Shown: in pieces, positions 1-64,000 of the stretch
How positions within the stretch are numbered: position 1 is the stretch's first letter
Layout: each line of letters begins with the position of its first letter
Source: Deltaproteobacteria bacterium
GTDB taxonomy: Bacteria; Desulfobacterota; Syntrophia; Syntrophales; UBA5619
Assembly: GCA_021372415.1 (NCBI GenBank)
Contig: JAJFUM010000089.1
Coordinates: 30 to 64,029, forward strand
Length of the DNA: 64,000 nt
Direction: 5' to 3'
Made by a program: the position numbers and the translations under genes
The notes under the pieces: model-generated
The model's input: only the letters and a program-made list of their open reading frames with translations
Told to the model about the DNA's origin: nothing
The model's database searches: none

Positions 1-365
1 CGAGGTGTCGGACCTCAACCAGGCGCTGGCCCTGTTGACAGGGCAGGGTGACACAGGTATATTTCTTCGCCGAGCCGTTGAAATCCACCGGGGAGAAGAT
101 AAAAACGGAAGCGCCCTGACCGCGACCATATCCGCTACGTGCTACTGATGAATAGGAACTTCATCCCTGCCCACGCCGTTGGCACCCTGGATGGAACACA
201 GACAGGGTCCATCCTGATAACATCCTGTAAAGACTGAATTCGCCAGAATGGCACCCATATTGCGATTTAGATCCATCGCGGGGCGTTCAAATCCCTGCAT
301 GCCACGGGAAAGGGCTTCGACATGAAGCGGAGATTTCCGGAATTCCTGAATGGGGGGCCAAGGAA

Positions 366-797
366 ATGAAAAAGAGCATCGCCATAATCGGAATGTCGGT
401 GGTTTTCCTCATGATGATGGCGGCCCATGGGGCATGGGCCGCCGACAACGGCACTGGCACGGTTACCGTCGACGGGTTGGTCTGGCTGAAAGACGCCGGT
501 TGCCTTAGCCGCGGGTCATGGGACCAAGCCAAGTCCCAAGCTGCAAGCCTGAAATCCGGCCAATGCGGCCTGACAGACGGCTCCTATGCCGGTCAGTGGC
601 GTCTTCCCACCATTCTTGAACTCTCTAAGAGGTATAGCAACCACGGCGAGTTCATCAACGTCCAGATGGGCGACTACTGGTCGTCCACTGGGGGGAGAAC
701 CTCCGAATATGCCTGGGTCGCAAATATGGAGTTCGGTTACGAGAGCGAGATGAAGACGTGGGGCTTGGGCTACGCCTGGCCGGTCCGCAATCCATAA
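366..797 (+). CDS. secreted DUF1566 / Lcl C-terminal-domain-like protein
   Basis: ATG at 366. N-terminal signal peptide (MKKSIAIIGMSVVFLMMMAAHGAWA). 'GLVWLKD...WRLPTILEL...YWSST' pattern is typical of DUF1566 proteins as I remember them. Confidence 0.55.
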   Translation: MKKSIAIIGMSVVFLMMMAAHGAWAADNGTGTVTVDGLVWLKDAGCLSRGSWDQAKSQAASLKSGQCGLTDGSYAGQWRLPTILELSKRYSNHGEFINVQMGDYWSSTGGRTSEYAWVANMEFGYESEMKTWGLGYAWPVRNP

Positions 798-993
798 CGT
801 ACCGCCAAGAGGGTACGGCCGCCGCCTGCCGCAGGGACAGGTGACGGCGCCGTTCGTCCGCGAACGACCCAAGACATTTCCTTCCCAAAGAAGCCCCCCT
901 GTGGTATGCAAGCATCGCCCTGAGTCCCCCGGATGGAGAGCTGAACCGCAGGCGGGGCAGTAACGGGGCATCATTTCATCGGGAAGGAAGAGC

Positions 994-3402
994 ATGACGG
1001 AAACCAGCCAGACGGAAGCGACCGCGGCCCCTGCCGCAAAAGATTACCATTCAACGATCGCCGCGGAACTGGGGATCGCCCCGGCGCAGGTCAAGGCGAC
1101 GGCCGAGCTCCTGGGAGAAGGGGCCACGGTCCCCTTCATCTCCCGCTACCGCAAGGAGGCCACGGGGTCCCTCGACGAGGTTGCCGTGACCGAAATCCGC
1201 GACCGCCTCGCCCAGCTCGCGGAGTTGGACAAGCGGCGCGAGGCCATCCTGAAATCCCTCATCGAGCGCGACCTTCTCACCGACGAGCTCAGGGCGAAGA
1301 TCGACGCCGCCGGGACCCTCTCGGTCCTGGAGGACCTCTATCTCCCCTTCCGCCCCAAGCGCCGGACCCGGGCAACCGTGGCCCGGGAGAAGGGGCTCGA
1401 ACCCCTCGCCCAGCGGATCTTCGACCAGGCGGAGGCCTTCGACCCCATCGAGGCGGCCGTGGCCTTCGTCGATCCGGAAAAGGGAGTGGCCTCCCCAGAG
1501 GAAGCCCTGGCCGGGGCACGGGACATCATCGCCGAATGGGTGAACGAGGACGAGAAGGCCCGTGCCCGGATGCGCGAGCACTTCGAGACCAAGGCCTCTT
1601 TCCAGTCCAAGGTCATCGCGGGCAAGGAGACCGATGGAAGCCGCTACCGGGACTACTTCGACTGGCAGGAACCGGCGGCCAAGGCCCCCTCCCACCGGGT
1701 CCTCGCCATGCGGCGGGGCGAGAAGGAGGAGTTCCTGGCCCTCCGGGTCGTGCCGCCGGAGGCCGAGGCGATCGACCTCCTCGTCGGGCTCTTCGTCAAC
1801 GGGGAAGGGCTGGTTTCCGCCGAGGTCCGCCTCGCCGTCGAGGATGCCTACCGGCGCCTCCTGGCCAACGCCATGGAGACGGAGATCCGCCTGACCACGA
1901 AGAAGCGGGCCGATGCCGAGGCGATCCGGGTCTTCGCAGAGAACCTCCGCCAGCTCCTGCTCGCCCCGCCCCTGGGCCAAAAGAGGGTCCTGGCTCTCGA
2001 CCCGGGCTTCAGGACCGGCTGCAAGGCCGTGTGCCTCGACGCCCAGGGGAAGCTCCTCCACAACGAGACGATCTACCCCCACCTCTCGGAGAAGGGCCGT
2101 GAGGCCGCCGCCGAAAGGGTCCGCGCCCTCTGCGCCCAGTTCGACCTGGAGGCGATCGCTGTGGGGAACGGGACCGCCGGCCGGGAGACCGAGGCCTTCC
2201 TGCGTTCCCTGGGCCTCCCCGAGGCGGTCCAGATCGTCATGGTCAACGAGAGCGGGGCCTCGGTCTACAGCGCCTCTAAGATCGCCCGGGACGAGTTCCC
2301 CGACCACGACGTCACCGTCCGCGGCGCGGTCTCCATCGGCCGGCGGCTGCTGGACCCCTTGGCGGAGCTGGTCAAGATCGACCCCAAGGCGATCGGCGTG
2401 GGGCAGTACCAGCACGACGTGGACCAGGCGGAGCTCAGGCAGAGCCTCGACGACACCGTCATGAGCTGCGTGAACGCCGTGGGCGTCGAACTCAACACGG
2501 CCAGCGCCGCCCTTCTCACCTACGTCTCCGGCCTGGGGCCGGCCCTGGCCGAGAAGATCGTGGCCTGGCGGGACGCCAACGGCCCCTTCCCCTCGCGCGA
2601 GGCCCTCAAGGAGGTCCCCCGCCTGGGGGCCAAGGCCTTTGTCCAGGCTGCGGGGTTCCTCAGGATCCGCGGCGGGGCGAACCCCCTGGACGCCTCGGCC
2701 GTCCACCCCGAGAGCTACGGGATCGTGGACCGGATGGCGGCGGACCTGGGCTGCTCCGTCGGGGACCTCCTGAGCGACGCCGGGCTCCGCAAAAGGATCG
2801 ACCTGGCCCGCTACGTGACGGACCAGGTGGGACTCCCGACCCTGAACGACATCATGGCGGAACTCGCCAAACCCGGCCGCGATCCCCGCGCAAGCTTCGA
2901 GGCCTTCCGCTTCGCCGAGGGGATCGAAAAGATCGAGGATCTCCAGGCCGGGATGAAGCTCCCGGGGATCGTGACGAACCTCACCGCCTTCGGGGCCTTC
3001 GTGGACATCGGCGTCCACCAGGACGGCCTGGTCCACCTGAGCCAGCTCGCCGACCGGTACGTGAAGGACCCCGCTGAGGTCCTCAAGGTCCGCCAGGTCG
3101 TCGAGGTGACGGTCCTGGCCGTCGATCTGGAGCGCAAAAGGATCTCGCTGACCATGAAAAAGAAGCCCGACGCGGCGGGCGCCGCGGATTCCAATGCAAA
3201 GGCGGCAAAGGGGCCCGACGGGGAGCGACGCGGGCAGGGCGGCGCAAAAACGTCTCCCCAGCAGAGGGAAAAGGCCGGCGAAAAACCGGGCCAGGGGAAG
3301 CCCTTCCGGGAAAAGCAAGGACGGGATTTTGCCCGGCAGGGCCGGCGCGACGAGAAGGTCCCTTTCAACAACCCCTTCGCAGCGGTCTTCGGGAAGAAGT
3401 AG
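994..3402 (+). CDS. tex: Tex-family transcription accessory protein (YqgF-like, HhH and S1 domains) with a basic Lys/Gly/Arg-rich C-terminal tail
   Basis: 802 aa. N-terminus 'VPFISRYRKEATG', central 'LALDPGFRTGCK' (YqgF/RuvX-like), C-terminal S1 'GIVTNLTAFGAFVDIGVHQDGLVHLSQL'. Confidence 0.9.
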   Translation: MTETSQTEATAAPAAKDYHSTIAAELGIAPAQVKATAELLGEGATVPFISRYRKEATGSLDEVAVTEIRDRLAQLAELDKRREAILKSLIERDLLTDELRAKIDAAGTLSVLEDLYLPFRPKRRTRATVAREKGLEPLAQRIFDQAEAFDPIEAAVAFVDPEKGVASPEEALAGARDIIAEWVNEDEKARARMREHFETKASFQSKVIAGKETDGSRYRDYFDWQEPAAKAPSHRVLAMRRGEKEEFLALRVVPPEAEAIDLLVGLFVNGEGLVSAEVRLAVEDAYRRLLANAMETEIRLTTKKRADAEAIRVFAENLRQLLLAPPLGQKRVLALDPGFRTGCKAVCLDAQGKLLHNETIYPHLSEKGREAAAERVRALCAQFDLEAIAVGNGTAGRETEAFLRSLGLPEAVQIVMVNESGASVYSASKIARDEFPDHDVTVRGAVSIGRRLLDPLAELVKIDPKAIGVGQYQHDVDQAELRQSLDDTVMSCVNAVGVELNTASAALLTYVSGLGPALAEKIVAWRDANGPFPSREALKEVPRLGAKAFVQAAGFLRIRGGANPLDASAVHPESYGIVDRMAADLGCSVGDLLSDAGLRKRIDLARYVTDQVGLPTLNDIMAELAKPGRDPRASFEAFRFAEGIEKIEDLQAGMKLPGIVTNLTAFGAFVDIGVHQDGLVHLSQLADRYVKDPAEVLKVRQVVEVTVLAVDLERKRISLTMKKKPDAAGAADSNAKAAKGPDGERRGQGGAKTSPQQREKAGEKPGQGKPFREKQGRDFARQGRRDEKVPFNNPFAAVFGKK

Positions 3403-3472
3403 GCTGCCGGCGGGGCCGCGCTTCTTTCTTGAACCGCCGCCCCGCCTGTGCCATAATGGCCCCGAAACTGCC

Positions 3473-4093
3473 ATGGACGATTCCGCTAAAATCCTGATTC
3501 TCTTCGCCCACCCGCGCTTCGAGAAGTCCCGGGTGAACCGGGCGCTTCTCGACCGAATCGAGGAAGTGCCCGGGGTGACCGTCCGCGACCTTTACGAGCG
3601 CTACCCCGACTTCAACATCGACGCGGCCCTGGAGCAGGAGGCCCTGGCGGCGCACCCGATCATCGTCTGGCATTACCCCTTCTACATGTACGGCGCACCG
3701 GCCCTGCTCAAGCAGTGGATGGACATCGTCCTGGAGAACGGCTGGGCCCACGGCCGCGGGGGGGAGGCCCTGAAGGGCAAGATCTTCTTCAACGCCCTGA
3801 CCACCGGCGGCACCCGGGAGGGGTATGCAGCCGGTGGTTACAACCGCTTCACGATCCGGGAGCTCCTGGTTCCCTTCGAACAGACGGCCGCGTTGTGCCA
3901 GATGGTCTATCTGCCGCCCTTCGCCGTCCAGGGGACCTACCTCCTGACCGAGGCCCAGTTGACGCGCCATGCCGCCCTCTACCGCACGCTCCTGACCCGT
4001 CTGGCGCAGGGGAACTTCGACGTTGAGGCGATAAGGCGCTTCGATTTCCTCAATGACTGGCTGAACCACAATCCGGGAGGATCGAAGCCATGA
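3473..4093 (+). CDS. kefG: KefG/KefF-type flavodoxin-like NAD(P)H oxidoreductase (K+ efflux ancillary subunit)
   Basis: Start placed at internal ATG (MDDSAKILILFAHPRFEKSRVN), because the upstream part of the track ORF overlaps the tex tail. ATGA overlap with the following kefC-like gene. Confidence 0.7.
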   Translation: MDDSAKILILFAHPRFEKSRVNRALLDRIEEVPGVTVRDLYERYPDFNIDAALEQEALAAHPIIVWHYPFYMYGAPALLKQWMDIVLENGWAHGRGGEALKGKIFFNALTTGGTREGYAAGGYNRFTIRELLVPFEQTAALCQMVYLPPFAVQGTYLLTEAQLTRHAALYRTLLTRLAQGNFDVEAIRRFDFLNDWLNHNPGGSKP

Positions 4094-5970
4094 ACCACTC
4101 CTTCCTGCAGGAGGGCCTCATCTACCTGGCGGCGGCGATCCTCTTCGTCCCCCTCGCCAAGCGGCTCGGCATGGGATCGGTCCTGGGTTACCTCCTGGGC
4201 GGGATCGCGATCGGCCCCTATTTCCTGGGACTGGTCGGCGGGGAGGGAACAGGCGTCATGCACATCGCCGAGTTCGGCGTGGTGATGATGCTTTTCCTCA
4301 CGGGACTGGAGCTGGAGCCCGCCCACTTCTGGGGGATGCGCCGCCTGATCCTGGGGTCCGGCGCCCTCCAGGTCGGCCTGACGGCCCTGCTCTTGACGGC
4401 CCTCTTCAAGGTCGTGGGATTCACCTGGCAGGCGGCCTTGGCCGTGGGGCTGGCCCTGGCCCTGTCCTCCACGGCGATCGTCCTGCAGACCCTGAGGGAA
4501 AAGGGACTGGACCGAACCCAGGCGGGGAAGGGCTCCTTCGCGGTTCTTCTCTTCCAGGACATGTCGGTCATCCCGATCCTCGCCCTCCTGCCGCTCCTGG
4601 CCTACCAAGCGGTCAGGGACGTCTCGAACGGGTCCGCCACGCTGATCGGGGGATTGCCGGGGTGGGCCCAGACGATCGCCCTCCTCGTTGCCGTGAACCT
4701 GGTGGTCCTGGCCGGCCGTTTCGTCGTCGCCCCCTTCCTGCGCTTCATCGGCCGCATCCAGCTCCGGGAACTCTTCACGATCTCGGCCCTCTTCATCGTG
4801 ATGGGAGCGGCCTACATCATGGAGCAGGTGGGGCTCAGCCCCGCCCTGGGGACCTTCCTGGCCGGCATCGTCCTGGCCAACAGCGAGTACCGCCACGAGT
4901 TGGAGAGCGACATCGAACCCTTCAAGGGAATCCTCCTGGGCCTCTTCTTCATCTCCGTCGGGGCGTCGATCAATTTCGGCCTGCTCATGGACCGGCCGCT
5001 GACGATCATCGCCATCGTCCTGGCCGTCGTGGTGATCAAGGCCTTCGTCCTCTTCCTCACGGGGAAGGCGACCGGTCTCACCTTCGACCAGAATCTCCTT
5101 TTTACCCTGGGGCTCGCCCAGGTGGGGGAATTCGCCTTCGTCCTCTTCTCCTTCATGAACCAGCTCCATCTCCTGTCCGCCAGGGTGGCGGACGCGATGA
5201 TGGGGGTGACGGCCCTGAGCATGACGGTGACGCCGATCCTGCTGCTGATCAACGAACGGCTCATCACCCCGCGCTTCGGCGTCCCGGAAAAGGAGGAGAA
5301 GGAGGCCGACGCCATCGACCTGCACCACCCGGTTATCCTCGCGGGATTCGGCCCCTTCGGCAGCACCGTCGGCCGGTTCCTCAGGGCCAACGGGATCGAG
5401 GCCACGATCCTCGACAACGACTCGGACCGTGTCGACCTCCTCAGAAGGATGGGCTTCAAGGCCTTCTACGGCGATGCCACGCGGATCGACATCCTCAAGG
5501 CCGCCGGGGCCGACAAGGCCAGGATTCTCATCGCCGCCATCGGGACCCCGGGGATCAACCACGACCTGATCGAAAAGGCCCGGAAACTATTCCCAAACCT
5601 CACGATCATGGCCCGGGCCGAAAACCGCTTCGATGCCTACGACCTGATGGACAAGGGGGTCACGGACATCTACCGGGAGACCCTGGACACGTCGGTGCGT
5701 CTCGGGATCGACTGCCTCGTCAAGTTGGGCCACCGCCGGCACAGTGCCTACCGGGCGGGTCAGAATTTCATCCGGTACGACGAGGCGGCCCTGCAGAAGC
5801 TGGCGCAGCACCGCCACGACCAGAGCCGCTACATCTTCAATGCCACGGAACAGATCCGGCTCCAGGAGGAGCTCCTGGCCAACGACCGGGCAGCGAACCC
5901 CTCCCTACACGACCACGCCTGGGACAGCAGCCGGCAGGACCGCCCGCCTGAGGGAGAGCCGGGGAAATAG
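4090..5970 (+). CDS. kefC: glutathione-regulated K+ efflux / CPA2 monovalent cation:proton antiporter with C-terminal TrkA-N (RCK) domain
   Basis: 626 aa. Polytopic N-terminal Na/H-exchanger-like region, then 'HPVILAGFGPFGSTVGRFL' Rossmann motif. Coupled to the kefG-like gene. Confidence 0.85.
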   Translation: MNHSFLQEGLIYLAAAILFVPLAKRLGMGSVLGYLLGGIAIGPYFLGLVGGEGTGVMHIAEFGVVMMLFLTGLELEPAHFWGMRRLILGSGALQVGLTALLLTALFKVVGFTWQAALAVGLALALSSTAIVLQTLREKGLDRTQAGKGSFAVLLFQDMSVIPILALLPLLAYQAVRDVSNGSATLIGGLPGWAQTIALLVAVNLVVLAGRFVVAPFLRFIGRIQLRELFTISALFIVMGAAYIMEQVGLSPALGTFLAGIVLANSEYRHELESDIEPFKGILLGLFFISVGASINFGLLMDRPLTIIAIVLAVVVIKAFVLFLTGKATGLTFDQNLLFTLGLAQVGEFAFVLFSFMNQLHLLSARVADAMMGVTALSMTVTPILLLINERLITPRFGVPEKEEKEADAIDLHHPVILAGFGPFGSTVGRFLRANGIEATILDNDSDRVDLLRRMGFKAFYGDATRIDILKAAGADKARILIAAIGTPGINHDLIEKARKLFPNLTIMARAENRFDAYDLMDKGVTDIYRETLDTSVRLGIDCLVKLGHRRHSAYRAGQNFIRYDEAALQKLAQHRHDQSRYIFNATEQIRLQEELLANDRAANPSLHDHAWDSSRQDRPPEGEPGK

Positions 5971-6027
5971 GATCGGCGCCCTCGCTTGCCTTCCTTCCTC
6001 AGGTTATCCGCCGTATGCCCGTATGCT

Positions 6028-6417
6028 CTAGGAAGCCTTCAAAGCCACCAGCAGTTCTTTCGGCAGGCGCCGGGCCTTCCGGTCCGGTCCCAGGCAGGCC
6101 AGCGTCACCCGGGCATCGGCCAGGAGCGTCCCGTCCGAGACCCGGACCACCTTCTGCCCCAAGGTGAAGGTCCCGCCGGTTACCTCCAGGACAACAGTCT
6201 CCACACGGAGGTGATCATACAAGACGGCCGGGGAGAGGTAGTCGATCTCCAGATGGATCACCGGGATGAGGCGGCCCCGGTCCTGGAGTTCCCGGGGGGA
6301 GAGACCGCGGTCTCTCAAAAAGTCCGTCCGGCCCTGCTCCAGGTAGCGCAGGTACTTGGCGTAGTAGACCACGCCGCCGGCGTCCGTATCCTCGAAGTAC
6401 GTGTGGATCTCCGTCAT
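6028..6417 (-). CDS. YbgC/FadM-type 4HBT-fold acyl-CoA thioesterase
   Basis: 'HTYFEDTDAGGVVYYAKYLRYLEQGRTDFLR' hot-dog thioesterase signature. ATG at 6417 is preceded by AGGGGAGG; the track ORF begins at an upstream TTG (6441), which is possible but less likely. Confidence 0.75.
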   Translation of the reverse strand: MTEIHTYFEDTDAGGVVYYAKYLRYLEQGRTDFLRDRGLSPRELQDRGRLIPVIHLEIDYLSPAVLYDHLRVETVVLEVTGGTFTLGQKVVRVSDGTLLADARVTLACLGPDRKARRLPKELLVALKAS

Positions 6418-6456
6418 GCCTCCCCTTCTCCACTTCTCCAATGGCCTCTGCCGATC

Positions 6457-7587
6457 TCAGGTGCGCCCCGACAGTCCTTCTCCCGGCCGTCCGCCCCATC
6501 GCAGCATCCCGTAGTGGACGGCCAGGCCGGCGACGAAACCCACGGCCATGTTGGTCAGGAGGGACACCGCCACGGTGATGGCCAGGGGGACCAGATCCCA
6601 CCCCGGCCGGACGTCCCGGACGAACCTTGTCAGTTCGACGCCCACGAGGAACATCATCGCCCCGATGATCGCCGGGGGGAAAGCGGCAAAGAGGCTGGCG
6701 ATGGCCGCGGCGAAGAAGAGCCCCAGGCCGATCTCGATCGCACCCTCGATGAGATTGGTCCCACCGGTCCTGGCCCCGAAGTAGTACTGCCCGGCCAGCC
6801 CCCCGGAGCCATGACACATGGGCATTCCCCCGAAGAAGGGGGTGATGAGGTTCATGACCCCCTGGTTCCAGGAAAGCTTCCCCACGCCCACCGGCCGGTC
6901 GGGGAAATAGGTCATAATCAGGGCGGCCGTGGCGATCGTGGCGTTGGTGATCGTCAGCGGAATCTGGGCAAAACCGGCCAGGACCAGGGAATCCCAGACC
7001 TCCTTCGGGTTGAACCCGGTGAGGGGCGGGGGAGTGAAGCGGACCAGTTCCACCGCGGGAAGACGCCCCTGGTAGGCGACGATGGCAATCCCCAGGAGCA
7101 TCAGGACCACGGCAGCAGGGGCATACCGGCTGTCCCTGAGGATCAGAACGATCGCGACCGCGACGATCCCCAGGATCCAGCCCCCGCTGATCATCTTCAG
7201 GGCCTCGACGGCTAGCATGATCCCCAGGGTCGCCTGGATCCCCCGGACGATGCTCCGAGGGGTGATCTTCGAGAGCTTCACGATGGCCCCGGTCGAAGCC
7301 AGGAGCACCCAGACGAGCCCCATGGCGAAACCGGAGGCGTAGATCAGGGACGGCGTCCAGTGCTGGGCGATGGCGACGACGGCCAGGACCTTCATCGGCT
7401 CGATGGGCATGGGGAGCTTGTAGACGAGCCCCGTCACGACGTTCGCCAGGCCCATCATGACCAGGAATCCCGCCGGGTCCAGGCCGCAGACGGCGATATA
7501 GCCGATCGCCAGGGGGAAGAGGGTCCCGAAGTCTCCCATCGAACCGGCCAGTTCCCTCAGGTTGAACTCGAACGACCCGACCTTCAT
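6457..7587 (-). CDS. putative sulfate/molybdate-transporter-family membrane protein
   Basis: Polytopic membrane protein. 'FNLRELAGSMGDFGTLFPLAIGY' N-terminus resembles the MOT1/SulP-related family. Start chosen at MKVGSFEF. Confidence 0.55.
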   Translation of the reverse strand: MKVGSFEFNLRELAGSMGDFGTLFPLAIGYIAVCGLDPAGFLVMMGLANVVTGLVYKLPMPIEPMKVLAVVAIAQHWTPSLIYASGFAMGLVWVLLASTGAIVKLSKITPRSIVRGIQATLGIMLAVEALKMISGGWILGIVAVAIVLILRDSRYAPAAVVLMLLGIAIVAYQGRLPAVELVRFTPPPLTGFNPKEVWDSLVLAGFAQIPLTITNATIATAALIMTYFPDRPVGVGKLSWNQGVMNLITPFFGGMPMCHGSGGLAGQYYFGARTGGTNLIEGAIEIGLGLFFAAAIASLFAAFPPAIIGAMMFLVGVELTRFVRDVRPGWDLVPLAITVAVSLLTNMAVGFVAGLAVHYGMLRWGGRPGEGLSGRT

Positions 7588-7695
7588 CCCTCGTTCTCCA
7601 AGGGCCACCGACGGTTCGCACCTTCTTCCTACCACCCGCACTGCTGCGATTTTCCCCCGGTGCCCATGCTATGGGGGGCTTTCCCGCGGACCTTC

Positions 7696-8250
7696 TCACC
7701 CCTTTTCCAGAAGCACGGCCCGGCTCAGGCTGACGGCCGGCCGCTCAAGGATCCGAAAGCCAGCCTCAAGGCACGCCGCGGCCATCCCCTCAAAGGTCCC
7801 GAGTGTCACGTGGAGCTTCGGTTCGACCAGGAGGAAACGTCCCCCCGGCTTCAGGAGGCCGCGGATCTCCCGGAAGAGGCGGGGCTGGTCCGGCACCTCG
7901 TGGGCCATCCAGAAGGCGAGGGCGAAATCGGTCTCGGCCTCCGGGTTCAGTCCCAGGGTGTCCGGCCGGCAGCGGTGAAGGACGATCCTGCCGTCCACCC
8001 CCGCCTTGCGGGCCCGCTTCCCCAGAGCCGCCAGCATCCTCTCCTGGAGATCGACGGCAACGACCCTCCCATCGGAACCCGCCAGCCTTGCCATCGCCAG
8101 GGTGAAGTATCCCATCCCGCAGCCGATATCCAGGACCTGCATGCCGGCCTTCACATGGGGGGCCAGGAGGCCCTCCGGATCATGAAAGAGACGGCGCAGG
8201 GGATTGTCGAAACTGTGGCAGAGCCACCAGGGACAGACCAAATGAGCCAT
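7696..8250 (-). CDS. class I SAM-dependent methyltransferase
   Basis: 'VLDIGCGMGYFT' motif I, 'GRVVAVDL' motif II, 'LKPGGRFLLVE'. Start ambiguous (8250 or 8268). Confidence 0.75.
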   Translation of the reverse strand: MAHLVCPWWLCHSFDNPLRRLFHDPEGLLAPHVKAGMQVLDIGCGMGYFTLAMARLAGSDGRVVAVDLQERMLAALGKRARKAGVDGRIVLHRCRPDTLGLNPEAETDFALAFWMAHEVPDQPRLFREIRGLLKPGGRFLLVEPKLHVTLGTFEGMAAACLEAGFRILERPAVSLSRAVLLEKG

Positions 8251-8340
8251 TCGCCATGCCCTCCCCAAAGGCCGATCCGTGGATCCTTTTGCCCGGATTT
8301 CCGCTGGACGCAGGCGCCGGGTCCCACGCCTTCCCCACGT

Positions 8341-8586
8341 TTAAGGCTTGAGCTTGTTGTGGGCGCCGTCGCAGTACGGGGGCTTGCCGGAGTGCTTGCA
8401 GCCGCACCAGGCGACGGTCTTGGGATAGCTGATCGACACCTCGACGGGTTTCATGTCGGTGCCGAGTTTCTCGTGGGCGCCGTCGCAGAACGGATCTTTG
8501 GCCGAATGGCCGCAACTGCACCAGTGATAGGTCCCGGGCTGCATCTCCATCATGTAGGGGCCCTTCTTGACGATCTTCGGTTCCAT
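8341..8586 (-). CDS. small CDGSH iron-sulfur domain protein (two CDGSH motifs)
   Basis: 81 aa with 'CSCGHSAKDPFCDGAH' and 'CGCKHSGKPPYCDGAH'. Confidence 0.85.
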   Translation of the reverse strand: MEPKIVKKGPYMMEMQPGTYHWCSCGHSAKDPFCDGAHEKLGTDMKPVEVSISYPKTVAWCGCKHSGKPPYCDGAHNKLKP

Positions 8587-8818
8587 GGTCGTTCCTCCTC
8601 GGTTTTGCAGGTTTCTACCCGCAGGGTAAAGATCCTAATGACTGTATGACTGTAAAAGTATAGGGGGACGGGAGATGGACTGTCAACCCTCAAAACTCGT
8701 ATCCGAGGCCGATCAGGCAGGCCGTGGAAGGCCCTATTCCAGAGATCTGCATCCCCGTCGTTCTGGATCGGCACGCGCACCCTGGAGAGGGTCCCCGATC
8801 CCGCCGCCCTGATCCGGG

Positions 8819-10228
8819 CTATTTCTCCTTCAGGAAGAGCCGGACCGGACCGATTTCGACGAAGGACGGCCCATCGCCGAAGTTTCCGGCAATGACGACG
8901 ACCAAGTCCTCCTCCAGGAGACGGCCCGCTTTCAGGTGGCCCCTCAGGGCCCTGCGGATAAAGTCCTGGCTGTCGGCCGTCTTTTCGATGTACTCGGCAA
9001 AAACGCCGAAGGAGAGGGCCAGATGCCGGACCACCTGCCATTGGTAGCAGTGGGCGAAGATCGGTTTGCGGCCCCGGAAACCGGCCATGTTGCGGATGGA
9101 ATTCCCCGAAGAGGTGTCGGCGATGATGGCCCGGGCGTCCAGCTTCAGGGCCGCCTCCACGGCCGTCTTGGTAAGGAAGGCCGAACGCTCGTTGGTCAGG
9201 ACCACCGTCGGGACGTCGTCGATGTCGTTGCGGGACTTCTCGACCTCGGCGGCGACCCGGGCCATGGTCGTCACGGCCTCCAGGGGATAGCGGCCGCTGG
9301 CCGTCTCGGCGCTCAGCATGATGGCGTCGGTGTTGCTGTAGATCGCGCCGGCGATGTCGCTTACCTCGGCCCGGGTGGGCCGGGGATTGGCGATCATGGA
9401 CTGGAGCATCTGGGTCGCGATGATGACCGGCTTGCGGCGGGCGATGCACTTCTCGATGAGCATCTTCTGGACCCCCGGGACCCGCTCAAAGGGGATCTCG
9501 ATAGCCAGGTCCCCGCGGGCGACCATCACCCCGTAGGCGTGATCGAGGATCTCGTCGATGCGGTCCACCCCTTCCTGGTTCTCGATCTTGGCGATGATCT
9601 TGATCGGGCTCTTGCACTCGTCGAGGATGGCCTGGACGGCCAGAACATCCTCCTTGCCGCGGACAAAGGAATGGGCGATGAAATCACAGCCCTGCTCGGC
9701 TGCGAGACGGATGTAGGCCCGGTCCTTTTCGCTCAGGGCGGGCAGATCAAAAGAGACCCCCGGGACGTTTACGCTCTTTCTCCCCTCGATCCTTCCGCCG
9801 TCCAAGGCCTCGCAGATCAGGGTGTCCCCCTGCCTCTCCAGGACCCTGAGCTCAACCGTTCCGTCGTCGATGAGGATAAGGCTCTCCGGCGGGACCTCCG
9901 CGACGAACCCCCGGTGGCTCACACAGACCTCATCCCGCGTCGATTCCCGCTCCGGATCCCCCCGGAAGACAACGCGATCTCCCTTTGCCAGGACAATCTC
10001 CCCGGCAACGGGGGTGGTCCGGACCTCCGGGCCCTTCGTGTCGATCATGACGGCGATGTGGTCCGAGACCTCCCGGACGTTGCGGATCAGCTTCAGGGCC
10101 CCCTCCGGGGACTGGTGGGCGGTGTTGATCCTCACCACGTCCATCCCGGCCCGGTGGAGCTCGGCCAGGAACGGCACCTCACAGCGTTTATCGGAAAGGG
10201 TCGCGACAATCTTGGTCTTCTTGTTCAT
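8819..10228 (-). CDS. pyk: pyruvate kinase
   Basis: 'KTKIVATLS...MDVVRINTAH', 'IKIIAKIENQEG', 'VMVARGDLAIEIP', 'IIATQMLQSM'. Start at MNKKTKIV. Confidence 0.9.
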   Translation of the reverse strand: MNKKTKIVATLSDKRCEVPFLAELHRAGMDVVRINTAHQSPEGALKLIRNVREVSDHIAVMIDTKGPEVRTTPVAGEIVLAKGDRVVFRGDPERESTRDEVCVSHRGFVAEVPPESLILIDDGTVELRVLERQGDTLICEALDGGRIEGRKSVNVPGVSFDLPALSEKDRAYIRLAAEQGCDFIAHSFVRGKEDVLAVQAILDECKSPIKIIAKIENQEGVDRIDEILDHAYGVMVARGDLAIEIPFERVPGVQKMLIEKCIARRKPVIIATQMLQSMIANPRPTRAEVSDIAGAIYSNTDAIMLSAETASGRYPLEAVTTMARVAAEVEKSRNDIDDVPTVVLTNERSAFLTKTAVEAALKLDARAIIADTSSGNSIRNMAGFRGRKPIFAHCYQWQVVRHLALSFGVFAEYIEKTADSQDFIRRALRGHLKAGRLLEEDLVVVIAGNFGDGPSFVEIGPVRLFLKEK

Positions 10229-10392
10229 AGGGTCCTCACGATGATCGTAACGGTAAAGCCAGGCTGCCCGCACCGCGGGAAGCGAACGTTTTTATTCTAC
10301 CACAGATGCCACAATTGCCACAGGCCTTCCTGGGCAGAGGTGGCATCCTAACCTGAGCCTGAAGCCCTTTGCGTCCCTCCTGTAAAAGGGAT

Positions 10393-10422
10393 TTGACAAG
10401 GGGGATTCGGTCCTTCTATACT
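10393..10422 (+). promoter_or_regulatory. sigma70-like promoter for the DUF748 gene
   Basis: TTGACA, 18-nt spacer, TATACT, about 100 nt upstream of the ATG at 10524. Confidence 0.55.
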
Positions 10423-10523
10423 TTATTAAAGAATCGCCTTTCTCTCCAGGGGATGGATAGGGCTGACCGTTAGCTCGGGGGTCCGTTGTCGGTCCGCCGG
10501 CCGTTGCAAACATCGAGGCGCCC

Positions 10524-13500
10524 ATGTCGAAGCCCAAAAAGTTCGTCCTTATCGCCATCGGCTTCCTGGCCCTTCTGGCCATCTTCATCGCCGCCGTCCT
10601 GCCGGGCCTTGTTAAGGGCAAGGCCGTAGAGCTCCTCTCGGAGACCACGGGACGCCCCGTCCGGATCGAGAAGATCTCCCTCAATCCCCTGACCCTGACG
10701 GCCTCGGTCCAGGGGTTCGCCCTGGAAGAGAAGGGCGGCGGCCCCTTCCTGTCCATCGGCGTCCTGCGCGTCTCGGTCAGTCCCGCGTCGATCTACCGGC
10801 GCGCCCTGGTCCTCTCCGAAGTCACGATCGAATCACCCTCGGTCCGGATCGTCCGCACCGGGCCCGACCGTTTCAACTTCACGGAGATCCTGGAGCGCCA
10901 AAAAAAGAAGGAGGAGAAACCCGAATCCGCCGCCATCTTCCCCCTTGTCCTGAACGGCTTCACCCTGTCGAAGGGCTCGCTGGAACTGGACGACCGGGCC
11001 GTGGCGGGAGGCCGGCAGCACACCCTGAAGAACCTGGAAGTCGCCCTCCCCTGGCTGAGCACCCTCCCCGACGAGTCGGACCGGGAAGCGGCCCCGCAAC
11101 TGTCCGTTCTTGTCAACGGCGCACCCCTGACCCTCGCGGGCAAGGTCAAGCTGTTCCGGAAGGACCCCGAGGGGTCCCTCCGCGTGACGCTCCAGAAGCT
11201 CAGCCTCCCGGAGCTGGCGGTCTATGTCCCCCAGGCCCCGCCTGTGGATCTGGCTTCGGGACGCCTCTCCCTCGATCTGGACCTCCATTACCGTCAGCCC
11301 CTGAAAGAAAAGCCGGAGCTGACCGCCAAGGGCACCGCCCGGGTCGAGGGCATCGTGCTGAACCTGGCCAAGGGGCAGCCTCTGCTTAAATTCTCCTCGC
11401 TGGAGGTCAAGGCCGCCGACGTCTCCCCGCTGGCGGGCCGTTTCGAAATCGACTCGATCGCCCTGGACGATCCGGAACTCTTCGTCCGCCGCGACCGGCG
11501 CGGCGAATGGATGTTCGAGCGGCTTCTCCCGCCCAAGACGGCAAAGCCTGAGGCGGCCGCGGCGCACAGACCGGCCGCCGAGGGTCCCGGCGCGTCCCCG
11601 GTCTTTTCCGTCGCCACTCTGGCACTCCGCAACGGCCGCATCCAATTCCAGGATGATCTCCCGGCGGGCGGATTCAAGGCCTCGGTCGAGCCCATCTCTG
11701 TGTCCCTCAAGGACCTGGACAGCCGCCCGGGCAAAACGGCCCGCTACGACCTGGCCCTCCAGGTGGACCGGGAGGTCCGCCTGGCCTCTACCGGCGAGGT
11801 CATCCTCTCCGGGCCGGCCGCAAAGGCCTCCTTTCAGCTCACGGGACTCCCGCTGCAGAAGGGATGGCCCTATCTGGCCGGCTATCTGACGGCGCCGGTC
11901 AAGGGCCTGCTCGATATCGCCGGAGAAGTCGCCTTCAGCAAAGGGGAAGGCCTCTCCGTCGGGAAGGGTCGCCTGGGCCTCAAGAACCTTGCCACCCGTT
12001 ACGGCGACGGGGAGGGGGTGGATCTTGTGTCTCTGCAGATCGACGACGCGGCCTTCAGCCAGAAAGCCAACCGCCTGGACATCGGCCGGATCGCTCTTTC
12101 CCAGGGGCAGGTCTCCCTCTCCCGCGAGGCCGACGGCCGCCTCTCCGTCGAATCGCTCCTTGTCCGGAAGGAGCAGAACGGGACGCCGGAAAAGGCCGCC
12201 GAAGCCAGGCCCCCAAAGACCGCTCCCTCGCCGGCCAAGCCCGATGCCAAACCCTTCGCCTACCGGATCAAACGGTTCGACCTGGATCGGTTCAACATCG
12301 CCGTCACCGACAAGACCCGTCCGGAGAATCCCCGCTTCACCCTGAAGGAGACGTCGCTGTCCCTGGCCGGCCTGAGCGGCCCGGAGCCTCGCCCGGCCCG
12401 GTTCCGGTTCGCCTCGATCTTTGCCCAGGCGACGCCCATCAGGGCCGCCGGCGAGCTCACCCCTCTGCCCTTCCGCTACCGGGGCGATCTTTCCGTCGGC
12501 GGGCTGCCGCTCCGCGATTTTGATCCCTACCTGCCGGAGAACCTGAACTTCCAGATCCTCGGCGGCCTCCTGGACACGGCCCTGACGCTGGACTTGGCCC
12601 TGGCGGAGGACGGCCCCGCGGGCAGCATCCGCGGAAACATGGGGCTGAGCGCCTTCCACACTGTCGACGGCTCAGAGCAGGACGATCTCCTCAAATGGGA
12701 GAGGCTCCAGGTGGACGCCATCCGATGCGACCTGAAGCCGCTTCAACTGGAGATCGGCCAGGTGTCGCTCAACCATTTCTACTCGCGGATCATCATCCGG
12801 GAGGACGGGACCCTCAACCTTCAGGACCTGGTCAAGAAGCCCAAGCCCGAGGCGGCGGAAAAACCCGGGGCGGGCCGGGAAGGCCAGGCGGCAAGCAGTC
12901 CCGCGAGTCTCGCCGCCGCACCCGCACCCGTGAAGACCGGGGAGGCCCCTGCCGCGGCCCCGCCGGTGATCCGGATCGGGACCGTCACGATCCTGGACGG
13001 GACCGTCGATTTCACCGACAAGCACCTCCCCAACGATTTCGAGACGACCTTCTATAATCTGGGAGGCCGGATCAGCGGCCTCACCTCCGAAGCCTCGCTC
13101 ACGGCCGACGTGGACCTCCGGGGAAACCTGGAGAACCAATCGCCGCTCCAGATCACGGGCCGGATCAACCCCCTCCGGAAGGACCTCTTCGTCGACCTGA
13201 AGATCACCTTCTCGGATATCGACCTCTCGCCGATGAGCCCCTACTCCGAAACCTATCTGGGGTACATCCTGGAGCAGGGCAAGCTCTTCATGGACCTGTC
13301 CTACCACATCGAGAACGGCGAGCTCGCCTCGGAGAACCGGATCCGGGTCGACCAGTTCACCTTCGGGGAGGAGGTGAAGAGTGAGAAAGCCACGAGCCTG
13401 CCGGTCAAGCTCGGGATCGCCCTCCTGAAGGACCGCCGGGGAGAGATCCATCTGGATGTCCCGGTTACCGGCCGGATCGACGACCCCCAGTTCAACATCT

Positions 13501-14168
13501 GGCGGATCGTCTTCCAGGTCCTGAAGAATCTCCTGGTCAAGGCGATCACCGCCCCCTTCTCGCTCCTGTCGTCCCTCTTCGGGGAGGGCAAGGACCTGAG
13601 CGTCGTCGCCTTTGCCCCGGGGAGCGATCGCCTCGATCCCCCGGAGGAGAAGAAACTCGAGGCCCTGGCCAAGGCCCTGAAGGAGCGGCCGGAACTGAAG
13701 ATGTCCCTAACGGCCTACCTGGACCGGGAGAAGGACGCCGAGGCCTACCGAAACGAGCTCCTCACCCGCAAGCTGAAGAAGGAGAAATTCCTGGCCCTGG
13801 CGCGGGCACGGCAGGTCAAGGAGGGCGACAGGGCCGAGTCAGTCACGCTGACCCCCGAGGAGCGGTCGACCTACCTCAAGGCGGTCTACGCCAAGGAGAC
13901 CTTCCCAAAACCGCGCAACATCCTGGGCCTGGTGCGGACGCTGCCCGATCCGGAGATGGAGAAGCTGATCCTGGCCCACACCACGATAGGCGACGAGCAG
14001 TTCCAGGACCTGGCGCGGGAGCGCGCCGCCGCCGTGACGGCCTATCTGGTCGAGAAGGGCCAGGTGCCGCCCGGGCGGATCTTCCAGAAGAAGGACGACT
14101 TCTTCAAGCGTCCTGAGAAAAACGAGATCCCCCAGAGCCGCGTCGAGCTCAACGCGATCGTTCCGTAA
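10524..14168 (+). CDS. large DUF748/AsmA-like envelope protein
   Basis: 1214 aa. N-terminal membrane anchor (FVLIAIGFLALLAIFIAAVLPGL), repetitive beta-rich body, Pro/Ala linkers. Architecture is typical of DUF748 proteins. Confidence 0.65.
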   Translation: MSKPKKFVLIAIGFLALLAIFIAAVLPGLVKGKAVELLSETTGRPVRIEKISLNPLTLTASVQGFALEEKGGGPFLSIGVLRVSVSPASIYRRALVLSEVTIESPSVRIVRTGPDRFNFTEILERQKKKEEKPESAAIFPLVLNGFTLSKGSLELDDRAVAGGRQHTLKNLEVALPWLSTLPDESDREAAPQLSVLVNGAPLTLAGKVKLFRKDPEGSLRVTLQKLSLPELAVYVPQAPPVDLASGRLSLDLDLHYRQPLKEKPELTAKGTARVEGIVLNLAKGQPLLKFSSLEVKAADVSPLAGRFEIDSIALDDPELFVRRDRRGEWMFERLLPPKTAKPEAAAAHRPAAEGPGASPVFSVATLALRNGRIQFQDDLPAGGFKASVEPISVSLKDLDSRPGKTARYDLALQVDREVRLASTGEVILSGPAAKASFQLTGLPLQKGWPYLAGYLTAPVKGLLDIAGEVAFSKGEGLSVGKGRLGLKNLATRYGDGEGVDLVSLQIDDAAFSQKANRLDIGRIALSQGQVSLSREADGRLSVESLLVRKEQNGTPEKAAEARPPKTAPSPAKPDAKPFAYRIKRFDLDRFNIAVTDKTRPENPRFTLKETSLSLAGLSGPEPRPARFRFASIFAQATPIRAAGELTPLPFRYRGDLSVGGLPLRDFDPYLPENLNFQILGGLLDTALTLDLALAEDGPAGSIRGNMGLSAFHTVDGSEQDDLLKWERLQVDAIRCDLKPLQLEIGQVSLNHFYSRIIIREDGTLNLQDLVKKPKPEAAEKPGAGREGQAASSPASLAAAPAPVKTGEAPAAAPPVIRIGTVTILDGTVDFTDKHLPNDFETTFYNLGGRISGLTSEASLTADVDLRGNLENQSPLQITGRINPLRKDLFVDLKITFSDIDLSPMSPYSETYLGYILEQGKLFMDLSYHIENGELASENRIRVDQFTFGEEVKSEKATSLPVKLGIALLKDRRGEIHLDVPVTGRIDDPQFNIWRIVFQVLKNLLVKAITAPFSLLSSLFGEGKDLSVVAFAPGSDRLDPPEEKKLEALAKALKERPELKMSLTAYLDREKDAEAYRNELLTRKLKKEKFLALARARQVKEGDRAESVTLTPEERSTYLKAVYAKETFPKPRNILGLVRTLPDPEMEKLILAHTTIGDEQFQDLARERAAAVTAYLVEKGQVPPGRIFQKKDDFFKRPEKNEIPQSRVELNAIVP

Positions 14169-14174
14169 AGTCCG

Positions 14175-15227
14175 TCAGATCCTCTCCTTGACCACATGCA
14201 GGCGGATCGTAGAGCCGGTAACCCGGCTCCGGCCGGTGTAGAGGAATGCCACGATCCAGAGGACCTCAAAGCAGAGAAGGACCGCAGGGTCCCAGAGGGC
14301 GAGAAGGCCCATCGCCAGGTCCGGCTTCGCATCCCCGGTGAACGGGAAGAGAATCATAATCAGAAAGGCATAGGGAATGGAAAGCAGGGACATGACCTGG
14401 TAGGCCGAGATCCTGCCGCCCCCCCGGAAATCGGCCCGGAGGAACTCGGAAAGGACGCGCCAGAGCTGGGTGACCACGAGGGTTCCGCAGAAGGCGGCGC
14501 GATGGAATCCGCCGAGAAAGGCGTAGCATCCGGCCAATCCGGTGGCCACAAGCAGGACGGCCGTCACTGCCTGAATCGGAACCACCTTTCTGCCGTCGAG
14601 GTGATGGGCGTAAGCGATCTTCTTGGTCTGGCCGGTAAAGACAAAGGCCCATCCGCTGAAAATTCTTCTGACAAGGGGTGGGCAAGCCGACAGGGGTTTG
14701 CCGTAGCAGCATCCAAAGCTGATGCAGGCGAGCCTGCCGGTCCCCTCACCGAAGGCAAAGGCGATCGACAGGGCCGCCAGGAGACCCATCACGGAAGCGT
14801 CGAACCCCATCTGTTTCCCCAAAACATCCTGGATGTACTGAAACGTCCAAGGCGCGGCCAGAAGTCCCATGAAGGAGGCGCCGCCCACCGTGAAGGTGTT
14901 GGCCTTGCCCTCGATCCACAGCGCGATCAGCCCCGAGGCGGGCATGCAGATCACCAGAACAGCCGCCGAAAGGATCAGGATTGCGCCGGCCGGAACGGAG
15001 ATGGAACCGGCCAGAATGAAGAAGACCATGGCGGCCAGGAGATAGGCGGTCGCGTTGAACAGACCGTAATAGGTCAGGTTCAGGCCCTTCCAGGCACCGT
15101 CGGACCCCCTTTCTCCCAAGACGCAACCGATCACCTGCCATCTCTCTTTCGGCAGAACCCTGAATCCCCACACAAAGAGAACCGCAAGGACGACACCCAG
15201 GCTAAGGATGAAAATCTCAGGCAGCAT
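14175..15227 (-). CDS. prolipoprotein diacylglyceryl transferase (Lgt)-family membrane protein, divergent
   Basis: About 8 TM segments. 'GRLACISFGCCYGKP' resembles the Lgt 'GR.gnf.ng...G' region. Last gene of the Pho-box-preceded psd/dksA-like operon. Confidence 0.5.
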   Translation of the reverse strand: MLPEIFILSLGVVLAVLFVWGFRVLPKERWQVIGCVLGERGSDGAWKGLNLTYYGLFNATAYLLAAMVFFILAGSISVPAGAILILSAAVLVICMPASGLIALWIEGKANTFTVGGASFMGLLAAPWTFQYIQDVLGKQMGFDASVMGLLAALSIAFAFGEGTGRLACISFGCCYGKPLSACPPLVRRIFSGWAFVFTGQTKKIAYAHHLDGRKVVPIQAVTAVLLVATGLAGCYAFLGGFHRAAFCGTLVVTQLWRVLSEFLRADFRGGGRISAYQVMSLLSIPYAFLIMILFPFTGDAKPDLAMGLLALWDPAVLLCFEVLWIVAFLYTGRSRVTGSTIRLHVVKERI

Positions 15228-15639
15228 AATCTTCCGATACCGTGTAAGGAGGGATGCAGTGCCCTCTGTGATTTCGATGAATTTCCATCTTTGCCTTGCA
15301 GGACGTGCAGAGACGGCTCATGGGCGCAAGCAGAAGCCGTTTCGGGCTTATGGCCTCGCCGCATCGGACGCAAAGGCCGAACTGGCCATGATCGATGCGC
15401 AGGACCGTCTCCTGGATTTCCTGGATTTGTTTGCGTTCCCTCTCGCGGATTGCCAGCTCCACAGCCCTGTCGTGCTCTACGGCCGCCTGGTCCATAAAAT
15501 CAGCCAAGTTCCCCGCTTCGCCTTTGATCCGGCCGGCGGTCCGGTCCGCCGCGATCTGCAGATGCTCCATCTGAAGCAGGAGCTGCCTCCTGATGTTTGC
15601 CATCAACTTTTGTTGGACCATCTTGACCCCCTTTCCCAT
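15217..15639 (-). CDS. DksA/TraR-family C4 zinc-finger protein
   Basis: Coiled-coil N-terminus plus 'CVRCGEAISPKRLLLAPMSRLCTSC' four-Cys finger. Start ambiguous (15639 or 15621). Confidence 0.75.
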   Translation of the reverse strand: MGKGVKMVQQKLMANIRRQLLLQMEHLQIAADRTAGRIKGEAGNLADFMDQAAVEHDRAVELAIRERERKQIQEIQETVLRIDHGQFGLCVRCGEAISPKRLLLAPMSRLCTSCKAKMEIHRNHRGHCIPPYTVSEDYAA

Positions 15640-15646
15640 GACTCGC

Positions 15647-16663
15647 TCAATTGGTCAGGCCCCTCCGGTTCGAGCTGGCGATCAGGGATCGGACCTTGAC
15701 ATCCGACTCCACGAGGGGTTGACCGAAACCCCTGCTGAAGACGCTCTGCACCCCGGGATAGGCCATGTTGGCTGCAATATCCTCGGCAAAACGGATCCGG
15801 GCCTTCTGAAAGACGAGGACAACGGTACTGCTTCCAGGCCTGAAAAGGCTCTTGGGCATCCCCCGCTTGAGAAACAGCCCTACGCCGACCGGCGCGGGGT
15901 CGTTGTACTTCCTCTCGCTGTAGCACTGGACAATGTCGCCGATCATGAGGGCCACGACCTCGATCATAGCCACCAGGCCGACCAGGGTCCCGCCAGGGAC
16001 ATCCGTGTCAATGACGGTCACCACCCGTTTGTTCTTGGAGTAGGGTGTCGCCACCGAGACCACGGCGTTGGGGTTACAGGCGTGGTACAGGCCGGGGACC
16101 TGATAAAAATCGACAACCTTGCCGGCCACGGGGGCGTGATTGTAATGGTATTTATCCGGCGTCAGCCGAAAAACGGCGAAATCACCTTCCCGAAATGCCG
16201 TGAGCCAGTTGCCCTTGTTGAATCCGAACAACTCGTCGTAGTCGAAGAACTTCCCTTTGATGAAGAGGCTGGACGTGTCGCAGAAGGAGCCACAGAGCAT
16301 CTTGGCGTCCGAGGGCGAGACGATCACGTGGGGATCGTTCGGCATGGGGCGGCATTCCCAGTAACGGATCTTCCTTTCAAAGATCCGCTGGAGGGTGTCC
16401 AGACGCGCCGGGGAATCGAGACACTCCCGCAGGTCGATGCCCAGGGTCTTGCAAAGCCCCAAACGGCCGGCGATTCTCTTGGAGAACATCCCACCGTAGC
16501 TCAGGTCTCCCAGAAGACCAGAGGCGCGGGCACTGATCAGTTTTTTGAAGAGCCAGGGCGACCACTCCCGGACCCCCGAATAGAGAAAACGGATGGCCGC
16601 ATCTCCGAGCAGCTGTTCGGTTTGTACCCTGCGGCTCTCCCGGTCGATATGCTGGTGCTGCAT
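15647..16663 (-). CDS. psd: phosphatidylserine decarboxylase-family proenzyme
   Basis: 'FRLTPDKYHYNHAPVAG', 'FRPGSSTVVLVF' (G-S self-cleavage region). AGGAGG RBS before the ATG. Confidence 0.8.
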   Translation of the reverse strand: MQHQHIDRESRRVQTEQLLGDAAIRFLYSGVREWSPWLFKKLISARASGLLGDLSYGGMFSKRIAGRLGLCKTLGIDLRECLDSPARLDTLQRIFERKIRYWECRPMPNDPHVIVSPSDAKMLCGSFCDTSSLFIKGKFFDYDELFGFNKGNWLTAFREGDFAVFRLTPDKYHYNHAPVAGKVVDFYQVPGLYHACNPNAVVSVATPYSKNKRVVTVIDTDVPGGTLVGLVAMIEVVALMIGDIVQCYSERKYNDPAPVGVGLFLKRGMPKSLFRPGSSTVVLVFQKARIRFAEDIAANMAYPGVQSVFSRGFGQPLVESDVKVRSLIASSNRRGLTN

Positions 16664-16702
16664 GACTTTACCTCCTGTTCGATGGAATCCTAACAGGGGA
16701 CT

Positions 16703-16741
16703 GTGAAGCCATGATGACCGATCTATGAAGATTGGATGAAA
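16703..16741 (-). promoter_or_regulatory. Pho-box array (4 phased repeats) plus -10 TAGGAT (16687-16692) upstream of psd
   Basis: Gene-sense strand: TTCAT-n6-TTCAT-n6-GTCAT-n6-TTCAC-n10-TAGGAT. All four TCA cores sit exactly 11 bp apart. This is the cleanest copy in the window. Confidence 0.65.
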
Positions 16742-16760
16742 CGATGCCGCAAGGGCATCG
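16742..16760 (-). terminator. hairpin after arsC (possible weak intrinsic terminator)
   Basis: CGATGCC-CTTGC-GGCATCG followed by TTTCAT on the minus strand. It directly abuts the psd Pho boxes. Confidence 0.4.
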
Positions 16761-16798
16761 GAAAGAAATGTCCAGTAGAGAAACAGGGAAGTTCATGG

Positions 16799-17230
16799 TT
16801 AAAGACCGAGGAAGGCCCCCCATTTTCTGACCGCGGTCCCGATGTCGCCCCTGATCCTTCTCATGGCGTTCATCCTGTCTTCCAGTGTGACGCCCAGGAG
16901 CTCCGGGTCGGGGAAGCTCCAGTGGAGGCAATTGGCGTTCCCCGAAAAGAAAGGGCGATGCTCACCGGAAGCTTCATCGCAGACGGTAATGATCCACGAA
17001 AAGGCTTCTCCTGCTTTCAGAAAATCCTGGACTTTCTTTGTTCTGCTTTGAGAGATGTCGATCCCGACTTCGTCCATCGCCGTGACGACCAGTGGGTTTA
17101 AGTCCCCGGGTTCGAGCCCGGCGCTTTTTGCCTCGAACCGGTCTCCGTAGAGGGCATTCAGCCAGCCTTCCGCCATTTGAGAGCGGGCGCTGTTGTGGGT
17201 ACAGATGAACAGGACCTTTCGCTTTTTCAT
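16799..17230 (-). CDS. arsC: LMW-PTP-fold arsenate reductase / protein-tyrosine phosphatase family protein
   Basis: 'VLFICTHNSARSQMAEGW' CX5R(S) P-loop and 'VCDEA' second Cys. The third Cys of the thioredoxin-coupled type is not obvious, so substrate is uncertain. Confidence 0.75.
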   Translation of the reverse strand: MKKRKVLFICTHNSARSQMAEGWLNALYGDRFEAKSAGLEPGDLNPLVVTAMDEVGIDISQSRTKKVQDFLKAGEAFSWIITVCDEASGEHRPFFSGNANCLHWSFPDPELLGVTLEDRMNAMRRIRGDIGTAVRKWGAFLGL

Positions 17231-17259
17231 CGCTTCGCTCCGAAAATGGACCCGTTAAA

Positions 17260-17291
17260 CAGAGACAGGCCTCAGCGAGGCCCTGTCTCTG
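17260..17291 (-). terminator. strong hairpin between pstS-1 and arsC (terminator or attenuator)
   Basis: Minus strand: CAGAGACAGGGCC-loop-GGCCTGTCTCTG then TTTAAC. A second 7-bp hairpin lies at about 17294-17313. Only about 30 nt separate it from the arsC ATG, so partial read-through is plausible. Confidence 0.5.
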
Positions 17292-17334
17292 CACCGTGTC
17301 CTAGCCGACACGGGGGCGACTGCCGATGCCTCTT

Positions 17335-18156
17335 TTACTTCTTCGGCAGGGGAACGAACCCTTCTTTCTTGACCAATGCCTGGCCCGCCGCACTCAGGAC
17401 GAACTGGATATATTTGGCCGTCTCGCCTTTGGGCTCTCCGTTGGTGTACATGTAGAGGAACCGGGAGACCGGATACTCCTTGGAAAGGGCCGTCTTCTCG
17501 CTGGCCTTGACCCCGTTGACCGACAGGCCTTTCACTGTCTTGTCCAGGTACCCCAAGCCGATGTAGCCCAAGGCGTATTTGTTCTTCGACACGGCCTGGA
17601 CAATGGCCCCGTTGGAGGCCTGCAGCTGCGCACGAGGCGTAACCTTGGCCCCTTTCAGGACCAACTCGCCCCAGGCCTCGAAGGTCCCGGAGCTGCTGTC
17701 CCTGGAGATCACCACGATGTCGAGGTCCTCACCGCCTACTTCCTTCCAGTTGGTGATCTTCCCCTGGTAGATCTGGTTCAGTTGGTCGAGGCTGAGATTT
17801 TTTACCGAGTTCTTGGGATTGACGATCGGGACGATCGCATCAATCGCCACCACCGTTTCCATGGGATTCACCCCTTTGGAGTTGGCCAACTCCGATTCCG
17901 TCTTCTTGATCTCCCGGGATGAATTGGCGATATCCGTCGAGCCATCGATCAGGGCCTTGATCCCCTCGCCCGATCCCCCGCCGGACAGGGAGATCTTCGC
18001 CCCCGGATTCGCCTTCATGAAGGCCTCCAGGGTCGCCTGGGCAATGGGCAGGACCGTCGTCGAACCTTTGATCACGACATTGTCCGCAATGGCTGCTCCG
18101 GCACCGAACACCCAAAGTGCCGCAACCAGCGCCAACTGTTTGAAAAATCTTTTCAT
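17335..18156 (-). CDS. pstS: phosphate ABC transporter substrate-binding protein PstS (orphan copy)
   Basis: Signal peptide plus 'IKGSTTVLPIAQ...ISLSGGGSGEGIKALIDG'. Close paralog of 48672..49496. Confidence 0.9.
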   Translation of the reverse strand: MKRFFKQLALVAALWVFGAGAAIADNVVIKGSTTVLPIAQATLEAFMKANPGAKISLSGGGSGEGIKALIDGSTDIANSSREIKKTESELANSKGVNPMETVVAIDAIVPIVNPKNSVKNLSLDQLNQIYQGKITNWKEVGGEDLDIVVISRDSSSGTFEAWGELVLKGAKVTPRAQLQASNGAIVQAVSKNKYALGYIGLGYLDKTVKGLSVNGVKASEKTALSKEYPVSRFLYMYTNGEPKGETAKYIQFVLSAAGQALVKKEGFVPLPKK

Positions 18157-18198
18157 GGATTATCCTCCTCATTTGTTTTGGCGAAAATATAGGGGATC

Positions 18199-18239
18199 AT
18201 TGTTACAGGATGATGACGGATCCATGAATCTTCCGTAAA
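18199..18239 (-). promoter_or_regulatory. Pho-box array plus -10 TATATT upstream of pstS-1
   Basis: Gene-sense: TTTAC-n6-TTCAT-n6-GTCAT-n6-GTAAC-n10-TATATT. Near-identical layout to the pstS-2 promoter. Confidence 0.65.
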
Positions 18240-18264
18240 CGAAGAATGCTTCCCGGACCGGCCC

Positions 18265-18305
18265 GCTTCATCAAGAATTCACGCTCCCTACATCACGCTG
18301 CAACA
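18265..18305 (+). promoter_or_regulatory. Pho-box-like array upstream of phoA-family gene
   Basis: TTCAT-n6-TTCAC-n6-TACAT-n6-GCAAC, then TAGGCT at the same +14 offset from the last core as in the other promoters. Confidence 0.5.
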
Positions 18306-18343
18306 ACATGAACTTAGGCTCTCTCAAAAACAAAGGAGACGCT

Positions 18344-20038
18344 ATGGTTCAACATTTCAAAACAGGAAAATGGCTCATCCCGATCGTTGCGCTGATCGCC
18401 TTGGCCGGTGGCATCGATTCTGCGTCGGCCAAACCGAAGGAAAAATCCAAACCCCGAAACGTGATCGTCCTGATCGCCGACGGCTGCGGGAGCGAACAGT
18501 ATACCCTTGCCCGCTGGTTCAAGGGCGCCCCCCTGACCCTGGACGAAATTCTGGTCGGCGCGGTAAAGACCCATATCGCAGACTCCGTCGTGGCCGATTC
18601 CGCCCCTACGGCCACCGCCTATGCCACGGGTTACAGGAGCAGCGATAAATTGATCGGCGTCGGCCCTAAGGGGGGAACCCTCCCCACCATGCCCGAGCCC
18701 CCGGCTGCAGAGTGGTACCGGCCGCTGGCGACCGTCCTGGAAGGGGCGAGACTCAAAGGGATGGCAACGGGAATCGTCGCCACCTCGCGCGTCTCGCACG
18801 CCACGCCGGCCGCATACATGGCCCATGTCCCCTCGAGGAGTCAGGAAGAGTCCATCATGGAACAGGCCGTTTACCAGGGCGTCGACGTCGTCTTCGGCGG
18901 AGGCGGACGGTATCTGCTGCCGAAGAACATGGGAGGAAAGCGGGCCGACGGGGAAAACCTGAAATCCGTCCTCCGGACCAAAGGATACATCGTCGCGGAG
19001 AACGGCGCTGAGATGAACGCCTTCGTCACCGGACGGATCTTCGGCATGTTCTCCGGGGACCACATGGAGCCGGAGATCGACCGGAAGGAGTTCGCCCCCA
19101 AGCAGCCGAGCCTAGAGGAGATGACCCTCAAGGCGATTGAAATCCTTTCCGGACAATCCAAAGCCAGGGGCTTCTTTCTGATGGTGGAGGGCAGTGAAAT
19201 CGACTGGGCCGACCACGGCAACGACCCCTCCCAGCTGATGAGCGACCTGATGCAGTTCGACCGGGCCGTCGGGGCAGCCCTGGACTTCGCCAGGAAAAAC
19301 GGGAACACACTGGTCCTGGCCCTCTCGGACCACAACACCGGCGGGATGACGATCGGCAATTACGGAACCAGCAAGACCTATTCGCAGTTGAAGCTCGATC
19401 AGCTCCTGGACCCGCTCCGGAAGATGAGGCTCTCCGCACCGGGGCTCCTCAGAAAGGTGGGCAACGAAAAAACCCCTGAGAAAGTGAAAGGCGTCGTGAA
19501 GGCCTACTGGGGTCTCGATATCACCGACGACGAGGCCGCGGCCATCCTCTCCATCGCCCGGAAGGACAAGGACGATCCCCACAACGGCTTCGGCGAGGTC
19601 CTCACCCCCCGGTATACCGCCATAGGCTGGACGACCCATGGCCACACGGGCGGAGACGTTCCGCTTTTCGCCTACGGGCCGAAGAGCCCCAAGGGTCTGC
19701 TGGACGGACCCGAGATCGGCAGGGTCACGGCAGAGGCACTGGGCATCGACCTCGACCGCACGACGCAACGGCTCTTCGTGGAGGCCCAGTCGGCCTTCAA
19801 AGACGGAATGGTCACGATCGACAAAACGGATGCCGAAAATCCCGTCGTGAGGGTCGAATACCAGGAGAAGCAAGCCGAAATGCCCGTCAACAAGAATCTC
19901 ATGAGGATCGACGGGGTCGAATCCGAATTGGAGGGCGTGGTCGTCTACATCCCCGAAACAGACAAGGCCTACGTCCCGCTGCAGGCTGTCCATGCCATCC
20001 TGGGAAAGAAAGGGAAACGGCCCTCCATTTCTAAATAA
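18344..20038 (+). CDS. phoA: alkaline phosphatase (PhoA family) with about 95-aa C-terminal extra domain
   Basis: 'VIVLIADGCGSEQ', 'DSAPTATAYATG' (active-site Ser region), 'SDHNTGGM', 'GHTGGDVPLFAYG'. C-terminal 'NLMRIDGVE...AYVPLQAVHAILG' resembles a copper-amine-oxidase N-terminal-like domain. Confidence 0.85.
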   Translation: MVQHFKTGKWLIPIVALIALAGGIDSASAKPKEKSKPRNVIVLIADGCGSEQYTLARWFKGAPLTLDEILVGAVKTHIADSVVADSAPTATAYATGYRSSDKLIGVGPKGGTLPTMPEPPAAEWYRPLATVLEGARLKGMATGIVATSRVSHATPAAYMAHVPSRSQEESIMEQAVYQGVDVVFGGGGRYLLPKNMGGKRADGENLKSVLRTKGYIVAENGAEMNAFVTGRIFGMFSGDHMEPEIDRKEFAPKQPSLEEMTLKAIEILSGQSKARGFFLMVEGSEIDWADHGNDPSQLMSDLMQFDRAVGAALDFARKNGNTLVLALSDHNTGGMTIGNYGTSKTYSQLKLDQLLDPLRKMRLSAPGLLRKVGNEKTPEKVKGVVKAYWGLDITDDEAAAILSIARKDKDDPHNGFGEVLTPRYTAIGWTTHGHTGGDVPLFAYGPKSPKGLLDGPEIGRVTAEALGIDLDRTTQRLFVEAQSAFKDGMVTIDKTDAENPVVRVEYQEKQAEMPVNKNLMRIDGVESELEGVVVYIPETDKAYVPLQAVHAILGKKGKRPSISK

Positions 20039-20049
20039 TATTGGCCCCC

Positions 20050-20116
20050 AGGAGAGGAGGGGGGGAGCGTTCACGGGTGTTCCCTCCTCAGCCTTGAACG
20101 GGCCCCCTCCTCTCCT
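20050..20116. repeat. 14-bp perfect inverted repeat (AGGAGAGGAGGGGG ... CCCCCTCCTCTCCT) with about 39-nt spacer
   Basis: Read directly; lies just after the phoA stop codon. Confidence 0.6.
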
Positions 20117-20167
20117 ATATAGAGACCATGGCCATGCGCCCCCGGTGATCTTTTTTGTCCGGGACTT

Positions 20168-20208
20168 CTCTCATCATCTCTTCATGACCCCGTAAAATCC
20201 CTGAAACA
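20168..20208 (+). promoter_or_regulatory. Pho-box-like array upstream of MCP-1
   Basis: CTCAT-n6-TTCAT-n6-GTAAA-n6-GAAAC with 11-bp phasing; TTATCT/GATTAT -10 at the expected offset (about 20216-20223). The proximal repeats are weaker. Confidence 0.4.
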
Positions 20209-20251
20209 GAAATTTGATTATCTGAGCCCACTTCACAGATGGGAGGTTCAT

Positions 20252-22057
20252 ATGAAGCTGGATCTTAAAATGAAAATACTGACGCCCACGATCATCTTGA
20301 TTGTCCTTGTCATGGGAATTTCCGCGGGGATCAACTTTTACCTGTCCCGCAGCGCCTTTGAGGATGATGCCGTCCACGCCCTCAAAATGATAACGAAATC
20401 AAAGGCGGAACTGATCGACGAGTGGATCGAAAATGCCAAAGGCATGATCAGCGCCTCTGCAGCAAGGAGCGAATATGAAGCCGTGCTGAAGAACGATACC
20501 GAGGAAACGAGGAAGGCGGCCAATATCAAGCTGGCCGAACAGATTCAGGAGATCCCTGATTTTTCCTATATCCACATCGCCAACGTCCAGGGGGAGGTCC
20601 GGGCCTCATCGGTGCCGGATTCCGTAGGAAAGGTCCAGTTGGCGGATCGCGACTATTTCCATAAGGCCTTGAAAGGGGAGATGAACGTTTCCAATGTCTA
20701 CCTCTCCCGGACAACGGGAAAACCGGCACTGGCTGTTGCCGCTCCGGTCCGGGACGGCGAGAAGATCATCGGGGTGATCTATGCCGTACCGGACCTGATG
20801 AAGTTCAACGAAGAGTTCATCAATTCCGTTGACGTGGGACAGACCGGATACCTCTACGCTTTCGATCCGTCCGGGCAGATCTTTGCCCATAAGGATGAAT
20901 CGCAGATCATGAAGTTGAACCTCACCGGATACGATTGGGGTCGGGAGATGCTCAAAGGCGGGCAGGGGGTCGTCGCATACGAATTTCAGGGGAAAAAGAG
21001 GCTGGCCAGTTTCGCCGCCTGCCGGAAGGTGGGCTGGTCGGTAGCCGCCGTGATCCCGGAGGATGAAATCTTTGCGAAATCCAACCTGATGTCGCGCATC
21101 AATCTTGGGCTTTTTGCCGTCGGACTGGTATTGATTCTGGCGCCCCTCTATTGGATCGTTCGGTCCGTGGTCAACCCGATCGACCGGATCGCGGCAGGAC
21201 TCGACTCTGCCGCCGACCAAATCGCCGCCGCTTCGACCCAGGTGGCCTCCGCCAGCCAATCCCTGGCGGAAGGGGCTTCCGAGGAAGCGGCCTCTCTGGA
21301 GGAAACATCCTCCTCCCTGGAGGAGATGTCCTCCATGACGCGGCACAATGCCGACAACAGCGCGCAGACCAAGGCCCTGATGTCGGAAACCCGGATGATT
21401 GTGGAGAAGGTCAGCGAGCAGGTCAACCGCATGACATCGGCCATCGCGGAGGTCACGAAATCGAGCGAGGAAACGGGAAAGATCGTCAAGACCATTGATG
21501 AAATCGCATTCCAGACCAACCTGCTGGCGCTCAACGCCGCCGTCGAAGCCGCCCGGGCCGGCGAGTCCGGCGCCGGATTCGCGGTGGTGGCCGACGAGGT
21601 GAGGAATCTGGCCATGAGGGCGGCAGAAGCCGCCAAGAACACCGCAACCCTCATTGAGAATACGATCTCCACGGTCCGCAAGAGCAGCGATTTGACGCGA
21701 CAGACCCAGGAGGCTTTCCGGGAGAATATCGCCATCTCCGACAGGGTCGGGGTCCTGGTGGAGGAGATTGCCTCCGCGTCTCATGAGCAGGCGCAGGGAA
21801 TCCAGCAGATCAGCAACGCCCTGTCCGAGATGGATCGGGTCGTTCAGCAGACGTCGGCCAACGCCGAGGAGTCGGCCAGCACTGCTGAGGAACTCAATGC
21901 CCAGGCTGAGCAGATGAAGGCCTTTGCGAAAGAGCTGGTCGAAGTGGTCAGCGGATCGCGCAATGGAAACGGCTTCCAGAGATTGCCCCTGTATGAAGAC
22001 GGCGCTTTGAAGGAGGCCCCCACTGTGCAGCGGGGAAGCGGAGGCGGTCGCGTGTAG
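20252..22057 (+). CDS. methyl-accepting chemotaxis protein with periplasmic dCache-like sensor
   Basis: TM1, about 260-aa Cache-like region, TM2, HAMP, then conserved signalling hairpin '[24 protein letters not shown]'. Confidence 0.9.
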
Positions 22058-22135
22058 GTGTCTGCCGGCTGATCGGAGTTCCCCAACCGGAGGACGTAAA
22101 ACAGGTGCACATCTCTGCGGCATGGATTTTCCAGG

Positions 22136-22165
22136 CCCCCGGGGCGATCCGTTTCGCCCCGGGGG
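22136..22165 (+). terminator. perfect 12-bp GC hairpin downstream of MCP-1
   Basis: CCCCCGGGGCGA-TCCGTT-TCGCCCCGGGGG followed by TGTTGG (poor T-tract). Confidence 0.45.
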
Positions 22166-22216
22166 TGTTGGCGATTCAGGCAGGGTCGATGTGGGGAAAA
22201 TTTTCCTGAAGCGCTG

Positions 22217-22258
22217 GTTATCATCAAAACTTAGCATATCCGTCATCGTCCTGTAACA
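22217..22258 (+). promoter_or_regulatory. Pho-box array plus -10 TATACA upstream of phnC
   Basis: ATCAT-n6-TTAGC-n6-GTCAT-n6-GTAAC-n10-TATACA. The proximal half CCGTCATCGTCCTGTAAC nearly matches pstS-1 CCGTCATCATCCTGTAAC. Confidence 0.55.
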
Positions 22259-22324
22259 TCCCTGCTCTATACATCGGTCCATCCATGATCGTCCCGGACG
22301 ATCCAATCAACCGAGGGGTCCGCC

Positions 22325-23143
22325 ATGATTCAGATTGAAGCGAGAGTCCTTGCCCTGGGCTACGGAAGGCGAATCGTTCTTCCGGACGTTAACCTGAGGA
22401 TTCAGAAGGGTGAATTCATCAGCATCATCGGTCCTTCCGGCGCCGGGAAATCGACCCTGCTCATGTCGCTCAACGCCAGCGTCCCCATCTTGGGTGGCGA
22501 GCTTTACGTCCTGGGTGAGCCGGTCCACCGGATCGCCAATGCCTCCCTCAAGGCTCTGCGCTCACGCATCGGAATCATCTTCCAGGGCTTCAACCTGGTT
22601 AAACGCATGACCGTGGTGGACAACATCGCCAGCGGGATGCTCTGCCGCATGCACCTTCTATCGACGATGCTCAAATATTACACGCCACGGCAGTACGACA
22701 AGATCTGGGAGTTCATGCGCATTGTCGGCATCGAAGAGGCTGCCCTGCAGCGCTGCGATCAACTCTCCGGAGGACAGATGCAGCGTGTGGCCATCGCCCG
22801 GGCCATGGCCCAGGAGCCGGAAATCATCCTGGCCGATGAGCCCATCTCGTCGCTTGATCCCGTGAGTGCAAGGCGTGTGATGAACACGCTCAAAACCGTC
22901 AACGAAACATACGGGATCACCATCATTTCCAACCTTCACCAACTTGACTACGCACAAAACTACTGTACCCGGATCATTGGAATCCGCGGCGGCCAGATCG
23001 TCTTCGATGGCAATCCGGCGTCCCTGACCGACGAGGTCGTCAGAGAGATCTATAACGGGTTCAGCGAAGACGACCATGACGAACAGATCGAGAGCTGTGC
23101 GCCCTACCGACCTTTTGTACCCGAAGCGGCGGTGAGCGCGTGA
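22325..23143 (+). CDS. phnC: phosphonate ABC transporter ATP-binding protein
   Basis: Walker A 'GPSGAGKST', signature 'LSGGQMQRVAIARA', Walker B 'ILADEP'. Followed by phnD/phnE-like genes. Confidence 0.85.
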   Translation: MIQIEARVLALGYGRRIVLPDVNLRIQKGEFISIIGPSGAGKSTLLMSLNASVPILGGELYVLGEPVHRIANASLKALRSRIGIIFQGFNLVKRMTVVDNIASGMLCRMHLLSTMLKYYTPRQYDKIWEFMRIVGIEEAALQRCDQLSGGQMQRVAIARAMAQEPEIILADEPISSLDPVSARRVMNTLKTVNETYGITIISNLHQLDYAQNYCTRIIGIRGGQIVFDGNPASLTDEVVREIYNGFSEDDHDEQIESCAPYRPFVPEAAVSA

Positions 23144-23187
23144 GTCCACACCCATAACCCCGACCCTATTCCTGTAAGGAGGAACCC

Positions 23188-24060
23188 ATGAAGAGAACGA
23201 TTGCTGTAGCGGCCGTCCTGGCCTTTACTCTGATTGCCATCACCAGCCCAGCGCTTGCCACGCCTCCGGCCGACTGGCCCAAAAAACTTGTCCTGGGCAG
23301 CATCCCGACGGACTCATCGGCGAACATCACCGAACGATTTGACAATCTTGTGAAATACCTTGAGAAGAAACTCGGCGTGCCGGTTGAAGTCAAGGTTGCC
23401 TCAGACTATGCCGGGGTCATTACGGGCATGCAGTTCAAGCATATCGACTTGGCATATTTCGGGCCCAAGTCCTATGTCGAGGCCGCCGCTCGCGCAAACG
23501 CGGAGGCCTTCGTCATCGAGGTCGGAAAGGACGGAACGCAAGGCTACCACGGGCTCATCATCGCCAAGAAGGGCTCCGGCTTCAAGACCATGGCCGACCT
23601 GAAAGGCAAGCTCTGGGCCTTCGTGGATCCCAATTCCACGAGCGGCACGCTGGTCCCCATGGTCCACTTCCTCAACGAACTGAAGATCGATCCGGAAAAA
23701 TATTTTTCAAAGGTCATTTACTCCGGCAGCCACGAAGCCTCGATGCTTTCGGTCAAAACGGGCAAAATCGACGCCGCTTCGACCAACGACCTCGATATGG
23801 CCCGGGGAAACGGCAAGCAGTGGAATGCGGAGAAAGACTTCGAGATCATCTGGACGTCGCCGCTGATCCCGGGCTCTCCTATGGCCTGCCGCAAAGACCT
23901 GCCTTCAACGCTCAAAAACGCCCTTTCCGAAGCCTTCCTGGCCTATAACGATGCAACGGGCCTGGATCGTCTCAAGATCAAGGGGTATGCTCCCGTGGCG
24001 GACAAAACCTATGACACCATCCGGGACTTGATGGACGTCCAAAAGAAGATAAAAAAGTAG
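23188..24060 (+). CDS. phnD: phosphonate/phosphite ABC transporter substrate-binding protein
   Basis: Signal peptide plus 'YAGVITGMQFKHIDLAYFGPKSY' PhnD-family pattern. Confidence 0.85.
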   Translation: MKRTIAVAAVLAFTLIAITSPALATPPADWPKKLVLGSIPTDSSANITERFDNLVKYLEKKLGVPVEVKVASDYAGVITGMQFKHIDLAYFGPKSYVEAAARANAEAFVIEVGKDGTQGYHGLIIAKKGSGFKTMADLKGKLWAFVDPNSTSGTLVPMVHFLNELKIDPEKYFSKVIYSGSHEASMLSVKTGKIDAASTNDLDMARGNGKQWNAEKDFEIIWTSPLIPGSPMACRKDLPSTLKNALSEAFLAYNDATGLDRLKIKGYAPVADKTYDTIRDLMDVQKKIKK

Positions 24061-24144
24061 CGTCACCCTTTCCCCCTTGTTCCCCCTTTGCCGCCGGAGA
24101 GGCGGGACGCGGACCGTCCCGCCTCTCACCGGAGAACAGCAGCC

Positions 24145-25002
24145 ATGTCCCTGACGGAAATCAAGAAAAAGACCAGTCCCTTCAGTGCCTTCAACTTGGC
24201 CATCCTGATCCTCACGCTCGCCGTCGTCACATGGAGCTGGACGTCGACGCAGATGAGCGTCTCGGCCATGCTCGATGGCTGGCAGAACATGCTCGTCTAC
24301 ATCCAGGGCAACCCGGAGGTCGCCGAGAGTGGCTTTTTCCCGCCGAGCATAAAGGGAGACGGCCTTAGAAGGTACCTGTTTTCCATGCTGGAAACGGTGC
24401 AGATGGCCCTTCTCGCCCTCATCATCTCGGTGGCGATCGCCTTCCCGCTGGCCTTTCTGGCCTCGCGAAACACCCTGGAAATCGTGGTCCCCGGCAGGCG
24501 GGTCCCGTCCCGACTGATCCGGAAAGCGCTGTACGCAATGATCCGCTTTTTTGCAAACCTGTCGCGTTCCATAAACGAGCTGGTTTGGGCCCTGATCTTC
24601 GTATCGGCCGTGGGTCTGGGCCCCATGCCCGGCATCCTGGCCCTGGGCGTCCACACTTCGGGGGTGCTGATCAAGCTCTTCTCCGAAGGCATAGAAAACA
24701 TCCAGCCCGAACCCATCACAGCCCTGATGGCCACCGGCGCCGGACCGTTAAAGGTCATCCGCTACGCCGTCATCCCGCAGATCGCACCCTTTTTCGTCTC
24801 CATGACGCTCTACCGTTTCGAGTCCGATGTCCGTTCGGCGACGATCCTGGGCTTCACGGGCGCAGGGGGGATCGGGATCTATCTCTACGACAAACTGCGG
24901 AGCTACGAGAATCAGGACGTGACCACAATCCTGATCGTCATCGTCCTGACCGTGGCGCTCGTGGACCGGTTGAGCGCCGTGATCCGCAAGAGGTGCACCT
25001 GA
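24145..25002 (+). CDS. phnE: phosphonate ABC transporter permease
   Basis: PhnE-type 'NELVWALIFVSAVGLGPMPGILALGVHTSGVL' EAA-loop region. Start chosen at MSLTEIKK. Confidence 0.85.
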   Translation: MSLTEIKKKTSPFSAFNLAILILTLAVVTWSWTSTQMSVSAMLDGWQNMLVYIQGNPEVAESGFFPPSIKGDGLRRYLFSMLETVQMALLALIISVAIAFPLAFLASRNTLEIVVPGRRVPSRLIRKALYAMIRFFANLSRSINELVWALIFVSAVGLGPMPGILALGVHTSGVLIKLFSEGIENIQPEPITALMATGAGPLKVIRYAVIPQIAPFFVSMTLYRFESDVRSATILGFTGAGGIGIYLYDKLRSYENQDVTTILIVIVLTVALVDRLSAVIRKRCT

Positions 25003-25024
25003 GGGCTCGTGGAAAGGACCCGAA

Positions 25025-25453
25025 TCAGTGGATCAGGTTCAGGGTCGCGATCAGGATTTCCCGGAGCAGGCACAGGAGCGCCAGGACCAGGGAGAGCATC
25101 GCCGTGATGAAAAGGACCATGACGGTAATATTGACGTTGAAGTTGAGAAAGGTCCCGAGGAAGAGGGTGACGATGACACCGCAGACCAGGAGCGAGGTCG
25201 TGGTGGACAGGGTGATGGCATAATCAATCAGCTTGGCCCTCCTCGACAGCGTCGCCAGCTCCGCGTGGTGAGCGGCCGTGCCCGAGGCCGGATGAAGAGG
25301 CTTCTCCTCCAGAACGCGGGTCCGGTCGATCACGCGGCCCAGCCGGCTCGTCAGGACGTTCATAAACAGGGCAATGGTGCTGAGCAGAAAGACGGGGGCG
25401 ATCGCCAATTGTATCGCCCGGGCGACGCCGTCGACGCCGTGGATTTCGGGCAT
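25025..25453 (-). CDS. DUF2721-family membrane protein
   Basis: 'AIQLAIAPVFLLSTIALFMNVLTSRLGRVIDR' plus two C-terminal TM segments. Immediately downstream of phoH. Confidence 0.6.
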   Translation of the reverse strand: MPEIHGVDGVARAIQLAIAPVFLLSTIALFMNVLTSRLGRVIDRTRVLEEKPLHPASGTAAHHAELATLSRRAKLIDYAITLSTTTSLLVCGVIVTLFLGTFLNFNVNITVMVLFITAMLSLVLALLCLLREILIATLNLIH

Positions 25454-25481
25454 GGGTCTTCTCCTTTAAGTATCGTAGGTA

Positions 25482-26852
25482 TCAGAGGATCTGCGACCCC
25501 AACTCGGCGAGGGCCGAACGTTCCCCCTTGCAGAGGGTCACATGGCCGGCGATCTTCTCTCCCTTGAATCGCTCCACGAAATAGGTCAATCCGTTGCTGC
25601 TGGCATCGAGGTAAGGGTGATCGATTTGTTCCGGATCGCCGGTGAACACGATCTTTGAACCCTCTCCGATCCGGGTGACGATTGTTTTGATCATCTGCGG
25701 ACTGAGATTCTGGGCCTCGTCGCAGATGATGAACTGCCTGGGAATGCTCCGCCCCCGGATGTAGGTCAAGGGTTCCATCTCCAGGACGCCCCTTTCGAGA
25801 AGATGCTCGACGATGCGCAGGGATTTCATCCGCTCCTCATCGGGTTCCCGGCCGTTCTTCACGTTCGCCGGAAGCCTGCCGCGCCCCTCCTTGGCATCCT
25901 GGACGTTGCTGAAGATGTGTTCGATATTGTCGAAGATCGGCTGCATCCAGGGCCGCATCTTCTCGTCTTTGTCGCCGGGCAGATAGCCGATGTCGTTTCC
26001 CACCGGAACCACAGGGCGGGTGATCAACAGGCGGGAGTAAACCCTTTCATCGAGTACCTTCTGCAGCCCAACGGCCAGGGCAAGCAGCGTCTTTCCCGTC
26101 CCGGCCCTTCCCACGAGCGTTACGGCCCGGATCTGATCGTTCAGAAGCAGGTCCATGGCAAACCGCTGCTCCTTGTTGCGGGCCTTGATTCCGAAGCACT
26201 CCACGTCACCGTGGAGCAAAGGCACCAGGGTATTGTCCTGGCATCGCCCCATGGCCGACTGGGAAGGGTTGGCCGGATTCTTCAGGATGAAGAACTGGTT
26301 CGGCAATCCCCCCCATTCCTCGGGCACGGTCAACTTCTTGGTGCGGTGAAAGAGATTGATCTGATCTTCCGTGACGCTCCGATTCCCCGCCCCATCGTAT
26401 AGAACAGTGCATTGGACCTTGTCCCGGTAGAAATCCTCCGAAGCGATCCCGATCACGTCCGCCTTGATCCGGAGGTTGAGGTCCTTGGTGACCAGATGGA
26501 CATTGCAGCGCTCACGCTGGAGTTGATATGCGATCGCCAGGATCCGGTTGTCCGGCTGGCTCCAATCAATCCCCGCGGGAAGCTCGCCGCTTGACCAGTG
26601 ATTGACCTCAATCCGGAGAGAACCGCCCCCCGGCAGAACCACGCCCTCCGCCAGTCTCCCCTTTCCGCGCAGATCATCCAGGGCCCGGGAGACCTCCCGG
26701 GCATTCTTCCCGATCTCGTCCTGGCGCCTCTTCTGGCGGTCGACCTCCTCGATGACGGCCAGCGGTATCACCACTTCGTTGTCGTCAAAGGCATAGATCG
26801 CCTGAGGGTTGTGCAGGAGAATATTTGTATCCAGGATATAGGTTTTTTGCAC
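25482..26852 (-). CDS. phoH: PIN-domain-fused PhoH-family ATPase (YlaK-like)
   Basis: 'YILDTNILLHNP' PIN N-terminus and 'GRAGTGKTLLALA' Walker A. Start is GTG at 26852, preceded by AGGAGGA; the track ORF extends further upstream without support. Confidence 0.85.
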   Translation of the reverse strand: MQKTYILDTNILLHNPQAIYAFDDNEVVIPLAVIEEVDRQKRRQDEIGKNAREVSRALDDLRGKGRLAEGVVLPGGGSLRIEVNHWSSGELPAGIDWSQPDNRILAIAYQLQRERCNVHLVTKDLNLRIKADVIGIASEDFYRDKVQCTVLYDGAGNRSVTEDQINLFHRTKKLTVPEEWGGLPNQFFILKNPANPSQSAMGRCQDNTLVPLLHGDVECFGIKARNKEQRFAMDLLLNDQIRAVTLVGRAGTGKTLLALAVGLQKVLDERVYSRLLITRPVVPVGNDIGYLPGDKDEKMRPWMQPIFDNIEHIFSNVQDAKEGRGRLPANVKNGREPDEERMKSLRIVEHLLERGVLEMEPLTYIRGRSIPRQFIICDEAQNLSPQMIKTIVTRIGEGSKIVFTGDPEQIDHPYLDASSNGLTYFVERFKGEKIAGHVTLCKGERSALAELGSQIL

Positions 26853-26927
26853 CGCGTCCTCCTGATCTGGATTCGGGGTACGCCCAAGACCACGGACCGA
26901 TCCCCTGTCTACAGTTACCGCAGCGAT

Positions 26928-26966
26928 GTTGCAGAATGATGACCGAGCCGTTAATAGATGGTTGCC
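26928..26966 (-). promoter_or_regulatory. weaker Pho-box-like array upstream of phoH
   Basis: Gene-sense GCAAC-n6-TTAAC-n6-GTCAT-n6-GCAAC with 11-bp phasing. The -10 candidate TAACTG is poor. Confidence 0.35.
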
Positions 26967-27023
26967 GGCAGGCTCTCCCCCGGGAGGGGAAATGAGGGGC
27001 AGGGCATCACCGGTCGGGCACAC

Positions 27024-28001
27024 TCAGAGGGTAAGGGCCGATGCCAACCGGACCTGCATGCTGCCGGAATGACCGGGAGAGACACGCGTGTAGCGCCACC
27101 GAAGGGCACCGATTCGCCAGATCCCGTTTTCCCCCGGACCGATCTCCACTTTGCAGACAATGCCATACTGGAATTTTTTAAGCCTGAGGCCGGTGCAGAA
27201 ATCACCCAGGGAGAAGGCCAGGAGTTTCGCCGCATCGCCACGCCGCACCACCGACAGCGGCTGAGGGACATGGCAATGATGCCCCAGGACAGCGTCATAC
27301 CCGGATAGAAGATCTTCGCCTGCCTGAACGATGGCAGGCCGGGGAAACATCTCCAGTTCGTATCCCCAATGCGGATACGCCATACAGAAGGCCGCCGCAC
27401 CGGCCGAGCATCTATCGAGGACATCGAAGAAGGCGACCTCCCCGCAGGGCCGGTTGCTCCACATCGAGGCGCCGACGACCCGAACGCCATCGGCGATATC
27501 GGCAAAAGGCTCTTTCCTGAGGCCGAACACATGGAATCCCCGGTCACGCATGTGATTGATCGACTTCTTGAAGGTGGCCGCCGGATAATCTCCCGCATGG
27601 TTGTTGGCCACGCAGAGGAAGGTGCGGTCCGGCTGGAAGAGTCCGGCCAAGGCATCCAGGATGGAGGGGTTGTGCCTCTGGGCACCAGGGCTGGGCTTGC
27701 CAGCCCCGGTCACCGTCCCCTCCATGTTTCCGATTAGACGGTCGCAGCCCTGGAAGAAGAGGCGCACATCGGCCGCGATGTGGAGGGTGTGACGACCCAT
27801 GGCCATGATGTCGCCGACAACTCCCAGGGTGATCCGGGGTCGGATCGGATTCAGGATCGTTTCCTGGGGCAATGCCTGGATGCCGCAGGGATTCGTCTTT
27901 CGTACGCCCCGGATGTTCCGCCAGAGCCATACGATCGATTCCCGAAAAGGATAGGGCCCACCCCGGTCACTATCGATGCCGGATCGTTTCGTGTTTCCCA
28001 T
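27024..28001 (-). CDS. CapA-family (PGA_cap) metallophosphatase-fold protein
   Basis: 'GVVGDIMAMG', 'VANNHAGDY', 'AYPHWGYE', 'LGHHCHVPQP'. Start at MGNTKRSG; the upstream part of the track ORF is a shadow of the MBL gene. Confidence 0.75.
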   Translation of the reverse strand: MGNTKRSGIDSDRGGPYPFRESIVWLWRNIRGVRKTNPCGIQALPQETILNPIRPRITLGVVGDIMAMGRHTLHIAADVRLFFQGCDRLIGNMEGTVTGAGKPSPGAQRHNPSILDALAGLFQPDRTFLCVANNHAGDYPAATFKKSINHMRDRGFHVFGLRKEPFADIADGVRVVGASMWSNRPCGEVAFFDVLDRCSAGAAAFCMAYPHWGYELEMFPRPAIVQAGEDLLSGYDAVLGHHCHVPQPLSVVRRGDAAKLLAFSLGDFCTGLRLKKFQYGIVCKVEIGPGENGIWRIGALRWRYTRVSPGHSGSMQVRLASALTL

Positions 28002-28060
28002 GGTTAAGACAGTAATCGGCGATCTTGGCCCGCGCACGGGAATAGCGGCGTAACGCCGCA

Positions 28061-28738
28061 TCAGCGCAGGGCTTTTCGAATCACCTCGGCCGGAAAGGGC
28101 TTCCCGTGGGCCGGATAGACCGTCTTGGCGCCGGCATGCAGGAGCAACGTCCAACTCTCCCGAACCTGCTGGACGTCCTCGGCAAAGATGGGCAGACCCG
28201 GACCTAGGCGCAGAGGCCAGGCGTTCATCGCCAGATCGCCCACAAAGGCCTCCCCTGTTTCCAAGAGGACGCTGACGGAACCGCTGGAATGCCCAGGCGT
28301 GGGAAGGACGTTTCCGGGGATTCCATAGTCGTAAAGCGAAAAGGCCTGGTTCTCGAGGACGACATCGACCTTGGCCGCGGGGATGTCGATCCAGGGAAGA
28401 AAGCCCACCATGACGCCTGCCAGGAGCCGCCCCCAAGCCGTTACACCCGGCTCCAAGCGCTTTTGGGATTTTTCCAGCCACGCCTTCTCTTCGCGGTGCA
28501 GGGCCACCTTGGCCCCGGTGATGTCCCTGATGACGCTGGCCGAACCGATGTGGTCCCAATGACCGTGGGTGAGGATGATCAACCCGATCTCATCGGGTAT
28601 CAGGGAGAGCCGGTCCATGGCTCTCAGAAAGCCCCTCATCATCCCCGGCGATCCGCCGTCGATCATAACGATTCCGTCGCCTTGGAGCAGATAGCACCGA
28701 TCGGCTCCCAATTTCATGGTATGGATGAATACATTCAT
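28061..28738 (-). CDS. MBL-fold metallo-hydrolase
   Basis: 'LILTHGHWDHIG' HxHxDH motif. Start at MNVFIH (alternative 28771). Confidence 0.8.
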   Translation of the reverse strand: MNVFIHTMKLGADRCYLLQGDGIVMIDGGSPGMMRGFLRAMDRLSLIPDEIGLIILTHGHWDHIGSASVIRDITGAKVALHREEKAWLEKSQKRLEPGVTAWGRLLAGVMVGFLPWIDIPAAKVDVVLENQAFSLYDYGIPGNVLPTPGHSSGSVSVLLETGEAFVGDLAMNAWPLRLGPGLPIFAEDVQQVRESWTLLLHAGAKTVYPAHGKPFPAEVIRKALR

Positions 28739-28784
28739 GTGAAACGCGCCGTCTCTCCCTTGCCGCAGCATCGCGCCGCCACGT

Positions 28785-29708
28785 TCAGAGCGGATCCCTC
28801 CTGAAGTACCTCCAGACCCCCAGCACACCGATCAGGGAGATCACCGAGAGACCGAGGATGATCCAGAAGGCGTAGTCGTTTTTCTGCAGGGGGATGGCCA
28901 CGTTCATGGAGAAGGTGCTGACCACGAGCGTGGGGATCATGATGCCGATCGTAACGATGTTCAGCCGCTTCATGAGGATGTTCAGGTTGTTGTTGACGAT
29001 GGAGGCCCGGGCGGCCGTCATCGACGAGAGGATATTGGAATACATCCTGGCCTGCTTGAAGCACTGGTAATTCTCGATGATGATGTCATCGAGGAATTCC
29101 CGGTCTTCCGGAGAGCGGAGCATCTGCTGGCCCAGGTGCCTCATCTTCTCCAGGAGGGCGCTGTTGGACGACATGGCGTTGAGATAGTAGACCAAACTCT
29201 TTTCGAGATCGAAGAGCTGCAGCAGATACCGGTTCTCCATGGAAGAACTGATCTTTTCCGACAGGTCTTCGGAAACCCGGGCGATGATCTGCAGGTGGGT
29301 CCGGAAGAGGGAAATGGAGGCATTGATGAGTTTGAGCATCACCTCCTCCGGACGGCCGATTCTGGAAAAGGGTCTTCCCGAGAAAGGTGCAGGTTCCTCG
29401 GCGGAGACGACGATCAAAAGATCCGCAAAGAGGAAGAAACCGACGGACGTAACTTTGAATTCCAGGTCCCCTCCGGGGACATGGTTCCGGGGAACCTTGA
29501 AGATCACGGCCCGATGGTTCGGCTCAATCTCGATGCGGGCCTGTTCGTCCGGGTCCAGGGTGGAATGGAGGGTATGCTCATCAAGCCCGTGATGATGAAT
29601 CAGGACCCTCTGCTCGTCCTCATCGGGAGCGGCAAACCAGGCAACCCGCGCAAAAGCCGGGTGGCATTCGACCAGGCGCTCGTCTTCGATGTTGTAAGAC
29701 CGTATCAT
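28785..29708 (-). CDS. CorA-family divalent-cation channel homolog with SMN in place of GMN
   Basis: Cytoplasmic N-domain plus two C-terminal TM helices. Signature position reads 'STFSMNVAIP' instead of YGMNF. Confidence 0.7.
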   Translation of the reverse strand: MIRSYNIEDERLVECHPAFARVAWFAAPDEDEQRVLIHHHGLDEHTLHSTLDPDEQARIEIEPNHRAVIFKVPRNHVPGGDLEFKVTSVGFFLFADLLIVVSAEEPAPFSGRPFSRIGRPEEVMLKLINASISLFRTHLQIIARVSEDLSEKISSSMENRYLLQLFDLEKSLVYYLNAMSSNSALLEKMRHLGQQMLRSPEDREFLDDIIIENYQCFKQARMYSNILSSMTAARASIVNNNLNILMKRLNIVTIGIMIPTLVVSTFSMNVAIPLQKNDYAFWIILGLSVISLIGVLGVWRYFRRDPL

Positions 29709-29778
29709 CGGTTATCCCCTGTCATCCCCCTTTCCTTCCCGGCAAATCCGGGAAGAAAAAGGGGGCTGCGTTCGTTCT

Positions 29779-30078
29779 TCAGAGTTCGGATGCCGGCTCA
29801 AGATGGCTAATGGACAAGCTGTCGCCTTCCATCGGCACAGCCTCGCCTTTCTTCCATTTAAGCTCGATGACGAGTTTCTCCCGCAGATTATCCTTTTCCA
29901 GCTTGGCCTCCGCCTCCAGTTCGAGAGTGACCGGATCCTGGGGTTTCAGGTTGATGACCTCGTCATTTTTCCGGATACAGAGTTGACCTTCCTTGAGGGA
30001 TGTCACCAGGTGTTCCAGATGTTTGATCACTTCCACCAATGCCACTTTTGATTTGACCTTCAACTGTTGACTTGCCAT
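29779..30078 (-). CDS. amphi-Trp domain protein (paralog A)
   Basis: 99 aa. 'LEHLVTSLKEGQLCI...INLKPQDPVTLELEAEAK...KLVIELKWKK'. Same pattern as ORFs 30122..30649 and 35532..35813. Confidence 0.7.
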   Translation of the reverse strand: MASQQLKVKSKVALVEVIKHLEHLVTSLKEGQLCIRKNDEVINLKPQDPVTLELEAEAKLEKDNLREKLVIELKWKKGEAVPMEGDSLSISHLEPASEL

Positions 30079-30121
30079 ACTGTCTACCTCCTGATGAAGT
30101 GATGGAAAAAACAGGCGATAC

Positions 30122-30649
30122 CTAAGCAGCGCCAGATTGCCCCCTCCTTTTTGGAGAGGCGCTATTTTTTATGAGGGGTTTCTTCCGCACGGACGCTTTC
30201 AATCGTTTCGTGCCATGTCCCACGTTTCTTTTTTCAATCGTTCCGGAAAACGTTTCATTCCTGTGCGTGTCGCTCGTTCCCGCTTCCAGGCTGTTTCCGC
30301 CCGGTTCACCGGACGGTTCGGGGAGGGATCCCGGCCGGTTACGGGGCGCGTAGTCTGCCGCCTCCGATCGGGGAATCGAAAAGATCTCCTTCTCTTTCCC
30401 TAACGACCAGGATTCCCGGATCCTCCACGAGAGCTTGAGGACCATTTTCTCTTTCCAGATCCCATGGCTCGCTTTGCTCGCCGCTTCCAGTTCGATGGAG
30501 ACCGGCGTCCGGGGCTTGAGCAGAATGGACTTCCCCTCGTGGGTGAGGTAAATGGTCCCCTGCTTGAGACATTCGATCAAGCCCTCCAAGTAGCGGGCGG
30601 CAACGGAGAATCCCGTTCTCGTTCGGACCCGTAGGTATTGGTCGGACAT
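30122..30649 (-). CDS. amphi-Trp domain protein (paralog B) with about 90-aa low-complexity basic tail
   Basis: 'LEGLIECLKQGTIYL...ILLKPRTPVSIELEAASK...KMVLKLSWRI', then a Ser/Pro/Arg/Lys-rich tail. Confidence 0.65.
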   Translation of the reverse strand: MSDQYLRVRTRTGFSVAARYLEGLIECLKQGTIYLTHEGKSILLKPRTPVSIELEAASKASHGIWKEKMVLKLSWRIRESWSLGKEKEIFSIPRSEAADYAPRNRPGSLPEPSGEPGGNSLEAGTSDTHRNETFSGTIEKRNVGHGTKRLKASVRKKPLIKNSASPKRRGQSGAA

Positions 30650-30667
30650 ACGGCACCTCCTGAGGGT

Positions 30668-31885
30668 TTATGTTAAGGACAGAAGGACATCGCAGAGACG
30701 TTCGGGATCCACATAGGGCGAGCTGTCCTCGGTGACCAGCGTCGCTTCGAGGATCCCGATCCCCCACTCACGGATCCTCTCCAGATCGAGATCGAAAGGA
30801 TACCTCCCCCACCTGCTGTCCAAGACGATCCAGTCCAGATAGTCCGTCGGTTCTCCCGGATGATCCCCCTGAAGACAGCGGATCATGGTCCGGACGGCAT
30901 CGCCCAGGGACATCCCTGCCTGCTCCGTGTCCGGGAGCGTGTTGGGAACAAAGACTTTTGGACAGCGGTTGGCCGCAATGGCGGCACCCACGCCCCGTGG
31001 AAGGAGATTCGCCAGAACACTCGAATAGAAGCTCCCCATGGGGTAACAGATGATCTCGGCGCCGTCGATCAGAGCCGCGGTTTCAGAGGAGATCTCCGTC
31101 TGGACCCGCTCGGGCAGATCGACCGAAGCGCTCAGGAACAGCTCATCGATGGGGCTTCTCGCCTTGAGAAACGCATCGCCGGTGATCCGATGCTGTCCTA
31201 CCAGGGTCTGACCGCTTTGGAGTCTCGCCGCCAGGTGGAGGTCGTCGGTGACGACGGGCCTGACCAGTCCCTGGACCTCCACCAGCCGTGAAAAGAGATA
31301 GATGACCGTCTCGATGTGGCGATGGTGGTTCAGATAGCCCGCCGTCAGGATGATATTGCCGATGTTGGCCCCCCTAAGATCGAAGTCGCCGGGCATGAGC
31401 CGGAGGAAGTCCTCGATATGGCCGCAGACGATGGACCGCATCGGCACGGGGATGCCGTCGACGAGGGAATCCAGGCCTTCGGCGATCATCTGCAGCTTCT
31501 CCCGGAGTCGGTCCGACGGATCGTCCGCAGGAAGCCGGTAGGAAAAGAGTCGATAGATTTCCGGGTTGCCCTTGATGGACTGATCGGCAAGGGCCATGAG
31601 GCGGTTCCTCACATCCCCGATGGAAAGCATCCGAAAGGCACGGCGGATCTCGGCGGAACTGCCCCCGGAATCGAAGGGGGTGATGATGTGGACGGAATTG
31701 TGGGTATACCGGATCAGGGTCTTGCTGAACCGTTTGAGGGCAGTGCCGCCGCTGAAGAAGAGCAGGCGCGGTCCGAGTTCGGGCGCCTTTTCGTAACGGG
31801 CGATCTTCAGTTTGTCCGGCAACAGGGCGCGGCGTTGCAGAACGATCCGCTGCGGAAGTCGTCCCGGGTCCTGCAGGGCCATCAT
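30668..31885 (-). CDS. CofD/YvcK-like protein (GAK-type)
   Basis: 'LLFFSGGTALKRF', 'ITPFDSGGSSAEIR', 'GNIILTAGYL' typical of the CofD/UPF0052 fold. Start at ATG 31885 (ATGA overlap with upstream stop, GGAGGGG RBS). Confidence 0.75.
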   Translation of the reverse strand: MMALQDPGRLPQRIVLQRRALLPDKLKIARYEKAPELGPRLLFFSGGTALKRFSKTLIRYTHNSVHIITPFDSGGSSAEIRRAFRMLSIGDVRNRLMALADQSIKGNPEIYRLFSYRLPADDPSDRLREKLQMIAEGLDSLVDGIPVPMRSIVCGHIEDFLRLMPGDFDLRGANIGNIILTAGYLNHHRHIETVIYLFSRLVEVQGLVRPVVTDDLHLAARLQSGQTLVGQHRITGDAFLKARSPIDELFLSASVDLPERVQTEISSETAALIDGAEIICYPMGSFYSSVLANLLPRGVGAAIAANRCPKVFVPNTLPDTEQAGMSLGDAVRTMIRCLQGDHPGEPTDYLDWIVLDSRWGRYPFDLDLERIREWGIGILEATLVTEDSSPYVDPERLCDVLLSLT

Positions 31886-32973
31886 GTCCCCTCCTGCCGC
31901 AGGAAGTCGAGGCAAAAAACCGCCGCCCCGTCGAAATCGATGCCCCCGGTCGCCTCAAAGACGGCACAGTTGCGGAGCTGTTCCACGTAACGTTCGCTTG
32001 AAAAATCGGGCGGCGTCTCCAATTCCTCGGGAAGAAAGAAGAGACCGGGAGGCTTGATGAAGGCGGCCAGGAGATCCCGCCGCTGGTCGATATCCACCCG
32101 GCGAATGCAAAGGGGCCCGCCGTCTCTCCTCCAGTTGAGCAGAAGCAGGCCCTTCATCAGGGCGCTCAGTTGAAACTTCTTCTCGCCGAAGACCTCGTCA
32201 ATCACCACGTCGTATTTGCGCTCCAAGTGCCATAACGCCTCGGAGTCCCAATCGGCGTACAACCGCCGATCCTCATCGCTGATCACGTCCCGAAGAACCG
32301 GGACGGACAGGAGGGTCCCCGGATTGACGCGGGGCTGCTTGGGAATGCCGTACATCCTGAGGCGTCCCCAGCGCTCCGCGGTCATCAGCCGGTCGTTGCT
32401 GACGAAGGAGGCCCCCCGTGTCAGAAGATGAAGCGCAAGGCTCGACTTGCCGCTTCCGGAGAAACCGGCCAGGGCCATTCCCCGATCCTCCAAGGCAACA
32501 CCGGCCGCATGGGCCAGCAGACTCCCTCCCCGGAGCATCCGCTCGATAAAGCGGTTGTTGATGAAATTGACGATCTGATTGCTGTTGGCCCGGCAAGGTC
32601 CGACCGCCAGATTGTCCTGGCCGTTGAAGAGGAAGCAGAGGCCGGTCAGGCGCTTCCGGACGATCCTTCCGCCCGCCAGGTCCGCATACTCCTCCTTGAC
32701 CCGGGTCTTGCCCGGATCGGGGTCCTTTTGCCGAAGGACCAGGGGCAGGGGCATCTCATCGGCCTCGATGGCGTAGATCAGGATGTCCTCCTGGGATTCC
32801 CAGCAGGTGAACTCCTTGAAGTAGCGGCGCAACTCCGCCATCAGGTCCGGTGAATTCGACTTGACTTGAATGATCAGCTCCCCGATCCCGACAAATAGCC
32901 GCTCATGGGTCGGATACCGATTCAGGACATCGGCGAAGAGATTCTGGAACAGGACCGTCTGCGGATTATTCAT
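31882..32973 (-). CDS. HprK-related P-loop kinase (kinase B type)
   Basis: 'HAAGVALEDRGMALAGFSGSGKSSLALHL' matches the HprK C-terminal kinase Walker A context. 8-nt overlap with the ATP-grasp gene. Confidence 0.7.
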   Translation of the reverse strand: MNNPQTVLFQNLFADVLNRYPTHERLFVGIGELIIQVKSNSPDLMAELRRYFKEFTCWESQEDILIYAIEADEMPLPLVLRQKDPDPGKTRVKEEYADLAGGRIVRKRLTGLCFLFNGQDNLAVGPCRANSNQIVNFINNRFIERMLRGGSLLAHAAGVALEDRGMALAGFSGSGKSSLALHLLTRGASFVSNDRLMTAERWGRLRMYGIPKQPRVNPGTLLSVPVLRDVISDEDRRLYADWDSEALWHLERKYDVVIDEVFGEKKFQLSALMKGLLLLNWRRDGGPLCIRRVDIDQRRDLLAAFIKPPGLFFLPEELETPPDFSSERYVEQLRNCAVFEATGGIDFDGAAVFCLDFLRQEGT

Positions 32974-33847
32974 GAACGGCCTCCAGAACGGAATCCACGA
33001 TCATCTCGGCCATATTGATCCCCTGGGCCTCCCAGAGTCCCCGAAACCCGCCCAGGGCCGAGACCTCGAAGACCATCGGCCCTTCCCGGCCTTCCACGAC
33101 GTCTACACAGGTGAAATCGAGCCCGAACAGCGCCGCGGCCCGGGAGGCCAGCTCGACAATGTCCCGGGAGGGTTTCGCGGCCTCGTAGCGCCCTCCGTTG
33201 ACCGTCGTCGTGTTCCAGGACCCGCCCGGGGCGACACGGGCGTAGGCGCCCACATAGCGCCCCCGGAGAAAGGCGATCCCCAGGTCCCGGCCCGGCAGGT
33301 CGATCTTCTTTTGCACATACAGGACGCAATTGCCCAGGTCCCTGAAGGCACCGATGCTTTCCCGCAGTTCCGGATCGTCGCTCTTCATCACCTCCATCCC
33401 TCGGGCCTTGGAGGTGAAAAGCGGCTTGAAGACGGCTTGCCCGAACCGACGGACGGCCGCCTCGGCCGCCTCGATATGCTCCGTCAGGACTGTCTCCGGC
33501 ATGGGAATCCCCCCGAGCCGCAGGGTGAGGGTGCAGCTGAGACGATCCAGACAGCGGGCAATGGCGGCGGGATCTGAGAAGACCCTGACTCCCCGCTCCC
33601 GAAGGTAACGCAGCATCTCCAGGCGCTGGAGATGGTCCGGACTGTACCGCGCACCGATCTTCTTCACGATCAGGCCGTCGAGCGTGCCCAGATCGATCCC
33701 CTTGTAGAACAGCGTCTCCCGCCGCGATTCATAGCGAACGCGGTCCATCTCCACCAGGAGCCGAAAGCCCGTCTTCTTTTCGACGGCCGCCGTCATCTCT
33801 TCCGAGGACCATCCCCCGGAAATGCCGACGACACCGATCTTCACCAT
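32966..33847 (-). CDS. RimK-like ATP-grasp ligase (GAK-type)
   Basis: 293 aa with a RimK/alpha-L-glutamate-ligase-like layout ('VFKPLFTSKARGMEV', 'VLYVQKKIDLPGRDLGIAFL', 'FTCVDVVEGREGPMVFEVS'). Confidence 0.8.
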   Translation of the reverse strand: MVKIGVVGISGGWSSEEMTAAVEKKTGFRLLVEMDRVRYESRRETLFYKGIDLGTLDGLIVKKIGARYSPDHLQRLEMLRYLRERGVRVFSDPAAIARCLDRLSCTLTLRLGGIPMPETVLTEHIEAAEAAVRRFGQAVFKPLFTSKARGMEVMKSDDPELRESIGAFRDLGNCVLYVQKKIDLPGRDLGIAFLRGRYVGAYARVAPGGSWNTTTVNGGRYEAAKPSRDIVELASRAAALFGLDFTCVDVVEGREGPMVFEVSALGGFRGLWEAQGINMAEMIVDSVLEAVHE

Positions 33848-33897
33848 CCCTTGTCATCCTTTCCGCCGAATCGCTTTTCAAAATTCCGCCAGCGGGA

Positions 33898-35535
33898 TCA
33901 ATAAACCCAGATATCCCGGGGAACGCGGAACTGTTCCCAGGGCCTTCCCTCGTGCTCCAAGAGCCGATCCAGCAGGTAGATCCCCCGCAGAAAAAGGTCC
34001 TTGGAAAAATCCTCCTTGAGGATGAACCTTGTGGAGGAGATCAGAGACCGGATCAGGCCGAGGGCCAATCGGGCATCGAAGGTCTCGTCCCCGTGCCGTT
34101 CCGAGAACTCCCTCGCGAAGCAGTAGAACTCATCGATCACCTCCGACAGCCAGTGGCGCAAGCCTGGATTGAACAGGGGCATCCGGAAATTCGAGATCAT
34201 GAAGACGGACACGTCCTGCACATAATCCAGGTCGTGGGAACGATGGAGGTCGATATAGTAAATGCGGTTTTCCCGGTGATTGTAGAGGATGTTGTCCGCA
34301 TTGAAGTCCCCATGGATGAAGACGGAAAAGGGAGGCGTCAAGGCCGCTTCGATCCTCGCCGCCTGCTTCAGCCGATCGACGAAGGGCGGCCGTTCCAAGC
34401 TGCCGATGATCTGAGTCGGCCTGTTGAAGGACGAGTGGACCTCATAGACTTCGGGTAATTTCCCCAGGAGCTGCCGCATGAAGTTCGCCGGTTTCCCCTC
34501 GGGAAGCTTGGTCCGGGTCCAGACCGCATCCATGACGCCCTTCAGCTCTCTGAAGGCCTGCCGGAACAGCGCGCCGTTCTGCTTGATGACGATCTCCTGA
34601 AAATTCAGGCCTTCGATGCACTCCAGAAGCATGAACGCCTTGCCGTTGAGGGGCTGGAAACCGAAGACCTTCGGCGTCAAGCCCGGCATGATCTCCTGCC
34701 AGCGCCCCAGTTTCTCCCTCTCCTGTTCGATCTTCCCCAGTTCCCCCTCCTTGAAGATCACCTCCTGGACGCCTTTCGGGATATCCGGGGATACGACCTT
34801 CTCGATGCGGCATCCCGAACGGGTCTCGGCATGGATGTCTTCGATGGTGAACTTGCCGCCGGCCGCGGGGAGGTGGTCCTGCAGAGCCAAATACTCGAAG
34901 AGTTTCAGTCTGCTGCCGGCATAGGCGGAGATGATGGCCTCTCCGATGTTGAGAAGCGAATCGCCGATCCGCTCCAGGTAACGGAGGATCATCAGGGCGG
35001 TGACCGCATTGCCGATGTCGCGCCCCTCCCGGAGGATCGCCATGAGGGCATCGAAATCCCGCTTGTAGAGCCGATCCAGCTCGATCTCCGCCCGGCAGAC
35101 GGCCAGGGCGTCCTTGACGATTCCCTTGAACAGGCTGGGCACGATCAGGTCGAGGGCCTCCTCAATCACCCGGAAATAGGCCTGGTAGTCGAAGTGACCC
35201 ATGAAGGTGGGGTCGCTTAAATACTGCACCTGGGTCACGATGTTGATCAGGTAGTCGCCGATCTCCTCGAGGTTGCTCACGGCCGTGTTGAGGGACCCCA
35301 TCATCCGGATGACCCGGTCGTCTTCCGAGCGGCTCCTCAAAATCTTCCGGTAGCTCTTCCGTTCGATGGTGATCTTGAGATTGTCGATATAGTCCTCGCG
35401 GGTCCTCATACGGTCCGGAAGGGTCTTCTCACCGAGCTCCAGGACACCGAGCGTGTCCTCCAACTGTCGCCGGATCCGCACAACGAGAAACATGAAGTTT
35501 TCATTGAGGCCCTTGAAGGCAAACATCGGACTCAT
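33898..35535 (-). CDS. fusion protein: two PhoU repeats plus APH/choline-kinase-like phosphotransferase domain
   Basis: PhoU signatures 'LEEIGDYLINIV' and 'LERIGDSLLNIGEAI' (compare the canonical phoU here: 'LERIGDMAANITE'). C-terminal 'FIHGDFNADNILY' (HxDxxxxN catalytic loop) and 'IYYIDLHRS'. Start is ATG 35535, in ATGA overlap with the amphi-Trp C stop. Confidence 0.75.
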   Translation of the reverse strand: MSPMFAFKGLNENFMFLVVRIRRQLEDTLGVLELGEKTLPDRMRTREDYIDNLKITIERKSYRKILRSRSEDDRVIRMMGSLNTAVSNLEEIGDYLINIVTQVQYLSDPTFMGHFDYQAYFRVIEEALDLIVPSLFKGIVKDALAVCRAEIELDRLYKRDFDALMAILREGRDIGNAVTALMILRYLERIGDSLLNIGEAIISAYAGSRLKLFEYLALQDHLPAAGGKFTIEDIHAETRSGCRIEKVVSPDIPKGVQEVIFKEGELGKIEQEREKLGRWQEIMPGLTPKVFGFQPLNGKAFMLLECIEGLNFQEIVIKQNGALFRQAFRELKGVMDAVWTRTKLPEGKPANFMRQLLGKLPEVYEVHSSFNRPTQIIGSLERPPFVDRLKQAARIEAALTPPFSVFIHGDFNADNILYNHRENRIYYIDLHRSHDLDYVQDVSVFMISNFRMPLFNPGLRHWLSEVIDEFYCFAREFSERHGDETFDARLALGLIRSLISSTRFILKEDFSKDLFLRGIYLLDRLLEHEGRPWEQFRVPRDIWVY

Positions 35536-35813
35536 CCCTGGTCGGTCCGGATGGCCAGGACCTGCTTCGGCTTGCCTTCGGCCTGCCGTTGATCCTTCCA
35601 GACAAACTTGATGGAAAGCTTCGACTTCCGATGACGGCTTCTGGCCTTGATCTCCACCTGGATCAGGCCCGACGGCTCCAGGAGGATTTCCTCCTGGCCG
35701 GTTTGAAACTCCAGCCTCTGACTCCGGAACCCTTCGGAAAGGGTCTGGAGGTATCGGACAACGGATTCCTTGTCTTCGATGGATTCGTGTTGAAAGTCCT
35801 TGACCTGTTCCAT
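35532..35813 (-). CDS. amphi-Trp domain protein (paralog C)
   Basis: 'VVRYLQTLSEGFRSQRLEF...ILLEPSGLIQVEIKARSR...KLSIKFVWKD'. ATG at 35813 is preceded by AAAGGGGG; the track ORF starts at TTG 35828. Confidence 0.65.
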   Translation of the reverse strand: MEQVKDFQHESIEDKESVVRYLQTLSEGFRSQRLEFQTGQEEILLEPSGLIQVEIKARSRHRKSKLSIKFVWKDQRQAEGKPKQVLAIRTDQG

Positions 35814-35824
35814 GCAGCCCCCTT

Positions 35825-36967
35825 TCAAACCGTTCCGCCGGCAAGGCGGGATTGGTACTCGTCGATGACCTTTCTCTTGTCGAAATCCCCCATATTGAGA
35901 ATCTTGCGGACGGCCGTATCGTCCCAGGGGGGTTGATGGCCGATTTCACGGGCGGCCTTGTCGGGATCCTGTTGTTCGGGATCGAGGATCTTTTCGCTCA
36001 GATGGGTATCGTCCCCCATCATGACCAGCAGGCGTCTGCCCCCCTGCCCGGCCTTGTTCTTCCTGATCACCGTCTGGATCAAGAATTCCGTAAACTCCCG
36101 GGATTGCGGATTCCAAACCTCATAGCCGTCCACATCATAATCGGCCAGAAGGACAGGCCAGAACTGCTCCGGATGGGGCACGACGACCCCGCCGGCCAAT
36201 CCTCTGGCCTCCTCGATGATCTCGTTCACCTCATAGAAATAGTCGAGACGAAACCGTCGCTTCACGACCTCCTTGACCCCGGCCGCAAAGATCACCGACC
36301 TGTCGATTGCATGGGCATCGTAAAACTCCCGATGGGCGTTGATGTAACTGATCACCAGCTTGTTCTTCAGCGCCATGTCGGGAATCGAATCGGACCTCAA
36401 TTCAATCATCCTTTTGAGCTTTCCGGCCAGGACCCCGGTAAAGAGGACCAATGCTTCCTCGGTTCCCGTATGCCTGGCCGCTTCCAGGAGGCACCCCTCA
36501 TGACGGGGATCGACCAACGTCTCCAGAAACTCGAACAACTGCGTCTGTCGATACTGGCGGGTATGGGCGATCATGGACCTCAGGCTGTGGGCCTTTTCGA
36601 TCTCTCCGGACCGGAAATGGAGCAGGATCTGAATCTTGCGATTGAAGGCATCGGCCCGACAGTCTACCTCGGCACCCGCGTAATCGCCGTAGACGAGGAT
36701 CTCATTGTGCTGGGTCGGAATGATCAGGGTCTGACCGGCATGGGGATAGACCCTCCGCAGCCTCGTTTCGACCAGCGGCAGGGGGACCATCTCCGGGTGC
36801 CAGTGGATGGCCAGAACAGACCCCTCCGTGTCGAAAATCTTCCCCGGGCAGACGATGCGTTCGATCTGCAGCGGGGTGAGTTCCATCGCGGTCAGTTTCT
36901 CAAAGATCTGCAGATCCCATTCCGTAATTTCCTCCACGGCATCCTGGAGGTTTCTGATTGCTGGCAT
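35825..36967 (-). CDS. hypothetical protein, possible PHP-like metal-dependent phosphoesterase
   Basis: His/Asp motifs in PHP-like order: 'AIHWHPE' (HxH), 'PTQHNE', 'VVPHPEQF', 'DGYEVWN', 'MGDDTHL' (GxDxH). Start uncertain (ATG 36967 or TTG 37006). Confidence 0.4.
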   Translation of the reverse strand: MPAIRNLQDAVEEITEWDLQIFEKLTAMELTPLQIERIVCPGKIFDTEGSVLAIHWHPEMVPLPLVETRLRRVYPHAGQTLIIPTQHNEILVYGDYAGAEVDCRADAFNRKIQILLHFRSGEIEKAHSLRSMIAHTRQYRQTQLFEFLETLVDPRHEGCLLEAARHTGTEEALVLFTGVLAGKLKRMIELRSDSIPDMALKNKLVISYINAHREFYDAHAIDRSVIFAAGVKEVVKRRFRLDYFYEVNEIIEEARGLAGGVVVPHPEQFWPVLLADYDVDGYEVWNPQSREFTEFLIQTVIRKNKAGQGGRRLLVMMGDDTHLSEKILDPEQQDPDKAAREIGHQPPWDDTAVRKILNMGDFDKRKVIDEYQSRLAGGTV

Positions 36968-37014
36968 GAACAACGGTCCCTCGCCTCCGAAATTTTCATT
37001 ATCCAATCATCAAA

Positions 37015-37054
37015 CTGTAACGCGAATATGACGGGAGCGTTAAGATCTCATGAA
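37015..37054 (-). promoter_or_regulatory. Pho-box-like array facing the GAK-type operon
   Basis: Gene-sense TTCAT-n6-TTAAC-n6-GTCAT-n6-GTTAC with exact 11-bp phasing. The -10 candidate GATAAT lies 3 nt further away than in the strong promoters. Confidence 0.4.
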
Positions 37055-37133
37055 ATCGAAATCCGCCGCCCCATTTCATTAAATGCCACCCCTCTGATCC
37101 TCAGAATCTCCCATATCAAATTGGGAACTTAAA

Positions 37134-37169
37134 AAAGGCGATCGGGGAGATCCTTCAGCGGTCGCCTTT
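37134..37169. terminator. bidirectional-terminator-like hairpin inside a divergent promoter region
   Basis: AAAAAA-AAAGGCGATCG-13 nt-CGGTCGCCTTT-CC. On the minus strand the stem is followed by TTTTTT. Confidence 0.35.
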
Positions 37170-37178
37170 CCACCGAAG

Positions 37179-37231
37179 TTTCACGGAGGATTCATCCAAG
37201 CGTCATCACTTCGTCACAGGGATCGTATAGA
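37179..37231 (+). promoter_or_regulatory. Pho-box array plus -10 TATAGA upstream of the 811-aa ORF
   Basis: TTCAC-n6-TTCAT-n6-GTCAT-n6-GTCAC; all four TCA cores are 11 bp apart. TATAGA follows 8 nt later, about 50 nt before the GTG at 37283. Confidence 0.6.
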
Positions 37232-37282
37232 CAAGGAATCGAATGTTGAGAGAATCTGAAACCCCTTTGAAAGGAACTGTCT

Positions 37283-39718
37283 GTGAGCAGAAATGAAAAC
37301 GCCCTGTCCCCCCCCGTGGTCCCGATGCGGGGGCCGGAGGAGCGGCTTCTCTCCTCCCGGGAGGCGATGGAAAGACTGGACGTTTACGGGCCGGCCGGTA
37401 TTGATGCAGAGGCCCTGCCCTTCTCCCTTTACGATACCACCGCCGGAAGCGAAACCGAGCTACAGGCCGTCGTGATCGGAAAGCGGGAAGACGTCGACCT
37501 CCCCATCACGATCACTCAGTCCCACTACCTGGCCAACATCATCCGGCGCAGGGCCTCCGGCGAACTGCCGGGACGAGCGATGACCGAGTTGGAAAGGTAC
37601 CTCCAAGACAATGTCGACGGCGTGTGGGAAAACAGCTGGGTCCGCTTCCCCAGGGACATGCTGGGCCCCTTCGCCCAGGGGATCCTCAGTGGCGACCTCT
37701 TGGCGGACAAGGCCGACCCTTCCCAGGGATACCGGACCGACCTGACCGATTTCATCTTCCGGCAGGAAGACCGGGAATATCTCCGCATCCCGATCAGTTA
37801 TCTGCTGAAGCTCTCCCTGGCCGAGGCGATCGACGGACAGCCGCCCGCCGTGGCCGAGACGGGACGCAGCCTGATGGATCACTTCCTGAGCGACAACACC
37901 TCGCCGGAGATCTGTTCCTTCCAGGTCTCATCCCTCACCCCCCGGACCGGGATGGGCCGAGAGGTGGCCAGGGAATCGGCGAAGCGGTTCCTCCTGACGC
38001 AACTGCTCGTCCAGTACGCGAACCAGCGTTTCGGCCTCATGCAGAGCGGGCAGAAGGCGATGGTATTCTATTCGCCCCATCCGCCGATCCGTCAGAAGAG
38101 GCTCAACGCCTGCATCTCCGACGCCTTCTACCGGGAGCTTTTCATGAACCCCTGCCTTTCGGGTTGGAACCGCGGCGAGATCAAAAAGGAATACATGCAC
38201 CTGTGTCATCGGGTCCTGAGCCGCAGCCAGCTCAACGCCCTGGGGAAGCTCCGCGAATCGGGCATCATCACCCGCAACCTCGTGGTCCTTCCGAATACCT
38301 CCAACATCTGCCTGGCCAACAACGGAACGCACGTCAGCCTCGGCAGCCGAAAAATCACCGCTCTCCTGAAGGACCCGGCCTCCGGCTTCACGGCCCGCCA
38401 CGAGAAATACCTCGGGGATCTGGTCATCAAGATCCTGGAGCATTTCCTCCCCCTCTTCGTGGGCACCTACAGTGCGACCCCCTACCGGCTCGACTACTCG
38501 GAATTCCATCCGGAATGCGTCCTGGGGTTCCTTCCCCATGAACTGGATTTCGACCACCTGCGCATGCTCTGGAGGCGGTGGCAGAAGAAGGCGGACATCC
38601 GTGTATTCGGGAAAACCGTGACCCCCTTCGGTCCCCCCTGGCTCGACGGGGCGATCCGTGCTGTTTTCAGGCTCCGCGGCGATTTCCTCCCCGACTTCCG
38701 CCTCATCGACTACCTGGTGGCCCTGAGGAGCACTGAAAAGAGCCCGGCCCTGGACGGAATGCTTCACAACCACGACCGGCTCAAGCAGGATCTTGCCGAA
38801 CTGGGCGTCTTCGACAAGCGGATGTCCCTCTACCTGTTCAACAAACTCCGCGAGTATGCCACCATGGGGTTCTCCGGCTTCGAGGGACGCTCCTACAGCC
38901 TCTTCTTCAATCTCGAAGAGGATATGGCCGGGGCCGTGGACCTGCAGAACCTCTTGGCGGCCCTTGCGTTCCAATATATCGCCGGGGGGATCGCCGACCA
39001 CGACCGTATCCCCGACGATCCTTTTGTCGAGAGCGAGAGACGGCAAATCGTCTTCGGGCGGGCCGTGGGCATCCCCACTTTTTTCGTCCGCCAGGACACC
39101 CAGAACCTCTTCCTGCAGCGGATCATCGAGAAGACCCAGCGGGTCAGGGTCAGCCGGCGCTATCCCGGCTACTGGAGGGTCCACCACCGGGAGTATTGCC
39201 GGGCCCTCGTGCGACTTATCCGGGAAGACGGGGCGGATCTGATCAAAACTCTCGGGATGGCCGAAAAGATCGCCGACCTCGAAAAGAGGCTGGAAGATCC
39301 TGACCGCTGTTCCGCCCTGGGAAAGCTGACGCAGGCCATCCTCCAAAAGGCCAGGGCCGCCTCCCCGATGGCGGTGCAGGCCGCAAACTTCAATCGGAGC
39401 GCCGAGGACTACTACCGCAACGACCTGCGGAAGGCTCACGCCATGGAAGGGGTCCGCTTTCTTGAGGAAGACCTTCGGCGCATCGCCTCGACCGCCTGCA
39501 ACGAAAAAGAAACCCTGAACGCCCTCCTCCGGCAGATCGGCGGTGACGGGTCCTGCTCCGAATCCTTCAGATGGGCCATCAACGACGAAAATACCCCTCC
39601 GCAAATCTTACGCAGCCTGATTTCCATCCTGATCGTCACCGTCGGCTTCGATCGCCGGGAGTCTGAACGGGCAACCGTCGAGATGGCCGGTCACCGCCTG
39701 GACGCGGTTCACCAGTAG
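37283..39718 (+). CDS. large conserved-looking hypothetical protein (811 aa), no family recognised
   Basis: Long ORF with balanced amino-acid composition, unlike its Arg/Gly/Pro/Asp-rich antisense shadow. AAAGGAA RBS 7 nt before the GTG. No TM segments or signal peptide. Confidence 0.6.
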   Translation: MSRNENALSPPVVPMRGPEERLLSSREAMERLDVYGPAGIDAEALPFSLYDTTAGSETELQAVVIGKREDVDLPITITQSHYLANIIRRRASGELPGRAMTELERYLQDNVDGVWENSWVRFPRDMLGPFAQGILSGDLLADKADPSQGYRTDLTDFIFRQEDREYLRIPISYLLKLSLAEAIDGQPPAVAETGRSLMDHFLSDNTSPEICSFQVSSLTPRTGMGREVARESAKRFLLTQLLVQYANQRFGLMQSGQKAMVFYSPHPPIRQKRLNACISDAFYRELFMNPCLSGWNRGEIKKEYMHLCHRVLSRSQLNALGKLRESGIITRNLVVLPNTSNICLANNGTHVSLGSRKITALLKDPASGFTARHEKYLGDLVIKILEHFLPLFVGTYSATPYRLDYSEFHPECVLGFLPHELDFDHLRMLWRRWQKKADIRVFGKTVTPFGPPWLDGAIRAVFRLRGDFLPDFRLIDYLVALRSTEKSPALDGMLHNHDRLKQDLAELGVFDKRMSLYLFNKLREYATMGFSGFEGRSYSLFFNLEEDMAGAVDLQNLLAALAFQYIAGGIADHDRIPDDPFVESERRQIVFGRAVGIPTFFVRQDTQNLFLQRIIEKTQRVRVSRRYPGYWRVHHREYCRALVRLIREDGADLIKTLGMAEKIADLEKRLEDPDRCSALGKLTQAILQKARAASPMAVQAANFNRSAEDYYRNDLRKAHAMEGVRFLEEDLRRIASTACNEKETLNALLRQIGGDGSCSESFRWAINDENTPPQILRSLISILIVTVGFDRRESERATVEMAGHRLDAVHQ

Positions 39719-39745
39719 CTCGCTGCGTGCGAACCTCCAACCGAT

Positions 39746-40723
39746 TCACTTTTTTCGCGAACGGGAACCCCGCGTACCATCGCCGACCAGGTGCGACAGC
39801 AGTGCGGCCTGCATCTTCGACCACATGACCCGTCCGACAACGGTCTCGTCGATCAGCAGATGATGGGCGTACAACGCGGCCTCCGGTGGATCCTTCTGCA
39901 CGTCGACGACCCGCCATCGGTCGAGATGGTCGGCGGCGATCATTTGAACCAGATCGTCGTAGGAGATGAATTCGTCCTCCCGATCCAGGAAGACGACCGT
40001 CGGCACGTTCAGTTTGGTGTTCCGGTTCTCCTCGAAAAGGCTCAGGGCCTCGAACAGGGCCTTGTAACCGGCCATGGGTGTCCCGGCGTTGGCACGATAA
40101 GCCTCCGGCGACAGGCTGTCGAGCACCAGGTCCGGGAACGGCATGAGGACTTTGAGGAGATAGGGCTTTAGGGTGATTTTGAGGGCGGGGGAAAATAGGG
40201 CCACCCGATCGAAGGAAACGTCGGGCCTGGAAACCTGCAACTCGCAGCCCAGAAGGCCCCCCAGGGAATATCCGACCAGGAAGAGGGGAACTCTTTTTTG
40301 CCGAGCCCGCCGCTTGGCCTTTTGATAGGCGCCATACACCTCGTCCGACCAGAGCCGGTAGGTTACGGTTCGGAAGGAATCCAGCCTCGCCTCCTCGCGA
40401 TTCCTCCCCTCAGCCTGGAGATAGTTGTCGCCGTGTCCGTAGAGCGACAGATTCAGGGCCTCGATGCCCGCACGGTTCAACCGCTCGATCAGGAATTCCA
40501 TCCTCTCGGGCTTCAGGTTCAGGCCGTGCACAATCAGAGCGACGCCCCGGAGTCTGGTGAAGGCGCTTTTGCGGTACCAGTGGGCGGAACCTCTTTCGGA
40601 ATCTGCGGCAATCCCGGCCGAATCATGAAACCTGGGAACAGCGCTGTTGAACCGCTGATAGACGAAGACAAGGACAAGACCGATCAGCAGGCATGCCCCC
40701 AGGATGATCCAGCGCTTCCTCAT
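39746..40723 (-). CDS. membrane-anchored alpha/beta-fold serine hydrolase
   Basis: N-terminal TM (WIILGACLLIGLVLVFVY), 'ALIVHGL' oxyanion region, nucleophile elbow 'GYSLGG'. Confidence 0.75.
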   Translation of the reverse strand: MRKRWIILGACLLIGLVLVFVYQRFNSAVPRFHDSAGIAADSERGSAHWYRKSAFTRLRGVALIVHGLNLKPERMEFLIERLNRAGIEALNLSLYGHGDNYLQAEGRNREEARLDSFRTVTYRLWSDEVYGAYQKAKRRARQKRVPLFLVGYSLGGLLGCELQVSRPDVSFDRVALFSPALKITLKPYLLKVLMPFPDLVLDSLSPEAYRANAGTPMAGYKALFEALSLFEENRNTKLNVPTVVFLDREDEFISYDDLVQMIAADHLDRWRVVDVQKDPPEAALYAHHLLIDETVVGRVMWSKMQAALLSHLVGDGTRGSRSRKK

Positions 40724-40814
40724 CTTTCGGAAGGTCCGTCACGGTAAAGGTCCACCCACCCGGCCGGGCCGGTTTTCGCCCTTTTTCAGCCGGCGGCGGA
40801 GTCCCGAAGGCCCA

Positions 40815-42671
40815 TCAAACATGGAGCCGTTGCTCGAAGAGATATCCACTCTTCCCTGTTTCTTCCGTCAGCCTTTTGACCTTCTTTTTCAGCGAAGCGG
40901 CGACTTCCGAAAAGAGGGCCGGATGCGGGTCCACCCAGACCTTGCTGCTGTCGATAACGGCCAGACTCATGGTGATCAGCGGCGTGATGAGCGGATTGCC
41001 CTGACGGTCCGCCGCTCCAAGGATACAGCCCCTTTCGACGTCTTCGTTCTTGAACAGGCCGAGTTTCTCAGCATCAAAGCCACTGCACAGGCATTCCAAT
41101 GCCTCTTCCCGGATGATGCCCCGGTTGACGATCACAAAGTCGTCGCCGCCGATATGTCCCAACCGGGCCCCCTCCGGAAGTCGGTTCAGCCAGTCGCCCA
41201 AGACCCGTGCCGTGAGGCAGAGCATCTCATCCCCCATGAGAAACCCGTAGGTGTCGTTGTAAACCTTGAAATGGTCGAGATCGATATAGATGATCGAATA
41301 TTCGGGCCAAGTCAGGGCATCATGGATCCATCGGTGAATCGCGTTGTTACCCGGCAGTCCCGTCAGCGGGTTGACCCCCATGGCGGAGCGGATCTCCAGT
41401 TCCAGCGATTTGGTCATCACCTGCTTCATGGTCACGGTCCCCATGAATTTCCCTTCGGCATCCACCACCAGAACCGGGTCGTACAGGTCTTCTGAATGGC
41501 GATCCATCGCCAGTTTCGCCATCATCGTCACCGTCATCTTGTCCTCGACGATCAGGGGATTGGGTTTGCAGACGACCTCGATGGGCTTTTTCTGGAAGAG
41601 CTGATATCCGAAGGCGCCCCCGGTTTCCGCATAGAAATTCTGCCGCGTGATCATCCCGGCGATGCTGTCCCCGTCGAGGAGGATCACGTGATCCAAGTGG
41701 GTCCGCTTTTTGAATATCATATTCAGATCCTTGCAGTGCAGGGTGTGGGCGGCAATCGTCATGGGGCGGATCACGAGACTGGCGACCTTCTCGTCCACAT
41801 CGATCGTGGCCTGGTCGTATTTATCGATCAGCGCCCTGAGTTTCTTTCTCATCTCCTCTGAGAGGGCATAAGGTTCCCGCTCGGGCCGACCGAAGAGGAA
41901 GCCCTGGGCGTACCGGACGCCGTACCGGACCAAAACCTCCAACTCCTCCAAAGACTCGACGCCTTCGGCGATCAACCTGGCGTTGACGCTGGAAGCAAAA
42001 GCCGTAATGGCCTTGACGATCTTCTGCTTGTAGTCGTGGCGGTGGACATCCCGGACGATCGCCATATCCAGTTTCAAGTAATGGGGGGTCGAGGCGATCA
42101 GGGTCACCAGCCCCGAATAGCCGGACCCGAAATCATCCACGGCGATCTTGAAACCCTGGTTCGCGTAATGGGCGACCAGCGTCCCGAACTGTTTGAAATC
42201 CTCGAAAGTCTTTTCCTCGGTGATCTCGATGACGATCTGCCTCTGATCAATGCCGTACTCCCGGAGGCGCTTCTGGGTGAATTTCTCGATGAACCGGGGG
42301 TCGCTGAAGATATCCGGGCTGACGTTGATAAAGAACAGGACATTTCGGAACGGTTCGGGAAGGGAGGCGATCTTCCTGAGGGCGGCGACACGGCAGGCCC
42401 TCTCCAGATCCCAGGTCGCCCCCCGCTGTTTGGCTGCCGAGAACATCTGGCAGGGAGTCTCATAAGGGGCAACGCCTCTGGAGAGGATTTCAAACCCCGT
42501 GACCGAGGCGGAGAAAAGATCGATCACCGGGTGGAAATGAGGGGTCACCTGAATCGATTCGACAAAGGCATCCACGTCCGTTCCCCCGACAGCCCTGGAG
42601 CGGCTGGGGGCCTCCGCATCACGGGAAGCCTCTTCCATCAGCTGGGCATACATGTTTTTTCTCTCCGACAC
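40815..42671 (-). CDS. EAL - CBS pair - degenerate GGDEF (GGDDF) c-di-GMP signalling protein
   Basis: N-terminal EAL domain ('FEILSRG', 'IVIEITEE', 'KIAVDDFGSGYS', 'IAEGVES'), central CBS-like pair, C-terminal 'RLGHIGGDDFVIV'. Confidence 0.85.
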   Translation of the reverse strand: MSERKNMYAQLMEEASRDAEAPSRSRAVGGTDVDAFVESIQVTPHFHPVIDLFSASVTGFEILSRGVAPYETPCQMFSAAKQRGATWDLERACRVAALRKIASLPEPFRNVLFFINVSPDIFSDPRFIEKFTQKRLREYGIDQRQIVIEITEEKTFEDFKQFGTLVAHYANQGFKIAVDDFGSGYSGLVTLIASTPHYLKLDMAIVRDVHRHDYKQKIVKAITAFASSVNARLIAEGVESLEELEVLVRYGVRYAQGFLFGRPEREPYALSEEMRKKLRALIDKYDQATIDVDEKVASLVIRPMTIAAHTLHCKDLNMIFKKRTHLDHVILLDGDSIAGMITRQNFYAETGGAFGYQLFQKKPIEVVCKPNPLIVEDKMTVTMMAKLAMDRHSEDLYDPVLVVDAEGKFMGTVTMKQVMTKSLELEIRSAMGVNPLTGLPGNNAIHRWIHDALTWPEYSIIYIDLDHFKVYNDTYGFLMGDEMLCLTARVLGDWLNRLPEGARLGHIGGDDFVIVNRGIIREEALECLCSGFDAEKLGLFKNEDVERGCILGAADRQGNPLITPLITMSLAVIDSSKVWVDPHPALFSEVAASLKKKVKRLTEETGKSGYLFEQRLHV

Positions 42672-42766
42672 ATCGCCATTCCGGACTCAGCCCTTCCTCT
42701 GGAGCCTCTTTGGGACAGGTCCGGGTGGCCTGAATTTCAGCCTAAATGACGTCATCCTAGAACGGA

Positions 42767-42808
42767 ATTGTTGTCCCTTGATGAAGACCCCGTGAATAAA
42801 GGATGACG
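42767..42808 (-). promoter_or_regulatory. Pho-box array plus -10 TAGGAT upstream of the EAL-CBS-GGDEF gene
   Basis: Plus-strand text ATTGTTGTCCCTTGATGAAGACCCCGTGAATAAAGGATGACG aligns in register with the pstS-2 promoter ATTGTTACAATTCGATGACAACCCCGTGAAGCTTCCGTGAAA. TAGGAT sits at the canonical offset, and a TGACGTCA palindrome (42748-42755) overlaps the -10/TSS. Confidence 0.5.
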
Positions 42809-42829
42809 AAAAGGCGGGAAGTCCGCTCT

Positions 42830-43534
42830 TCAGGCTTCGTCGGCGAACTTGTAGCCGATACCGCGGACGGTCAGGATATACCGTGGGTTCGAAGGGTCCG
42901 GCTCGATCGCCCCCCTCAGGCGGCTGATGTGGACATCCACCGTCCGGGGCTCTACGAAGGACTCGTCACCCCAGACGCGGTCGAGAAGCTGTTCGCGGCT
43001 GTAAACCCGGCCGGGATGGCCAATGAAGAACTGCAGCAGTTTGAACTCGCGGGAGCTGAGCTCGACCTCCCTGCCCTCAAGGGTCACGCGGTAGGCCTTC
43101 AAATCGACGTGGAGCCCCTGGAAATCGAAAGACTCCGGCAGGTTTTCGTCCGGGTGCTGATCCGATCGCCTCAGGACGGCGCGGACCCGGGCGATCAGCT
43201 CCCGAACATGAAAAGGCTTGGTAAGGTAGTCGTCCGCCCCGATCTCCAGCCCCAGGATCCGGTCCACAGGTTCAGACTTGGCGGTCAGCATGATAATGGG
43301 CAGATTCGCCGTCTCGGGGACGCCCCGGACGATCCGGCACACCTCCGTTCCCGATACCCCGGGCATCATCAGGTCCAAGACGACCAGGTCCGGCTTGTCA
43401 CGCCGGATCGATTCCAGGGCGCTGCCGCCATCCAGGGCCTTCAGGACGGAGAATCCTTCCCGTTCGAGATTGTAGGCAACCAGTTCCACGATGTCTTTCT
43501 CGTCGTCGGCAACGAGGATCTTCTTCTGCGTCAT
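42830..43534 (-). CDS. phoB: OmpR/PhoB-family response regulator
   Basis: Receiver 'ILVADDE...DLVVLDLMMPG' plus winged-helix 'REFKLLQFF...VDVHISRLR'. Last gene of the pst-phoU-phoR operon. Confidence 0.85.
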   Translation of the reverse strand: MTQKKILVADDEKDIVELVAYNLEREGFSVLKALDGGSALESIRRDKPDLVVLDLMMPGVSGTEVCRIVRGVPETANLPIIMLTAKSEPVDRILGLEIGADDYLTKPFHVRELIARVRAVLRRSDQHPDENLPESFDFQGLHVDLKAYRVTLEGREVELSSREFKLLQFFIGHPGRVYSREQLLDRVWGDESFVEPRTVDVHISRLRGAIEPDPSNPRYILTVRGIGYKFADEA

Positions 43535-45288
43535 GTCGATTCCTCATAGAGGGGAAAATGGAGCGAAACCGTGGTGCCGTGGCCCAGGGTGCTCTCGATG
43601 GCCATCCGTCCCCCATGGGCCTTCATCAGGTGTTTGACGATCGAAAGCCCCAGGCCCGTGCCCCCCATTTCCCGCGAACGCGTCTTGTCCGCCCGATAAA
43701 ACCGCTCGCCCAGCCGTGGGATCTCCCCCTTGGGGATGCCCACACCCGTGTCGGCGATCCGGACGATCAGGGTCCTCTCATCACCGGGTTCAACCGTGAC
43801 GGCGATCGACCCGCCCGCCGGTGTAAACTTGACGGCGTTGTCCAGAACGTTGAGCAGGATCTGGGCCAGCCGGTCCCGGTCGGCCCGGATGGGCGGCAGT
43901 CCTTCCGGGACCTCCCGGATGAGTTTCAGCCCCTTCTCAAAAATCCTGGCAGTCACAAGGGCCAGGACGTCATCCAGGGCCCCTTCCAGGGAGAGCCGTT
44001 CGAGACGGAGATTCTCCTCGCCCAACTCGATCCCGGAGAGGGTCAGAAGGTCGTCCACGAGGCGATTGAGCCGCTCGGCGTTCTCGCGGATTGTCGCCAG
44101 GAACTTATAGGTCTTCTCCTGGTCCACAAGAGCCCCTTGCTCAAGGGTCTCCACAAAACCGATGATCGCTGTCAGGGGAGTCCGGATCTCGTGGGTGACG
44201 TTGGCCACGAAGTCTGTGCGGACCCGCTCGAGTTTCTTCAGGCGCGTCACGTCGTGGAAGACCAACAGGGTCTTTTCCTCCCCGCCGGCTTCCCCCCGGA
44301 TGGCAGAAATCGTCACGTCCATCACGACCGGATTTTCATCCCCCATGGTGATCTCGCGAAAAATCGGCGTTCCCGACTGCCGGAAACGCTCCAGGGCATC
44401 CTGGAGTGAGATATTCCGGAAGGCCTCCAGGGGCGTCCTGCCGACGAGTTCCCCCTGGGACCGCCCGATCGTCTCCTCCATCCCCCGGTTGAGGGTCTCG
44501 ATCCGTCCGCCGGCATCCAGAACGACGATCCCTTCCACCATGCCGGTAAAGAGGGATTGAAGTTTTCTTTTTTCCCCATCGGCGGCGCGGATCTTCTCCT
44601 GCAGGACCTCGACCATCCCGTTGATGTTGGCGGCCAGGACGCCGATCTCGTCCCGGGAAGGGATCCTGACCATCCCGGAAATCTGTCCGACCTGTACCTT
44701 TTCGGTGAAGGCCACCAGCTTCCCGATGGGTGAAATCGCCCGGATGCTGTAGATCAGGCAGAGAAAGAGCGGAATGAACAGGCCCGGAACGAGAATCCAG
44801 AGAAAGATCCGCCGGAAGGACTCCATGGAACGGACCACCTCCTGAATGGGACGGGCCAAGCGGATGTACCTTTTTATCTCCCCCTTCTCTGTCAGGGCAA
44901 GGGCCACATACTGGAGCTCGATCGCGAGGGTGCGGCTGTAACGGACCGCCGATCCCTCCCCCCTCAGGCGGGCTTCCTGGACTTCCGTCCGGTAGAGAGG
45001 GTTCCCCGGCTCGATTGCGGCGGGGTTCGAATCGGCCAGGACCCGGCCGGCAGCGTCAAGCAAGGTTATCCTGGCGCCGGCACTTTCTGCAAATTCCACA
45101 ATACGCGCCGACACTTGATCCGGAGGGATCAAGGCAATCAGACGCGCTTCGGCCGCCATCTCTTCCTCGCTCCAGCGCATGAGGACGCCCTTGAGCTCCC
45201 GGTCGATCAGGAACCCGGCGATCAGCGCCGCAATGACCCCGATCGTAAGGAAGGCGACAAACAGCCTGAAGGAGAGTCTTCTCTTCAT
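43531..45288 (-). CDS. phoR: PhoR-like sensor histidine kinase (TM-HAMP-PAS-HisKA-HATPase)
   Basis: 'FVANVTHEIRTPLTAI' H-box, 'LDNAVKFTP' N-box, 'GTGLGLSIVKH' G2. 4-nt overlaps with phoU and phoB. Confidence 0.85.
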   Translation of the reverse strand: MKRRLSFRLFVAFLTIGVIAALIAGFLIDRELKGVLMRWSEEEMAAEARLIALIPPDQVSARIVEFAESAGARITLLDAAGRVLADSNPAAIEPGNPLYRTEVQEARLRGEGSAVRYSRTLAIELQYVALALTEKGEIKRYIRLARPIQEVVRSMESFRRIFLWILVPGLFIPLFLCLIYSIRAISPIGKLVAFTEKVQVGQISGMVRIPSRDEIGVLAANINGMVEVLQEKIRAADGEKRKLQSLFTGMVEGIVVLDAGGRIETLNRGMEETIGRSQGELVGRTPLEAFRNISLQDALERFRQSGTPIFREITMGDENPVVMDVTISAIRGEAGGEEKTLLVFHDVTRLKKLERVRTDFVANVTHEIRTPLTAIIGFVETLEQGALVDQEKTYKFLATIRENAERLNRLVDDLLTLSGIELGEENLRLERLSLEGALDDVLALVTARIFEKGLKLIREVPEGLPPIRADRDRLAQILLNVLDNAVKFTPAGGSIAVTVEPGDERTLIVRIADTGVGIPKGEIPRLGERFYRADKTRSREMGGTGLGLSIVKHLMKAHGGRMAIESTLGHGTTVSLHFPLYEEST

Positions 45289-45977
45289 CCCTTCGGTCCG
45301 CAGGTCGGCTGGTGCCGTACGCTCTTTCCCGTGATCATGTAAATCACCATGTCTGCGATCCCCTCGGCGTGATCGGCGATGCGTTCGAGACTCTTGGAGA
45401 TCTGCATGATGTAGAGGCAGACCTGGATCTTATGAGGCTCTTCCATCATGAATGTGAGCAGTTCCCGGAAGATCTGCTCGTTGAGCCGATCAATAATGAC
45501 ATCCTCCTCCCGGACCCGATGGGCCAGTTCCACATCCTCGCTCACCATGGCGTCGAGGCTTCTGTGGATCATCCCCCGGACGATCTGGGCCATCCGCGGC
45601 AGATCGATGTAGGCCTTGATCTGGGGAATCTCGTTCAGGATGAGGACCTTCTCGGTGATATTGGCAGCCATGTCGCCGATCCGCTCCAGGTGGCCGGTGA
45701 TCTTGATCGATGTCGTGATGAACCGCAGGTCCCGGGCGGCGGGCTGGCGGAGGGCCAGAAGGCGGATGCACTTCTCCTCCAACTCGAAATCGAGGCGGTC
45801 GATCTGGTCGTCTTCGCAGATGACCTGCTTGGCCAGTTCGGAGTCTCTCTCCACGAGCGCCGTGGTTCCTTTTTCCAGGGCCTTTTCCGTCAGGGCCCCC
45901 ATGTAGAGCAGACCGTCCCGGATCTCCTGGAGCTCACGCTCGTATTCCGCGCTGGTATGTCGTTTGGCTTCTTCCAT
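45285..45977 (-). CDS. phoU: phosphate signalling complex protein PhoU
   Basis: 230 aa, two repeats with 'LERIGDMAANITE' and 'LERIADHAEGIAD'. Confidence 0.9.
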   Translation of the reverse strand: MEEAKRHTSAEYERELQEIRDGLLYMGALTEKALEKGTTALVERDSELAKQVICEDDQIDRLDFELEEKCIRLLALRQPAARDLRFITTSIKITGHLERIGDMAANITEKVLILNEIPQIKAYIDLPRMAQIVRGMIHRSLDAMVSEDVELAHRVREEDVIIDRLNEQIFRELLTFMMEEPHKIQVCLYIMQISKSLERIADHAEGIADMVIYMITGKSVRHQPTCGPKG

Positions 45978-46000
45978 GGTTCCTCCTTCGGCTCTGATGC

Positions 46001-46771
46001 TTAACCGAACCGACCGGTGATGTAATCCTCAGTCTGCTTCACATCCGGGTTGGTGAAGATCTTTTCCGTGGCGTTGAATTCGATCAGTTTGCCCATGTAG
46101 AAAAAACCCGTGTATTCCGAGACGCGGGCCGCCTGCTGCATGTTGTGCGTCACGATGATGATCGTGTAGCGTCTCTTGAGTTCGTCGATGAGCTCTTCGA
46201 TCTTCGCCGTGGAGATGGGATCGAGCGCCGAGGTCGGTTCGTCCATCAAAAGGACGTCGGGCTTCATGGCCAGCGCCCTGGCGATGCAGAGGCGCTGCTG
46301 CTGTCCGCCGGAGAGGGTCATGGCAGATTTTCCCAGGATGTCCTTCACCTCGTCCCAGAGGACCGCCTGTTTGAGGCTCTCCTCCACGAGGTTCTCCAGA
46401 TCGCCGTTGTTCCGGACGCCGGAGAGTCTCGGGGCGAAGGTGATATTGCTGAAGATCGACTTTGGAAAGGGGTTGGGCTTCTGGAAGACCATCCCGATCC
46501 GCTGGCGGATCCCCACGGGGTCCACGTCGGGGGCGTAGATGTTCTTCCCCTCGAACAGGATCTCCCCCTCCACCCGCGTCCCGTCGATCAGATCGTTCAT
46601 CCGGTTGAGGAGCCGAAGGAGCGTCGATTTGCCGCAACCCGACGGCCCGATCAAGGCGGTGACGCGGCTCTTTTCGAAATCCAGCGTCACGTCAGTCAGG
46701 GCCTTGAAGGCACCGTAATAGAAATCCACGTTCTTGGCCGTGATGATCATCTCTTTTTCCACATCTACCAC
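46001..46771 (-). CDS. pstB: phosphate ABC transporter ATP-binding protein
   Basis: 'NVDFYYG', 'GPSGCGKST', '[14 protein letters not shown]', '[12 protein letters not shown]'. Confidence 0.92.
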
Positions 46772-47646
46772 CTTTTCCTCTTCCGGACCATGCTGCGCAG
46801 GACAATGGCCACCAGATCGATCCCCAGGACCAGGACGATCAGGACCAGGGCCGTTCCGTACTGCAGGGGGCGGGTCTGCTCGATATGGGTCCCCGCCGTA
46901 GCCAGGACATAGATATGATAGGGCAAAGCCATCACCTCGTCAAAGACCGATTTCGGCAGAACGGCTGTGAAAAAGGCCGCCGCCGTGAACATGATGGGCG
47001 CCGTCTCCCCGGCGGCGCGTCCGACCCCCAGGATCGACCCGGTCAGGATCCCCGGCAGGGCCGAGGGAACAACGACCCGGGAGATGGTGCGCCATTTGGA
47101 GACGCCCAGGGCGAGAGAAGCCTCACGGAAGGTCTGGGGAACGGCCTTGAGGGCCTCCTCCGCAGCTCCGATGATCGTAGGGAGGATCAGGATCCCCAGG
47201 GTCAAGGCTCCGGAGAGGATGCTGGAACCGAATTTCAGGAAGACGACGAAAAAACCGAGGCCGAAGAGGCCGAAGACGACGGAGGGGACGCCGGCCAGGC
47301 AGTTGACGCCGATCCGGATGATCCGGATGAAGAGCCCCTGCTTCGCATATTCCGTCAGATAGATCGCCGAGACCACCCCCAGGGGGAGGGCAACAAGGAT
47401 CGCCCCGACGGTGAGGTAGAAGGTCCCGACGATGGCCGGCATGATCCCGCCTTTGGTCATGGAATCCAAAGGAGGTTCCGTAAGAAATCTCCAGCTGATG
47501 GCCCCGATCCCGTTGACCAGGAGAAAGGCGATGATTCCCACGAGAGCCACCGTGACGATGAAAGCTGCCAGCCGCACCACGCCGAAGAAGAAGCCCTGCC
47601 GGAGATAACGCCATTGCATGGACGGGTCTGGTCTATAGGCGCTCAT
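46765..47646 (-). CDS. pstA: phosphate ABC transporter permease PstA
   Basis: Polytopic permease with '[22 protein letters not shown]' EAA loop. Position in the operon. Confidence 0.9.
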
Positions 47647-48551
47647 AATGTTCCCGAACCCTCCTCTTTGAATCTGCGGGAGATGCGATCGGCGATCAGG
47701 TTGAAAAGGAGCGTGATCAGCAATAGAACGATCCCCGTGGCGAAGAGGGCGTGGTAATGGCCTCCCCCGAAGGGCGCTTCGCCCATCTCCGCAGCAATGC
47801 TTGCCGGCATGGGACGCACCGAATCAAAGATTCCCCGCGGGACTGCCGCCGAGCCTCCGGCCACCATGAGGACCACCATCGTCTCCCCGATCGCCCGGGA
47901 CATCCCCAGGATCACCGCCGTGGAGATCCCCGAGAGGGCAGCGGGGATCGAGACCCGGAGGATCGTCTCGTACCGCGTCGCCCCCAAGGCGTAAGAGGCC
48001 TCTTTGAAATCCCGGGGGACGGCGTAGAGGGCATCTTCCGAGATGCTCGATATGGTGGGGATCGCCATGACGGCCAACATGATGGAGGCGTTGACGATGT
48101 TGAGACCCGTGGGCAAATCGAAAGTCTCCTGCATCCAGGGCCCCAGGATCACCATCCCGAAGAAACCCAGGACCACCGAAGGGAGGCCTGCCAGGAGCTC
48201 GATCACAGACTTGAGAATCTCCTTGATCCGCGCCGGGGCGATCTCGGAGATGTAGACGGCGCAGCAGAGCCCGAAAGGAACGGCGATGAGACAAGACAGG
48301 GCCGTCACGATCACGGAGCCTACGATCAGAGGCCAGATCCCGTATTCCGGCGGATTGTACGTGGGATACCAGGACGACCCGAAGAGGAACTGCACCGGGT
48401 TGATCTCTTTGAAGAGGGGAAGTCCCTCCCGGAAGAGAAAAAGGACGATGAGCCCCAGAAAGAGCACAGAAAGGAAGGCAAAAAAGGCAAAGATATTCTT
48501 TATGATTATTTCCCTGGCCCTGCTGGTCAGGGCTCTTCGTCCGCTGTCCAT
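47643..48551 (-). CDS. pstC: phosphate ABC transporter permease PstC
   Basis: 'EDALYAVPRDFKEASYALGATRYE' EAA loop. Start chosen at MDSGRRAL. Confidence 0.88.
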   Translation of the reverse strand: MDSGRRALTSRAREIIIKNIFAFFAFLSVLFLGLIVLFLFREGLPLFKEINPVQFLFGSSWYPTYNPPEYGIWPLIVGSVIVTALSCLIAVPFGLCCAVYISEIAPARIKEILKSVIELLAGLPSVVLGFFGMVILGPWMQETFDLPTGLNIVNASIMLAVMAIPTISSISEDALYAVPRDFKEASYALGATRYETILRVSIPAALSGISTAVILGMSRAIGETMVVLMVAGGSAAVPRGIFDSVRPMPASIAAEMGEAPFGGGHYHALFATGIVLLLITLLFNLIADRISRRFKEEGSGTL

Positions 48552-48671
48552 AAACCTCTCTTCCGTATCAAAGCAACGCGGGCCCTGACGACCCGGCCCG
48601 CGCAAAAGCGTTCAACACCCAGGAAAGGACCCCGGCAGTGTATCAATCCCGCTGGCACCCCGGTTATACCG

Positions 48672-49496
48672 TCACCTTCCTGACAGAGGGACAAATCCTT
48701 CCCTCTTGACCAGGGCTTGACCCGCAGGGCTCAGGACGAACCGGATGTATCGAGCGGTCTCGCCCTTGGGCTCACCGTTGGTGAACAGGTACAGAGCCCT
48801 CGATACCGGATAGGCCTTCATGCTGGCCGTCTTCTCCGAGGCCCGGATGCCGTTGACCGACAGGGCCTTCACCGATTTGTCCAGGTATCCCAGGCCGATG
48901 TAACCCAGGGCATACCGGTTCTTCGAGACCGCCTGGACGATAGCCCCGTTGGAGGCCTGAAGCTGGGCCCGGGGCGTGACTTTGGCCCCCTTCAGGATCA
49001 GTTCCCCCCAGGCCTCGAAGGTCCCCGAACTGCTGTCCCTGGAGATCGCCACAATCTGAAGGTCCCGGCCGCCGACCTCCTTCCAGTTCGTGATCTTCCC
49101 CTGGTAGATCTGGCTGAGTTGATCGAGGCTAAGGTCGTTCACAGGGTTCCCCGGATGGACGATCGGTACGATGGCATCGATCGCCACCCTCGTCTCGACG
49201 GGATTGACCCCCTTGGTCTTGGCCAGTTCCACCTCTGCGGGCTTGATCTGCCGGGAGGATGTGGCGATGTCCGTGGCGCCGTCGATGAGGGCCTTGATCC
49301 CGTCGCCCGATCCCCCGCCGGACAGGGAGATCTTCGTCCCCGGATTCGCCTTCATGAAGGCCTCCAGGGTCGCCTGGGCGATGGGCAGGACCGTCGTGGA
49401 TCCCTTGATCACCACGCTGTCCGCAGAGACCGGACCGGCCGCGAGGATGAGTCCCGCCGCCAGCATCCAGAAGAACCATCCTGTTTTTTTCTCCAT
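48672..49496 (-). CDS. pstS: phosphate ABC transporter substrate-binding protein PstS (operon copy)
   Basis: Start at MEKKTGWFFW (signal peptide). The remaining upstream part of the 446-aa track ORF is Pro/Gly/Arg-rich read-through and was rejected. Confidence 0.9.
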   Translation of the reverse strand: MEKKTGWFFWMLAAGLILAAGPVSADSVVIKGSTTVLPIAQATLEAFMKANPGTKISLSGGGSGDGIKALIDGATDIATSSRQIKPAEVELAKTKGVNPVETRVAIDAIVPIVHPGNPVNDLSLDQLSQIYQGKITNWKEVGGRDLQIVAISRDSSSGTFEAWGELILKGAKVTPRAQLQASNGAIVQAVSKNRYALGYIGLGYLDKSVKALSVNGIRASEKTASMKAYPVSRALYLFTNGEPKGETARYIRFVLSPAGQALVKREGFVPLSGR

Positions 49497-49530
49497 CTCT
49501 TCTTCCCTCGCCAAGCAGCATAGAGGAGGA

Positions 49531-49571
49531 TTGTTACAATTCGATGACAACCCCGTGAAGCTTCCGTGAAA
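49531..49571 (-). promoter_or_regulatory. Pho-box array plus -10 TATGCT upstream of pstS-2 (pstSCAB-phoU-phoRB operon)
   Basis: Gene-sense TTCAC-n6-TTCAC-n6-GTCAT-n6-GTAAC-n10-TATGCT. Confidence 0.65.
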
Positions 49572-49642
49572 TAGATGGAACCGCCCGCAAGCCCAAAGCC
49601 GAAATCTCCTGCCGTCCGATCGATCTTTGGGGGAGGCCAGGG

Positions 49643-51592
49643 TCAGGTGAAGAACAGGACCCAGAGGATCTGGCCCAGGAGGAAGAGCCCCAGCAGGAGG
49701 CTGGCCAGGCCGAAGGTCGACCCGAGGAGCTTCAGGGGGATTCCCGGATAGGAGCGCTTCATGGACTCCAGGCGGGCGTCGTCCTTGAGGCGTTCGTAGT
49801 GGAGGGGCCGCTGCTCCTTCATGTCCTCCAGGGTGTAGGTCCCCGTGAAGATGATCCGGTCCATGGGGAACTTCGTCGGGATGAAGTGGGTGTTGAAGAA
49901 GTGAACCGTGAAGATGAAGAGGGCCGCCAGCAGGGCCTCCTCGGAATGGACGAGGGAGGCCACGTTGAGGAGCCAGCCCGGGAATAGGTACGAGGACCAC
50001 TCGGGCACCCACATGAGAACCCCCGAACTGCCGATGGCGAACATCCCCCAGAAGACGGCCCAGAAGTCGAACTTCTCCCAGTAGGTCCAGCGGTCGAATC
50101 TCGGCATCTCCCCTTTGTTAAAGAACCACCGGCCCATCCCCTTGAAGTCCTCCCAGTCCTTCCAGTTGGGGACGAGGGAATCGGGACCGAAGAAGCGCCC
50201 CCAGAACCCGCGGCGCCCCTGGCCCTTCGGGAAGAGGTATCGCAGGGACAGCCAGGCCACGTAGGCCACGATGGCGATCAGCAGGAGGGCCGCCCCGCGG
50301 TGGAAGAGGCCCGCCTGGTGCGCACCGCCCCAGAAGCGGATGAGGAGGCCCGAGAAGGCGGCGGTGTGGTACTTGAGCGGAAATCCTGTCATGACCAGGG
50401 TGAAGAAGGAGAGGATCAGCAGGACGTGCATGATCCGCTCCCTGCGCGAGAAGCGCTGGATCTGCTGCAGCCCCTCGCCCTTGGCCAGGAGGGCCCTGGG
50501 CAGGATGCCCTGCTTCTCCATGCGGTGGTTTTCCCAGTAGGTCTTGCGCCACCACAGGACGGTGTGGAGCCAGAAGAAGCACAGCGTCCCCACGAGAAGC
50601 CCCGACATGGCCACAAAGGTCCAGAAAAGGGCGGGATAGCGCTTCCGGTCCCGGTAATCGGGATGGGCCTTGTAGTCCACGAAGCGCGGATGGAATCCCC
50701 GGTGGCAGCGGCCGCAGTTATGGACGAGATTCGCGGGGTGGATGCTGGAACGGGGATCCCCTTTGGGAAGGATATTGTGGGTGGTATGGCAATCGGCGCA
50801 ACCGGCCACCCCTGCCGGATAGCCGATGCTCTGGACCTTGCCGTGATAGGTCTGCTCGTAATAGGCGACGATCTTGGGGTTGAGGTTGTTGCGCCTCGCG
50901 ATGACCGGATCGGCATGGCAGCGCTTGCAGTTTCGGCTGTAAAACTCCCGGGCCTCCTCGGGATACTTCTCCAGGGAGGTGTGGAAGACCTGCGTGTTGT
51001 GGAGGCCGTGGCAGTCGGCGCAGGCTGCGGCGTCCTGCTTCCCCTTGAGGACCGCCTCGGCGTGGCCGGAGGCGACGTAGTCCTCATTGGCGTGGCACTC
51101 GGTGCACCTCTCGATGACGACCCGCTTGAGGGGTTTCGTCCGGGCCTTGAAGGAATGGATCTCCCGATGGCAGTCGACGCAACGGAAATCGAGCTGGACG
51201 TAATGGAAATTCCGGCGGTATTCGAGCGCGATCTGTTCATGGCAGTTCCCGCAATTCACGGGGGCAGGCTTCTCCAGCCCTTTGCTGTGGAGGTTCTGAT
51301 GAGTGATCCCCGTGTGGCAGCCCGTGCAGCTGTTCTCGCCGTGGACCGACCGGGGGAAGGCCCCGCGGTAGAGGTAATCGTCGTGGCAGGAGAGGCAGTC
51401 GAGCACCGCCCAGGCAGGCATCGTCCCAGGCCCCGCCAGGGAAAGGGCGACAAAGCCGGCCACCAGCAGGACCAGCCGCCAGAAGGCCGCAATCCTCCGC
51501 ACCGGCCCTCTTTCGATCTTGAAGAGATTCCATGCGGGCATCGGGAATCCCATGCCCCGGTTGCAATCATTCCTGTCCACGGTCGGTCCCAT
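49643..51592 (-). CDS. CbcL-like fusion: 9-haem periplasmic c-type cytochrome domain plus HydC/FdnI-type di-haem cytochrome b membrane domain
   Basis: Nine CXXCH motifs (CLSCH, CTGCH, CGNCH, CVDCH, CTECH, CADCH, CKRCH, CADCH, CGRCH), followed by 4-5 TM helices with conserved His ('MHVLLILSF', 'GLFHRGAALL', 'SLVHSEEALL...FTVHFFNTHF'). Confidence 0.8.
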   Translation of the reverse strand: MGPTVDRNDCNRGMGFPMPAWNLFKIERGPVRRIAAFWRLVLLVAGFVALSLAGPGTMPAWAVLDCLSCHDDYLYRGAFPRSVHGENSCTGCHTGITHQNLHSKGLEKPAPVNCGNCHEQIALEYRRNFHYVQLDFRCVDCHREIHSFKARTKPLKRVVIERCTECHANEDYVASGHAEAVLKGKQDAAACADCHGLHNTQVFHTSLEKYPEEAREFYSRNCKRCHADPVIARRNNLNPKIVAYYEQTYHGKVQSIGYPAGVAGCADCHTTHNILPKGDPRSSIHPANLVHNCGRCHRGFHPRFVDYKAHPDYRDRKRYPALFWTFVAMSGLLVGTLCFFWLHTVLWWRKTYWENHRMEKQGILPRALLAKGEGLQQIQRFSRRERIMHVLLILSFFTLVMTGFPLKYHTAAFSGLLIRFWGGAHQAGLFHRGAALLLIAIVAYVAWLSLRYLFPKGQGRRGFWGRFFGPDSLVPNWKDWEDFKGMGRWFFNKGEMPRFDRWTYWEKFDFWAVFWGMFAIGSSGVLMWVPEWSSYLFPGWLLNVASLVHSEEALLAALFIFTVHFFNTHFIPTKFPMDRIIFTGTYTLEDMKEQRPLHYERLKDDARLESMKRSYPGIPLKLLGSTFGLASLLLGLFLLGQILWVLFFT

Positions 51593-51593
51593 G

Positions 51594-52346
51594 CTAGGGC
51601 CTTTTGTTCCTGGCCTTTTCCTTCGCCGTCATGGCCTTCCAGGAGGCCATGCCGCCGAAGAGCCTCTCCACGGTGTATCCCCTCGCGATCAGATAACTGG
51701 ACGCGAGCGGGGAACGGAAACCCCGGTTGTCCACGAGGATCAACGGGCGGTCGAGGGGCAGCTCCCGCCAGCGCCGGTGCAGCTGGTACATCGGCAGATT
51801 GACGGCACCCTCAATACGCTCTTTACGAAACTCCTTTTCCGATCGGATGTCCACGAGGAGGGCCCCTTGCTTCTCCGCCATCCTCTTTCGCAGGGCCAGC
51901 GGCTTCAGCGACGGGACCGCCCGGCGGGGGATCCGTTCCACCGAGACGGTCTGGTAACCGGCGATCTTCCAGGCCGGCATCCCGCCCTCCAGGAGCCGGA
52001 CGGCTTGATATCCCTGCCGGGCCGCCATGCCTGCCGCCTCGCGGCTTCTCCGCGAGGTCTCGCTCTCACAGTACAGGACCAGCATCCGGTCCCTGTCAGG
52101 GGCCATTTCGCCGATCCGTTCCTCAAACTCCTCGATGGGGATGCAGAGGGAACCGGCGATGCTGTGGTCCCGGCATTCGATCTCGGACATCGTGTCGACC
52201 AGGAGGGGCCTCTTCCCCTCGGCGATCATCCGCGCCAGCGTCTGCGGCGGGAGCCTCTGCCACCCCGTCTCGGCGGCCCCTGCGGCGGCGCAGAGGAACC
52301 CCATCAGCAGGATTCCCGAAATCCCAGATTTCAAAAAGCGGCCCAT
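51594..52346 (-). CDS. exported tandem-rhodanese protein (active N-domain, Cys-less C-domain)
   Basis: Signal peptide 'ISGILLMGFLCAAAGAAE'. Active-site loop 'VLYCESETSRRS'. Second domain has 'ILVDNRGFRS' (Asp instead of Cys). Confidence 0.75.
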   Translation of the reverse strand: MGRFLKSGISGILLMGFLCAAAGAAETGWQRLPPQTLARMIAEGKRPLLVDTMSEIECRDHSIAGSLCIPIEEFEERIGEMAPDRDRMLVLYCESETSRRSREAAGMAARQGYQAVRLLEGGMPAWKIAGYQTVSVERIPRRAVPSLKPLALRKRMAEKQGALLVDIRSEKEFRKERIEGAVNLPMYQLHRRWRELPLDRPLILVDNRGFRSPLASSYLIARGYTVERLFGGMASWKAMTAKEKARNKRP

Positions 52347-52362
52347 GGACCTCTCGACCTCT

Positions 52363-54990
52363 CTATTCATAAGCGGGCACGGCGCGGACACCCCACCCGA
52401 CCATCTGCGGCGCCGCATTCGGTTCCTTCGGTGTCGGGTAATTCTCCTTGAGAAATCGCCCCACATGGAGGATCTTCATCTTCATGAAGAACGGCGCGTT
52501 GTCGCTGTGGCAATCCAGGCATCCGTCGGGGCTCCCCTTGGCGCCGTAGGTCTTCTTCCGCTCCAGGGGAATCACGTTGTGGTAAACGGCGAAGGAAGGC
52601 CTCTCCCCCGGCCGGAGGATCTCGGACTCGACCAGCTTTTCCTGCCTGACTTCGTACAGCTTCCGGCCCACCATGACGACGTTCTTGAATCCCGCGTCGG
52701 TCAGGGCCCGGATCAGGGCCTTGATGTCCTCCTTGGTGCTCACGGTCTGGGCCAGGAGGGCATGGCCCCGCTCGTTCCTCACCTCGATCATCGAGAGCCC
52801 CGTGAGATTCTTCAAGGCCTGACGCACCGGGACCGGTCCGATCGGCCGGACCGACCCGTCTTTCTGCCTCTCCCCGAACCATCTCGCCGGTTGCGCGCCG
52901 GCTGCCCCAGAGGGAGTCCTCAAGGCCGCCGGTAATGCCGAGGAGACGACCTTGTCCTTCTTCATCTCGTAGAGCCGGCCGGAAACAAAGACCACGTCGT
53001 GAAATCCCATTCCTGTGAGGGCCCGGATCGCCAGCCGGATGTCCCTTCCCGTATCGACGACCGGCTCGACCCGCAGCGTGCCCCGGGGGCCTTTGACCTC
53101 CGCGAGGGAGATCCCCTCGAGGGCCCGGAAGGCCTGCAGGACGTACTGGAGGCCGATCGGCCTGATCTCGCCGCCCTCCTGCCGTTCCCCGAACCACGTG
53201 GCGTTCCGGTCATAGGGAGGGAAGGATTGGCCCGGGGCCGCCGCCGGCGCATCGAAGGGAATGACCCGGTCCCCCCGGAGGGCGTAGACGCGGTCCGCAA
53301 CGAAGACAACCTCCGGCCCCCCCTGGCTGGAGAGGGCCCGGATCATCTGCCGAACATCCGCCTCGGTGGCGACAGTCGTCTCTTTCCCCTCTTGTCCCCG
53401 GATGTCCCGGACAGCCACCGACGAGAGGTCCTTGATCCCCTCGGCGGCCCGTCGCACCCGGGTCGGAGGGATCGGCCGGATCCGGCCGCCGTCCAGCTTC
53501 TCCCCGAACCACTGGGAGGCCCGCGTCACGCAGGGGACGTAGCGTTCCCCTTCCCCCTTGACCCGTTCGTAACGGGTGATCCAGGGGGCCCATGGGGCGG
53601 CTGCGGGGGCAGTCCAGTCGTCCATCGGACCGATCCGTTCGAGGCGGTCCGCCGTATACAGGACCTCCTCCCCGGCGGCGGCATCCCGGAGGTAGATCGC
53701 CCGGCCGGGCTGGGCCGTGGAATGACAGGCCGAGCAGTGCAGGAGGGAAAAGTGAAACAAGGCCCGCGGGAACCTCTCCCTGTGCGTTTTCGAGGGATCG
53801 CGAGCCTCTCTGGGCATCCCGGGGCGCGTTGGCCGGTAACGGCCCTCGAGATGGCATTTGGCGCAGGTCATCATTCCGACGCCGTCGAGGCGGTCCATGA
53901 CGGTCCCCTGCGGCGAGAACCCCTTGGCAATCTGGTGTTGGAGCCGCTGCGACTTGGACCGGCCCGCCAGGGGGTGGCAGTCCGTGCACTGCAGCCCCGC
54001 CGCCACGTGGGCATCGTAAGGGGCTTCGTGGAGCGTCCCCGTCTTGCGGGCGTCCATCTCCCGGTGGCACTGCAGGCAGTTCTTGGCACCCACCTCCCGG
54101 TTGATCAGCCGCCCCTGGAGCTTCCCCTCCTTCGTGAAGAGATGGCCGTCCTTCCAATGGTAGTCGACGAGGGGACTTTGCGAGAGGTTCCACGTTCCGG
54201 TCTCAGAGGCCGACCCTGGGCCAGCCGTCGGAACGGCATAGGTGAAGACCGCCCCCCGGACATCGCCAAGGCCGGCGCCGGCCGTGGCGGCCCAGCGGTA
54301 GTTCCTCAGGCTCAACTGGGCGTTGCGCCGGTCGAGGCGGTACCCGGGAAAATGGCAGATCAGACAGTCCCCCTCCACGACGCCGGTCTCGCGGAAACGG
54401 CTCCGCCCGTCCGGCGTGGCCCGGGAGCTGTAATCCCCGTCCCGGGCCGAAGCGCCCTGCCTTTCGCCCTCGATCAGCGTCTTTGAAAAATCGGGCCTTC
54501 CATCGGCCTTCCGGCCGTATTCAAGGGGCCCCCCTCCCGGGTGGGTCCATCCGCAGGCCGCAGACAGGGCCTTCCCATCAGGGCCGAATTTTCCGCCCGC
54601 CCCGATCCAGTCGAAGGAGGAAAGGCCCTCCCCGTGAGGAGTCAGGTTTTTCTTCGGGGCGATGTGGCCGGAGGCGATCCCGGGGATGCAGCCCATCCCG
54701 TAGATGCCCGGGGAGGGGACCAGGGGACCGCCCGGGTCGATGCCGCCCTTTATCTCATCGAACCCCTGCTGGAAATGGTACCCCGAGGTGATCGTCGTGT
54801 AGCCGTGACAGGTCCCGCAGGTCCTGCGCGGGCTGTAGGGGTCCGCGGCGTTCCGAGAGGGGGTGATCCGCTCCCCCTGCTCGTTCTTGAGCCAGATGTC
54901 CCCGTGCCGCCACGGCTGGGCCGCCTGAAGCGGAAGCGCAGACAGAACAAGGGCCATGCAGACCGCAGCCGCCGTACCTCTGAATCCCAC
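52363..54990 (-). CDS. large heptahaem c-type cytochrome with three internal ~105-aa tandem repeats
   Basis: CGTCH, CLICH, CLQCH, CTDCH, CAKCH, CSACH, CLDCH. Signal peptide 'AAAVCMALVLSALPLQAA'. GTG 54990 is preceded by GGAGAGGA; the track start is ATG 55056. Confidence 0.75.
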   Translation of the reverse strand: MGFRGTAAAVCMALVLSALPLQAAQPWRHGDIWLKNEQGERITPSRNAADPYSPRRTCGTCHGYTTITSGYHFQQGFDEIKGGIDPGGPLVPSPGIYGMGCIPGIASGHIAPKKNLTPHGEGLSSFDWIGAGGKFGPDGKALSAACGWTHPGGGPLEYGRKADGRPDFSKTLIEGERQGASARDGDYSSRATPDGRSRFRETGVVEGDCLICHFPGYRLDRRNAQLSLRNYRWAATAGAGLGDVRGAVFTYAVPTAGPGSASETGTWNLSQSPLVDYHWKDGHLFTKEGKLQGRLINREVGAKNCLQCHREMDARKTGTLHEAPYDAHVAAGLQCTDCHPLAGRSKSQRLQHQIAKGFSPQGTVMDRLDGVGMMTCAKCHLEGRYRPTRPGMPREARDPSKTHRERFPRALFHFSLLHCSACHSTAQPGRAIYLRDAAAGEEVLYTADRLERIGPMDDWTAPAAAPWAPWITRYERVKGEGERYVPCVTRASQWFGEKLDGGRIRPIPPTRVRRAAEGIKDLSSVAVRDIRGQEGKETTVATEADVRQMIRALSSQGGPEVVFVADRVYALRGDRVIPFDAPAAAPGQSFPPYDRNATWFGERQEGGEIRPIGLQYVLQAFRALEGISLAEVKGPRGTLRVEPVVDTGRDIRLAIRALTGMGFHDVVFVSGRLYEMKKDKVVSSALPAALRTPSGAAGAQPARWFGERQKDGSVRPIGPVPVRQALKNLTGLSMIEVRNERGHALLAQTVSTKEDIKALIRALTDAGFKNVVMVGRKLYEVRQEKLVESEILRPGERPSFAVYHNVIPLERKKTYGAKGSPDGCLDCHSDNAPFFMKMKILHVGRFLKENYPTPKEPNAAPQMVGWGVRAVPAYE
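52621..53511 (-). repeat. three tandem in-frame ~315-nt (about 105-aa) repeats inside the heptahaem cytochrome gene
   Basis: Units begin WFGEKLDGGRIRPI / WFGERQEGGEIRPI / WFGERQKDGSVRPI. Each continues ...D[IV]R/K..IRAL[ST]..G[FG]..VV[FM]V..R[VL]Y.... Confidence 0.8.
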
Positions 54991-55172
54991 GGGATTCCTC
55001 TCCACATTTTCCCGGCCGGGGCGCACGGGCCGTCGCCACCGCCGGGCATCCCCCATGGATCTTCACGGACCTGAGAACCGCGATCCCCTGGCACGCTCTT
55101 TGGGAATCCGGTCCCGATCCATCCCTTCCCTTTCGGGCCTCCGGGGCCGCGGCCCCGGAGGCCCCCGACTCG

Positions 55173-56063
55173 TTACGGCTCCATCGGCGCCGCCGCGTCC
55201 TTGGCGTATTCCATCGTCGAGCCGTCATAGGCCTTGGCGTTCGAGTATCCCAGCAGTTCGTGGAGCATGAACCACCAGGCCGTGCAGAACTTTCCCGTAT
55301 CGCAGTAGAGGATGACCTCCTTAGAAGTGTCCGTCCCCACCGCCTTGGCAGCCTCGGCGGCCAGGGCGTCCTTGGACTTGTAGGTCCCGTCCGCCTCATA
55401 CATCAACGACGTGGGAAGATTGACGGCACCCTTGATGTGGCCCGCCCTGGCGACGAAATCCATCTTCTTCTTGCCGTCGAAGAAATCGGGTTCGCGCACG
55501 TCCACGATCACGGCCTTGCCCAAGGCCGCCAGGACGTCGGCCTTCTTCACGACGACATCTTTCTGGAATGTTCCCCTGTAAGCCTTGGACCGGGGTCTGG
55601 CGGCCTCGGTGGAAACCGTTTTCTGGTCGGCGACCCATTTGTTGTAACCGCCGCTCAGGAGGGCCACGTTCTGGACGCCAGCGTACTTGAGCGTCCAGGC
55701 GACCCGGGTGGCGTCAACCCGGTCCGCCGGGGTGTCCATCTTGCCCAGGACCACGACCGGCGTGGTCGCCTCGATCCCTACTGAAGAGAGGATGTCCTTC
55801 AGGTCGTCATCGGCGGGCAACTCGTTGAGGAGATCCCCCTTCTTGACGGCCCAGGAGCCGTAAACGACGTTGACGGCATTGGGGATGTGGCCGGCTTTGT
55901 ACTCCTCGACCTTCCGGACGTCCAGAACGACGACCTTGTCGATGTTCTGTTCCAGCCAGCCGGTAGTGACCACAGGCTCCATCGCCGCCGCGGCGGAGAG
56001 AGCGCCGAGGGACATCAGAAAAGCAAAGGCCATGATGGTGGTAAGCAGTTTCCTTCTTCTCAT
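55173..56063 (-). CDS. periplasmic two-domain rhodanese sulfurtransferase (SseA/Sud-like)
   Basis: Signal peptide 'MAFAFLMSLGALSAAAA', 'LDVRKVEEYKAGHIPNAVNV', active-site loop 'ILYCDTGKFCTAWW'. Confidence 0.85.
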   Translation of the reverse strand: MRRRKLLTTIMAFAFLMSLGALSAAAAMEPVVTTGWLEQNIDKVVVLDVRKVEEYKAGHIPNAVNVVYGSWAVKKGDLLNELPADDDLKDILSSVGIEATTPVVVLGKMDTPADRVDATRVAWTLKYAGVQNVALLSGGYNKWVADQKTVSTEAARPRSKAYRGTFQKDVVVKKADVLAALGKAVIVDVREPDFFDGKKKMDFVARAGHIKGAVNLPTSLMYEADGTYKSKDALAAEAAKAVGTDTSKEVILYCDTGKFCTAWWFMLHELLGYSNAKAYDGSTMEYAKDAAAPMEP

Positions 56064-56072
56064 TGCATCCTC

Positions 56073-57326
56073 CTATTCGCTTATGGGTATGGGTTTGGGG
56101 TTAACCAATAAATCCAAGTTGGCCTTGGAACCGTCCTTGATCAGTTTGTCCTTCGTGAGGAAACCCTTGCGATCCTCGTGGCAGGCGTCGCAGTTTCGGG
56201 TCCGCTCGGTGCGCTTGCGGATGTTGTGCGCCGGGGTGTCCCAGTAGTTGGGCAGGCGGTCGAACCTTTCCATCCCGATCCCCTCGCTCTTGAAGCTGTC
56301 CCGGACCGTGGGGATCAGCCGCAGGGTCGTGACCTGCCTCTTGTTCTTCGGGCTCATCCCGAGCATGAAGCCCGGCTTGGCCTCCGATCCGCCGCCTACG
56401 TGGCAATCGGAGCAGTTGCGGTATTCCGCCGAGGCATGGCATCCGAAACAGGTGACCTTGTCCTGGTGCTTGAGGTGGGCGATCCGGGCCGTGAGCTTCG
56501 CCTCGCCCCCCAGGCGATGGCAGTCCCGGCAGGATGGGCGGTCCCTGACCTCCTCCTTGGCCCGGTAGGCCGTGCCGTCACCGTGGAACTCCCGTTTCCT
56601 GTGGCAGTCCATGCACATCATACCCTTCTGGTAATGGACATCGGCTGTGCCGCCGTACTCGCCGGTATACTCGGGATAGACCCTCCCGCCGTGACAGAAG
56701 GCGCAGGTCTTGCCCTCGTCCTTCTTCACGAACCGGTGTCCCTGGATGAGGCCGACGCTGATCCCGCTGATCACCGGGGACTTCACATGACAGTCGCCGC
56801 AGGAGGCGTGGCAGGACCGGCAGGACTTCTCGAAGACATTGGCGTCGAAATGCTTCGCCTCCGCCGGGGACATCCGCTCGATCACGCGGTTCCGCTGGCC
56901 GGCCGTCGTGTAGTGGAGCGACTTGCCGTAGGTCGAAACGATCCGGGCATGGCACTCCCCGCAGGTCTCGAGGCGGTCCGACGGCCGTTTGTCCCACCCC
57001 TTGTGGGCCAAGTCCTTATTCAGTTTGGAGTCGTCACCCTTGTGGCAGGCGGTGCACCCCTTCGCGAAGTGCTCATCCTCGCTGATTATTTTCCGGTCCA
57101 CGAGGAAACCCCGGTGGTACGTCTCCGCCGAAACCGGCGGAGGAGCCCCCGCTCAACCCTGGGCCTCGCCGGAGCCGAGTTCCGGCACTTTGCAGAGCCG
57201 CTTCAGGAGAGCTTCGTTGGTATGGCAGATGATGCAGGAGCTTTCATTCTTGGCCGTGGAAGCCGAAGAAAGGACCAGGAGGACGACAAAGACGAGCATG
57301 ACACCCGTTACGATTCGAGACCTCAC
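56073..57326 (-). CDS. candidate 11-haem c-type cytochrome translated through in-frame UGA 57153-57155 (possible Sec). Otherwise two ORFs: 57153..57326 signal-anchor monohaem peptide and 56073..57101 leaderless decahaem
   Basis: AAGGAG-n6-GTG at 57326, signal peptide 'RSRIVTGVMLVFVVLLVLSSASTA', CIICH, then TGA. 17 sense codons follow in the same frame, then ten more CXXCH (CTACH ... CDACH). The downstream ORF alone has no export signal. Confidence 0.5.
57123..57142 (-). promoter_or_regulatory. SECIS-like hairpin starting 11 nt 3' of the UGA
   Basis: mRNA: UGA-GCGGGGGCUC-CUCCGCCG-GUUU-CGGCGGAG. Perfect 8-bp GC-rich stem with a G/U-containing tetraloop. Confidence 0.45.
57153..57155 (-). other. 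in-frame UGA codon (candidate selenocysteine / recoding site)
   Basis: The stop of ORF 57153..57440 lies exactly 54 nt (18 codons) upstream of the start codon of ORF 56073..57101, in the same reading frame. Confidence 0.5.
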
Positions 57327-57481
57327 GCGGGACTCCTTCGGGAGATTGTGTACGGTTCCATGGTACCAGAAAGGCGGCACCGGATCAATCCCGATCAACG
57401 GCGGCACAGGCCATACCTTTTTACCCGCAAGGTCTCGCAAAGGCAGGTTTGAGCAGAGTGCCGCCGATCACGGACAGGAAT

Positions 57482-57516
57482 TTATATGTTCTATATGTTC
57501 AGGATATGGAACATGA
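57482..57516. promoter_or_regulatory. tandem plus inverted ATATGTTC repeats in the AT-rich divergent promoter region (cytochrome operon / MCP-2)
   Basis: TTATATGTTC-TATATGTTC-AGGATATG-GAACAT: two direct copies of ATATGTTC and an ATGTTC-n8-GAACAT inverted repeat. Confidence 0.4.
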
Positions 57517-57661
57517 TTCTTCCTGTCAAGGGGATTCTGCCGCAGGCTTTGTCGCAGAAGGAATTGGCCCGGAGTATGCATATATTCTGCAATCGTCCAG
57601 TTCAACCAGCACCGGTCCGGACGGGCCTGCACCAAGACACTAAAAAAAGGAGTGAAGGAAG

Positions 57662-59434
57662 ATGGCAAGAAAGTCTCTGCGTTTCAAGTTGTTAGCGGGA
57701 GGGGTCCTCATCGTCCTGGTCCCCCTTCTGGTCGTCGGTATCTATGCCTCGTACCGATCTTCGACCGCCATGCAAGCGATGGGAAACGATCAGGCGGTCG
57801 CCATGGCCAAGAGTCTCTCCACCGTAGTGGAAACGGCGATGACCGATGAGGTGAAACTCATGACGGTCCTGGCCACGGACCTGGGCCTGATGGAGCCGGT
57901 CAGCGTCAACAATGCGGCGGTCAGCGCCAAACTGACGGAAATCTACAAGAAGATCGGAAGCGGTTACGAAGGGCTCTACGTCACCGACGTCAATGGCGTC
58001 ATCCAGGCGGAGGGGACGGGCCCCTCCTCGGGGCTCAATCTCGGGGACCGGGAGTACTTCCAGGCTGCCAAGGCCGGCAAAGTCGCCATCAGCAACCCCG
58101 TCAAGTCAAAGAAGTCAGGAACCCCCATCGTCGTGGTCGCCGCACCGATCTACCACAACGGGAAATTTTCCGGTGTGGTCGGGGCCCCCATGAAGACCGA
58201 TTCCCTTGCCGAGAAGCTCTCTTCCATCAAGATTGGCCGGACCGGCTACGCTTTCATGGTGGATCAGACGGGACGGGTGGTCACCCACCCCAAGAAGGAA
58301 TTGGTCATCGAGGCCGTCATGAGCAATTTCAAGGGGATGGAGGAAATCACCAAGAGGGTTCTCGCCCAGCAGACCGGCTCGGAGCACTACCAGTTCAACG
58401 GGGTCGACAAGATCGCCGGCTTCGCCCCGGTTTCCGGCATCGGCTGGAGCATCGTGACCACCCAGGACGAGAGTGAATTCCTGGCCGCCTCCCAGGCGAT
58501 CCGCAACATGATCCTGCTGGTCGCCGTAATCTTCCTCGCGCTCACGGTGACCGGCCTGATCTTCTTCGCCCGGAGCATCACCGGTCCGATCGGGAAGGCC
58601 ACGGCTCAGTTGACCGAGGGCTCGGCCCAGGTCGCGGACGCCTCGACCCAGGTCGCCACCGCCAGCCAGTCCCTGGCCGAAGGGGCCTCAGAGCAGGCCT
58701 CGTCTCTGGAGGAGACCAGTTCTTCCCTGGAGGAGATGTCCGCCATGACCCGCCGGAACGCCGACAACGCCTCTCAGGCGGACGGTCTGATGAGAACGGC
58801 CAACGATGTCGTAAAGAACGCCAACGGAGCCATGTCGGAGCTGACGGTCTCGATGAACGAGATCTCCACGGCCAGCGGCGAGACCTCCAAGATCATCAAG
58901 ACCATTGACGAAATAGCCTTCCAGACCAACCTGCTGGCCCTGAATGCCGCCGTGGAGGCGGCCCGGGCCGGGGAGGCGGGCGCCGGATTTGCCGTCGTCG
59001 CCGACGAGGTCAGAAATTTGGCGCTCCGCGCCGCCGAAGCGGCAAGAAACACCTCCACCCTGATCGAGGACACGGTCAAGAAGGTCAAACACGGGTCAGA
59101 CCTGGTCGTCAAGACCAGCGAATCCTTCGCCAAGGTGACGGACAGCACGACAAAGGTGGGAGAACTGGTCGAAGAGATCGCCGCGGCCTCCAAGGAGCAG
59201 TCCCAGGGGATCGATCAGATCAACCAGGCCGTCACCCAGATGAACACGGTTATCCAGACGACGGCGGCCAATGCGGAGGAATCCTCCGCCGCCTCGGAAG
59301 AGATGAACGCCCAGGCGGAGCAGATGCGTCAGGTGGTGGCGGAGCTCATGGCCATCGTCGGGGGCAACGCGCAAAGGGCCCTGCAGGTTACTCACGACAG
59401 TGGGAAATCGGGCCGGCGGTTGCAGCTCACCTAG
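57662..59434 (+). CDS. methyl-accepting chemotaxis protein with dCache-like sensor (paralog of MCP-1)
   Basis: Same architecture as 20252..22057, with a near-identical signalling domain '[24 protein letters not shown]'. AAAGGAG RBS. Confidence 0.9.
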
Positions 59435-59460
59435 CCCCGTGGAACAGCCACTTTAATGAG

Positions 59461-59505
59461 CAGCCCCCGATCCGCCCAGGGTGGATCGGGGGCTGTCGTT
59501 TTATT
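59461..59505 (+). terminator. rho-independent terminator after MCP-2
   Basis: CAGCCCCCGATCC-GCCCAGGGT-GGATCGGGGGCTG followed by TCGTTTTATT. The T-tract overlaps the stop of the convergent OsmC gene. Confidence 0.75.
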
Positions 59506-59917
59506 CCCAGAGAAAGACGACGGAAACCTGGACATCGGGGTGGAGGCTCTTATGGACCGGGCAGGTATAGGCCGCCTGCTCGAACATCTTCCGCTCTTTC
59601 GCACCCAGCGAAGCCCCATTCTTCACATGGAAGACCACCGAGAGCTTGCCGATCCTCCGGAAGGGCTCCTGGACCATCTCCTTGACGACGGTGACCGTCG
59701 TCCCTTCGATCGGATAGCCCTTCTGTTTGGCCATGATGCCTATGATGGTCATCATGCAGGTGCCCAGGGCCGTGGCGACCAGGTCGGTGGGGGAAAAGCT
59801 TTCCCCCTTCCCCTGGTTGTCCACCGGGGCGTCGGTGGAAAGGACTTTCCCGGAAGGGCCATGTTCACAGCGACAGCGCAGCTCTCCCTCGTAAGCGATG
59901 CGGATCTCAACGGCCAT
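59501..59917 (-). CDS. OsmC/Ohr-family peroxiredoxin-like protein
   Basis: 'FSPTDLVATALGTCMMT' and 'AAYTCPVHKSL', the two conserved Cys of the OsmC family. Confidence 0.85.
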   Translation of the reverse strand: MAVEIRIAYEGELRCRCEHGPSGKVLSTDAPVDNQGKGESFSPTDLVATALGTCMMTIIGIMAKQKGYPIEGTTVTVVKEMVQEPFRRIGKLSVVFHVKNGASLGAKERKMFEQAAYTCPVHKSLHPDVQVSVVFLWE

Positions 59918-60112
59918 GATCGATTCCTCCCTGATCGTGATGGGGCGCAGCTTGACGCCACGGATATTTCCCGCGGGGCCCCATCTCCGGCGGAACCCCT
60001 AGGGAACCGCCGGCAGTATAGGAAGCAGGTCCAGGATAGTCAACAGGATTCTCGCAGCGCCCCCCTTCACGGCCGCCCGTGCCTTGCCCTGCCCGCGCGG
60101 CTGTGATACAGG

Positions 60113-61324
60113 ATGGGCGATTCTCGGGCGGCCCTGGACCGGCCGCCGGTCCCCGAGGGGGTCGGTCCGGTCCCGCCGGTGAGGCCGCCTGCCGGAGGAA
60201 CCTTGCCCGAATCGATCATCCTGGCCGCCTGCGCGCTTCTTCAGGCCTACGTCTTCTGGCGTGTCGCGTCGGGACCGTTGTTGGCGCGGCACGTCTCCAG
60301 GCGATGCCTCGTCGGAGCGGGCATTGTCCTCTGGATCGCCTTCGCCGCCGGACGCCTGGCCGGCCACTGGAGCCCGGAGCCTTTCGCCCTGATGGCAGGT
60401 CTGTGCGCGATGACCTGGATGACCCTCCTGTTCCTCCTGGCGGTCCCGCTCCTGGCCCTGGACGTCGCCACCGGTTTCGGCCGCCTTCTGCCCCGTCTGG
60501 CACCCATGCTGCGCGGATGGGCGCTCGCCGCCGGCGCCGCGCTCATCGCGATCTCCTGCATCCAGGGCCTTCGGCCGCCCATCGTGGAGCACCAGGAGGT
60601 GTATCTCCCCGGACTGCGCGGCGAGCTGGACGGTACGGTGATTGCTGTCCTGGCGGACCTCCACGTCGGCCGCACTTTCGGCAAAGGGTGGCTGGAAGGA
60701 CGGATCGACCAGGTCCTCGCCGAACGGCCGGACCTGATCGTCCTGCTGGGTGACCTCTTCGAAGGGCATGGCAGGCCCCCGGCTTACGGTGCTGCGATCC
60801 TCGCGCGTCTGCGCGCACCGCTCGGGGTCTGGGCCGTCGCCGGAAATCACGAGATGCTCGGCGATACCGCCGCGGTCACGGCGCTCCTCGAAGGTTCCGG
60901 CATCCGGGTCCTCCGGAACCGATGGGCCGAGATTCGGCCGGGGCTCCTGCTGGCGGGCGTCGACGACCTGGGCGTCGAACGCAGCCGGGGAGACGATCTG
61001 GGACAGGCGCTGGAAGGTCGCCCGCGGGAGACGACGATCCTCATCACCCACAGCCCGCTGGAGGCCGAAAGGGCGGCCCGGGCCGGCGTCAGCCTGATGC
61101 TCGCCGGCCATACCCACGGCGGGCAGATCTGGCCATTGGGCTACGGGGTCCGACTCTTCTACCCCCTGTTGGAGGGACGATACGAGGTGGCGGGAATGCC
61201 GGTGATCGTCACCCGCGGCGCCGGGACCTGGGGACCGAGGATGCGGCTCTGGCGCCCGGGCGAAATCCTCCGCCTGACGCTTCGGGCGACCCCGGAGGCG
61301 GGGCCGCGCCGAAGGCCTGACTAG
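60113..61324 (+). CDS. membrane-anchored calcineurin-like metallophosphoesterase (YkuE-like)
   Basis: 4 N-terminal TM helices, then 'LADLHVG', 'LLGDLFEG', 'VAGNHE', 'GHTHGGQI'. Confidence 0.8.
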   Translation: MGDSRAALDRPPVPEGVGPVPPVRPPAGGTLPESIILAACALLQAYVFWRVASGPLLARHVSRRCLVGAGIVLWIAFAAGRLAGHWSPEPFALMAGLCAMTWMTLLFLLAVPLLALDVATGFGRLLPRLAPMLRGWALAAGAALIAISCIQGLRPPIVEHQEVYLPGLRGELDGTVIAVLADLHVGRTFGKGWLEGRIDQVLAERPDLIVLLGDLFEGHGRPPAYGAAILARLRAPLGVWAVAGNHEMLGDTAAVTALLEGSGIRVLRNRWAEIRPGLLLAGVDDLGVERSRGDDLGQALEGRPRETTILITHSPLEAERAARAGVSLMLAGHTHGGQIWPLGYGVRLFYPLLEGRYEVAGMPVIVTRGAGTWGPRMRLWRPGEILRLTLRATPEAGPRRRPD

Positions 61325-61342
61325 CGCGGCGCGGGCCGGCGG

Positions 61343-62647
61343 TCACCGGGCCGATTCGACGTAGGCGACGATCTTCTCGGCGAGCACCCGGACGACCTTC
61401 TCGAACTTCGCCTCGTCCCGGTCCAGGAGGGTCATCCGGAAGCCGGGCAGGTCCGTAAAGAAGGAGGTCAGAGGAATCACGCAGATCCCCGTGGCCCCCA
61501 GGAGGTAGTATACGAAGCGCTTGTCGAATTCGATCGGCTCAGCCACCAGCTTCTCGATATAGGCCCGGATGTCGTCCTGCTTGATCTTCAGGTGCTGGCG
61601 GCCGTTGAGGACCGCGTCGTTGAAAACCACCGTCATGTAGAAGGCCCCGCAGGTCCGGTTCACCATGACGTAGGGAAGGTCCTTGAGGATCTTGTAGGCG
61701 ATGTTGGAGAGCTTCTCGTAGTGCTGGACCCTCTCGTCCAGGTAGCGCTGATACTCCGGATGGTCCATGATCCGCGGGATCGCCATCTGCGGAAGCGTGG
61801 TGGAGCAGACCTCGGACATCTTCTGGTTGAGGATCGCGTCGATGTAGCGGGAGAAGGTCTCGTCCCGCTCCGCGTTGTAGACCTCCATCCAGCCGCAGCG
61901 GGACCCCGGCCATGGGAACTCCTTGGAGATCCCCTTCATGCTGATCCCCGGGACCTCCCCGATGATGTCGGACAGGGGGACCGTCTTCTTCCCGTTGTAG
62001 ATGATCTGGTGGTAGGTCTCGTCGAAGATGATGAACAGGTCGTAGCTCCTGGCGATCTCCACGATCCGCCGGAGGGTCTCCTCGGGATAGACGTAGCCGG
62101 TGGGGTTGTCGGGATTGATCACGAGGATCCCGACGATCGCCTTGTGGCTCTTCACCTTCCGTTCCAGTTCATTCACGTCCGGAGACCAGTCGCAGTAGGG
62201 GTTCATCCGGTAGGTGTTCGGGGGAAAGGAGGCGTGATGGACCTCGGCCAGCAGGTGCGTGGAGTAGGTCGGCTCCGGCATGATGATCCGCGCATCGACG
62301 CGGATGGCGCTGTAGGCCCTGGCGATCGCATCGCCCAGGCCGTTGAAGAAGATGATGTCCTCCGGCGTGATCTGCACCTTGCCGCGCCGGTTGACCCTTT
62401 CAGCGAGGAACTGACGCGTCGCCTCCATCCCCTTGGTCGGGGAATAGCCGAAGCTGTGGTCCTCGTTGATGAGTTCCGTGAGGATCGCCCGCATCCAGGC
62501 GGGGACCTTCTCCCCCTTCTGGACGGGATCGCCGATGTTCTCCCAGATCACCTCCACACCCGACTGTTTCAGGCGGTTGGCCACATTCACGATATTCCGG
62601 ATCTCGTAGACAAGTCCGCTGCCGCTCTTTGCAATGTCGAATCTCAT
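61343..62647 (-). CDS. class I/II PLP-dependent aminotransferase (alanine/aspartate aminotransferase-like)
   Basis: 'NIGDP', 'GYSPTKG', 'INPDNPTG', PLP-Lys region 'SMKGISKEFPWPGSRCGW'. Confidence 0.85.
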   Translation of the reverse strand: MRFDIAKSGSGLVYEIRNIVNVANRLKQSGVEVIWENIGDPVQKGEKVPAWMRAILTELINEDHSFGYSPTKGMEATRQFLAERVNRRGKVQITPEDIIFFNGLGDAIARAYSAIRVDARIIMPEPTYSTHLLAEVHHASFPPNTYRMNPYCDWSPDVNELERKVKSHKAIVGILVINPDNPTGYVYPEETLRRIVEIARSYDLFIIFDETYHQIIYNGKKTVPLSDIIGEVPGISMKGISKEFPWPGSRCGWMEVYNAERDETFSRYIDAILNQKMSEVCSTTLPQMAIPRIMDHPEYQRYLDERVQHYEKLSNIAYKILKDLPYVMVNRTCGAFYMTVVFNDAVLNGRQHLKIKQDDIRAYIEKLVAEPIEFDKRFVYYLLGATGICVIPLTSFFTDLPGFRMTLLDRDEAKFEKVVRVLAEKIVAYVESAR

Positions 62648-62907
62648 GGTTTGCTTCTCTGCACTCCTTCATGAAGTCCGGTGATGGAAATGATAATATT
62701 TTGTCGCATATTACAAATGCACCGATCTGTCCACCATTTTGTGGATGGAATCGAAGAGATTGAAAGGGAAACCCTCGCGACCGGGATGGTTTTGAAACTC
62801 CAGGGAGATATGTCATCCCCAGGCGACCGGAAACCAGGCGATCCGGCTCGACCGGACAAAATCCTGTCCGACAGGACCGTGTCCGACCCGGCCGGACGCA
62901 TCCGGGC

Positions 62908-64000
62908 TCATTCCAGGGGGCAGAAGTCCCGCATGCGGGCCTCGTCCCATCCCCATCGGCCTGTCCGGCACTGCGGGGCAAAGGCCGTTGCCAGGCCGAT
63001 TGCGATCAGGCCGATGCCGGCGATCGTGAACATGGCCCCGTAATGGCCGCCGTCGACCAGCCTCCCGAACGCCGCACTGCCGAGCGAGACGCCTGAAAAA
63101 AGCGAGAAGGTGAACAGGGAAAAGGCCTTGCCGCGGGCCGTCTCGCTGATTTCCGTTCCCCGCAGCTGCAACGTCGTGTGGAGGCCAACGAAACCCAAGC
63201 CCAGCGTGAACATGCCGCAGGCGAAGAGAATCGGGCGTCCGCCCGGAATCAGGACGAGAAAGGAGCTTCCCATGAAGAGCCCCCCCAGGCCGGCCAGGAG
63301 GTTCTCGGACAGAAACCGGCGGATCCGGCCCATCAGCAGGCCGCCCGTCACCGTTCCGACGCCGAAGAATGCCAGGAGGAGCCCGACGGTAAACTGATCG
63401 AGGCCGTATCGCCGCTCGCCGAAAGAGCCCAGATAAGTGACGGCCCCCCACATCAGAAAGCCCTCCAGCAGGACCCCGGCATAGACGAACAGGGCGCGGC
63501 GGTCCCGCAGGAACATCCCATAGCTCTCGGCGGAAGCCGCTGGTTTTTCCTTTTTCTCCGCCCCGAGCCGCCACATCAGGCCGACCGGAACCATGGCCAA
63601 AAGCCCGTAGCCGACCAGCATCCACCGCCACGAGACGAAGTGGGCGACGGCACCGCCGATCGCCGCGGAAAAGGCCATGGCCGCCGAGGTCAGCGCCGAT
63701 AGGCGGCCCAGGACGACCTGGCGCCGTTCGTATTCGAAGGTGTCCCCGATGTAGACCAGGGTCAGCGGGATCACCGCACCGGCGAAGGAACCGGCCAGGA
63801 GGCGCACGCCGATGAACTGCCAGGTCGTGACCGAAAGGGCGGAAAGGACCGTGAATAGGGCAAAGGCGACGCCGGCCGTCCGCACGACGGCGATACGGCT
63901 CAGGCGGTCCGAAAGCGGTCCGTAGACGAGCTGCCCCAGGCCGTAGGCAAAGGAATAGGTGGTCATGGCCAGGCCGATGCTCCCCGGCGACGAGGACAGG
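62908..64000 (-). CDS. MFS transporter, 5' end beyond window
   Basis: 'GQLVYGPLSDRLSR' MFS motif A near the window edge, about 10 TM helices visible. Sense codons continue upstream of the track Met at 63966 to the window end. Confidence 0.75.
   Translation of the reverse strand, partial: LSSSPGSIGLAMTTYSFAYGLGQLVYGPLSDRLSRIAVVRTAGVAFALFTVLSALSVTTWQFIGVRLLAGSFAGAVIPLTLVYIGDTFEYERRQVVLGRLSALTSAAMAFSAAIGGAVAHFVSWRWMLVGYGLLAMVPVGLMWRLGAEKKEKPAASAESYGMFLRDRRALFVYAGVLLEGFLMWGAVTYLGSFGERRYGLDQFTVGLLLAFFGVGTVTGGLLMGRIRRFLSENLLAGLGGLFMGSSFLVLIPGGRPILFACGMFTLGLGFVGLHTTLQLRGTEISETARGKAFSLFTFSLFSGVSLGSAAFGRLVDGGHYGAMFTIAGIGLIAIGLATAFAPQCRTGRWGWDEARMRDFCPLE

Follow-up and report, generated by a model that had tools for sequence, protein, structure and literature searches.

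In E. coli, the distance from the Pho box to the -10 element is about 10 bp, and the pstS promoter carries two tandem boxes. Each box consists of two 11-bp direct repeats (PMC11870197), the spacing between box and core promoter is known to be strict, and many PhoB sites are transcriptionally inert, so that a sequence match alone is no proof of regulation (PMC10294691). The PhoP core binding region of B. subtilis comprises four TT(A/T/C)ACA repeats with an 11-bp periodicity (Eder 1999, as cited in PMC11870197), while S. coelicolor PhoP binds sites made of 11-nt direct repeat units whose number varies (PMC2275107). Of the relatives mapped by experiment, the closest that we found in the literature is D. 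vulgaris PhoB (DVU1083): its box of (c/t)GT(n)AC repeats has been validated by DAP-chip and EMSA, and pst, phoU and HD/EAL c-di-GMP genes belong to its targets (PMC3333781, PMC6456213).

The ten sites described here, from a 64-kb stretch of DNA analysed as a whole (the window), share with E. coli PhoB promoters the 11-bp direct repeats and GTCAT core (CTGTCAT in E. coli), a box in place of the -35 with about 10 bp between its end and the -10, a target set with pstS, phoA, phn and the operon of the regulator itself, the presence of PhoU and PstSCAB, and a conserved recognition helix in the regulator. They differ in having exactly four units at all ten promoters, where E. coli has one to several boxes; in a position-specific consensus whose fourth unit is GTAACA; in a long kinase with a HAMP domain and a sizeable extracytoplasmic loop; in the gene order pstSCAB-phoU-phoR-phoB as one operon; and in the clustering of the targets in a 33-kb island. 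Four repeats at 11-bp periodicity are the standard unit in B. subtilis as well, and unit 4 of the window (GTAACA, GCAACA, TTCACA) fits TT(A/T/C)ACA, whereas units 1-3 read TTCAY/GTCAT and not TTAACA. The kinase architecture is also similar, and the best NCBIfam match of the window kinase is the Firmicute PnpS, but the host is not a Firmicute (it is diderm and has multihaem cytochromes and AsmA/OmpA proteins), its regulator scores best as PhoB, and phoU lies within the operon. In its uniform layout of four repeats, and in the long PhoR that has an extracytoplasmic loop, the window system is as similar to B. subtilis PhoPR as to E. coli PhoBR. GTnAC direct repeats at 11-bp spacing (AGGTTACAGCATAGTTAC in D. 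vulgaris) and pst, phoU and EAL-type c-di-GMP targets are shared with D. vulgaris PhoB; its box, however, is described as an 18-bp, two-repeat element, for which neither a constant four-unit layout nor a fixed -10 register is reported, and its core is GTnAC as against TTCAY/GTCAT. S. coelicolor PhoP belongs to the same response regulator family and also binds 11-nt direct repeat units, but the number of units, the consensus (GTTCACC type in S. coelicolor), the phylum and the promoter context differ.

Results

Within 33 kb of the window, one architecture recurs at ten sites: four units with TCA or TAA cores, spaced exactly 11 bp at every site, the first bases of successive pentamers lying 11 nt apart on the sense strand of the downstream gene. 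The consensus of units 1-4 over the ten sites is TTCAY, TTCAY, GTCATC and GTAACA. The original prediction had located all ten sites and their strands correctly, and the exact phasing that it described for the four pentamers holds at each of them. All ten lie outside called genes, although non-genic DNA makes up 8.8% of the window; none is intragenic, and each faces a start codon, at a distance of 74-154 nt from the first repeat. The spacers between repeats vary among the copies, and the conserved part consists of the repeat cores and the -10 only.

The first site (16687-16740, minus strand; repeats 16740 to 16702, -10 TAGGAT at 16692 to 16687) precedes an operon encoding psd-like, DksA-like and Lgt-like products. 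The pstS-1 site (18186-18239, minus; repeats 18239 to 18201, -10 TATATT at 18191 to 18186), with an ArsC/LMW-PTP-like gene further downstream, stands back to back with that of an alkaline phosphatase gene (Alk_phosphatase match, E 1e-76) at 18267-18320 (plus; repeats 18267-18305, -10 TAGGCT at 18315-18320). Also on the plus strand are the sites of MCP-1, a dCache methyl-accepting chemotaxis protein (20170-20223; repeats 20170-20208, -10 TTATCT at 20218-20223), and of phnCDE, whose genes have ABC_tran, Phosphonate-bd and BPD_transp_1 matches (22220-22273; repeats 22220-22258, -10 TATACA at 22268-22273). PIN-PhoH (PhoH2-like) and DUF2721 genes follow a minus-strand site at 26912-26965 (repeats 26965 to 26927, -10 TAACTG at 26917 to 26912). 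The GAK operon site (37001-37054, minus; repeats 37054 to 37016, -10 TTGGAT at 37006 to 37001) and that of a gene for an 811-aa protein (37180-37233, plus; repeats 37180-37218, -10 TAGACA at 37228-37233) come next, and the last two, both on the minus strand, belong to an EAL-CBS-GGDEF gene (42754-42807; repeats 42807 to 42769, -10 TAGGAT at 42759 to 42754) and to pstS-2-pstC-pstA-pstB-phoU-phoR-phoB (49517-49570; repeats 49570 to 49532, -10 TATGCT at 49522 to 49517). The gene labels proposed earlier are correct at the family level, with refinements: the 'psd' product is a divergent Psd-like protein that scores far under the equivalog cut-offs, the start codon of the first GAK gene is ATG 36967 and not TTG 37006, and that of pstS-2 is ATG 49496.

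The -10 element stands in a common register, with T48 in all ten sites, A49 in eight and T53 in seven (index 48 being 14 nt after the last TCA core), and the promoter-proximal repeat ends 9 nt before it at every site. A TAnnnT hexamer at this distance had been proposed, and that part stands; the out-of-register boxes assigned to the 811 and GAK sites (TATAGA and GATAAT) are unnecessary, as both sites also have in-register hexamers, TAGACA and TTGGAT. The -10 is poor at phoH (TAACTG) and non-canonical at GAK. A consensus scan of the six sites from psd to phoH (14-30 kb) found no canonical -35/-10 promoter, in agreement with the proposal that direct repeats take the place of the -35.

The degenerate pattern KTMAY-N6-KTMAY-N6-KTMAY-N6-KTMAY, taken over from the original prediction, has 11 matches in the window at up to two mismatches, against 0.04 expected, and 22 at up to three, against 0.42. 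All but one of the 22 are one of the ten sites or a +/-11 register shift, and the lone exception (36995-37032, plus) overlaps the GAK site but is on the other strand. With leave-one-out weight matrices, each left-out site ranks tenth or better among ~128,000 positions. A matrix trained only on the five textbook sites, pstS-1, pstS-2, phoA, phnC and phoH, places the five non-textbook sites 6th to 10th among as many positions. The full matrix gives the ten sites 36.9-51.8 bits, pstS-1 scoring best at 51.8; the next-best position, at 15.6 bits, is the 811 site read in a shifted register, all others reach at most 7.6, and in 200 dinucleotide shuffles the highest score is 7.4 bits on average. The weakest site is MCP-1, where units 3-4 are degenerate, the pattern matches only with three mismatches, and the in-window leave-one-out score is 19.2 bits (rank 10). 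Two-unit scans of the window found no further convincing site. Across the 64 kb, matrix matches occur only at promoter positions, with none in coding or shuffled sequence, and every computational test that had been named as a possible refutation came out in favour of PhoB. The recurrent ten-site promoter architecture is real, and far beyond chance.

Conservation was assessed in 83 related loci from Syntrophales-like genomes and metagenomes, at a threshold of 18 bits and with the -10 outside the search matrix. Matches of at least 18 bits number 42.8 per Mb in these loci, against 1.1 per Mb in shuffles, and long stop-free stretches make up 90% of the DNA but hold just 36% of the matches. Downstream lie genes of the 811 family (22), pstS (10), amphi-Trp (4), PIN-PhoH (3), psd-like (3) and AlkP (2), as well as EAL, PhoB, LMW-PTP and Lgt-like genes. 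At the equal offset, outside the matrix, 75 non-identical matches have T48 in 89%, A49 in 89% and T53 in 69%. Sites are kept at orthologous promoters across genomes of 52-78% protein identity while the flanks diverge, and alignments of the psd-like (A3) and 811 (A4) promoters each contain a conserved footprint, in which nearly every invariant column ahead of the start codon belongs to a repeat core or to the TA of the -10. In loci where the ancestral 811 / psd-like / Lgt-like operon has been split, each of the two parts has a box of its own. Boxes precede psd-like orthologues in loci L005, L009 and L010, PIN-PhoH orthologues in L005, L009 and L053, and the EAL orthologue in L003 (50.5 bits); the first GAK gene has one 84-92 nt ahead of it in L087, L088 and L091, and a weak one in L090. 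No conserved MCP-1 counterpart was found in the related loci, where two MCP matches lie more than 320 nt from the ORF, and on a Desulfomicrobium locus the matrix trained on the window does poorly.

Discussion

We believe it highly probable that the ten sites are Pho-box promoters from a Syntrophales-like bacterium (Thermodesulfobacteriota), diderm and uncultured, and the PhoB regulon originally proposed is supported computationally by specificity, cognate operon, regulator identity, geometry and conservation. Under Pi limitation, following the known pathway, the PhoR-type kinase would phosphorylate the PhoB-type regulator, with the participation of PstSCAB and PhoU. By their geometry and by analogy with known PhoB/PhoP systems, the four direct repeats would accommodate two head-to-tail regulator dimers, from about -60 to -22, and the repeats would share one face of the DNA because 11 bp is roughly one helical turn. 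The protomer on the GTAACA unit may then recruit sigma-70 RNA polymerase to the TAnnnT -10 at a fixed distance, without a -35, and transcription would probably start about 7 nt past the -10 hexamer. We infer that the window's own regulator binds the repeats, that it activates rather than represses, and that the signal is phosphate. As predicted from sequence, the regulon would comprise the two pstS genes, pst-phoU-phoR-phoB, alkaline phosphatase, phnCDE, PIN-PhoH and the chemoreceptor, and further the EAL-CBS-GGDEF c-di-GMP enzyme, the GAK operon and both halves of the 811 / Psd-like / Lgt-like module.

A modest chance attaches to the view that these are true PhoB sites of which a subset, MCP-1, phoH, EAL and GAK, is transcriptionally inert or repressive. 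E. coli has many inert PhoB sites (PMC10294691), the four have the weakest repeats or -10 boxes, and the EAL site begins 22 nt past the phoB stop codon with no terminator between, so that read-through into the EAL gene could suffice. Against this, the box and the -10 are exactly in register at all four, the first repeat lies 82-154 nt from the start codon that it faces, no site is intragenic, and orthologous promoters have kept the phoH, EAL and GAK boxes, whereas inert E. coli sites are poorly conserved.

The predicted binder of the repeats is a PhoB-type, OmpR-family response regulator of 234 aa (42830-43534, minus), encoded next to a PhoR-type histidine kinase of 585 aa (43531-45288, minus; TM1, ~135-aa extracytoplasmic loop, TM2, HAMP, PAS, HisKA, HATPase) and to phoU, pstB, pstA, pstC and pstS-2 (45285-49496, minus). 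The kinase falls just short of the curated equivalog cut-offs of PnpS (365 against 400 bits) and phoR_proteo (279 against 334). Since phoB sits in an operon preceded by the pstS-2 site, the pst-phoU-phoR-phoB operon is predicted to be autoregulated. It is quite improbable that the repeats are instead bound by a different OmpR-family regulator whose signal is something else, such as arsenate, Mg2+ or envelope stress, and that their link with phosphate genes is partial or indirect. The top NCBIfam family of the regulator, PhoB (TIGR02154), does fall slightly under its cut-off (280 bits against 296.2), the best PDB matches of the full-length protein are MtrA and RegX3 and not PhoB, and ArsC-like and CorA genes are among the targets. 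Nonetheless, PhoB leads the next family by 28 bits, RegX3, too, is a phosphate regulator, canonical Pho genes make up five of the targets, and no second DNA-binding response regulator was found among the searched called genes of the window. The identification with PhoB is further upheld by the cognate pstSCAB-phoU-phoR-phoB operon, itself behind a site, and by the DNA-binding domain, which aligns with E. coli PhoB (1GXP, 3T72) and M. tuberculosis RegX3, the recognition helix RTVDVHIxRLR being conserved; E values are 1e-27 for 1GXP and 1e-27 to 1e-29 for RegX3 and 1GXP taken together. Ten intergenic copies of a ~40-nt pattern inside 33 kb might also suggest a dispersed REP- or MITE-like repeat, or a product of chance or base composition, without any role in regulation, but this is very hard to reconcile with variable spacers around conserved cores, shuffles that give no matches, fixed orientation and distance to start codons, and retention at orthologous promoters amid diverging flanks.

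If the sites are Pho boxes, as we favour, the regulon itself is ordinary in kind, and the added value lies in two uncharacterised gene systems, the 811 / Psd-like / Lgt-like operon and GAK, which emerge as conserved Pho-box targets and are thereby marked as putatively phosphate-controlled. The 811-aa soluble protein (37283-39718, plus) belongs to a large uncharacterised family and has no Pfam or NCBIfam match. The genes at 14175-16663 (minus), encoding the psd-like protein (15647-16663), a DksA/TraR-like zinc finger (15217-15639) and a 7-TM Lgt-like protein (14175-15227), are the detached second half of the ancestral operon, and each half has its own box; a possible fifth repeat unit lies at 37169 in the 811 site. 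The GAK operon (28785-36967, minus) runs through nine genes, from a 380-aa protein (35825-36967) through amphi-Trp (35532-35813), PhoU+APH kinase (33898-35535), ATP-grasp (32966-33847), HprK-related kinase B (31882-32973), CofD-like (30668-31915), a 175-aa protein (30122-30649) and a further amphi-Trp (29779-30078) to CorA (28785-29708). These gene calls agree with independent calls on a 98%-identical contig (L093), and the same gene order is also found in L087-L091.

A predicted Pho regulon with a rigid promoter architecture

On balance, we consider it very probable that the ten candidate Pho boxes of the window, taken as a set, control a PhoB-type Pho regulon; they precede the psd-like, pstS-1, phoA, MCP-1, phnC, phoH and pstS-2 genes, the GAK operon, an EAL gene, and the gene for an 811-aa protein (811). 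This remains a prediction from sequence, but one that all available computational tests favour. For the MCP-1 site alone, our confidence is lower than for the set. Read on the sense strand of the downstream gene, every site contains four pentamers with first bases exactly 11 nt apart, and the 11-bp spacing of repeat cores asserted in the original prediction is thus exact at 10 of 10 sites. The overall unit consensus is TTCAY / TTCAY / GTCATC / GTAACA. Resolved by unit and position, it becomes TTTCATC for unit 1, TTCACG for unit 2, CCGTCATCA for unit 3 and TGTAACA for unit 4, where A36, C37 and A38 (numbered by index, the position within the site) are each present at all ten sites. A TAnnnT hexamer begins at index 48, 14 nt past the last TCA core and after a 9-nt gap following the unit-4 hexamer, with T48 at ten sites, A49 at eight and T53 at seven. 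The proposed -10 element therefore stands in this register, with T48 invariant, while the out-of-register hexamers suggested earlier for the 811 and GAK sites are superfluous, since both sites have in-register hexamers (TAGACA and TTGGAT, respectively). Six of the sites lie in the 14-30 kb interval, and a consensus scan of that interval found a -35/-10 promoter at none of them.

The specificity of this layout in the window is considerable. Four consecutive KTMAY-N6 units with up to two mismatches were matched 11 times, versus 0.04 expected from dinucleotide shuffles, and with up to three mismatches 22 times, versus 0.42 expected; all but one of the latter are the ten sites or their +/-11 shifts, and the one remaining match lies across the GAK site, but on the other strand. 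When a 41-nt weight matrix was subjected to a leave-one-out test over ~128,000 positions, each omitted site ranked 10th or better, and a matrix built from the pstS-1, pstS-2, phoA, phnC and phoH sites alone places psd, 811, EAL, GAK and MCP-1 at ranks 6-10. The full matrix gives the ten sites 36.9-51.8 bits and the next match 15.6 bits (the 811 site shifted, and the only non-training match above 8 bits), and the remainder reach at most 7.6 bits; the mean maximum score in shuffled windows is 7.4. The matrix comparison against shuffled background that had been proposed, run here on the window, puts the ten sites far above the shuffles and all of them in non-genic DNA: sequence outside called genes makes up 8.8% of the window and contains 10/10 sites. 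In each of six co-directional intergenic regions the site faces the downstream gene, and the two divergent regions have two sites each, one per gene. The start codon lies 74-154 nt from the first repeat, and the -10 hexamer ends 20-100 nt before the start codon.

Scans of the window for two-unit matches, equivalent to a single Pho box, yielded no additional credible site. Of the few extra matches, the two upstream of corA were rejected because they fall inside a real 99-aa amphi-Trp gene, and the others because they have no -10 and are as numerous as expected by chance. Since the 15.6-bit match is the 811 site displaced by one unit, a fifth repeat is possible there, and a candidate, TCCAC, lies one unit upstream of that site (37169-37179, + strand).

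Conservation in related loci

The 811-aa protein was taken as the anchor for comparison because no close relative was found in the genome collection: a search with the alkaline phosphatase returned only remote Bacteroidales (27-32% identity). Exact-sequence look-ups of the window's alkaline phosphatase and regulator gave no match. The resulting set comprises three contigs (61-77% identity) and 80 metagenome loci (52-73% identity). In all three contigs the window-trained matrix finds a four-unit box upstream of the 811 orthologue, with further boxes before psd-like, PIN-PhoH, pstS, AlkP and EAL genes and a PHO4 operon. Across all related loci, matches of at least 18 bits occur at 42.8 per Mb versus 1.1 per Mb in shuffles, and they lie upstream of 811-family (22), pstS (10), amphi-Trp (4), PIN-PhoH (3), psd-like (3) and AlkP (2) genes, with single matches upstream of EAL, PhoB, LMW-PTP and Lgt-like genes. 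Long stop-free stretches hold 36% of the matches, though such stretches constitute 90% of the DNA. Boxes at orthologous promoters are thus found in the related loci for 811-family, pstS, psd-like, PIN-PhoH, EAL and GAK genes.

The -10 element could be examined independently, as its positions lie outside the matrix. Among 75 non-identical matches these positions show T48 in 89%, A49 in 89%, T53 in 69% and G46 in 54%, together with an A-rich patch at 60-62; the recurrence of T48, A49 and T53 confirms the fixed-register -10 on independent data, and a transcription start near index 60 is plausible. The GTAACA of unit 4 is likewise present in the related loci (A36 97%, A38 90%). In alignments of the psd-like promoter from four genomes and the 811 promoter from six, the invariant columns, counted upstream of the start codon only, are nearly all repeat cores and the TA of the -10, and the flanks have diverged. 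The window-trained matrix fails in L089, a locus from Desulfomicrobium salsuginis (66% GC). There, inspection by eye reveals GTAAC-N6-GTGAC-N6-GACAC before the GAK operon and GTCAC-N6-GTCAC before the 811-family gene (regions 5260-5290 and 14725-14790), repeats that resemble, in their GTnAC form and 11-bp spacing, the Pho box of D. vulgaris.

Regulator, kinase and comparison with known Pho systems

The phoB-type response regulator (42830-43534, - strand; 234 aa) has PhoB (TIGR02154) as its best NCBIfam family, with a score of 280 bits that is 28 bits over the next family but short of the cut-off of 296.2. Searched by itself, its DNA-binding domain finds RegX3 of M. tuberculosis at E 2e-29 and, at E 1e-27, the effector domain of E. 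coli PhoB (1GXP/3T72), and in the alignment the recognition helix is conserved (PRTVDVHISRLRG in the regulator versus DRTVDVHIRRLRK in PhoB). Base contacts in PhoB are reportedly made by T194, V197 and R201 (Blanco et al. 2002); if this numbering is applied, the regulator conserves each of the three, in keeping with a GTCA-type half-site. The operon context supports orthology to PhoB/PhoP. The kinase (43531-45288, - strand) has two transmembrane segments around an extracytoplasmic loop of ~135 aa, followed by HAMP, PAS, HisKA and HATPase domains, and it scores below cut-off against its best NCBIfam families (PnpS, 365 versus 400 bits; phoR_proteo, 279 versus 334). It is a long PhoR, like that of B. 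subtilis, whereas the PhoR of E. coli is short, and its best family, PnpS, is a Firmicute one.

The architecture of the ten sites is of the PhoB/PhoP promoter type. The E. coli Pho box consists of two 11-bp direct repeats with CTGTCAT, and in B. subtilis there are four TT(A/T/C)ACA repeats with 11-bp periodicity (PMC11870197). In D. vulgaris the PhoB box, validated by DAP-chip and EMSA, is built of GTnAC repeats, and PhoB targets include pst, phoU and HD/EAL genes (PMC3333781, PMC6456213); strict spacing between Pho box and core promoter is also recognised (PMC10294691). Because the architecture matches PhoB/PhoP promoters, we infer a model wherein the phosphorylated regulator, as two dimers arranged head to tail, would occupy approximately -60 to -22, the proximal protomer would stand in for -35 recognition, and RNA polymerase would use the fixed TAnnnT. 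The particular features of this case are the uniform four-unit layout in all ten promoters, a proximal unit with its own GTAACA consensus, the long-form kinase, and the presence of ten Pho promoters within 33 kb; all of them remain inside the known PhoB/PhoP kind.

The phoB stop codon is followed, after only 22 nt (42808-42829), by the first repeat of the EAL-CBS-GGDEF promoter. A terminator does not fit into so short a space, and transcripts of the c-di-GMP gene may arise from its own Pho promoter as well as by read-through from pst-phoBR.

Downstream genes and the host

Pfam and NCBIfam bear out the gene labels of the original prediction at the family level. The core Pho targets behind the sites are pstS-1, pstS-2-pstCAB-phoU-phoR-phoB, Alk_phosphatase, phnCDE and PIN-PhoH. 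In full, the gene list runs from the Psd-like, DksA-like and Lgt-like genes (14175-16663, - strand) through pstS-1 with the ArsC/LMW-PTP-like gene after it, alkaline phosphatase, a dCache MCP, phnCDE, PIN-PhoH (PhoH2-like) with DUF2721, the GAK operon (28785-36967, - strand), the 811-aa protein without a domain match (37283-39718, + strand), an alpha/beta hydrolase and EAL-CBS-GGDEF to pstS-2-pstC-pstA-pstB-phoU-HK-RR. Some gene calls were corrected: pstS-2 starts at ATG 49496, the first GAK gene at ATG 36967 (TTG 37006 overlaps the -10), and the PhoU-APH gene spans 33898-35535, preceded by a small amphi-Trp gene; a 98%-identical contig from SRR6476075, whose genes were called independently, agrees with the corrected calls. 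The product of the 'psd' gene is a Psd-like protein rather than an established Psd: only the Pfam domain PF02666 was matched, and identity as canonical Psd was rejected on scores of 120 bits versus 371 for NF001941 and 87 versus 111.75 for TIGR00163. The ArsC-like gene downstream of pstS-1 (16799-17230, - strand) encodes a low-molecular-weight phosphatase fold, with thioredoxin-type arsenate reductase ArsC as its best NCBIfam family (101 bits against a cut-off of 174); an arsenate-detoxifying enzyme beside a high-affinity phosphate-binding protein would make sense as a pairing.

Among the other products of the window are multihaem cytochromes, an AsmA/DUF748-OmpA protein, Tex and pyruvate kinase. 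Rfam and tRNA scans of the window gave no matches. GC content of the host is ~60%. A Firmicute host might be suggested by the strong GGAGG ribosome-binding sites and by the PhoP-like arrangement of four repeats, a placement we rejected given the multihaem cytochromes, the AsmA/DUF748-OmpA protein and 811 homologues named as Syntrophales; named homologues come from Syntrophales, Syntrophaceae, Smithellaceae and Geobacteraceae MAGs. By the same evidence, the host is a diderm member of the Thermodesulfobacteriota, probably Syntrophales-like. The multihaem c-type cytochrome cluster (49643-57101, - strand; 649, ~875 and 342 aa, with Cytochrome_C7 and MtrC/MtrF-like domains and an accompanying rhodanese gene) adjoins the Pho island and has no Pho box.

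New candidate components of the phosphate-starvation response

While the promoter logic is textbook PhoB/PhoP biology, the new part is a regulon map for an uncultured lineage. By predicting expression under phosphate limitation, the map gives the GAK system a concrete condition to look for; it also shows a PhoU-kinase fusion and CorA to be conserved parts of that system, and gives the same predicted condition for a widespread family of ~810-aa proteins without a domain match whose genes nearly always have Psd-like and Lgt-like genes after them. It thereby offers leads as to how anaerobic bacteria of sediments and digesters face phosphorus scarcity, and the rigid, fixed-register four-unit layout lends itself to searching Thermodesulfobacteriota metagenomes for Pho regulons with high specificity. 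More tentatively, the 811/Psd-like/Lgt-like operon and the GAK system could be core parts of the phosphate-starvation response in Syntrophales-like anaerobes, the former, with its divergent pyruvoyl-type Psd-like decarboxylase and 7-TM Lgt-like homologue of diacylglyceryl transferase, as a new pathway for membrane-lipid remodelling or phospholipid head-group recycling under phosphate scarcity, and the latter, with a PhoU-domain kinase and CorA-type channel in its conserved core, as a phosphate-linked signalling or modification system; we regard this as a possibility on the unlikely side.

A Psd-like gene is present in 68 of the 83 related loci and in 65 it lies directly downstream of the 811-family gene in the same orientation, the median gap between the two matches being 47 nt; an Lgt-like gene (7-TM) follows in 52 of the 55 loci possessing one. 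From these adjacencies we conclude that the ancestral state is a Pho-box-headed operon of 811-family, Psd-like, sometimes DksA-like, and Lgt-like genes. This operon has come apart in the window, as in its nearest relatives, with a separate four-unit box heading each half; this argues that the box is under selection. Literature searches on a link between Psd, Lgt and phosphate starvation returned nothing relevant. For the 811-aa protein itself at least 2,952 homologues were found, every one of them annotated as hypothetical; the protein is soluble, and His, Asp, Glu, Arg and Cys are invariant at many of its positions. Pfam searches of 15 family members at E up to 5 gave nothing in common (three single-member matches, E ~0.2), NCBIfam gave no match, and a PDB profile search reached only E 0.36. 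Structure prediction with 15 sequences gave a poor model (pLDDT 59), and AlphaFold with 118 sequences gave a usable one (pLDDT 79.9, pTM 0.87). Foldseek against the PDB with the 811 model found no significant match (best E 0.5); the best partial fold matches were GshA (1v4g/3nzt) and PafA (4bjr), with target-normalised TM scores of 0.36-0.47, and Dop (5lrt) was also among them at TM 0.20. We take this modelled resemblance to carboxylate-amine ligases of the glutamate-cysteine-ligase/PafA type as a weak hint and not as an assignment.

The GAK system is defined by NCBIfam TIGR04354-04357, and the window contains its co-occurring proteins: ATP-grasp (grasp_GAK, 408 bits; cut-off 300), HprK-related kinase B (HprK_rel_B, 470; 200), a CofD-like protein (CofD_rel_GAK, 500; 340) and amphi-Trp proteins (33 and 44 bits; 31). 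Literature searches on the system returned nothing relevant. Its operon order is kept in the window and five other genomes (L087-L091): a protein of ~377-380 aa, amphi-Trp, PhoU+APH kinase, ATP-grasp, HprK-related kinase B, CofD-like and amphi-Trp. CorA follows in five of the six genomes and is absent from L089, and the product of the first gene (~380 aa) has no domain match. A four-unit box lies 87 nt upstream of this gene in the window and 84-92 nt upstream in L087, L088, L091 and, weakly, L090. Operon neighbours in those genomes are pst/phoU/kinase genes, PHO4, PIN-PhoH, AlkP or the 811 module. Downstream of corA in the window (27024-28828, - strand), longest-ORF calls for a 511-aa 'PGA_cap' protein and a 255-aa metallo-beta-lactamase overlap; the calls on L093, a 98%-identical contig, resolve them into PGA_cap of 345 aa and a metallo-beta-lactamase of 236 aa, and both genes may be part of the GAK transcription unit.

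Follow-up and report, generated by a model that had tools for sequence, protein, structure and literature searches.

PhoU is a modulator that acts between PstSCAB and PhoR; it affects both PhoR and PstB, and its ligand and output mechanism are debated. Members of the APH, EcKL and choline-kinase families act for the most part on small molecules rather than on proteins, and the substrate pocket of aminoglycoside phosphotransferases is acidic. Substrates of the HprK family are proteins or peptides; the phosphate-sensitive HPr kinase/phosphorylase switches the small protein HPr by serine phosphorylation at Ser46. The CofD family transfers phospholactate in the synthesis of coenzyme F420. The GAK system, as catalogued, comprises four named families, TIGR04354, TIGR04355, TIGR04356 and TIGR04357. 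A literature search on GAK, amphi-Trp, these four models, ScmC and the combination of PhoU and APH found nothing functional.

In the window (the whole 64,000-nt stretch of DNA that was analysed), all four named GAK families score above their cut-offs; together with a PhoU–APH fusion gene, they make up a single translationally coupled operon whose genes all point the same way (Table 1). The gene order is conserved and runs from the PHP-like phosphoesterase through an amphi-Trp protein, the PhoU–kinase, the ATP-grasp ligase, HprK-related kinase B (HprK-B) and the CofD-like protein to further amphi-Trp proteins. The synteny counts in the table come from 82 loci collected via the fusion itself, the denominators 72 and 63 being the evaluable loci. 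Across the loci gathered in this way, the fusion is an obligate, previously unlisted core member of the GAK system; together with the PHP-like phosphoesterase, it is added here to the catalogued core. The GAK family models match neither the fusion, which is hit only by PhoU and APH models, nor the 393-aa PHP-like protein.

Table 1. Features of the cassette, in window coordinates.
Feature	Coordinates	Strand	Evidence
Conserved 393-aa protein, predicted divergent PHP-type (TrpH/YciV-like) metal phosphoesterase	35825..37006	minus	Fold and invariant residues; 67/72 loci
Upstream (U-type) amphi-Trp protein, 93 aa	35532..35813	minus	TIGR04354 9e-17, PF20068; just upstream of the fusion in 71/72 loci
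PhoU–APH fusion gene, 545 aa plus stop codon	33898..35535	minus	Translation, Pfam, homologues, AF2
PhoU module, residues 7–206	34918..35517	minus	Six helices in two repeats; AF2, Foldseek, invariant columns
APH/choline-kinase-type kinase module, residues 230–545	33901..34848	minus	Invariant columns, APH(3')-Ia alignment, Foldseek, Pfam
GAK-system ATP-grasp ligase (RimK/MptN-like)	32966..33847	minus	TIGR04356 2e-122, above cut-off; 59/63 loci
HprK-related kinase B	31882..32973	minus	TIGR04355 6e-141; 56/63 loci
GAK-system CofD-like protein	30668..31885	minus	TIGR04357 3e-150; 43/63 loci
Downstream (D-type) amphi-Trp protein, 175 aa, basic C-terminal tail	30122..30649	minus	TIGR04354 5e-8
Second downstream (D-type) amphi-Trp protein, 99 aa	29779..30078	minus	TIGR04354 2.7e-11

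The fusion ORF starts with the ATG at 35535 and ends with a stop codon at 33898–33900; its ATG and the stop codon of the amphi-Trp ORF that precedes it overlap in the sequence ATGA (35532–35535). Further along the operon, the last 8 nt of the ATP-grasp gene also belong to the HprK-B gene, and the likely start of the CofD-like gene is the ATG at 31885, which forms an ATGA overlap with the HprK-B stop codon (31882–31885) and is preceded by GGAGG. A promoter and terminator scan of the region from 28.5 to 37.4 kb returned nothing exceeding the shuffled background. Cassettes are carried by Thermodesulfobacteriota (Desulfovibrionales, Syntrophales), Nitrospinota, Planctomycetota, Ignavibacteria, Spirochaetia and other anaerobes; Desulfolutivibrio sulfoxidireducens and Desulfonatronum lacustre are examples of carriers in culture. 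An 838-aa neighbour found at nine loci was considered as a relative of the window's 811-aa protein and was rejected, the two being unrelated.

The first-pass annotation had proposed a single-gene PhoU–PhoU–kinase fusion, and Pfam, profile comparison and AF2/Foldseek all agree with it: an N-terminal two-repeat PhoU bundle is followed by a C-terminal APH/choline-kinase-type kinase. The motifs quoted earlier, NLEEIGDYLINIV, YLERIGDSLLNIGEAI, HGDFNADN and YYIDLHRS, are all found in the translation, and the separate canonical PhoU encoded in the pst operon of the same window (45285–45977, minus strand) bears LERIGDMAANITE. The AF2 model of the fusion protein is continuous and confident, with a pLDDT of 89 and a pTM of 0.71. 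Sequence and model together point to a genuine two-module protein, in which a PhoU-type six-helix bundle is joined by a short linker to an APH/choline-kinase-type phosphotransferase predicted to be catalytically competent.

The PhoU module belongs to the Pfam family PhoU (PF01895), which matches it in two stretches (E 6.6e-18; 65.3 bits, gathering cut-off 23.5). A profile built from 40 homologues matches solved PhoU structures at 1e-20, and Foldseek superimposes the modelled module on 4q25 (TM 0.83) and 1t72 (TM 0.82). The PhoU repeats had been described earlier as four-helix bundles, which is incorrect; PhoU consists of two three-helix repeats that make up a six-helix bundle. In the 40 sequences, which share 41–67% identity, the motifs N88-L-E90-x3-D94 and E188-R-x-G-D192 ... 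E199 are invariant (N88, E90, D94, E188, R189, G191, D192 and E199), so that an E/D-xxx-D motif is retained in each repeat as E90/D94 and E188/D192. As with canonical PhoU, the cassette is frequently found near pst genes. However, the fusion scores below the PhoU equivalog cut-offs (TIGR02135, 59.9 bits against 130.25; NF008332, 37.4 against 342), and its module is therefore not a canonical PhoU. It is also covalently joined to a kinase in a 545-aa protein, whereas canonical PhoU is a stand-alone protein of about 230 aa encoded in the pst operon.

The kinase module has the bilobal fold common to APH, choline-kinase and EcKL proteins (PF01636, PF01633, PF02958). Its glycine-rich loop (S240-G241), ATP lysine (K262), αC glutamate (E272), Brenner motif HGDxxxxN (HGDFNADN, residues 408–415, nt 34291–34314) and metal-binding aspartate (D429, nt 34249–34251) align residue by residue with APH(3')-Ia, and the catalytic set of ATP lysine, αC glutamate, HxDxxxxN loop and metal aspartate is complete. 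K262, E272, H408, G409, D410, N415 and D429 are invariant in the same 40 orthologues, which upholds the kinase fold and the catalytic residues suggested earlier. The module is a member of PF01636 (E 8.9e-8; 32.6 bits, gathering cut-off 23.2); the 40-homologue profile matches APH(3')-Ia at 1.9e-5, and in Foldseek the model resembles APH(3') structures with a TM of about 0.55–0.6 (APH(3')-Ia, E 8e-8). All 13 family members tested match both APH (best 1.6e-14) and EcKL, and eight of them also match choline kinase. The C-lobe contains seven arginines that are invariant in the 40 sequences.

Proteins of the fusion family already occur widely in databases, labelled with generic names. A search found 994 homologues, the best 120 of which all have the same architecture, and more than 100 are full-length proteins of 538–560 aa. 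With the kinase domain as the sole query, only 343 representatives out of 1.84 billion were found; of the best 150 matches, nearly all are proteins of 530–620 aa in which the match starts near residue 225–290, and the fusion is therefore obligate. Judging from these searches, PhoU-less members of the kinase clade appear almost never to occur. Short matches were considered as kinase-only relatives and rejected as contig-end fragments; P0281, for example, is encoded from base 14 onwards on a contig of 1.4 kb.

Every cassette encodes small amphi-Trp proteins, between one and four of them, and 30 of 63 loci have amphi-Trp genes on the downstream side. No amphi-Trp domain was found within the fusion-family proteins. 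The U-type has the N-terminal motif F-x-H/Y-E-S-L-Q-D, and the D-type consensus, to which the second downstream protein conforms, has a C-terminal L-x-I-S-x3-P motif. The C-termini of the amphi-Trp proteins are not conserved, which argues against a C-terminal ligation of the RimK/LysX type. Since an amphi-Trp gene adjoins the fusion in nearly every evaluable locus (71/72), the protein is a plausible candidate substrate of the kinase. Weighing against this, the best candidate serine, in the U-type motif, is conserved in only 67 of 79 sequences (85%), and the APH family acts mostly on small molecules.

The 393-aa protein matches no Pfam or NCBIfam model, and its 1504 homologues are called ‘hypothetical protein’ wherever the source gives a name. 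Its AF2 model (pLDDT 92) matches PHP proteins of the TrpH/YciV type, namely BAD_1165 (3e0f), RNase AM (9etk) and Cv1693 (2yb1), at a Foldseek probability of 1.0 and a TM of 0.49–0.57. The invariant residues H68-x-H70, H100, E113, D115, H130, H148, H278 and D333-x-H335 preserve a PHP-like metal-ligand set, HxH ... H ... E ... H ... H ... DxH. The protein differs from the TrpH/YciV type in having no detectable sequence-family membership and in a large helical insertion at residues about 133–250. It is identified here, by fold, as a PHP-like protein with predicted phosphoesterase activity. In P0356, known from a single metagenomic sequence, an intact calcineurin-type phosphoesterase is fused to PhoU–APH, and the GAK cassette there has no PHP gene. 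The N-terminus of P0356 was considered as a homologue of the PHP-like protein and rejected, as the two share no homology.

The pstSCAB-phoU-phoR-phoB genes of the window lie 6–13 kb from the cassette on the same strand, and PhoH-PIN is located downstream. Elsewhere, pstB and/or a canonical phoU is found within 10 kb in 12 of the 82 loci, in several lineages; in several loci of Desulfovibrionaceae, Desulfohalobiaceae, Desulfurivibrionaceae and Desulfococcus, pstB/phoU is immediately upstream on the same strand. The pst–phoU linkage recurs in about six family-level lineages where, by our estimate, less than one locus would be expected by chance. This linkage, together with the invariant E/D-xxx-D motifs, lends circumstantial support to phosphate gating of the fused kinase, which is plausible on this basis. 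The Desulfovibrio-type Pho box YGTNAC-N4-YGTNAC has two matches with at most one mismatch, compared with 4.65 expected by chance, and none in the promoter region of the cassette.

What the data show directly is the architecture, the intactness of the active site, its conservation, the synteny and the repeated pst–phoU linkage; on what the fusion acts, how it is gated and which role it plays in the cell, we infer the following scheme. The explanation considered best, with an even chance of being right, is that the fusion is a two-module core enzyme of the GAK system which, with the phosphoesterase and under phosphate or metal control by PhoU, acts on amphi-Trp or on a metabolite of the cassette. 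The kinase module would catalyse the ATP-dependent phosphorylation of a hydroxyl group on an anionic substrate. This substrate may be the co-encoded amphi-Trp protein or proteins, or else a metabolite assembled by the cassette or attached by it to amphi-Trp, and the partner phosphoesterase would undo or process the mark left by the kinase. The fused PhoU module, in which selection strictly maintains the metal/phosphate-binding E/D-xxx-D motifs, would tune kinase activity to phosphate or divalent-metal status; with its kinase set in this way, the cassette would constitute an output branch of phosphate homeostasis.

A somewhat unlikely alternative is a small-molecule pathway, in which the kinase phosphorylates the hydroxyl of a metabolite, the CofD-like protein transfers a phospho-linked group and the ATP-grasp enzyme adds glutamate, the amphi-Trp proteins being binders, carriers or regulators. 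By analogy, the product would be a phosphodiester-glutamyl compound resembling the side chains of coenzyme F420 and tetrahydrosarcinapterin. The APH, EcKL and choline-kinase matches of the kinase domains are to families of small-molecule kinases; among named proteins, the ATP-grasp enzyme is closest to MptN (7e-47), LysX and CofF, and Pfam CofD, the model of the phospholactate-transferring family, matches the CofD-like protein at 8.5e-39; the unconserved amphi-Trp C-termini point the same way. However, the cassette contains neither a nucleotidyl-transferase nor another activating enzyme, and it always encodes amphi-Trp proteins. Besides, it includes a member of the HprK family, with its protein or peptide substrates. 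The CofD-like protein is the least conserved cassette member, some loci retaining only the PHP-like protein, amphi-Trp, the fusion and HprK-B.

It is unlikely that the PhoU module is purely structural, serving dimerisation or docking (for example, of amphi-Trp or HprK-B) in a system unrelated to phosphate status. Such a role would agree with the 70 of 82 loci that have no pst gene within 10 kb, with the lack of a Pho box upstream of the cassette and with the sub-equivalog scores of the module. It is disfavoured by the invariance of the metal/phosphate-binding motifs in both repeats and by the recurrence of pst–phoU linkage beyond chance, and the remaining cassette enzymes all handle phosphoryl groups.

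A component of an anti-phage or conflict system, an idea that comes from weak matches to TCAD9 (ternary conflict system kinase domain) in the window protein (0.0033) and in 12 of 13 members, is very improbable and was rejected: the TCAD9 match, at 17 bits, remains far short of the cut-off of 40 and reflects generic kinase similarity, PADLOC models match none of the nine cassette proteins, and the cassette is syntenically stable beside housekeeping phosphate genes. An aminoglycoside or other antibiotic-resistance phosphotransferase with an incidental N-terminal extension is hardly credible. Among solved structures, those of APH(3') enzymes are indeed the closest to it in both fold and sequence, but identity to APH(3') is only 14–18%, the NCBIfam APH(3') equivalog NF033068 scores 22.2 bits against a cut-off of 205, and the seven invariant arginines make the substrate lobe arginine-rich, in contrast to the acidic aminoglycoside pocket. 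The N-terminal PhoU module and a chromosomal operon context conserved in anaerobes, rather than a resistance context, also set the fusion apart from APH(3'); the equivalog score and the genomic context led to rejection. An assembly artefact in which a frameshift joins two genes, a doubt raised by the first-pass annotation, is practically negligible: nothing was found in its favour, the model is continuous, and hundreds of independent full-length homologues of equal length and architecture exist, with relatives encoded by at least 514 species genomes.

In this clade PhoU invariably comes joined to an assayable enzyme, and what PhoU senses and transmits can be tested directly, the candidate signals being phosphate, metals and polyphosphate. 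The orphan GAK cassette now has at least six conserved genes instead of four named families, and it gains a common theme, the transfer of phosphoryl groups on or around the small amphi-Trp proteins, with phosphate homeostasis as a physiological lead. A more specific form of the phosphate-gated scheme, offered as a long shot, is that kinase and phosphoesterase write and erase a phospho-mark on amphi-Trp, perhaps elaborated by phosphodiester or glutamyl groups, as a post-translational output of Pst–PhoU in anaerobes that runs parallel to PhoR–PhoB. If true, the amphi-Trp phospho-mark would represent a previously unrecognised post-translational branch of Pst–PhoU phosphate sensing.

The working analogy for such a write/erase cycle is the HPr system. 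As with HPr and HPr kinase/phosphorylase, a P-loop kinase of the HprK family is encoded alongside a small conserved protein, and phosphoryl-transfer activities that oppose each other are predicted. Unlike in the HPr system, the small protein, amphi-Trp, is unrelated to HPr, HprK-B matches HPr kinase only in part (a sub-threshold 25 bits), and the cassette has a second kinase, of another fold, that bears a sensor-like domain.

The PhoU-kinase protein of the window is encoded by one open reading frame, which the first-pass annotation had described as two PhoU repeats linked to an APH/choline-kinase-like phosphotransferase; every motif quoted there is found in the translation. Its ATG shares an ATGA with the stop codon of an upstream 93-aa amphi-Trp ORF. 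ATGA overlaps (35532-35535, 31882-31885), together with one overlap of 8 nt (32966-32973), point to translational coupling of the genes along this operon. Pfam detects two PhoU stretches (6.6e-18, 65 bits; cut-off 23.5) and an APH domain (8.9e-8, 32.6 bits; cut-off 23.2), as well as a weaker EcKL match; these scores are well above chance and confirm the architecture. By these matches, the fusion falls within both the PhoU domain family and the APH superfamily. It resembles the NCBIfam models for PhoU and APH(3′), both far under their equivalog cut-offs, and is thus neither a canonical PhoU nor an APH(3′) enzyme; identification as a resistance enzyme was rejected on the latter cut-off.

Features of the PhoU-kinase region. 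Locus counts are taken from 82 non-redundant loci, all collected via the fusion; denominators are evaluable loci
Feature	Coordinates	Strand	Remarks	Loci
PhoH-PIN (PhoH2-type)	25482-27023	-	downstream of cassette	
PGA_cap-type metallophosphatase-like protein	27024-28559	-	next after CorA-like channel	
CorA-like Mg2+ channel	28785-29708	-	directly after last amphi-Trp gene	
Two more amphi-Trp genes	29779-30078 and 30122-30649	-	downstream of fusion	30/63, extra downstream amphi-Trp genes
CofD-like protein		-	TIGR04357, 3e-150	43/63
HprK-related kinase B (HprK-B)		-	TIGR04355, 6e-141	56/63
ATP-grasp enzyme		-	TIGR04356, 2e-122	59/63
PhoU-APH fusion	33898-35535	-	ATG at 35535, stop 33898-33900, 545 aa	
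Amphi-Trp		-	TIGR04354	71/72, directly upstream of fusion
PHP-like protein, 393 aa	35825-37006	-	upstream; fold match	67/72
811-aa protein	37283-39718	+	divergent from cassette	
EAL-CBS-GGDEF cyclic-di-GMP protein	40815-42671	-	between phoB and cassette	
pstS, pstC, pstA, pstB, phoU, phoR, phoB	42830-50012	-	cassette strand	
Multihaem cytochrome c7/c3 joined to cytochrome b561-like membrane domain	49643-51592	-	upstream of pstS	
Tandem rhodanese protein	51594-52466	-	next to cytochrome gene	

Among 5.8 billion proteins searched, 994 match the fusion. The top 120 have, with few exceptions, a length of 538-560 aa; they show 97-100% query coverage and 41-67% identity, apart from a single near-identical match at 99%, and nearly all possess PhoU plus APH/EcKL domains. 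With the kinase half as query, only 343 of 1.84 billion cluster representatives reached E≤1e-3, 219 of them reaching E≤1e-30. The best 150 of these are nearly all 530-620 aa long and align from residue ~225-290, so the kinase clade is sharply delimited and essentially always joined to PhoU; the one short kinase-only match inspected was a fragment at a contig end. The full-length homologues and the kinase-half search refute a frameshift or two-gene origin, and the shared architecture of the homologues rules out an assembly artefact. When a single genome of each species was scanned, relatives turned up in at least 514 genomes of Syntrophales, Desulfovibrionales, Desulfarculales, Nitrospinota, Planctomycetota, Ignavibacteria, Spirochaetia, Acidobacteriota, Myxococcota and candidate phyla; the nearest locus, in an uncultured Syntrophus genome, has 94% identity and identical synteny.

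An alignment of 40 orthologues shows that S240-G241 (the glycine-rich loop), K262 (within FKEG), E272, H408-G409-D410, N412, N415 and D429 with R432-S433 (IDLHRS) are invariant in the kinase module. A profile of the kinase half lines up residue for residue with the motifs of APH(3′)-Ia: the family consensus sGcri, ifKeG, HGDFnaDN and iDlhrs correspond to QSGATI, FLKHG, HGDFSLDN and IDVGRV, which in this superfamily are the nucleotide loop, ATP lysine, Brenner catalytic loop and metal-binding aspartate. As the catalytic motifs are all kept, the kinase should be active. Seven arginines of the substrate lobe (R432, R451, R460, R489, R496, R503 and R517) are also invariant in the 40 orthologues, hinting at an anionic substrate. 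In the PhoU module, N88-L-E90-x3-D94 and E188-R189-x-G191-D192 ... E199 are invariant. In the confident AlphaFold2 model of the whole protein (pLDDT 89.3, pTM 0.71), six helices span residues 7-206 and are joined through a linker of lower confidence (~207-260) to a bilobal kinase. In Foldseek comparisons, the N-terminal part is similar to PhoU structures (TM 0.82-0.83); the matches of the C-terminal part are APH(3′) enzymes (E ~1e-7, TM ~0.55-0.6). Very probably, the fusion is active as a kinase and its PhoU-type ligand site is functional.

The genes neighbouring the fusion score far above the curated GAK-family cut-offs, and by synteny the fusion belongs to the GAK cassette; none of the GAK models among the NCBIfam families tested covers the fusion or the PHP-like protein. 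A defence system was rejected as the identity of the cassette. Some Desulfovibrionaceae have a reduced cassette of the PHP-like gene, amphi-Trp, the fusion and HprK-B. In Desulfolutivibrio (L001 10913-14763), genes for Rrf2, a hybrid histidine kinase and a response regulator come after the reduced cassette; Dde_3717-3719 of D. alaskensis G20 form a co-fitness cluster with this Rrf2/hybrid histidine kinase/response regulator order (PMC5193443). In 38/82 loci (e.g., L001 5806-6426), the PHP-like gene is closely preceded by a gene for a ~206-aa protein without a family match; no counterpart was seen in the window. Nine loci have an upstream divergent ~838-aa protein with a weak N-terminal PHP match and a GT4 glycosyltransferase domain (e.g., L013 5875-8388 (-)). 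The 811-aa protein has no Pfam or NCBIfam match; it is linked to the cassette in two distant phyla through adjoining homologues, a strong one in a Nitrospinae genome (L003 1680-4031; 2e-265) and a weaker one in L077.

The 393-aa protein has no Pfam or NCBIfam match and 1504 homologues, those named in the sources all being called "hypothetical protein". Its residues H68-x-H70, H100, E113, D115, H130, H148, H278 and D333-x-H335 are invariant, and its confident AlphaFold2 model (pLDDT 91.8, pTM 0.86) is similar to the PHP-family TrpH/YciV-type phosphoesterases 3e0f, 9etk (RNase AM) and 2yb1 (probability 1.0, TM 0.49-0.57); the His/Asp/Glu set and this fold match suggest a divergent PHP-type metal phosphoesterase. 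Protein P0356 (1009 aa, L086 4379-7408), encoded in a GAK cassette without a PHP-like gene and with a histidine-phosphatase gene upstream, has a calcineurin-type phosphoesterase joined N-terminally to PhoU-APH. The phosphoesterase domain is intact, with DxH, GDxxD and GNHD signatures (22.5 bits against the Pfam Metallophos cut-off of 21.5). The presence of an unrelated, fused phosphoesterase in the same functional slot, in this one metagenomic sequence, argues that kinase and phosphoesterase act as a pair. The fusion is likely to be integral to the GAK system and to have a phosphoesterase as its partner.

Genes of pstB and/or canonical phoU lie within 10 kb of the cassette in 12/82 loci, against an estimated chance expectation below 1, given one or two pst operons per multi-megabase genome. 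In L020, L028, L037, L044, L046, L047, L062 and L073 they precede the cassette on its own strand, in many cases with the PHP-like gene as their immediate neighbour. The loci represent about six family-level lineages. The PhoH-PIN family recurs within 10 kb in eight loci, and in L007 it immediately precedes the PHP-like gene. This recurrent linkage lends a phosphate-related role support that is real, though circumstantial. A Desulfovibrio-type Pho box was not found upstream of the cassette, and control of the fusion by phosphate or metal status through the PhoU module is an evenly balanced proposition. The pst-pho block, PhoH2, CorA and the cassette form a largely co-directional phosphate-related region of ~25 kb. 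CorA-like channels also occur in the Syntrophales loci L005, L007 and L008, and EAL-CBS-GGDEF homologues near the cassette in L003, L008, L031 and L033. G+C content is 57-61% across the phosphate/GAK region (16000-50000); three stretches have 63-68%, namely the first 14 kb (1-14000), 52-56 kb and 60-62 kb.

The amphi-Trp protein had been suggested as the kinase substrate, and its near-invariant adjacency and translational coupling make it a plausible candidate. The amphi-Trp proteins encoded upstream of the fusion (U-type) have ~90 aa, an acidic N-terminal motif F-x-H/Y-E-S-L-Q-D and one invariant tryptophan. The motif serine is present in 67/79 sequences (Ala in 6, Gly in 2) and is therefore not a strictly conserved acceptor; the unconserved C-termini argue against RimK- or LysX-type C-terminal ligation. 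Downstream (D-type) paralogues group apart and carry the motif L-x-I-S-x3-P at the C-terminus. The amphi-Trp domain is absent from every fusion-family protein examined. A proteomics table (PMC13490349) places an amphi-Trp domain protein in the top 20 by abundance for Dissulfuribacter thermophilus under one growth condition, which suggests stoichiometric, not catalytic, amounts of some amphi-Trp proteins. That amphi-Trp proteins are the phosphoacceptors is a doubtful possibility. The APH-type family prior favours small-molecule substrates; tentatively, the acceptor might be a small anionic metabolite, then processed by the CofD-like and ATP-grasp enzymes.

Full-text literature searches returned no paper on the GAK system, amphi-Trp function or the PhoU-APH fusion, the Dissulfuribacter table being the sole mention. 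The fusion is not a new sequence, its homologues being already in databases, where they have only generic names such as "PhoU domain-containing protein", "phosphotransferase" and "phosphate uptake regulator". Four points are added here to these entries: the PhoU-kinase fusion is obligate, it has a place in an extended cassette of six to eight genes, a phosphoesterase has been identified as its partner, and linkage of the cassette to pst-phoU recurs.

What the first reader, a model, noticed from the sequence alone, without database searches (positions are those of the whole stretch)
49643..57326. Five-gene operon alternating multihaem cytochromes with exported rhodaneses and ending in a CbcL-like quinol-oxidoreductase
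Transcription order on the minus strand is 11-haem (UGA) cytochrome, periplasmic two-domain rhodanese (CDTGKFC loop), 7-haem repeat cytochrome, exported tandem rhodanese (CESETSR loop), then 9-haem-c/cytochrome-b fusion. Gaps are 9-180 nt, including a 1-nt stop/start junction at 51592-51596. The last gene has the domain composition reported for Geobacter CbcL, an inner-membrane menaquinol oxidoreductase. Periplasmic rhodaneses such as Wolinella Sud carry persulfide/polysulfide sulfur to respiratory reductases. Pairing two of them with 27 haem sites and a quinol module suggests an undescribed periplasmic electron-transfer pathway. Candidate substrates are a sulfane-sulfur species (polysulfide, thiosulfate, S0) or a selenium or other chalcogen species. 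No molybdopterin or sirohaem catalytic subunit is present, so a cytochrome would have to be the terminal reductase or oxidase.
Basis: inference. Interest (0 to 1): 0.65.

Follow-up and report, generated by a model that had tools for sequence, protein, structure and literature searches.

The report
Selenocysteine cytochrome–rhodanese respiratory operon
A five-gene operon of a syntrophic (Syntrophales) bacterium links a membrane quinol-oxidising cytochrome to two exported sulfur-carrier proteins and to an unannotated selenium-containing 11-haem cytochrome; it probably reduces polysulfide-type sulfur in the periplasm, which these bacteria are not known to do.

Summary
Five minus-strand genes (57326..49643) encode an 11-haem cytochrome with an in-frame UGA, a tandem rhodanese, a 7-haem cytochrome with three 105-aa repeats, a second tandem rhodanese, and a 9-haem-c/cytochrome-b fusion laid out like CbcL. 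All five have export signals. Wastewater metatranscriptome contigs bridge all four junctions and stop at the operon's edges.

The cluster is conserved in more than 60 Syntrophales species genomes. g3-g4-g5 is nearly universal, g1 is usual, and g2 is present in about 80% of loci that have g1.

The UGA is selenocysteine. It is TGA in 45 of 47 loci where the site could be read, in a fixed G-E-G-U-A-G-A-P-P-P motif. A hairpin follows whose synonymous sites are frozen. Distant relatives carry Cys there, and three of six such relatives checked sit next to a rhodanese gene.

This cytochrome is not detectably related to MccSep, the Geobacter Sec-cytochrome polysulfide reductase published in August 2026. 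It matches none of the three cytochrome selenoprotein models listed in a 2026 review.

Best reading (about 0.45): a molybdenum-free menaquinol:sulfane-sulfur (polysulfide) reductase, with the rhodaneses as sulfur carriers and Sec58 as the reactive centre. Selenium reduction and generic extracellular electron transfer remain rivals. No biochemistry exists.

The parts
57501..57529 (-). Sigma-70-like promoter (TTGACA-17-TATCCT) upstream of g1
   Evidence: Consensus scan, 10 of 12 matches. This is a pattern match only. RNA contigs reach 57447 and depth is about 0 beyond 57450.
56073..57326 (-). g1: exported 11-haem c-type cytochrome selenoprotein (417 aa, Sec58)
   Evidence: 11 CXXCH motifs and a signal peptide. 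AAGGAG lies 5 nt before the GTG start. The reading frame is conserved across the UGA in all relatives.
57153..57155 (-). In-frame UGA, read as selenocysteine 58 in the motif GEAQG-U-AGAPPPV
   Evidence: The codon is TGA in 45 of 47 related loci where the site could be read, and never TAA or TAG. The two exceptions are GCA/Ala in L019 and Arg in L073. No read or contig differs at this site in the DNA or RNA runs. Distant relatives have Cys at this position.
57124..57141 (-). SECIS-like hairpin: 6-bp stem with an apical loop holding invariant G22 and U23, starting 11 nt after the UGA
   Evidence: Folding and the alifold consensus. The five clean stem pairs are kept in 43-44 of 44 distinct sequences; the 19-28 pair is kept in 33. 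Synonymous third-codon positions inside the stem have 0-0.16 bit entropy, against 0.99-1.84 bit outside it.
55173..56063 (-). g2: exported tandem rhodanese (296 aa); catalytic Cys254 (codon 55304-55302) in the loop CDTGKFC
   Evidence: Pfam Rhodanese x2, E 8e-34. Closest solved structures are thiosulfate sulfurtransferases such as 3hwi, E 1e-32. The catalytic Cys is invariant in all 38 orthologues read. Signal peptide.
55135..55164 (-). GC-rich 13-bp hairpin in the g2-g3 spacer, without a U-tract
   Evidence: Folding gives -38 kcal/mol, z -3.4. RNA contigs run through it (54760-56023), so it is not a full terminator.
52363..55056 (-). g3: exported 7-haem cytochrome (897 aa) with a large non-haem region and three 105-aa repeats
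   Evidence: 7 CXXCH motifs. 229 relatives were scored, nearly all unnamed Syntrophales proteins of about 660, 760 or 870-900 aa. AF2 model pLDDT 68.5. The only fold lead is octahaem tetrathionate reductase 1sp3, and it is weak.
52597..53511 (-). Three tandem 105-aa repeats in g3, starting at aa 516, 621 and 726, each opening with WFGE
   Evidence: Pairwise identity 35-44%. The model predicts a mixed alpha/beta secondary structure in each repeat. MerP/HMA resemblance is weak (E 0.004-0.035), and the repeats contain no Cys. Relatives carry 1-3 copies, inferred from their lengths.
51594..52346 (-). g4: exported tandem rhodanese-like protein (250 aa); domain 1 has Cys93 (CESETSR, codon 52070-52068), domain 2 has Asp in the catalytic position
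   Evidence: Pfam Rhodanese x2. The start at 52346 is supported by homologue alignments beginning at that Met. The domain-1 Cys is replaced in many orthologues, and domain 2 is always Asp.
49643..51592 (-). g5: inner-membrane c/b cytochrome fusion (649 aa). N-terminal anchor or signal, nonahaem c domain (about 51397-50702), about six TM helices with a b-type domain (about 50629-49646)
   Evidence: 9 CXXCH motifs and the hydropathy profile. Pfam Ni_hydr_CYTB 30.1 bits, at the cut-off, and TIGR01583 FdnI-like 44 bits, below the cut-off. The layout is the one described for CbcL (PMC9129911).

Best explanation
The five genes are one operon for a periplasm-facing respiratory branch that takes electrons from the menaquinol pool and uses them to reduce zero-valent (sulfane) sulfur, i.e. 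polysulfide or protein-bound persulfide, to sulfide, without a molybdenum enzyme.

Proposed steps:
1. g5, a CbcL-type fusion of a dihaem-b membrane domain and a nonahaem-c domain, oxidises menaquinol and passes electrons into the periplasm. This is inferred from domain composition.
2. The 7-haem g3 and the 11-haem g1 form the periplasmic haem wire. This is inferred.
3. The exported tandem rhodanese g2 picks up sulfane sulfur on its invariant Cys254 as a persulfide and presents it to g1. This is inferred from the conserved gene pairing.
4. Sec58 of g1 sits on a Gly/Pro-rich loop 23 residues after the first haem motif. It attacks the sulfane sulfur to form a Se-S adduct, which g1's haems reduce, releasing HS-. 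This is inferred by analogy with MccSep.
5. g4 is tied to g3-g5 in nearly all relatives but often lacks a catalytic Cys. It is more likely a docking or substrate-binding subunit than an enzyme. This is inferred.

Shown here: the gene content, export signals, co-transcription, conservation, and the selenocysteine coding features. Not shown: any activity, the substrate, or the direction of electron flow.
For: - **Operon.** RNA contigs from three wastewater metatranscriptomes cover 49402-57447 only. They bridge g1/g2 (55216-56275), g2/g3 (54760-56023), g3/g4 (52065-52459) and g4/g5 (51287-51883). The pstS and MCP flanks have almost no RNA, although the DNA run from the same study covers them.
- **Conservation.** In 64 loci from species-representative genomes plus 4 metagenome loci, g3-g4-g5 is present wherever the contig allows. 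g1 lies upstream in about 47 loci, and g2 is present in 36 of the 45 Sec-type loci.
- **Selenocysteine.** The codon is TGA in 45 of 47 readable loci, within an invariant motif, followed by a hairpin with frozen synonymous sites and a GU loop at the canonical distance. Cys replaces Sec in distant relatives such as GEG-C-GG and DG-C-ASAP.
- **Link to rhodanese beyond this clade.** Cys-type relatives are immediately followed by a rhodanese gene in a Sulfurovum MAG (L069) and in two other metagenome contigs (L071, L075). That is 3 of 6 Cys-type loci examined, against 0 of 1 without Cys. The two Syntrophales loci that lost Sec (Ala in L019, Arg in L073) both lack g2. A hand-computed Fisher test gives p about 0.05 with n=2, so this is only suggestive.
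- **Location.** All five proteins have export signals, and no outer-membrane porin or conduit gene is in the operon.
- **Precedent.** Geobacter MccSep is a Sec-containing multihaem cytochrome. It is the polysulfide reductase of S0 respiration and lies in a cluster with the rhodanese ExtH (PMC13510729; PMC5877670).
- **Haem ligands.** g1 has 9 conserved non-motif His and 2 near-invariant Met for its 11 haems. No obviously open catalytic haem is evident, which leaves Sec as the only candidate reactive residue. This last point is inference.
Against: - No biochemical, genetic or substrate-response data exist for any member of this family.
- g1 is not detectably homologous to MccSep, and it lacks a conserved extra Cys that could play the role of MccSep's haem-ligating C239. 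The mechanistic analogy is therefore loose.
- Nine Sec-type loci have no g2. Several of those also carry a g4 without a catalytic Cys (e.g. L027, L030, L043, L056), so an operon-encoded active rhodanese is not obligatory.
- About ten loci have g3-g4-g5 with no g1 nearby.
- Within Syntrophales, loss of Sec gave R, S, W, Y, A or P, not Cys. This is unusual if the residue is catalytically essential.
- To my knowledge, Syntrophales are not known sulfur respirers, and menaquinol-to-polysulfide electron transfer is thermodynamically tight.
- The AF2 models were too poor to place Sec relative to a haem.
Confidence: 0.45

Rival explanations
1. Selenium (or tellurium) oxyanion reduction or selenium acquisition. 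The Sec-cytochrome reduces periplasmic selenite, and the rhodaneses carry the resulting selenium as perselenide. This would supply the large selenoproteome of these syntrophs or detoxify the oxyanion.
For: MccSep also reduces selenite, with Vmax 59 against 83 U/mg for polysulfide. The Geobacter ext cluster with rhodanese ExtH was first tied to selenite/tellurite reduction (PMC5877670). NCBIfam gives weak sub-threshold similarity of g2 to ExtH (64.7 bits against a cut-off of 200) and of g1 to ExtN/ExtM/ExtO. It is established knowledge that rhodaneses can carry selenium.
Against: Twenty-seven haems and a quinol dehydrogenase are a respiratory-scale investment for a trace element. In MccSep, polysulfide was the preferred substrate and the physiological one. 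The ExtH and ExtN scores are far below the family cut-offs, so they show shared domains, not orthology.
Confidence: 0.2
2. A generic periplasmic electron-export branch (CbcL-type) used for extracellular or interspecies electron transfer. The cytochromes are only wires, and the rhodanese-like proteins are structural or regulatory partners.
For: In Geobacter, CbcL serves low-potential extracellular acceptors. The most conserved core is g3-g4-g5. g4 is often catalytically dead. One locus type has the three cytochromes and no rhodanese (L003/L004). The operon is often adjacent to the cytochrome-maturation genes ResB/CcsA. It is expressed in methanogenic wastewater and digester communities.
Against: No porin-cytochrome or outer-membrane component lies in or next to the operon in any locus examined. 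A strictly conserved selenocysteine with a SECIS-like element, and an invariant catalytic Cys in g2, are not expected of mere wires. The g1-family/rhodanese pairing recurs in unrelated phyla.
Confidence: 0.17
3. The module runs in the oxidative direction. Sulfide, persulfide or thiosulfate sulfur delivered by the rhodaneses is oxidised at the Sec/Cys cytochrome, and the electrons enter the quinone pool, as in TsdA or SoxAX-type His/Cys-haem chemistry.
For: Cys-type relatives with an adjacent rhodanese occur in Sulfurovum, a sulfur-oxidising genus. The MccSep authors note that their mechanism may be the reverse of TsdA/SoxAX chemistry.
Against: The hosts here are strict anaerobic syntrophs from methanogenic systems with no obvious high-potential acceptor. 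The characterised CbcL-type proteins are quinol oxidases.
Confidence: 0.1
4. The UGA is a true stop. g1 would then be two products: a 57-aa one-haem peptide and a separately initiated 10-haem cytochrome.
For: Gene callers and NCBI annotation split the gene. Most database entries are about 345-aa fragments named 'cytochrome c3 family protein'.
Against: The amino-acid sequence is conserved in frame on both sides of the codon. The codon is always TGA. The downstream part would lack a signal peptide and could not receive haem. A SECIS-like hairpin is under RNA-level selection. Sense-codon and Cys-type relatives are single polypeptides.
Confidence: 0.03

Closest known systems
MccSep (ExtKL, GSU2937-2936) of Geobacter sulfurreducens, within the extHIJKL cluster with rhodanese ExtH (PMC13510729; PMC5877670)
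   Same: It is a periplasmic multihaem c-type cytochrome with one UGA-encoded selenocysteine followed by a SECIS-like hairpin. Annotation splits it into two ORFs. It is encoded in a cluster with an exported rhodanese-like protein. Cys-type relatives exist. It has been shown to be a polysulfide (and selenite) reductase, so a cytochrome acts as the terminal chalcogen reductase without molybdopterin.
   Different: There is no detectable sequence homology. g1 and its profile miss the MccSep chains 9WT8/9WT9, which are present in the searched PDB copy, and g1 does not match NF040886. g1 has 11 haems, not 5. Sec is N-terminal (residue 58, loop G-U-A-G-A-P-P-P), whereas MccSep's Sec lies in a C-terminal Ig-like domain (D-G-U-P, residue 325). 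g1 has no conserved haem-ligating Cys partner. The operon partners also differ: a CbcL-like quinol module and a 7-haem protein here, a porin (ExtI) and ExtJ there.
CbcL (GSU0274) inner-membrane quinol oxidoreductase of Geobacter (PMC9129911; Zacharoff 2016 as cited there)
   Same: g5 has the same order and content: an N-terminal periplasmic domain with nine CXXCH motifs, then a membrane domain of about six helices of the HydC/FdnI/Ni_hydr_CYTB b-type kind.
   Different: Orthology to GSU0274 was not tested, because that sequence was not obtainable with the tools. As far as I know, CbcL is not described in an operon with rhodaneses or a selenoprotein, and it feeds extracellular acceptors through PpcA-type cytochromes.
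Wolinella succinogenes polysulfide respiration: PsrABC with the periplasmic rhodanese Sud (from my own knowledge)
   Same: A periplasmic rhodanese-type sulfur carrier feeds a quinol-linked periplasmic polysulfide reductase.
   Different: The Psr catalytic subunit is a molybdopterin enzyme and its membrane anchor is NrfD-type. Here no molybdopterin protein is present, the candidate catalytic subunit is a Sec-cytochrome, and the anchor is a b/c cytochrome fusion.
Octahaem tetrathionate reductase (OTR, PDB 1sp3); TIGR04315 family, some members annotated as selenoproteins (PMC13188914)
   Same: It is a periplasmic multihaem enzyme acting on S-S bonds, and it is the only fold-search lead for g3 (E 1.3e-3, probability 0.82).
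   Different: The match is weak (TM 0.14/0.25, rmsd 15 A) and comes from a medium-confidence model. g3, g1 and their profiles do not hit OTR or TIGR04315 by sequence. g3 has 7 haems and an unrelated repeat region.

Membership tests
Bacterial selenoprotein gene (general criteria) | An in-frame UGA at a conserved position, with the protein sequence conserved on both sides | tested here: met
   The codon is TGA in 45 of 47 readable related loci plus the window, and never TAA or TAG. The motif G-E-G-U-A-G-A-P-P-P-V is conserved in frame.
Bacterial selenoprotein gene (general criteria) | A SECIS-type stem-loop just downstream of the UGA with G/U in the apical loop | tested here: met
   The hairpin spans positions 15-32 after the U of UGA, with G22 and U23 invariant. 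Five of its six stem pairs are kept in 43-44 of 44 distinct sequences, the sixth (19-28) in 33. Synonymous sites in the stem have 0-0.16 bit entropy against 0.99-1.84 bit outside it. No Rfam family matched, which is uninformative for bacterial SECIS.
Bacterial selenoprotein gene (general criteria) | Homologues with Cys at the Sec position | tested here: met
   Distant full-length relatives have Cys there: P0251/P0253/P0353 (DG-C-ASAP type), P0252, P0265, P0294 and P0302 (GEG-C-GG). Within Syntrophales, however, the rare non-Sec forms carry R/S/W/Y/A/P.
Bacterial selenoprotein gene (general criteria) | The host genome encodes selA, selB, selD and tRNA-Sec | not tested
   None of these was found among the window genes examined, and no tRNA lies in the window. 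Only 64 kb of the genome is available.
MccSep / ExtKL (NF040886) | Sequence homology to MccSep | tested here: not met
   There is no NCBIfam ExtKL hit at E<=0.01. Neither g1 (E<=1) nor the family profile (E<=10) matches the MccSep chains 9WT8/9WT9, which are in the searched set.
MccSep / ExtKL (NF040886) | Five CXXCH motifs, with Sec in a D-G-U-P loop of a C-terminal Ig-like domain beside a His/Cys-ligated haem | tested here: not met
   g1 has 11 CXXCH motifs, Sec at residue 58 of 417, and no conserved non-motif Cys.
CbcL-type b/c quinol oxidoreductase | An N-terminal periplasmic domain with nine c-type haem motifs | tested here: met
   Nine CXXCH motifs lie between residues 66 and 297, after an N-terminal hydrophobic segment.
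CbcL-type b/c quinol oxidoreductase | A C-terminal membrane domain of about six helices of the dihaem b (HydC/FdnI) type | tested here: inconclusive
   Five clear hydrophobic helices plus one weaker one, with His residues in or near them. Pfam Ni_hydr_CYTB scores 30.1 bits, equal to the cut-off. TIGR01583 scores 44 bits, below its cut-off of 116. The haem-b ligands were not mapped.
CbcL-type b/c quinol oxidoreductase | Orthology to GSU0274 and menaquinol oxidase function | not testable with these tools
   The GSU0274 sequence could not be retrieved. An attempt through the PDB chain 28pb led nowhere.
Rhodanese sulfurtransferase (PF00581, tandem type) | A rhodanese fold with a catalytic Cys in the active-site loop | tested here: met
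   g2 has two domains (E 8e-34), and Cys254 is invariant in 38 orthologues. g4 has two domains and Cys93 is present in the window. That Cys is replaced in many orthologues, and domain 2 always has Asp.
ExtH (NF040901) | A score above the family cut-off | tested here: not met
   g2 scores 64.7 bits against a cut-off of 200.
Porin-cytochrome extracellular electron conduit | An outer-membrane beta-barrel gene next to the periplasmic or outer cytochromes | tested here: not met
   No such gene lies in the operon or its flanks in the window or in L001-L004 and L073.
Molybdopterin polysulfide reductase (PsrABC) | A molybdopterin catalytic subunit plus an NrfD-type anchor | tested here: not met
   The five proteins contain only cytochrome, rhodanese and b-type domains.

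The most novel reading that the evidence does not exclude
Sec58 lies 23 residues after the first CXXCH motif, as the haem-ligating Cys follows its haem motif in TsdA/SoxA-type cytochromes. It could therefore be the distal axial ligand of haem 1. That would be a natural selenolate-ligated c-type haem acting as the catalytic centre of a new, molybdenum-free quinol:polysulfide reductase. It would also give obligately syntrophic Syntrophales a hidden sulfur-respiring electron sink in methanogenic habitats.
Probability: 0.15. Interest if true: 0.88.

Novelty: new variant of a known kind. Interest (0 to 1): 0.68.

Why it matters
Syntrophales (Syntrophus, Smithella and relatives) are key fatty-acid and aromatic degraders in digesters and sediments. 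Their central energetic problem is disposing of quinol-level electrons. A conserved, expressed, quinol-linked periplasmic chain ending in a selenocysteine cytochrome with sulfur-carrier partners would give them an unrecognised electron sink, namely cryptic polysulfide or sulfane-sulfur reduction. It would also link the sulfur and selenium cycles to methanogenic carbon flow.

For selenium biology, it adds a second multihaem selenoprotein family with no detectable sequence similarity to MccSep. Current annotation cuts this family in two and names it 'cytochrome c3 family protein'. For enzymology, it offers a test of whether Sec-plus-haem chemistry for S-S cleavage evolved more than once, and possibly a haem with a selenium ligand. 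A cultured carrier exists, Syntrophus gentianae, so the question can be tested directly.

Tried and rejected
- **Rfam** scans of the window and of the UGA region found nothing relevant. This is uninformative for bacterial SECIS elements.
- **Sequence searches of g1, g3 and g5 and of their profiles against the PDB** returned only generic CXXCH-level matches (NrfA, MtrF, c552). None of the three is filed under NrfA, OTR, MccA or HAO.
- **AF2 model of a full-length g1 relative** was poor (pLDDT 60.8) and gave no fold match. The position of Sec relative to the haems therefore could not be examined.
- **g3 model** gave only a weak OTR lead, which sequence profiles did not confirm. I keep it as a lead and not as a classification.
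- **Testing g5 against CbcL** through PDB chain 28pb failed. The fragment has no exact database counterpart and no name.
- **Weak MerP/HMA similarity of the g3 repeats** was rejected as evidence of metal binding, because the repeats contain no Cys.
- **Functional link to the neighbouring pst/Pho genes** was rejected. The neighbours differ in every related locus. pstS has its own Pho-box-like element and almost no RNA where the operon is expressed.
- **Literature searches** for a description of this Syntrophales cluster found none.

Full report
**1. Observation**

The minus strand between 57326 and 49643 carries five consecutive ORFs.

- **g1 (57326..56073).** It starts at a GTG preceded by AAGGAG and reads through a TGA at 57155-57153 in frame. 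With that codon translated it is 417 aa with 11 CXXCH motifs.
- **g2 (56063..55173).** A 296-aa tandem rhodanese with the loop CDTGKFC.
- **g3 (55056..52363).** 897 aa with 7 CXXCH motifs and three 105-aa repeats starting at residues 516, 621 and 726. The repeats are 35-44% identical to each other.
- **g4.** The ORF extends up to 52466, but homologue alignments begin at the Met at 52346. This gives a 250-aa tandem rhodanese-like protein with CESETSR in domain 1 and Asp in the catalytic position of domain 2.
- **g5 (51592..49643).** 649 aa with 9 CXXCH motifs, then five to six hydrophobic helices. Pfam Ni_hydr_CYTB scores 30.1 bits, exactly at the cut-off, and there is an FdnI-like NCBIfam hit below cut-off.

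The gaps are 9, 116, 16 and 1 nt. All five products begin with a hydrophobic signal-like segment, found by my own hydropathy scan and not by SignalP.

**2. One transcription unit, expressed in nature**

Sequencing-run search found the region in biofilm, wastewater, bioreactor, groundwater, mixed-culture, activated-sludge, soil and digester metagenomes, and in three wastewater metatranscriptomes. RNA contigs from those runs cover 49402-57447. They bridge all four gene junctions and the UGA. RNA depth is zero or near zero over the pstS gene downstream and zero over the divergent chemoreceptor gene upstream, although the DNA run from the same study covers both flanks. Contig depth is a crude measure and DNA carry-over cannot be excluded, but the sharp edges argue for real transcripts.

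A sigma-70-like promoter match lies at 57529-57501. pstS (ATG at 49496) has its own Pho-box-like direct repeat, TTGTCAT-CGAA-TTGTAAC, at 49550-49533. A 13-bp GC hairpin without a U-tract lies between g2 and g3, and transcripts run through it.

**3. Conservation**

g3 has hundreds of unnamed relatives, essentially all from Syntrophales, Syntrophaceae and Smithellaceae MAGs. Gene neighbourhoods of three relatives (74%, 53% and 49% identity) and 64 loci from species-representative genomes were compared with the window proteins by tblastn.

- g3-g4-g5 is present wherever the contig extends far enough.
- g1 lies upstream in about 47 loci.
- g2 lies between g1 and g3 in 36 of the 45 loci whose g1 has the UGA.
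- About ten loci have g3-g4-g5 with unrelated genes upstream (e.g. L051).
- One locus type (L003/L004) has g1-g3-g5 with no rhodanese.
- One MAG carries two copies: L005, the full type, and L051, the core type.

Flanking genes differ between loci. ResB/CcsA cytochrome-maturation genes are frequent neighbours. The window's Pho-regulon neighbourhood is therefore coincidental.

**4. The UGA is selenocysteine**

Four lines of evidence support this.

- In 45 of the 47 related loci where the site can be read, the codon is TGA. It is never TAA or TAG. It sits inside the motif (G/A)-E-G-U-A-G-(A/T)-P-P-P-V, with the protein conserved in frame on both sides.
- A hairpin follows, pairing positions 15-20 with 27-32, counted from the U of UGA. 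G22 and U23 are invariant in the loop.
- Synonymous third-codon positions inside the stem (15, 18, 27, 30) have 0-0.16 bit entropy. Synonymous positions outside it (6, 9, 12, 21, 24, 36, 39, 45) have 0.99-1.84 bit. This shows selection on the RNA, not only on the peptide.
- The part after the UGA has no signal peptide of its own, so it could not be exported or receive haem as a separate product.

Most database entries are about 345-aa fragments, so annotation pipelines have not recognised the Sec. Rare full-length Syntrophales forms carry R, S, W, Y, A or P at the site, not Cys.

An exhaustive profile search found a much wider family, with 1079 representatives at E<=1e-3. In that family, distant full-length members do carry Cys at the equivalent loop, for example GEG-C-GG, DG-C-ASAP, ES-C-GGPPPP, CC and CxxC variants. 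This is the classical Sec/Cys signature.

**5. Link between this cytochrome family and rhodaneses**

g2's catalytic Cys is invariant (YCDTGKxC or YCDSGRVA). g4's domain-1 Cys is kept only in the subgroup nearer the window and is replaced elsewhere. g4's domain 2 is always inactive.

Outside Syntrophales, Cys-type relatives of g1 are immediately followed by a rhodanese gene in a Sulfurovum MAG (L069) and in two other metagenome contigs (L071, L075). Three other Cys-type loci and one non-Cys locus have no adjacent rhodanese. The two Syntrophales loci whose g1 lost Sec (L019 Ala, L073 Arg) both lack g2. By hand calculation, 37 of 46 Sec loci against 0 of 2 non-Sec loci gives a Fisher p of about 0.05, which is only suggestive. 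Taken together, these results suggest that the Sec/Cys loop and an active rhodanese work together, but they do not prove it.

**6. Comparison with what is known**

A paper of August 2026 shows that Geobacter MccSep (ExtKL) is a five-haem selenoprotein. It is the polysulfide reductase of S0 respiration, and its Sec lies beside a His/Cys-ligated haem (PMC13510729). Its gene lies in the ext cluster with the rhodanese-like ExtH (PMC5877670).

g1 is not a member of that family. It has 11 haems, its Sec is N-terminal, and it has no conserved extra Cys. It gives no NCBIfam ExtKL hit. It gives no match to the MccSep chains 9WT8/9WT9, which I confirmed are in the searched PDB set.

A 2026 review of prokaryotic selenoproteins lists only ExtKL, the GSU2204 family and OTR-type octahaem proteins among cytochromes (PMC13188914). 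g1 matches none of those models. Literature searches found no description of this Syntrophales cluster.

g5 has the layout reported for CbcL (PMC9129911), but orthology could not be tested. Structure-based comparison was limited. The g1-type model was poor and matched nothing. The g3 model (pLDDT 68.5) gave only a weak hit to octahaem tetrathionate reductase 1sp3, and sequence profiles did not support it.

**7. Interpretation**

The best-supported reading is a periplasmic, quinol-linked chalcogen reductase built from cytochromes. g5 taps the menaquinol pool. g3 and g1 carry the electrons. g2 delivers sulfane sulfur as a persulfide. Sec58 of g1 captures it, and the adduct is reduced to sulfide. 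g4 acts as an adaptor.

The gene content, export signals, operon structure, conservation and Sec coding are shown. Everything about substrate, direction and mechanism is inferred from the MccSep and Sud/Psr precedents and from the gene pairing.

The conserved non-motif residues of g1, nine His and two near-invariant Met for eleven haems, suggest no open catalytic haem. That leaves the Sec loop as the reactive site. Whether Sec also ligates haem 1 remains open.

The rivals are selenium reduction or trafficking, a plain electron-export branch, and operation in the oxidative direction. The absence of any outer-membrane conduit, together with the strict conservation of Sec and of g2's Cys, weighs against the plain-wire model. 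The loci without g1 or g2, the dead g4 variants and the non-Cys replacements weigh against a simple obligatory rhodanese-to-Sec relay.

**8. Verdict**

The finding is real and non-trivial. It is a new variant of a recently established kind: a Sec-multihaem chalcogen reductase encoded with rhodanese partners. It involves a selenoprotein family that is neither annotated nor detectably similar in sequence to MccSep, and an operon architecture not found in the literature searched. It occurs in a lineage where sulfur respiration is unexpected. The function remains to be demonstrated.

Noticed in passing
window 49533-49550 (minus strand), upstream of pstS ATG at 49496: A Pho-box-like direct repeat, TTGTCAT-CGAA-TTGTAAC, lies between g5 and pstS. 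pstSCAB-phoU-phoR (49496..43531) is almost silent in the metatranscriptomes in which the cytochrome operon is expressed.
   Followed up: partly
window 17335-35949: The neighbourhood is dense in phosphate-starvation genes. It holds a second PstS-like binding protein (17335-18156), an alkaline phosphatase (18308-20038), a phosphonate ABC transporter (22325-25002), a PIN-PhoH protein (25482-27023) and a PhoU-domain/APH-kinase fusion (33898-35949).
   Followed up: partly
window 55135-55164 (minus strand): A perfect 13-bp GC hairpin (-38 kcal/mol, z -3.4) sits directly after the g2 stop and has no U-tract. RNA contigs read through it. It could be an RNA-stability or processing element that sets the g1-g2 versus g3-g5 stoichiometry.
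   Followed up: partly
window 1051-3474 (-) and 37283-39718 (+): Two long ORFs (807 and 811 aa) with coding-like GC3 have no Pfam match at E<=1e-5.
   Followed up: no
L005 and L051 (same MAG, 'uncultured Syntrophus sp. binchicken_co265_2'): One genome carries two paralogous clusters. One is the full type, 87% identical to the window (the contig begins within g2, so g1 was not seen). The other is a g3-g4-g5 core type at 49% identity with no g1 or g2 upstream.
   Followed up: partly
g4 orthologues, L015-L068 (alignment): Where the catalytic Cys of g4 domain 1 is lost (YGGN, YDEN, YSGL and similar), a Cys about 10 residues downstream is very often present (...C at the end of the loop segment). 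It may be an alternative functional thiol.
   Followed up: no
P0126, P0127, P0131, P0134, P0141, P0147, P0181, P0232: Syntrophales g1 homologues without UGA carry R, S, Y, W, A, A, R and P at the Sec position, not Cys. R, S and W can each be reached from UGA by a single base change (I did not read the codons), which suggests simple loss of Sec rather than functional replacement.
   Followed up: partly
L069 (Sulfurovum MAG), genes at 5741-9148: A three-gene set: a ferric-reductase-like membrane flavocytochrome (Ferric_reduct/FAD_binding_8/NAD_binding_1), a Cys-type g1 relative with an extra Cytochrom_C domain, and a single-domain rhodanese. This is a different electron-input module for what appears to be the same cytochrome-rhodanese pair.
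   Followed up: no
P0148, P0193, P0397: JGI/IMG names some pure-cytochrome g1 homologues 'thiosulfate/3-mercaptopyruvate sulfurtransferase'. This is probably annotation spill-over from the adjacent rhodanese gene.
   Followed up: no
window 10524-14168 (+): A 1214-aa AsmA/DUF748 envelope protein with an OmpA-like segment.
   Followed up: no
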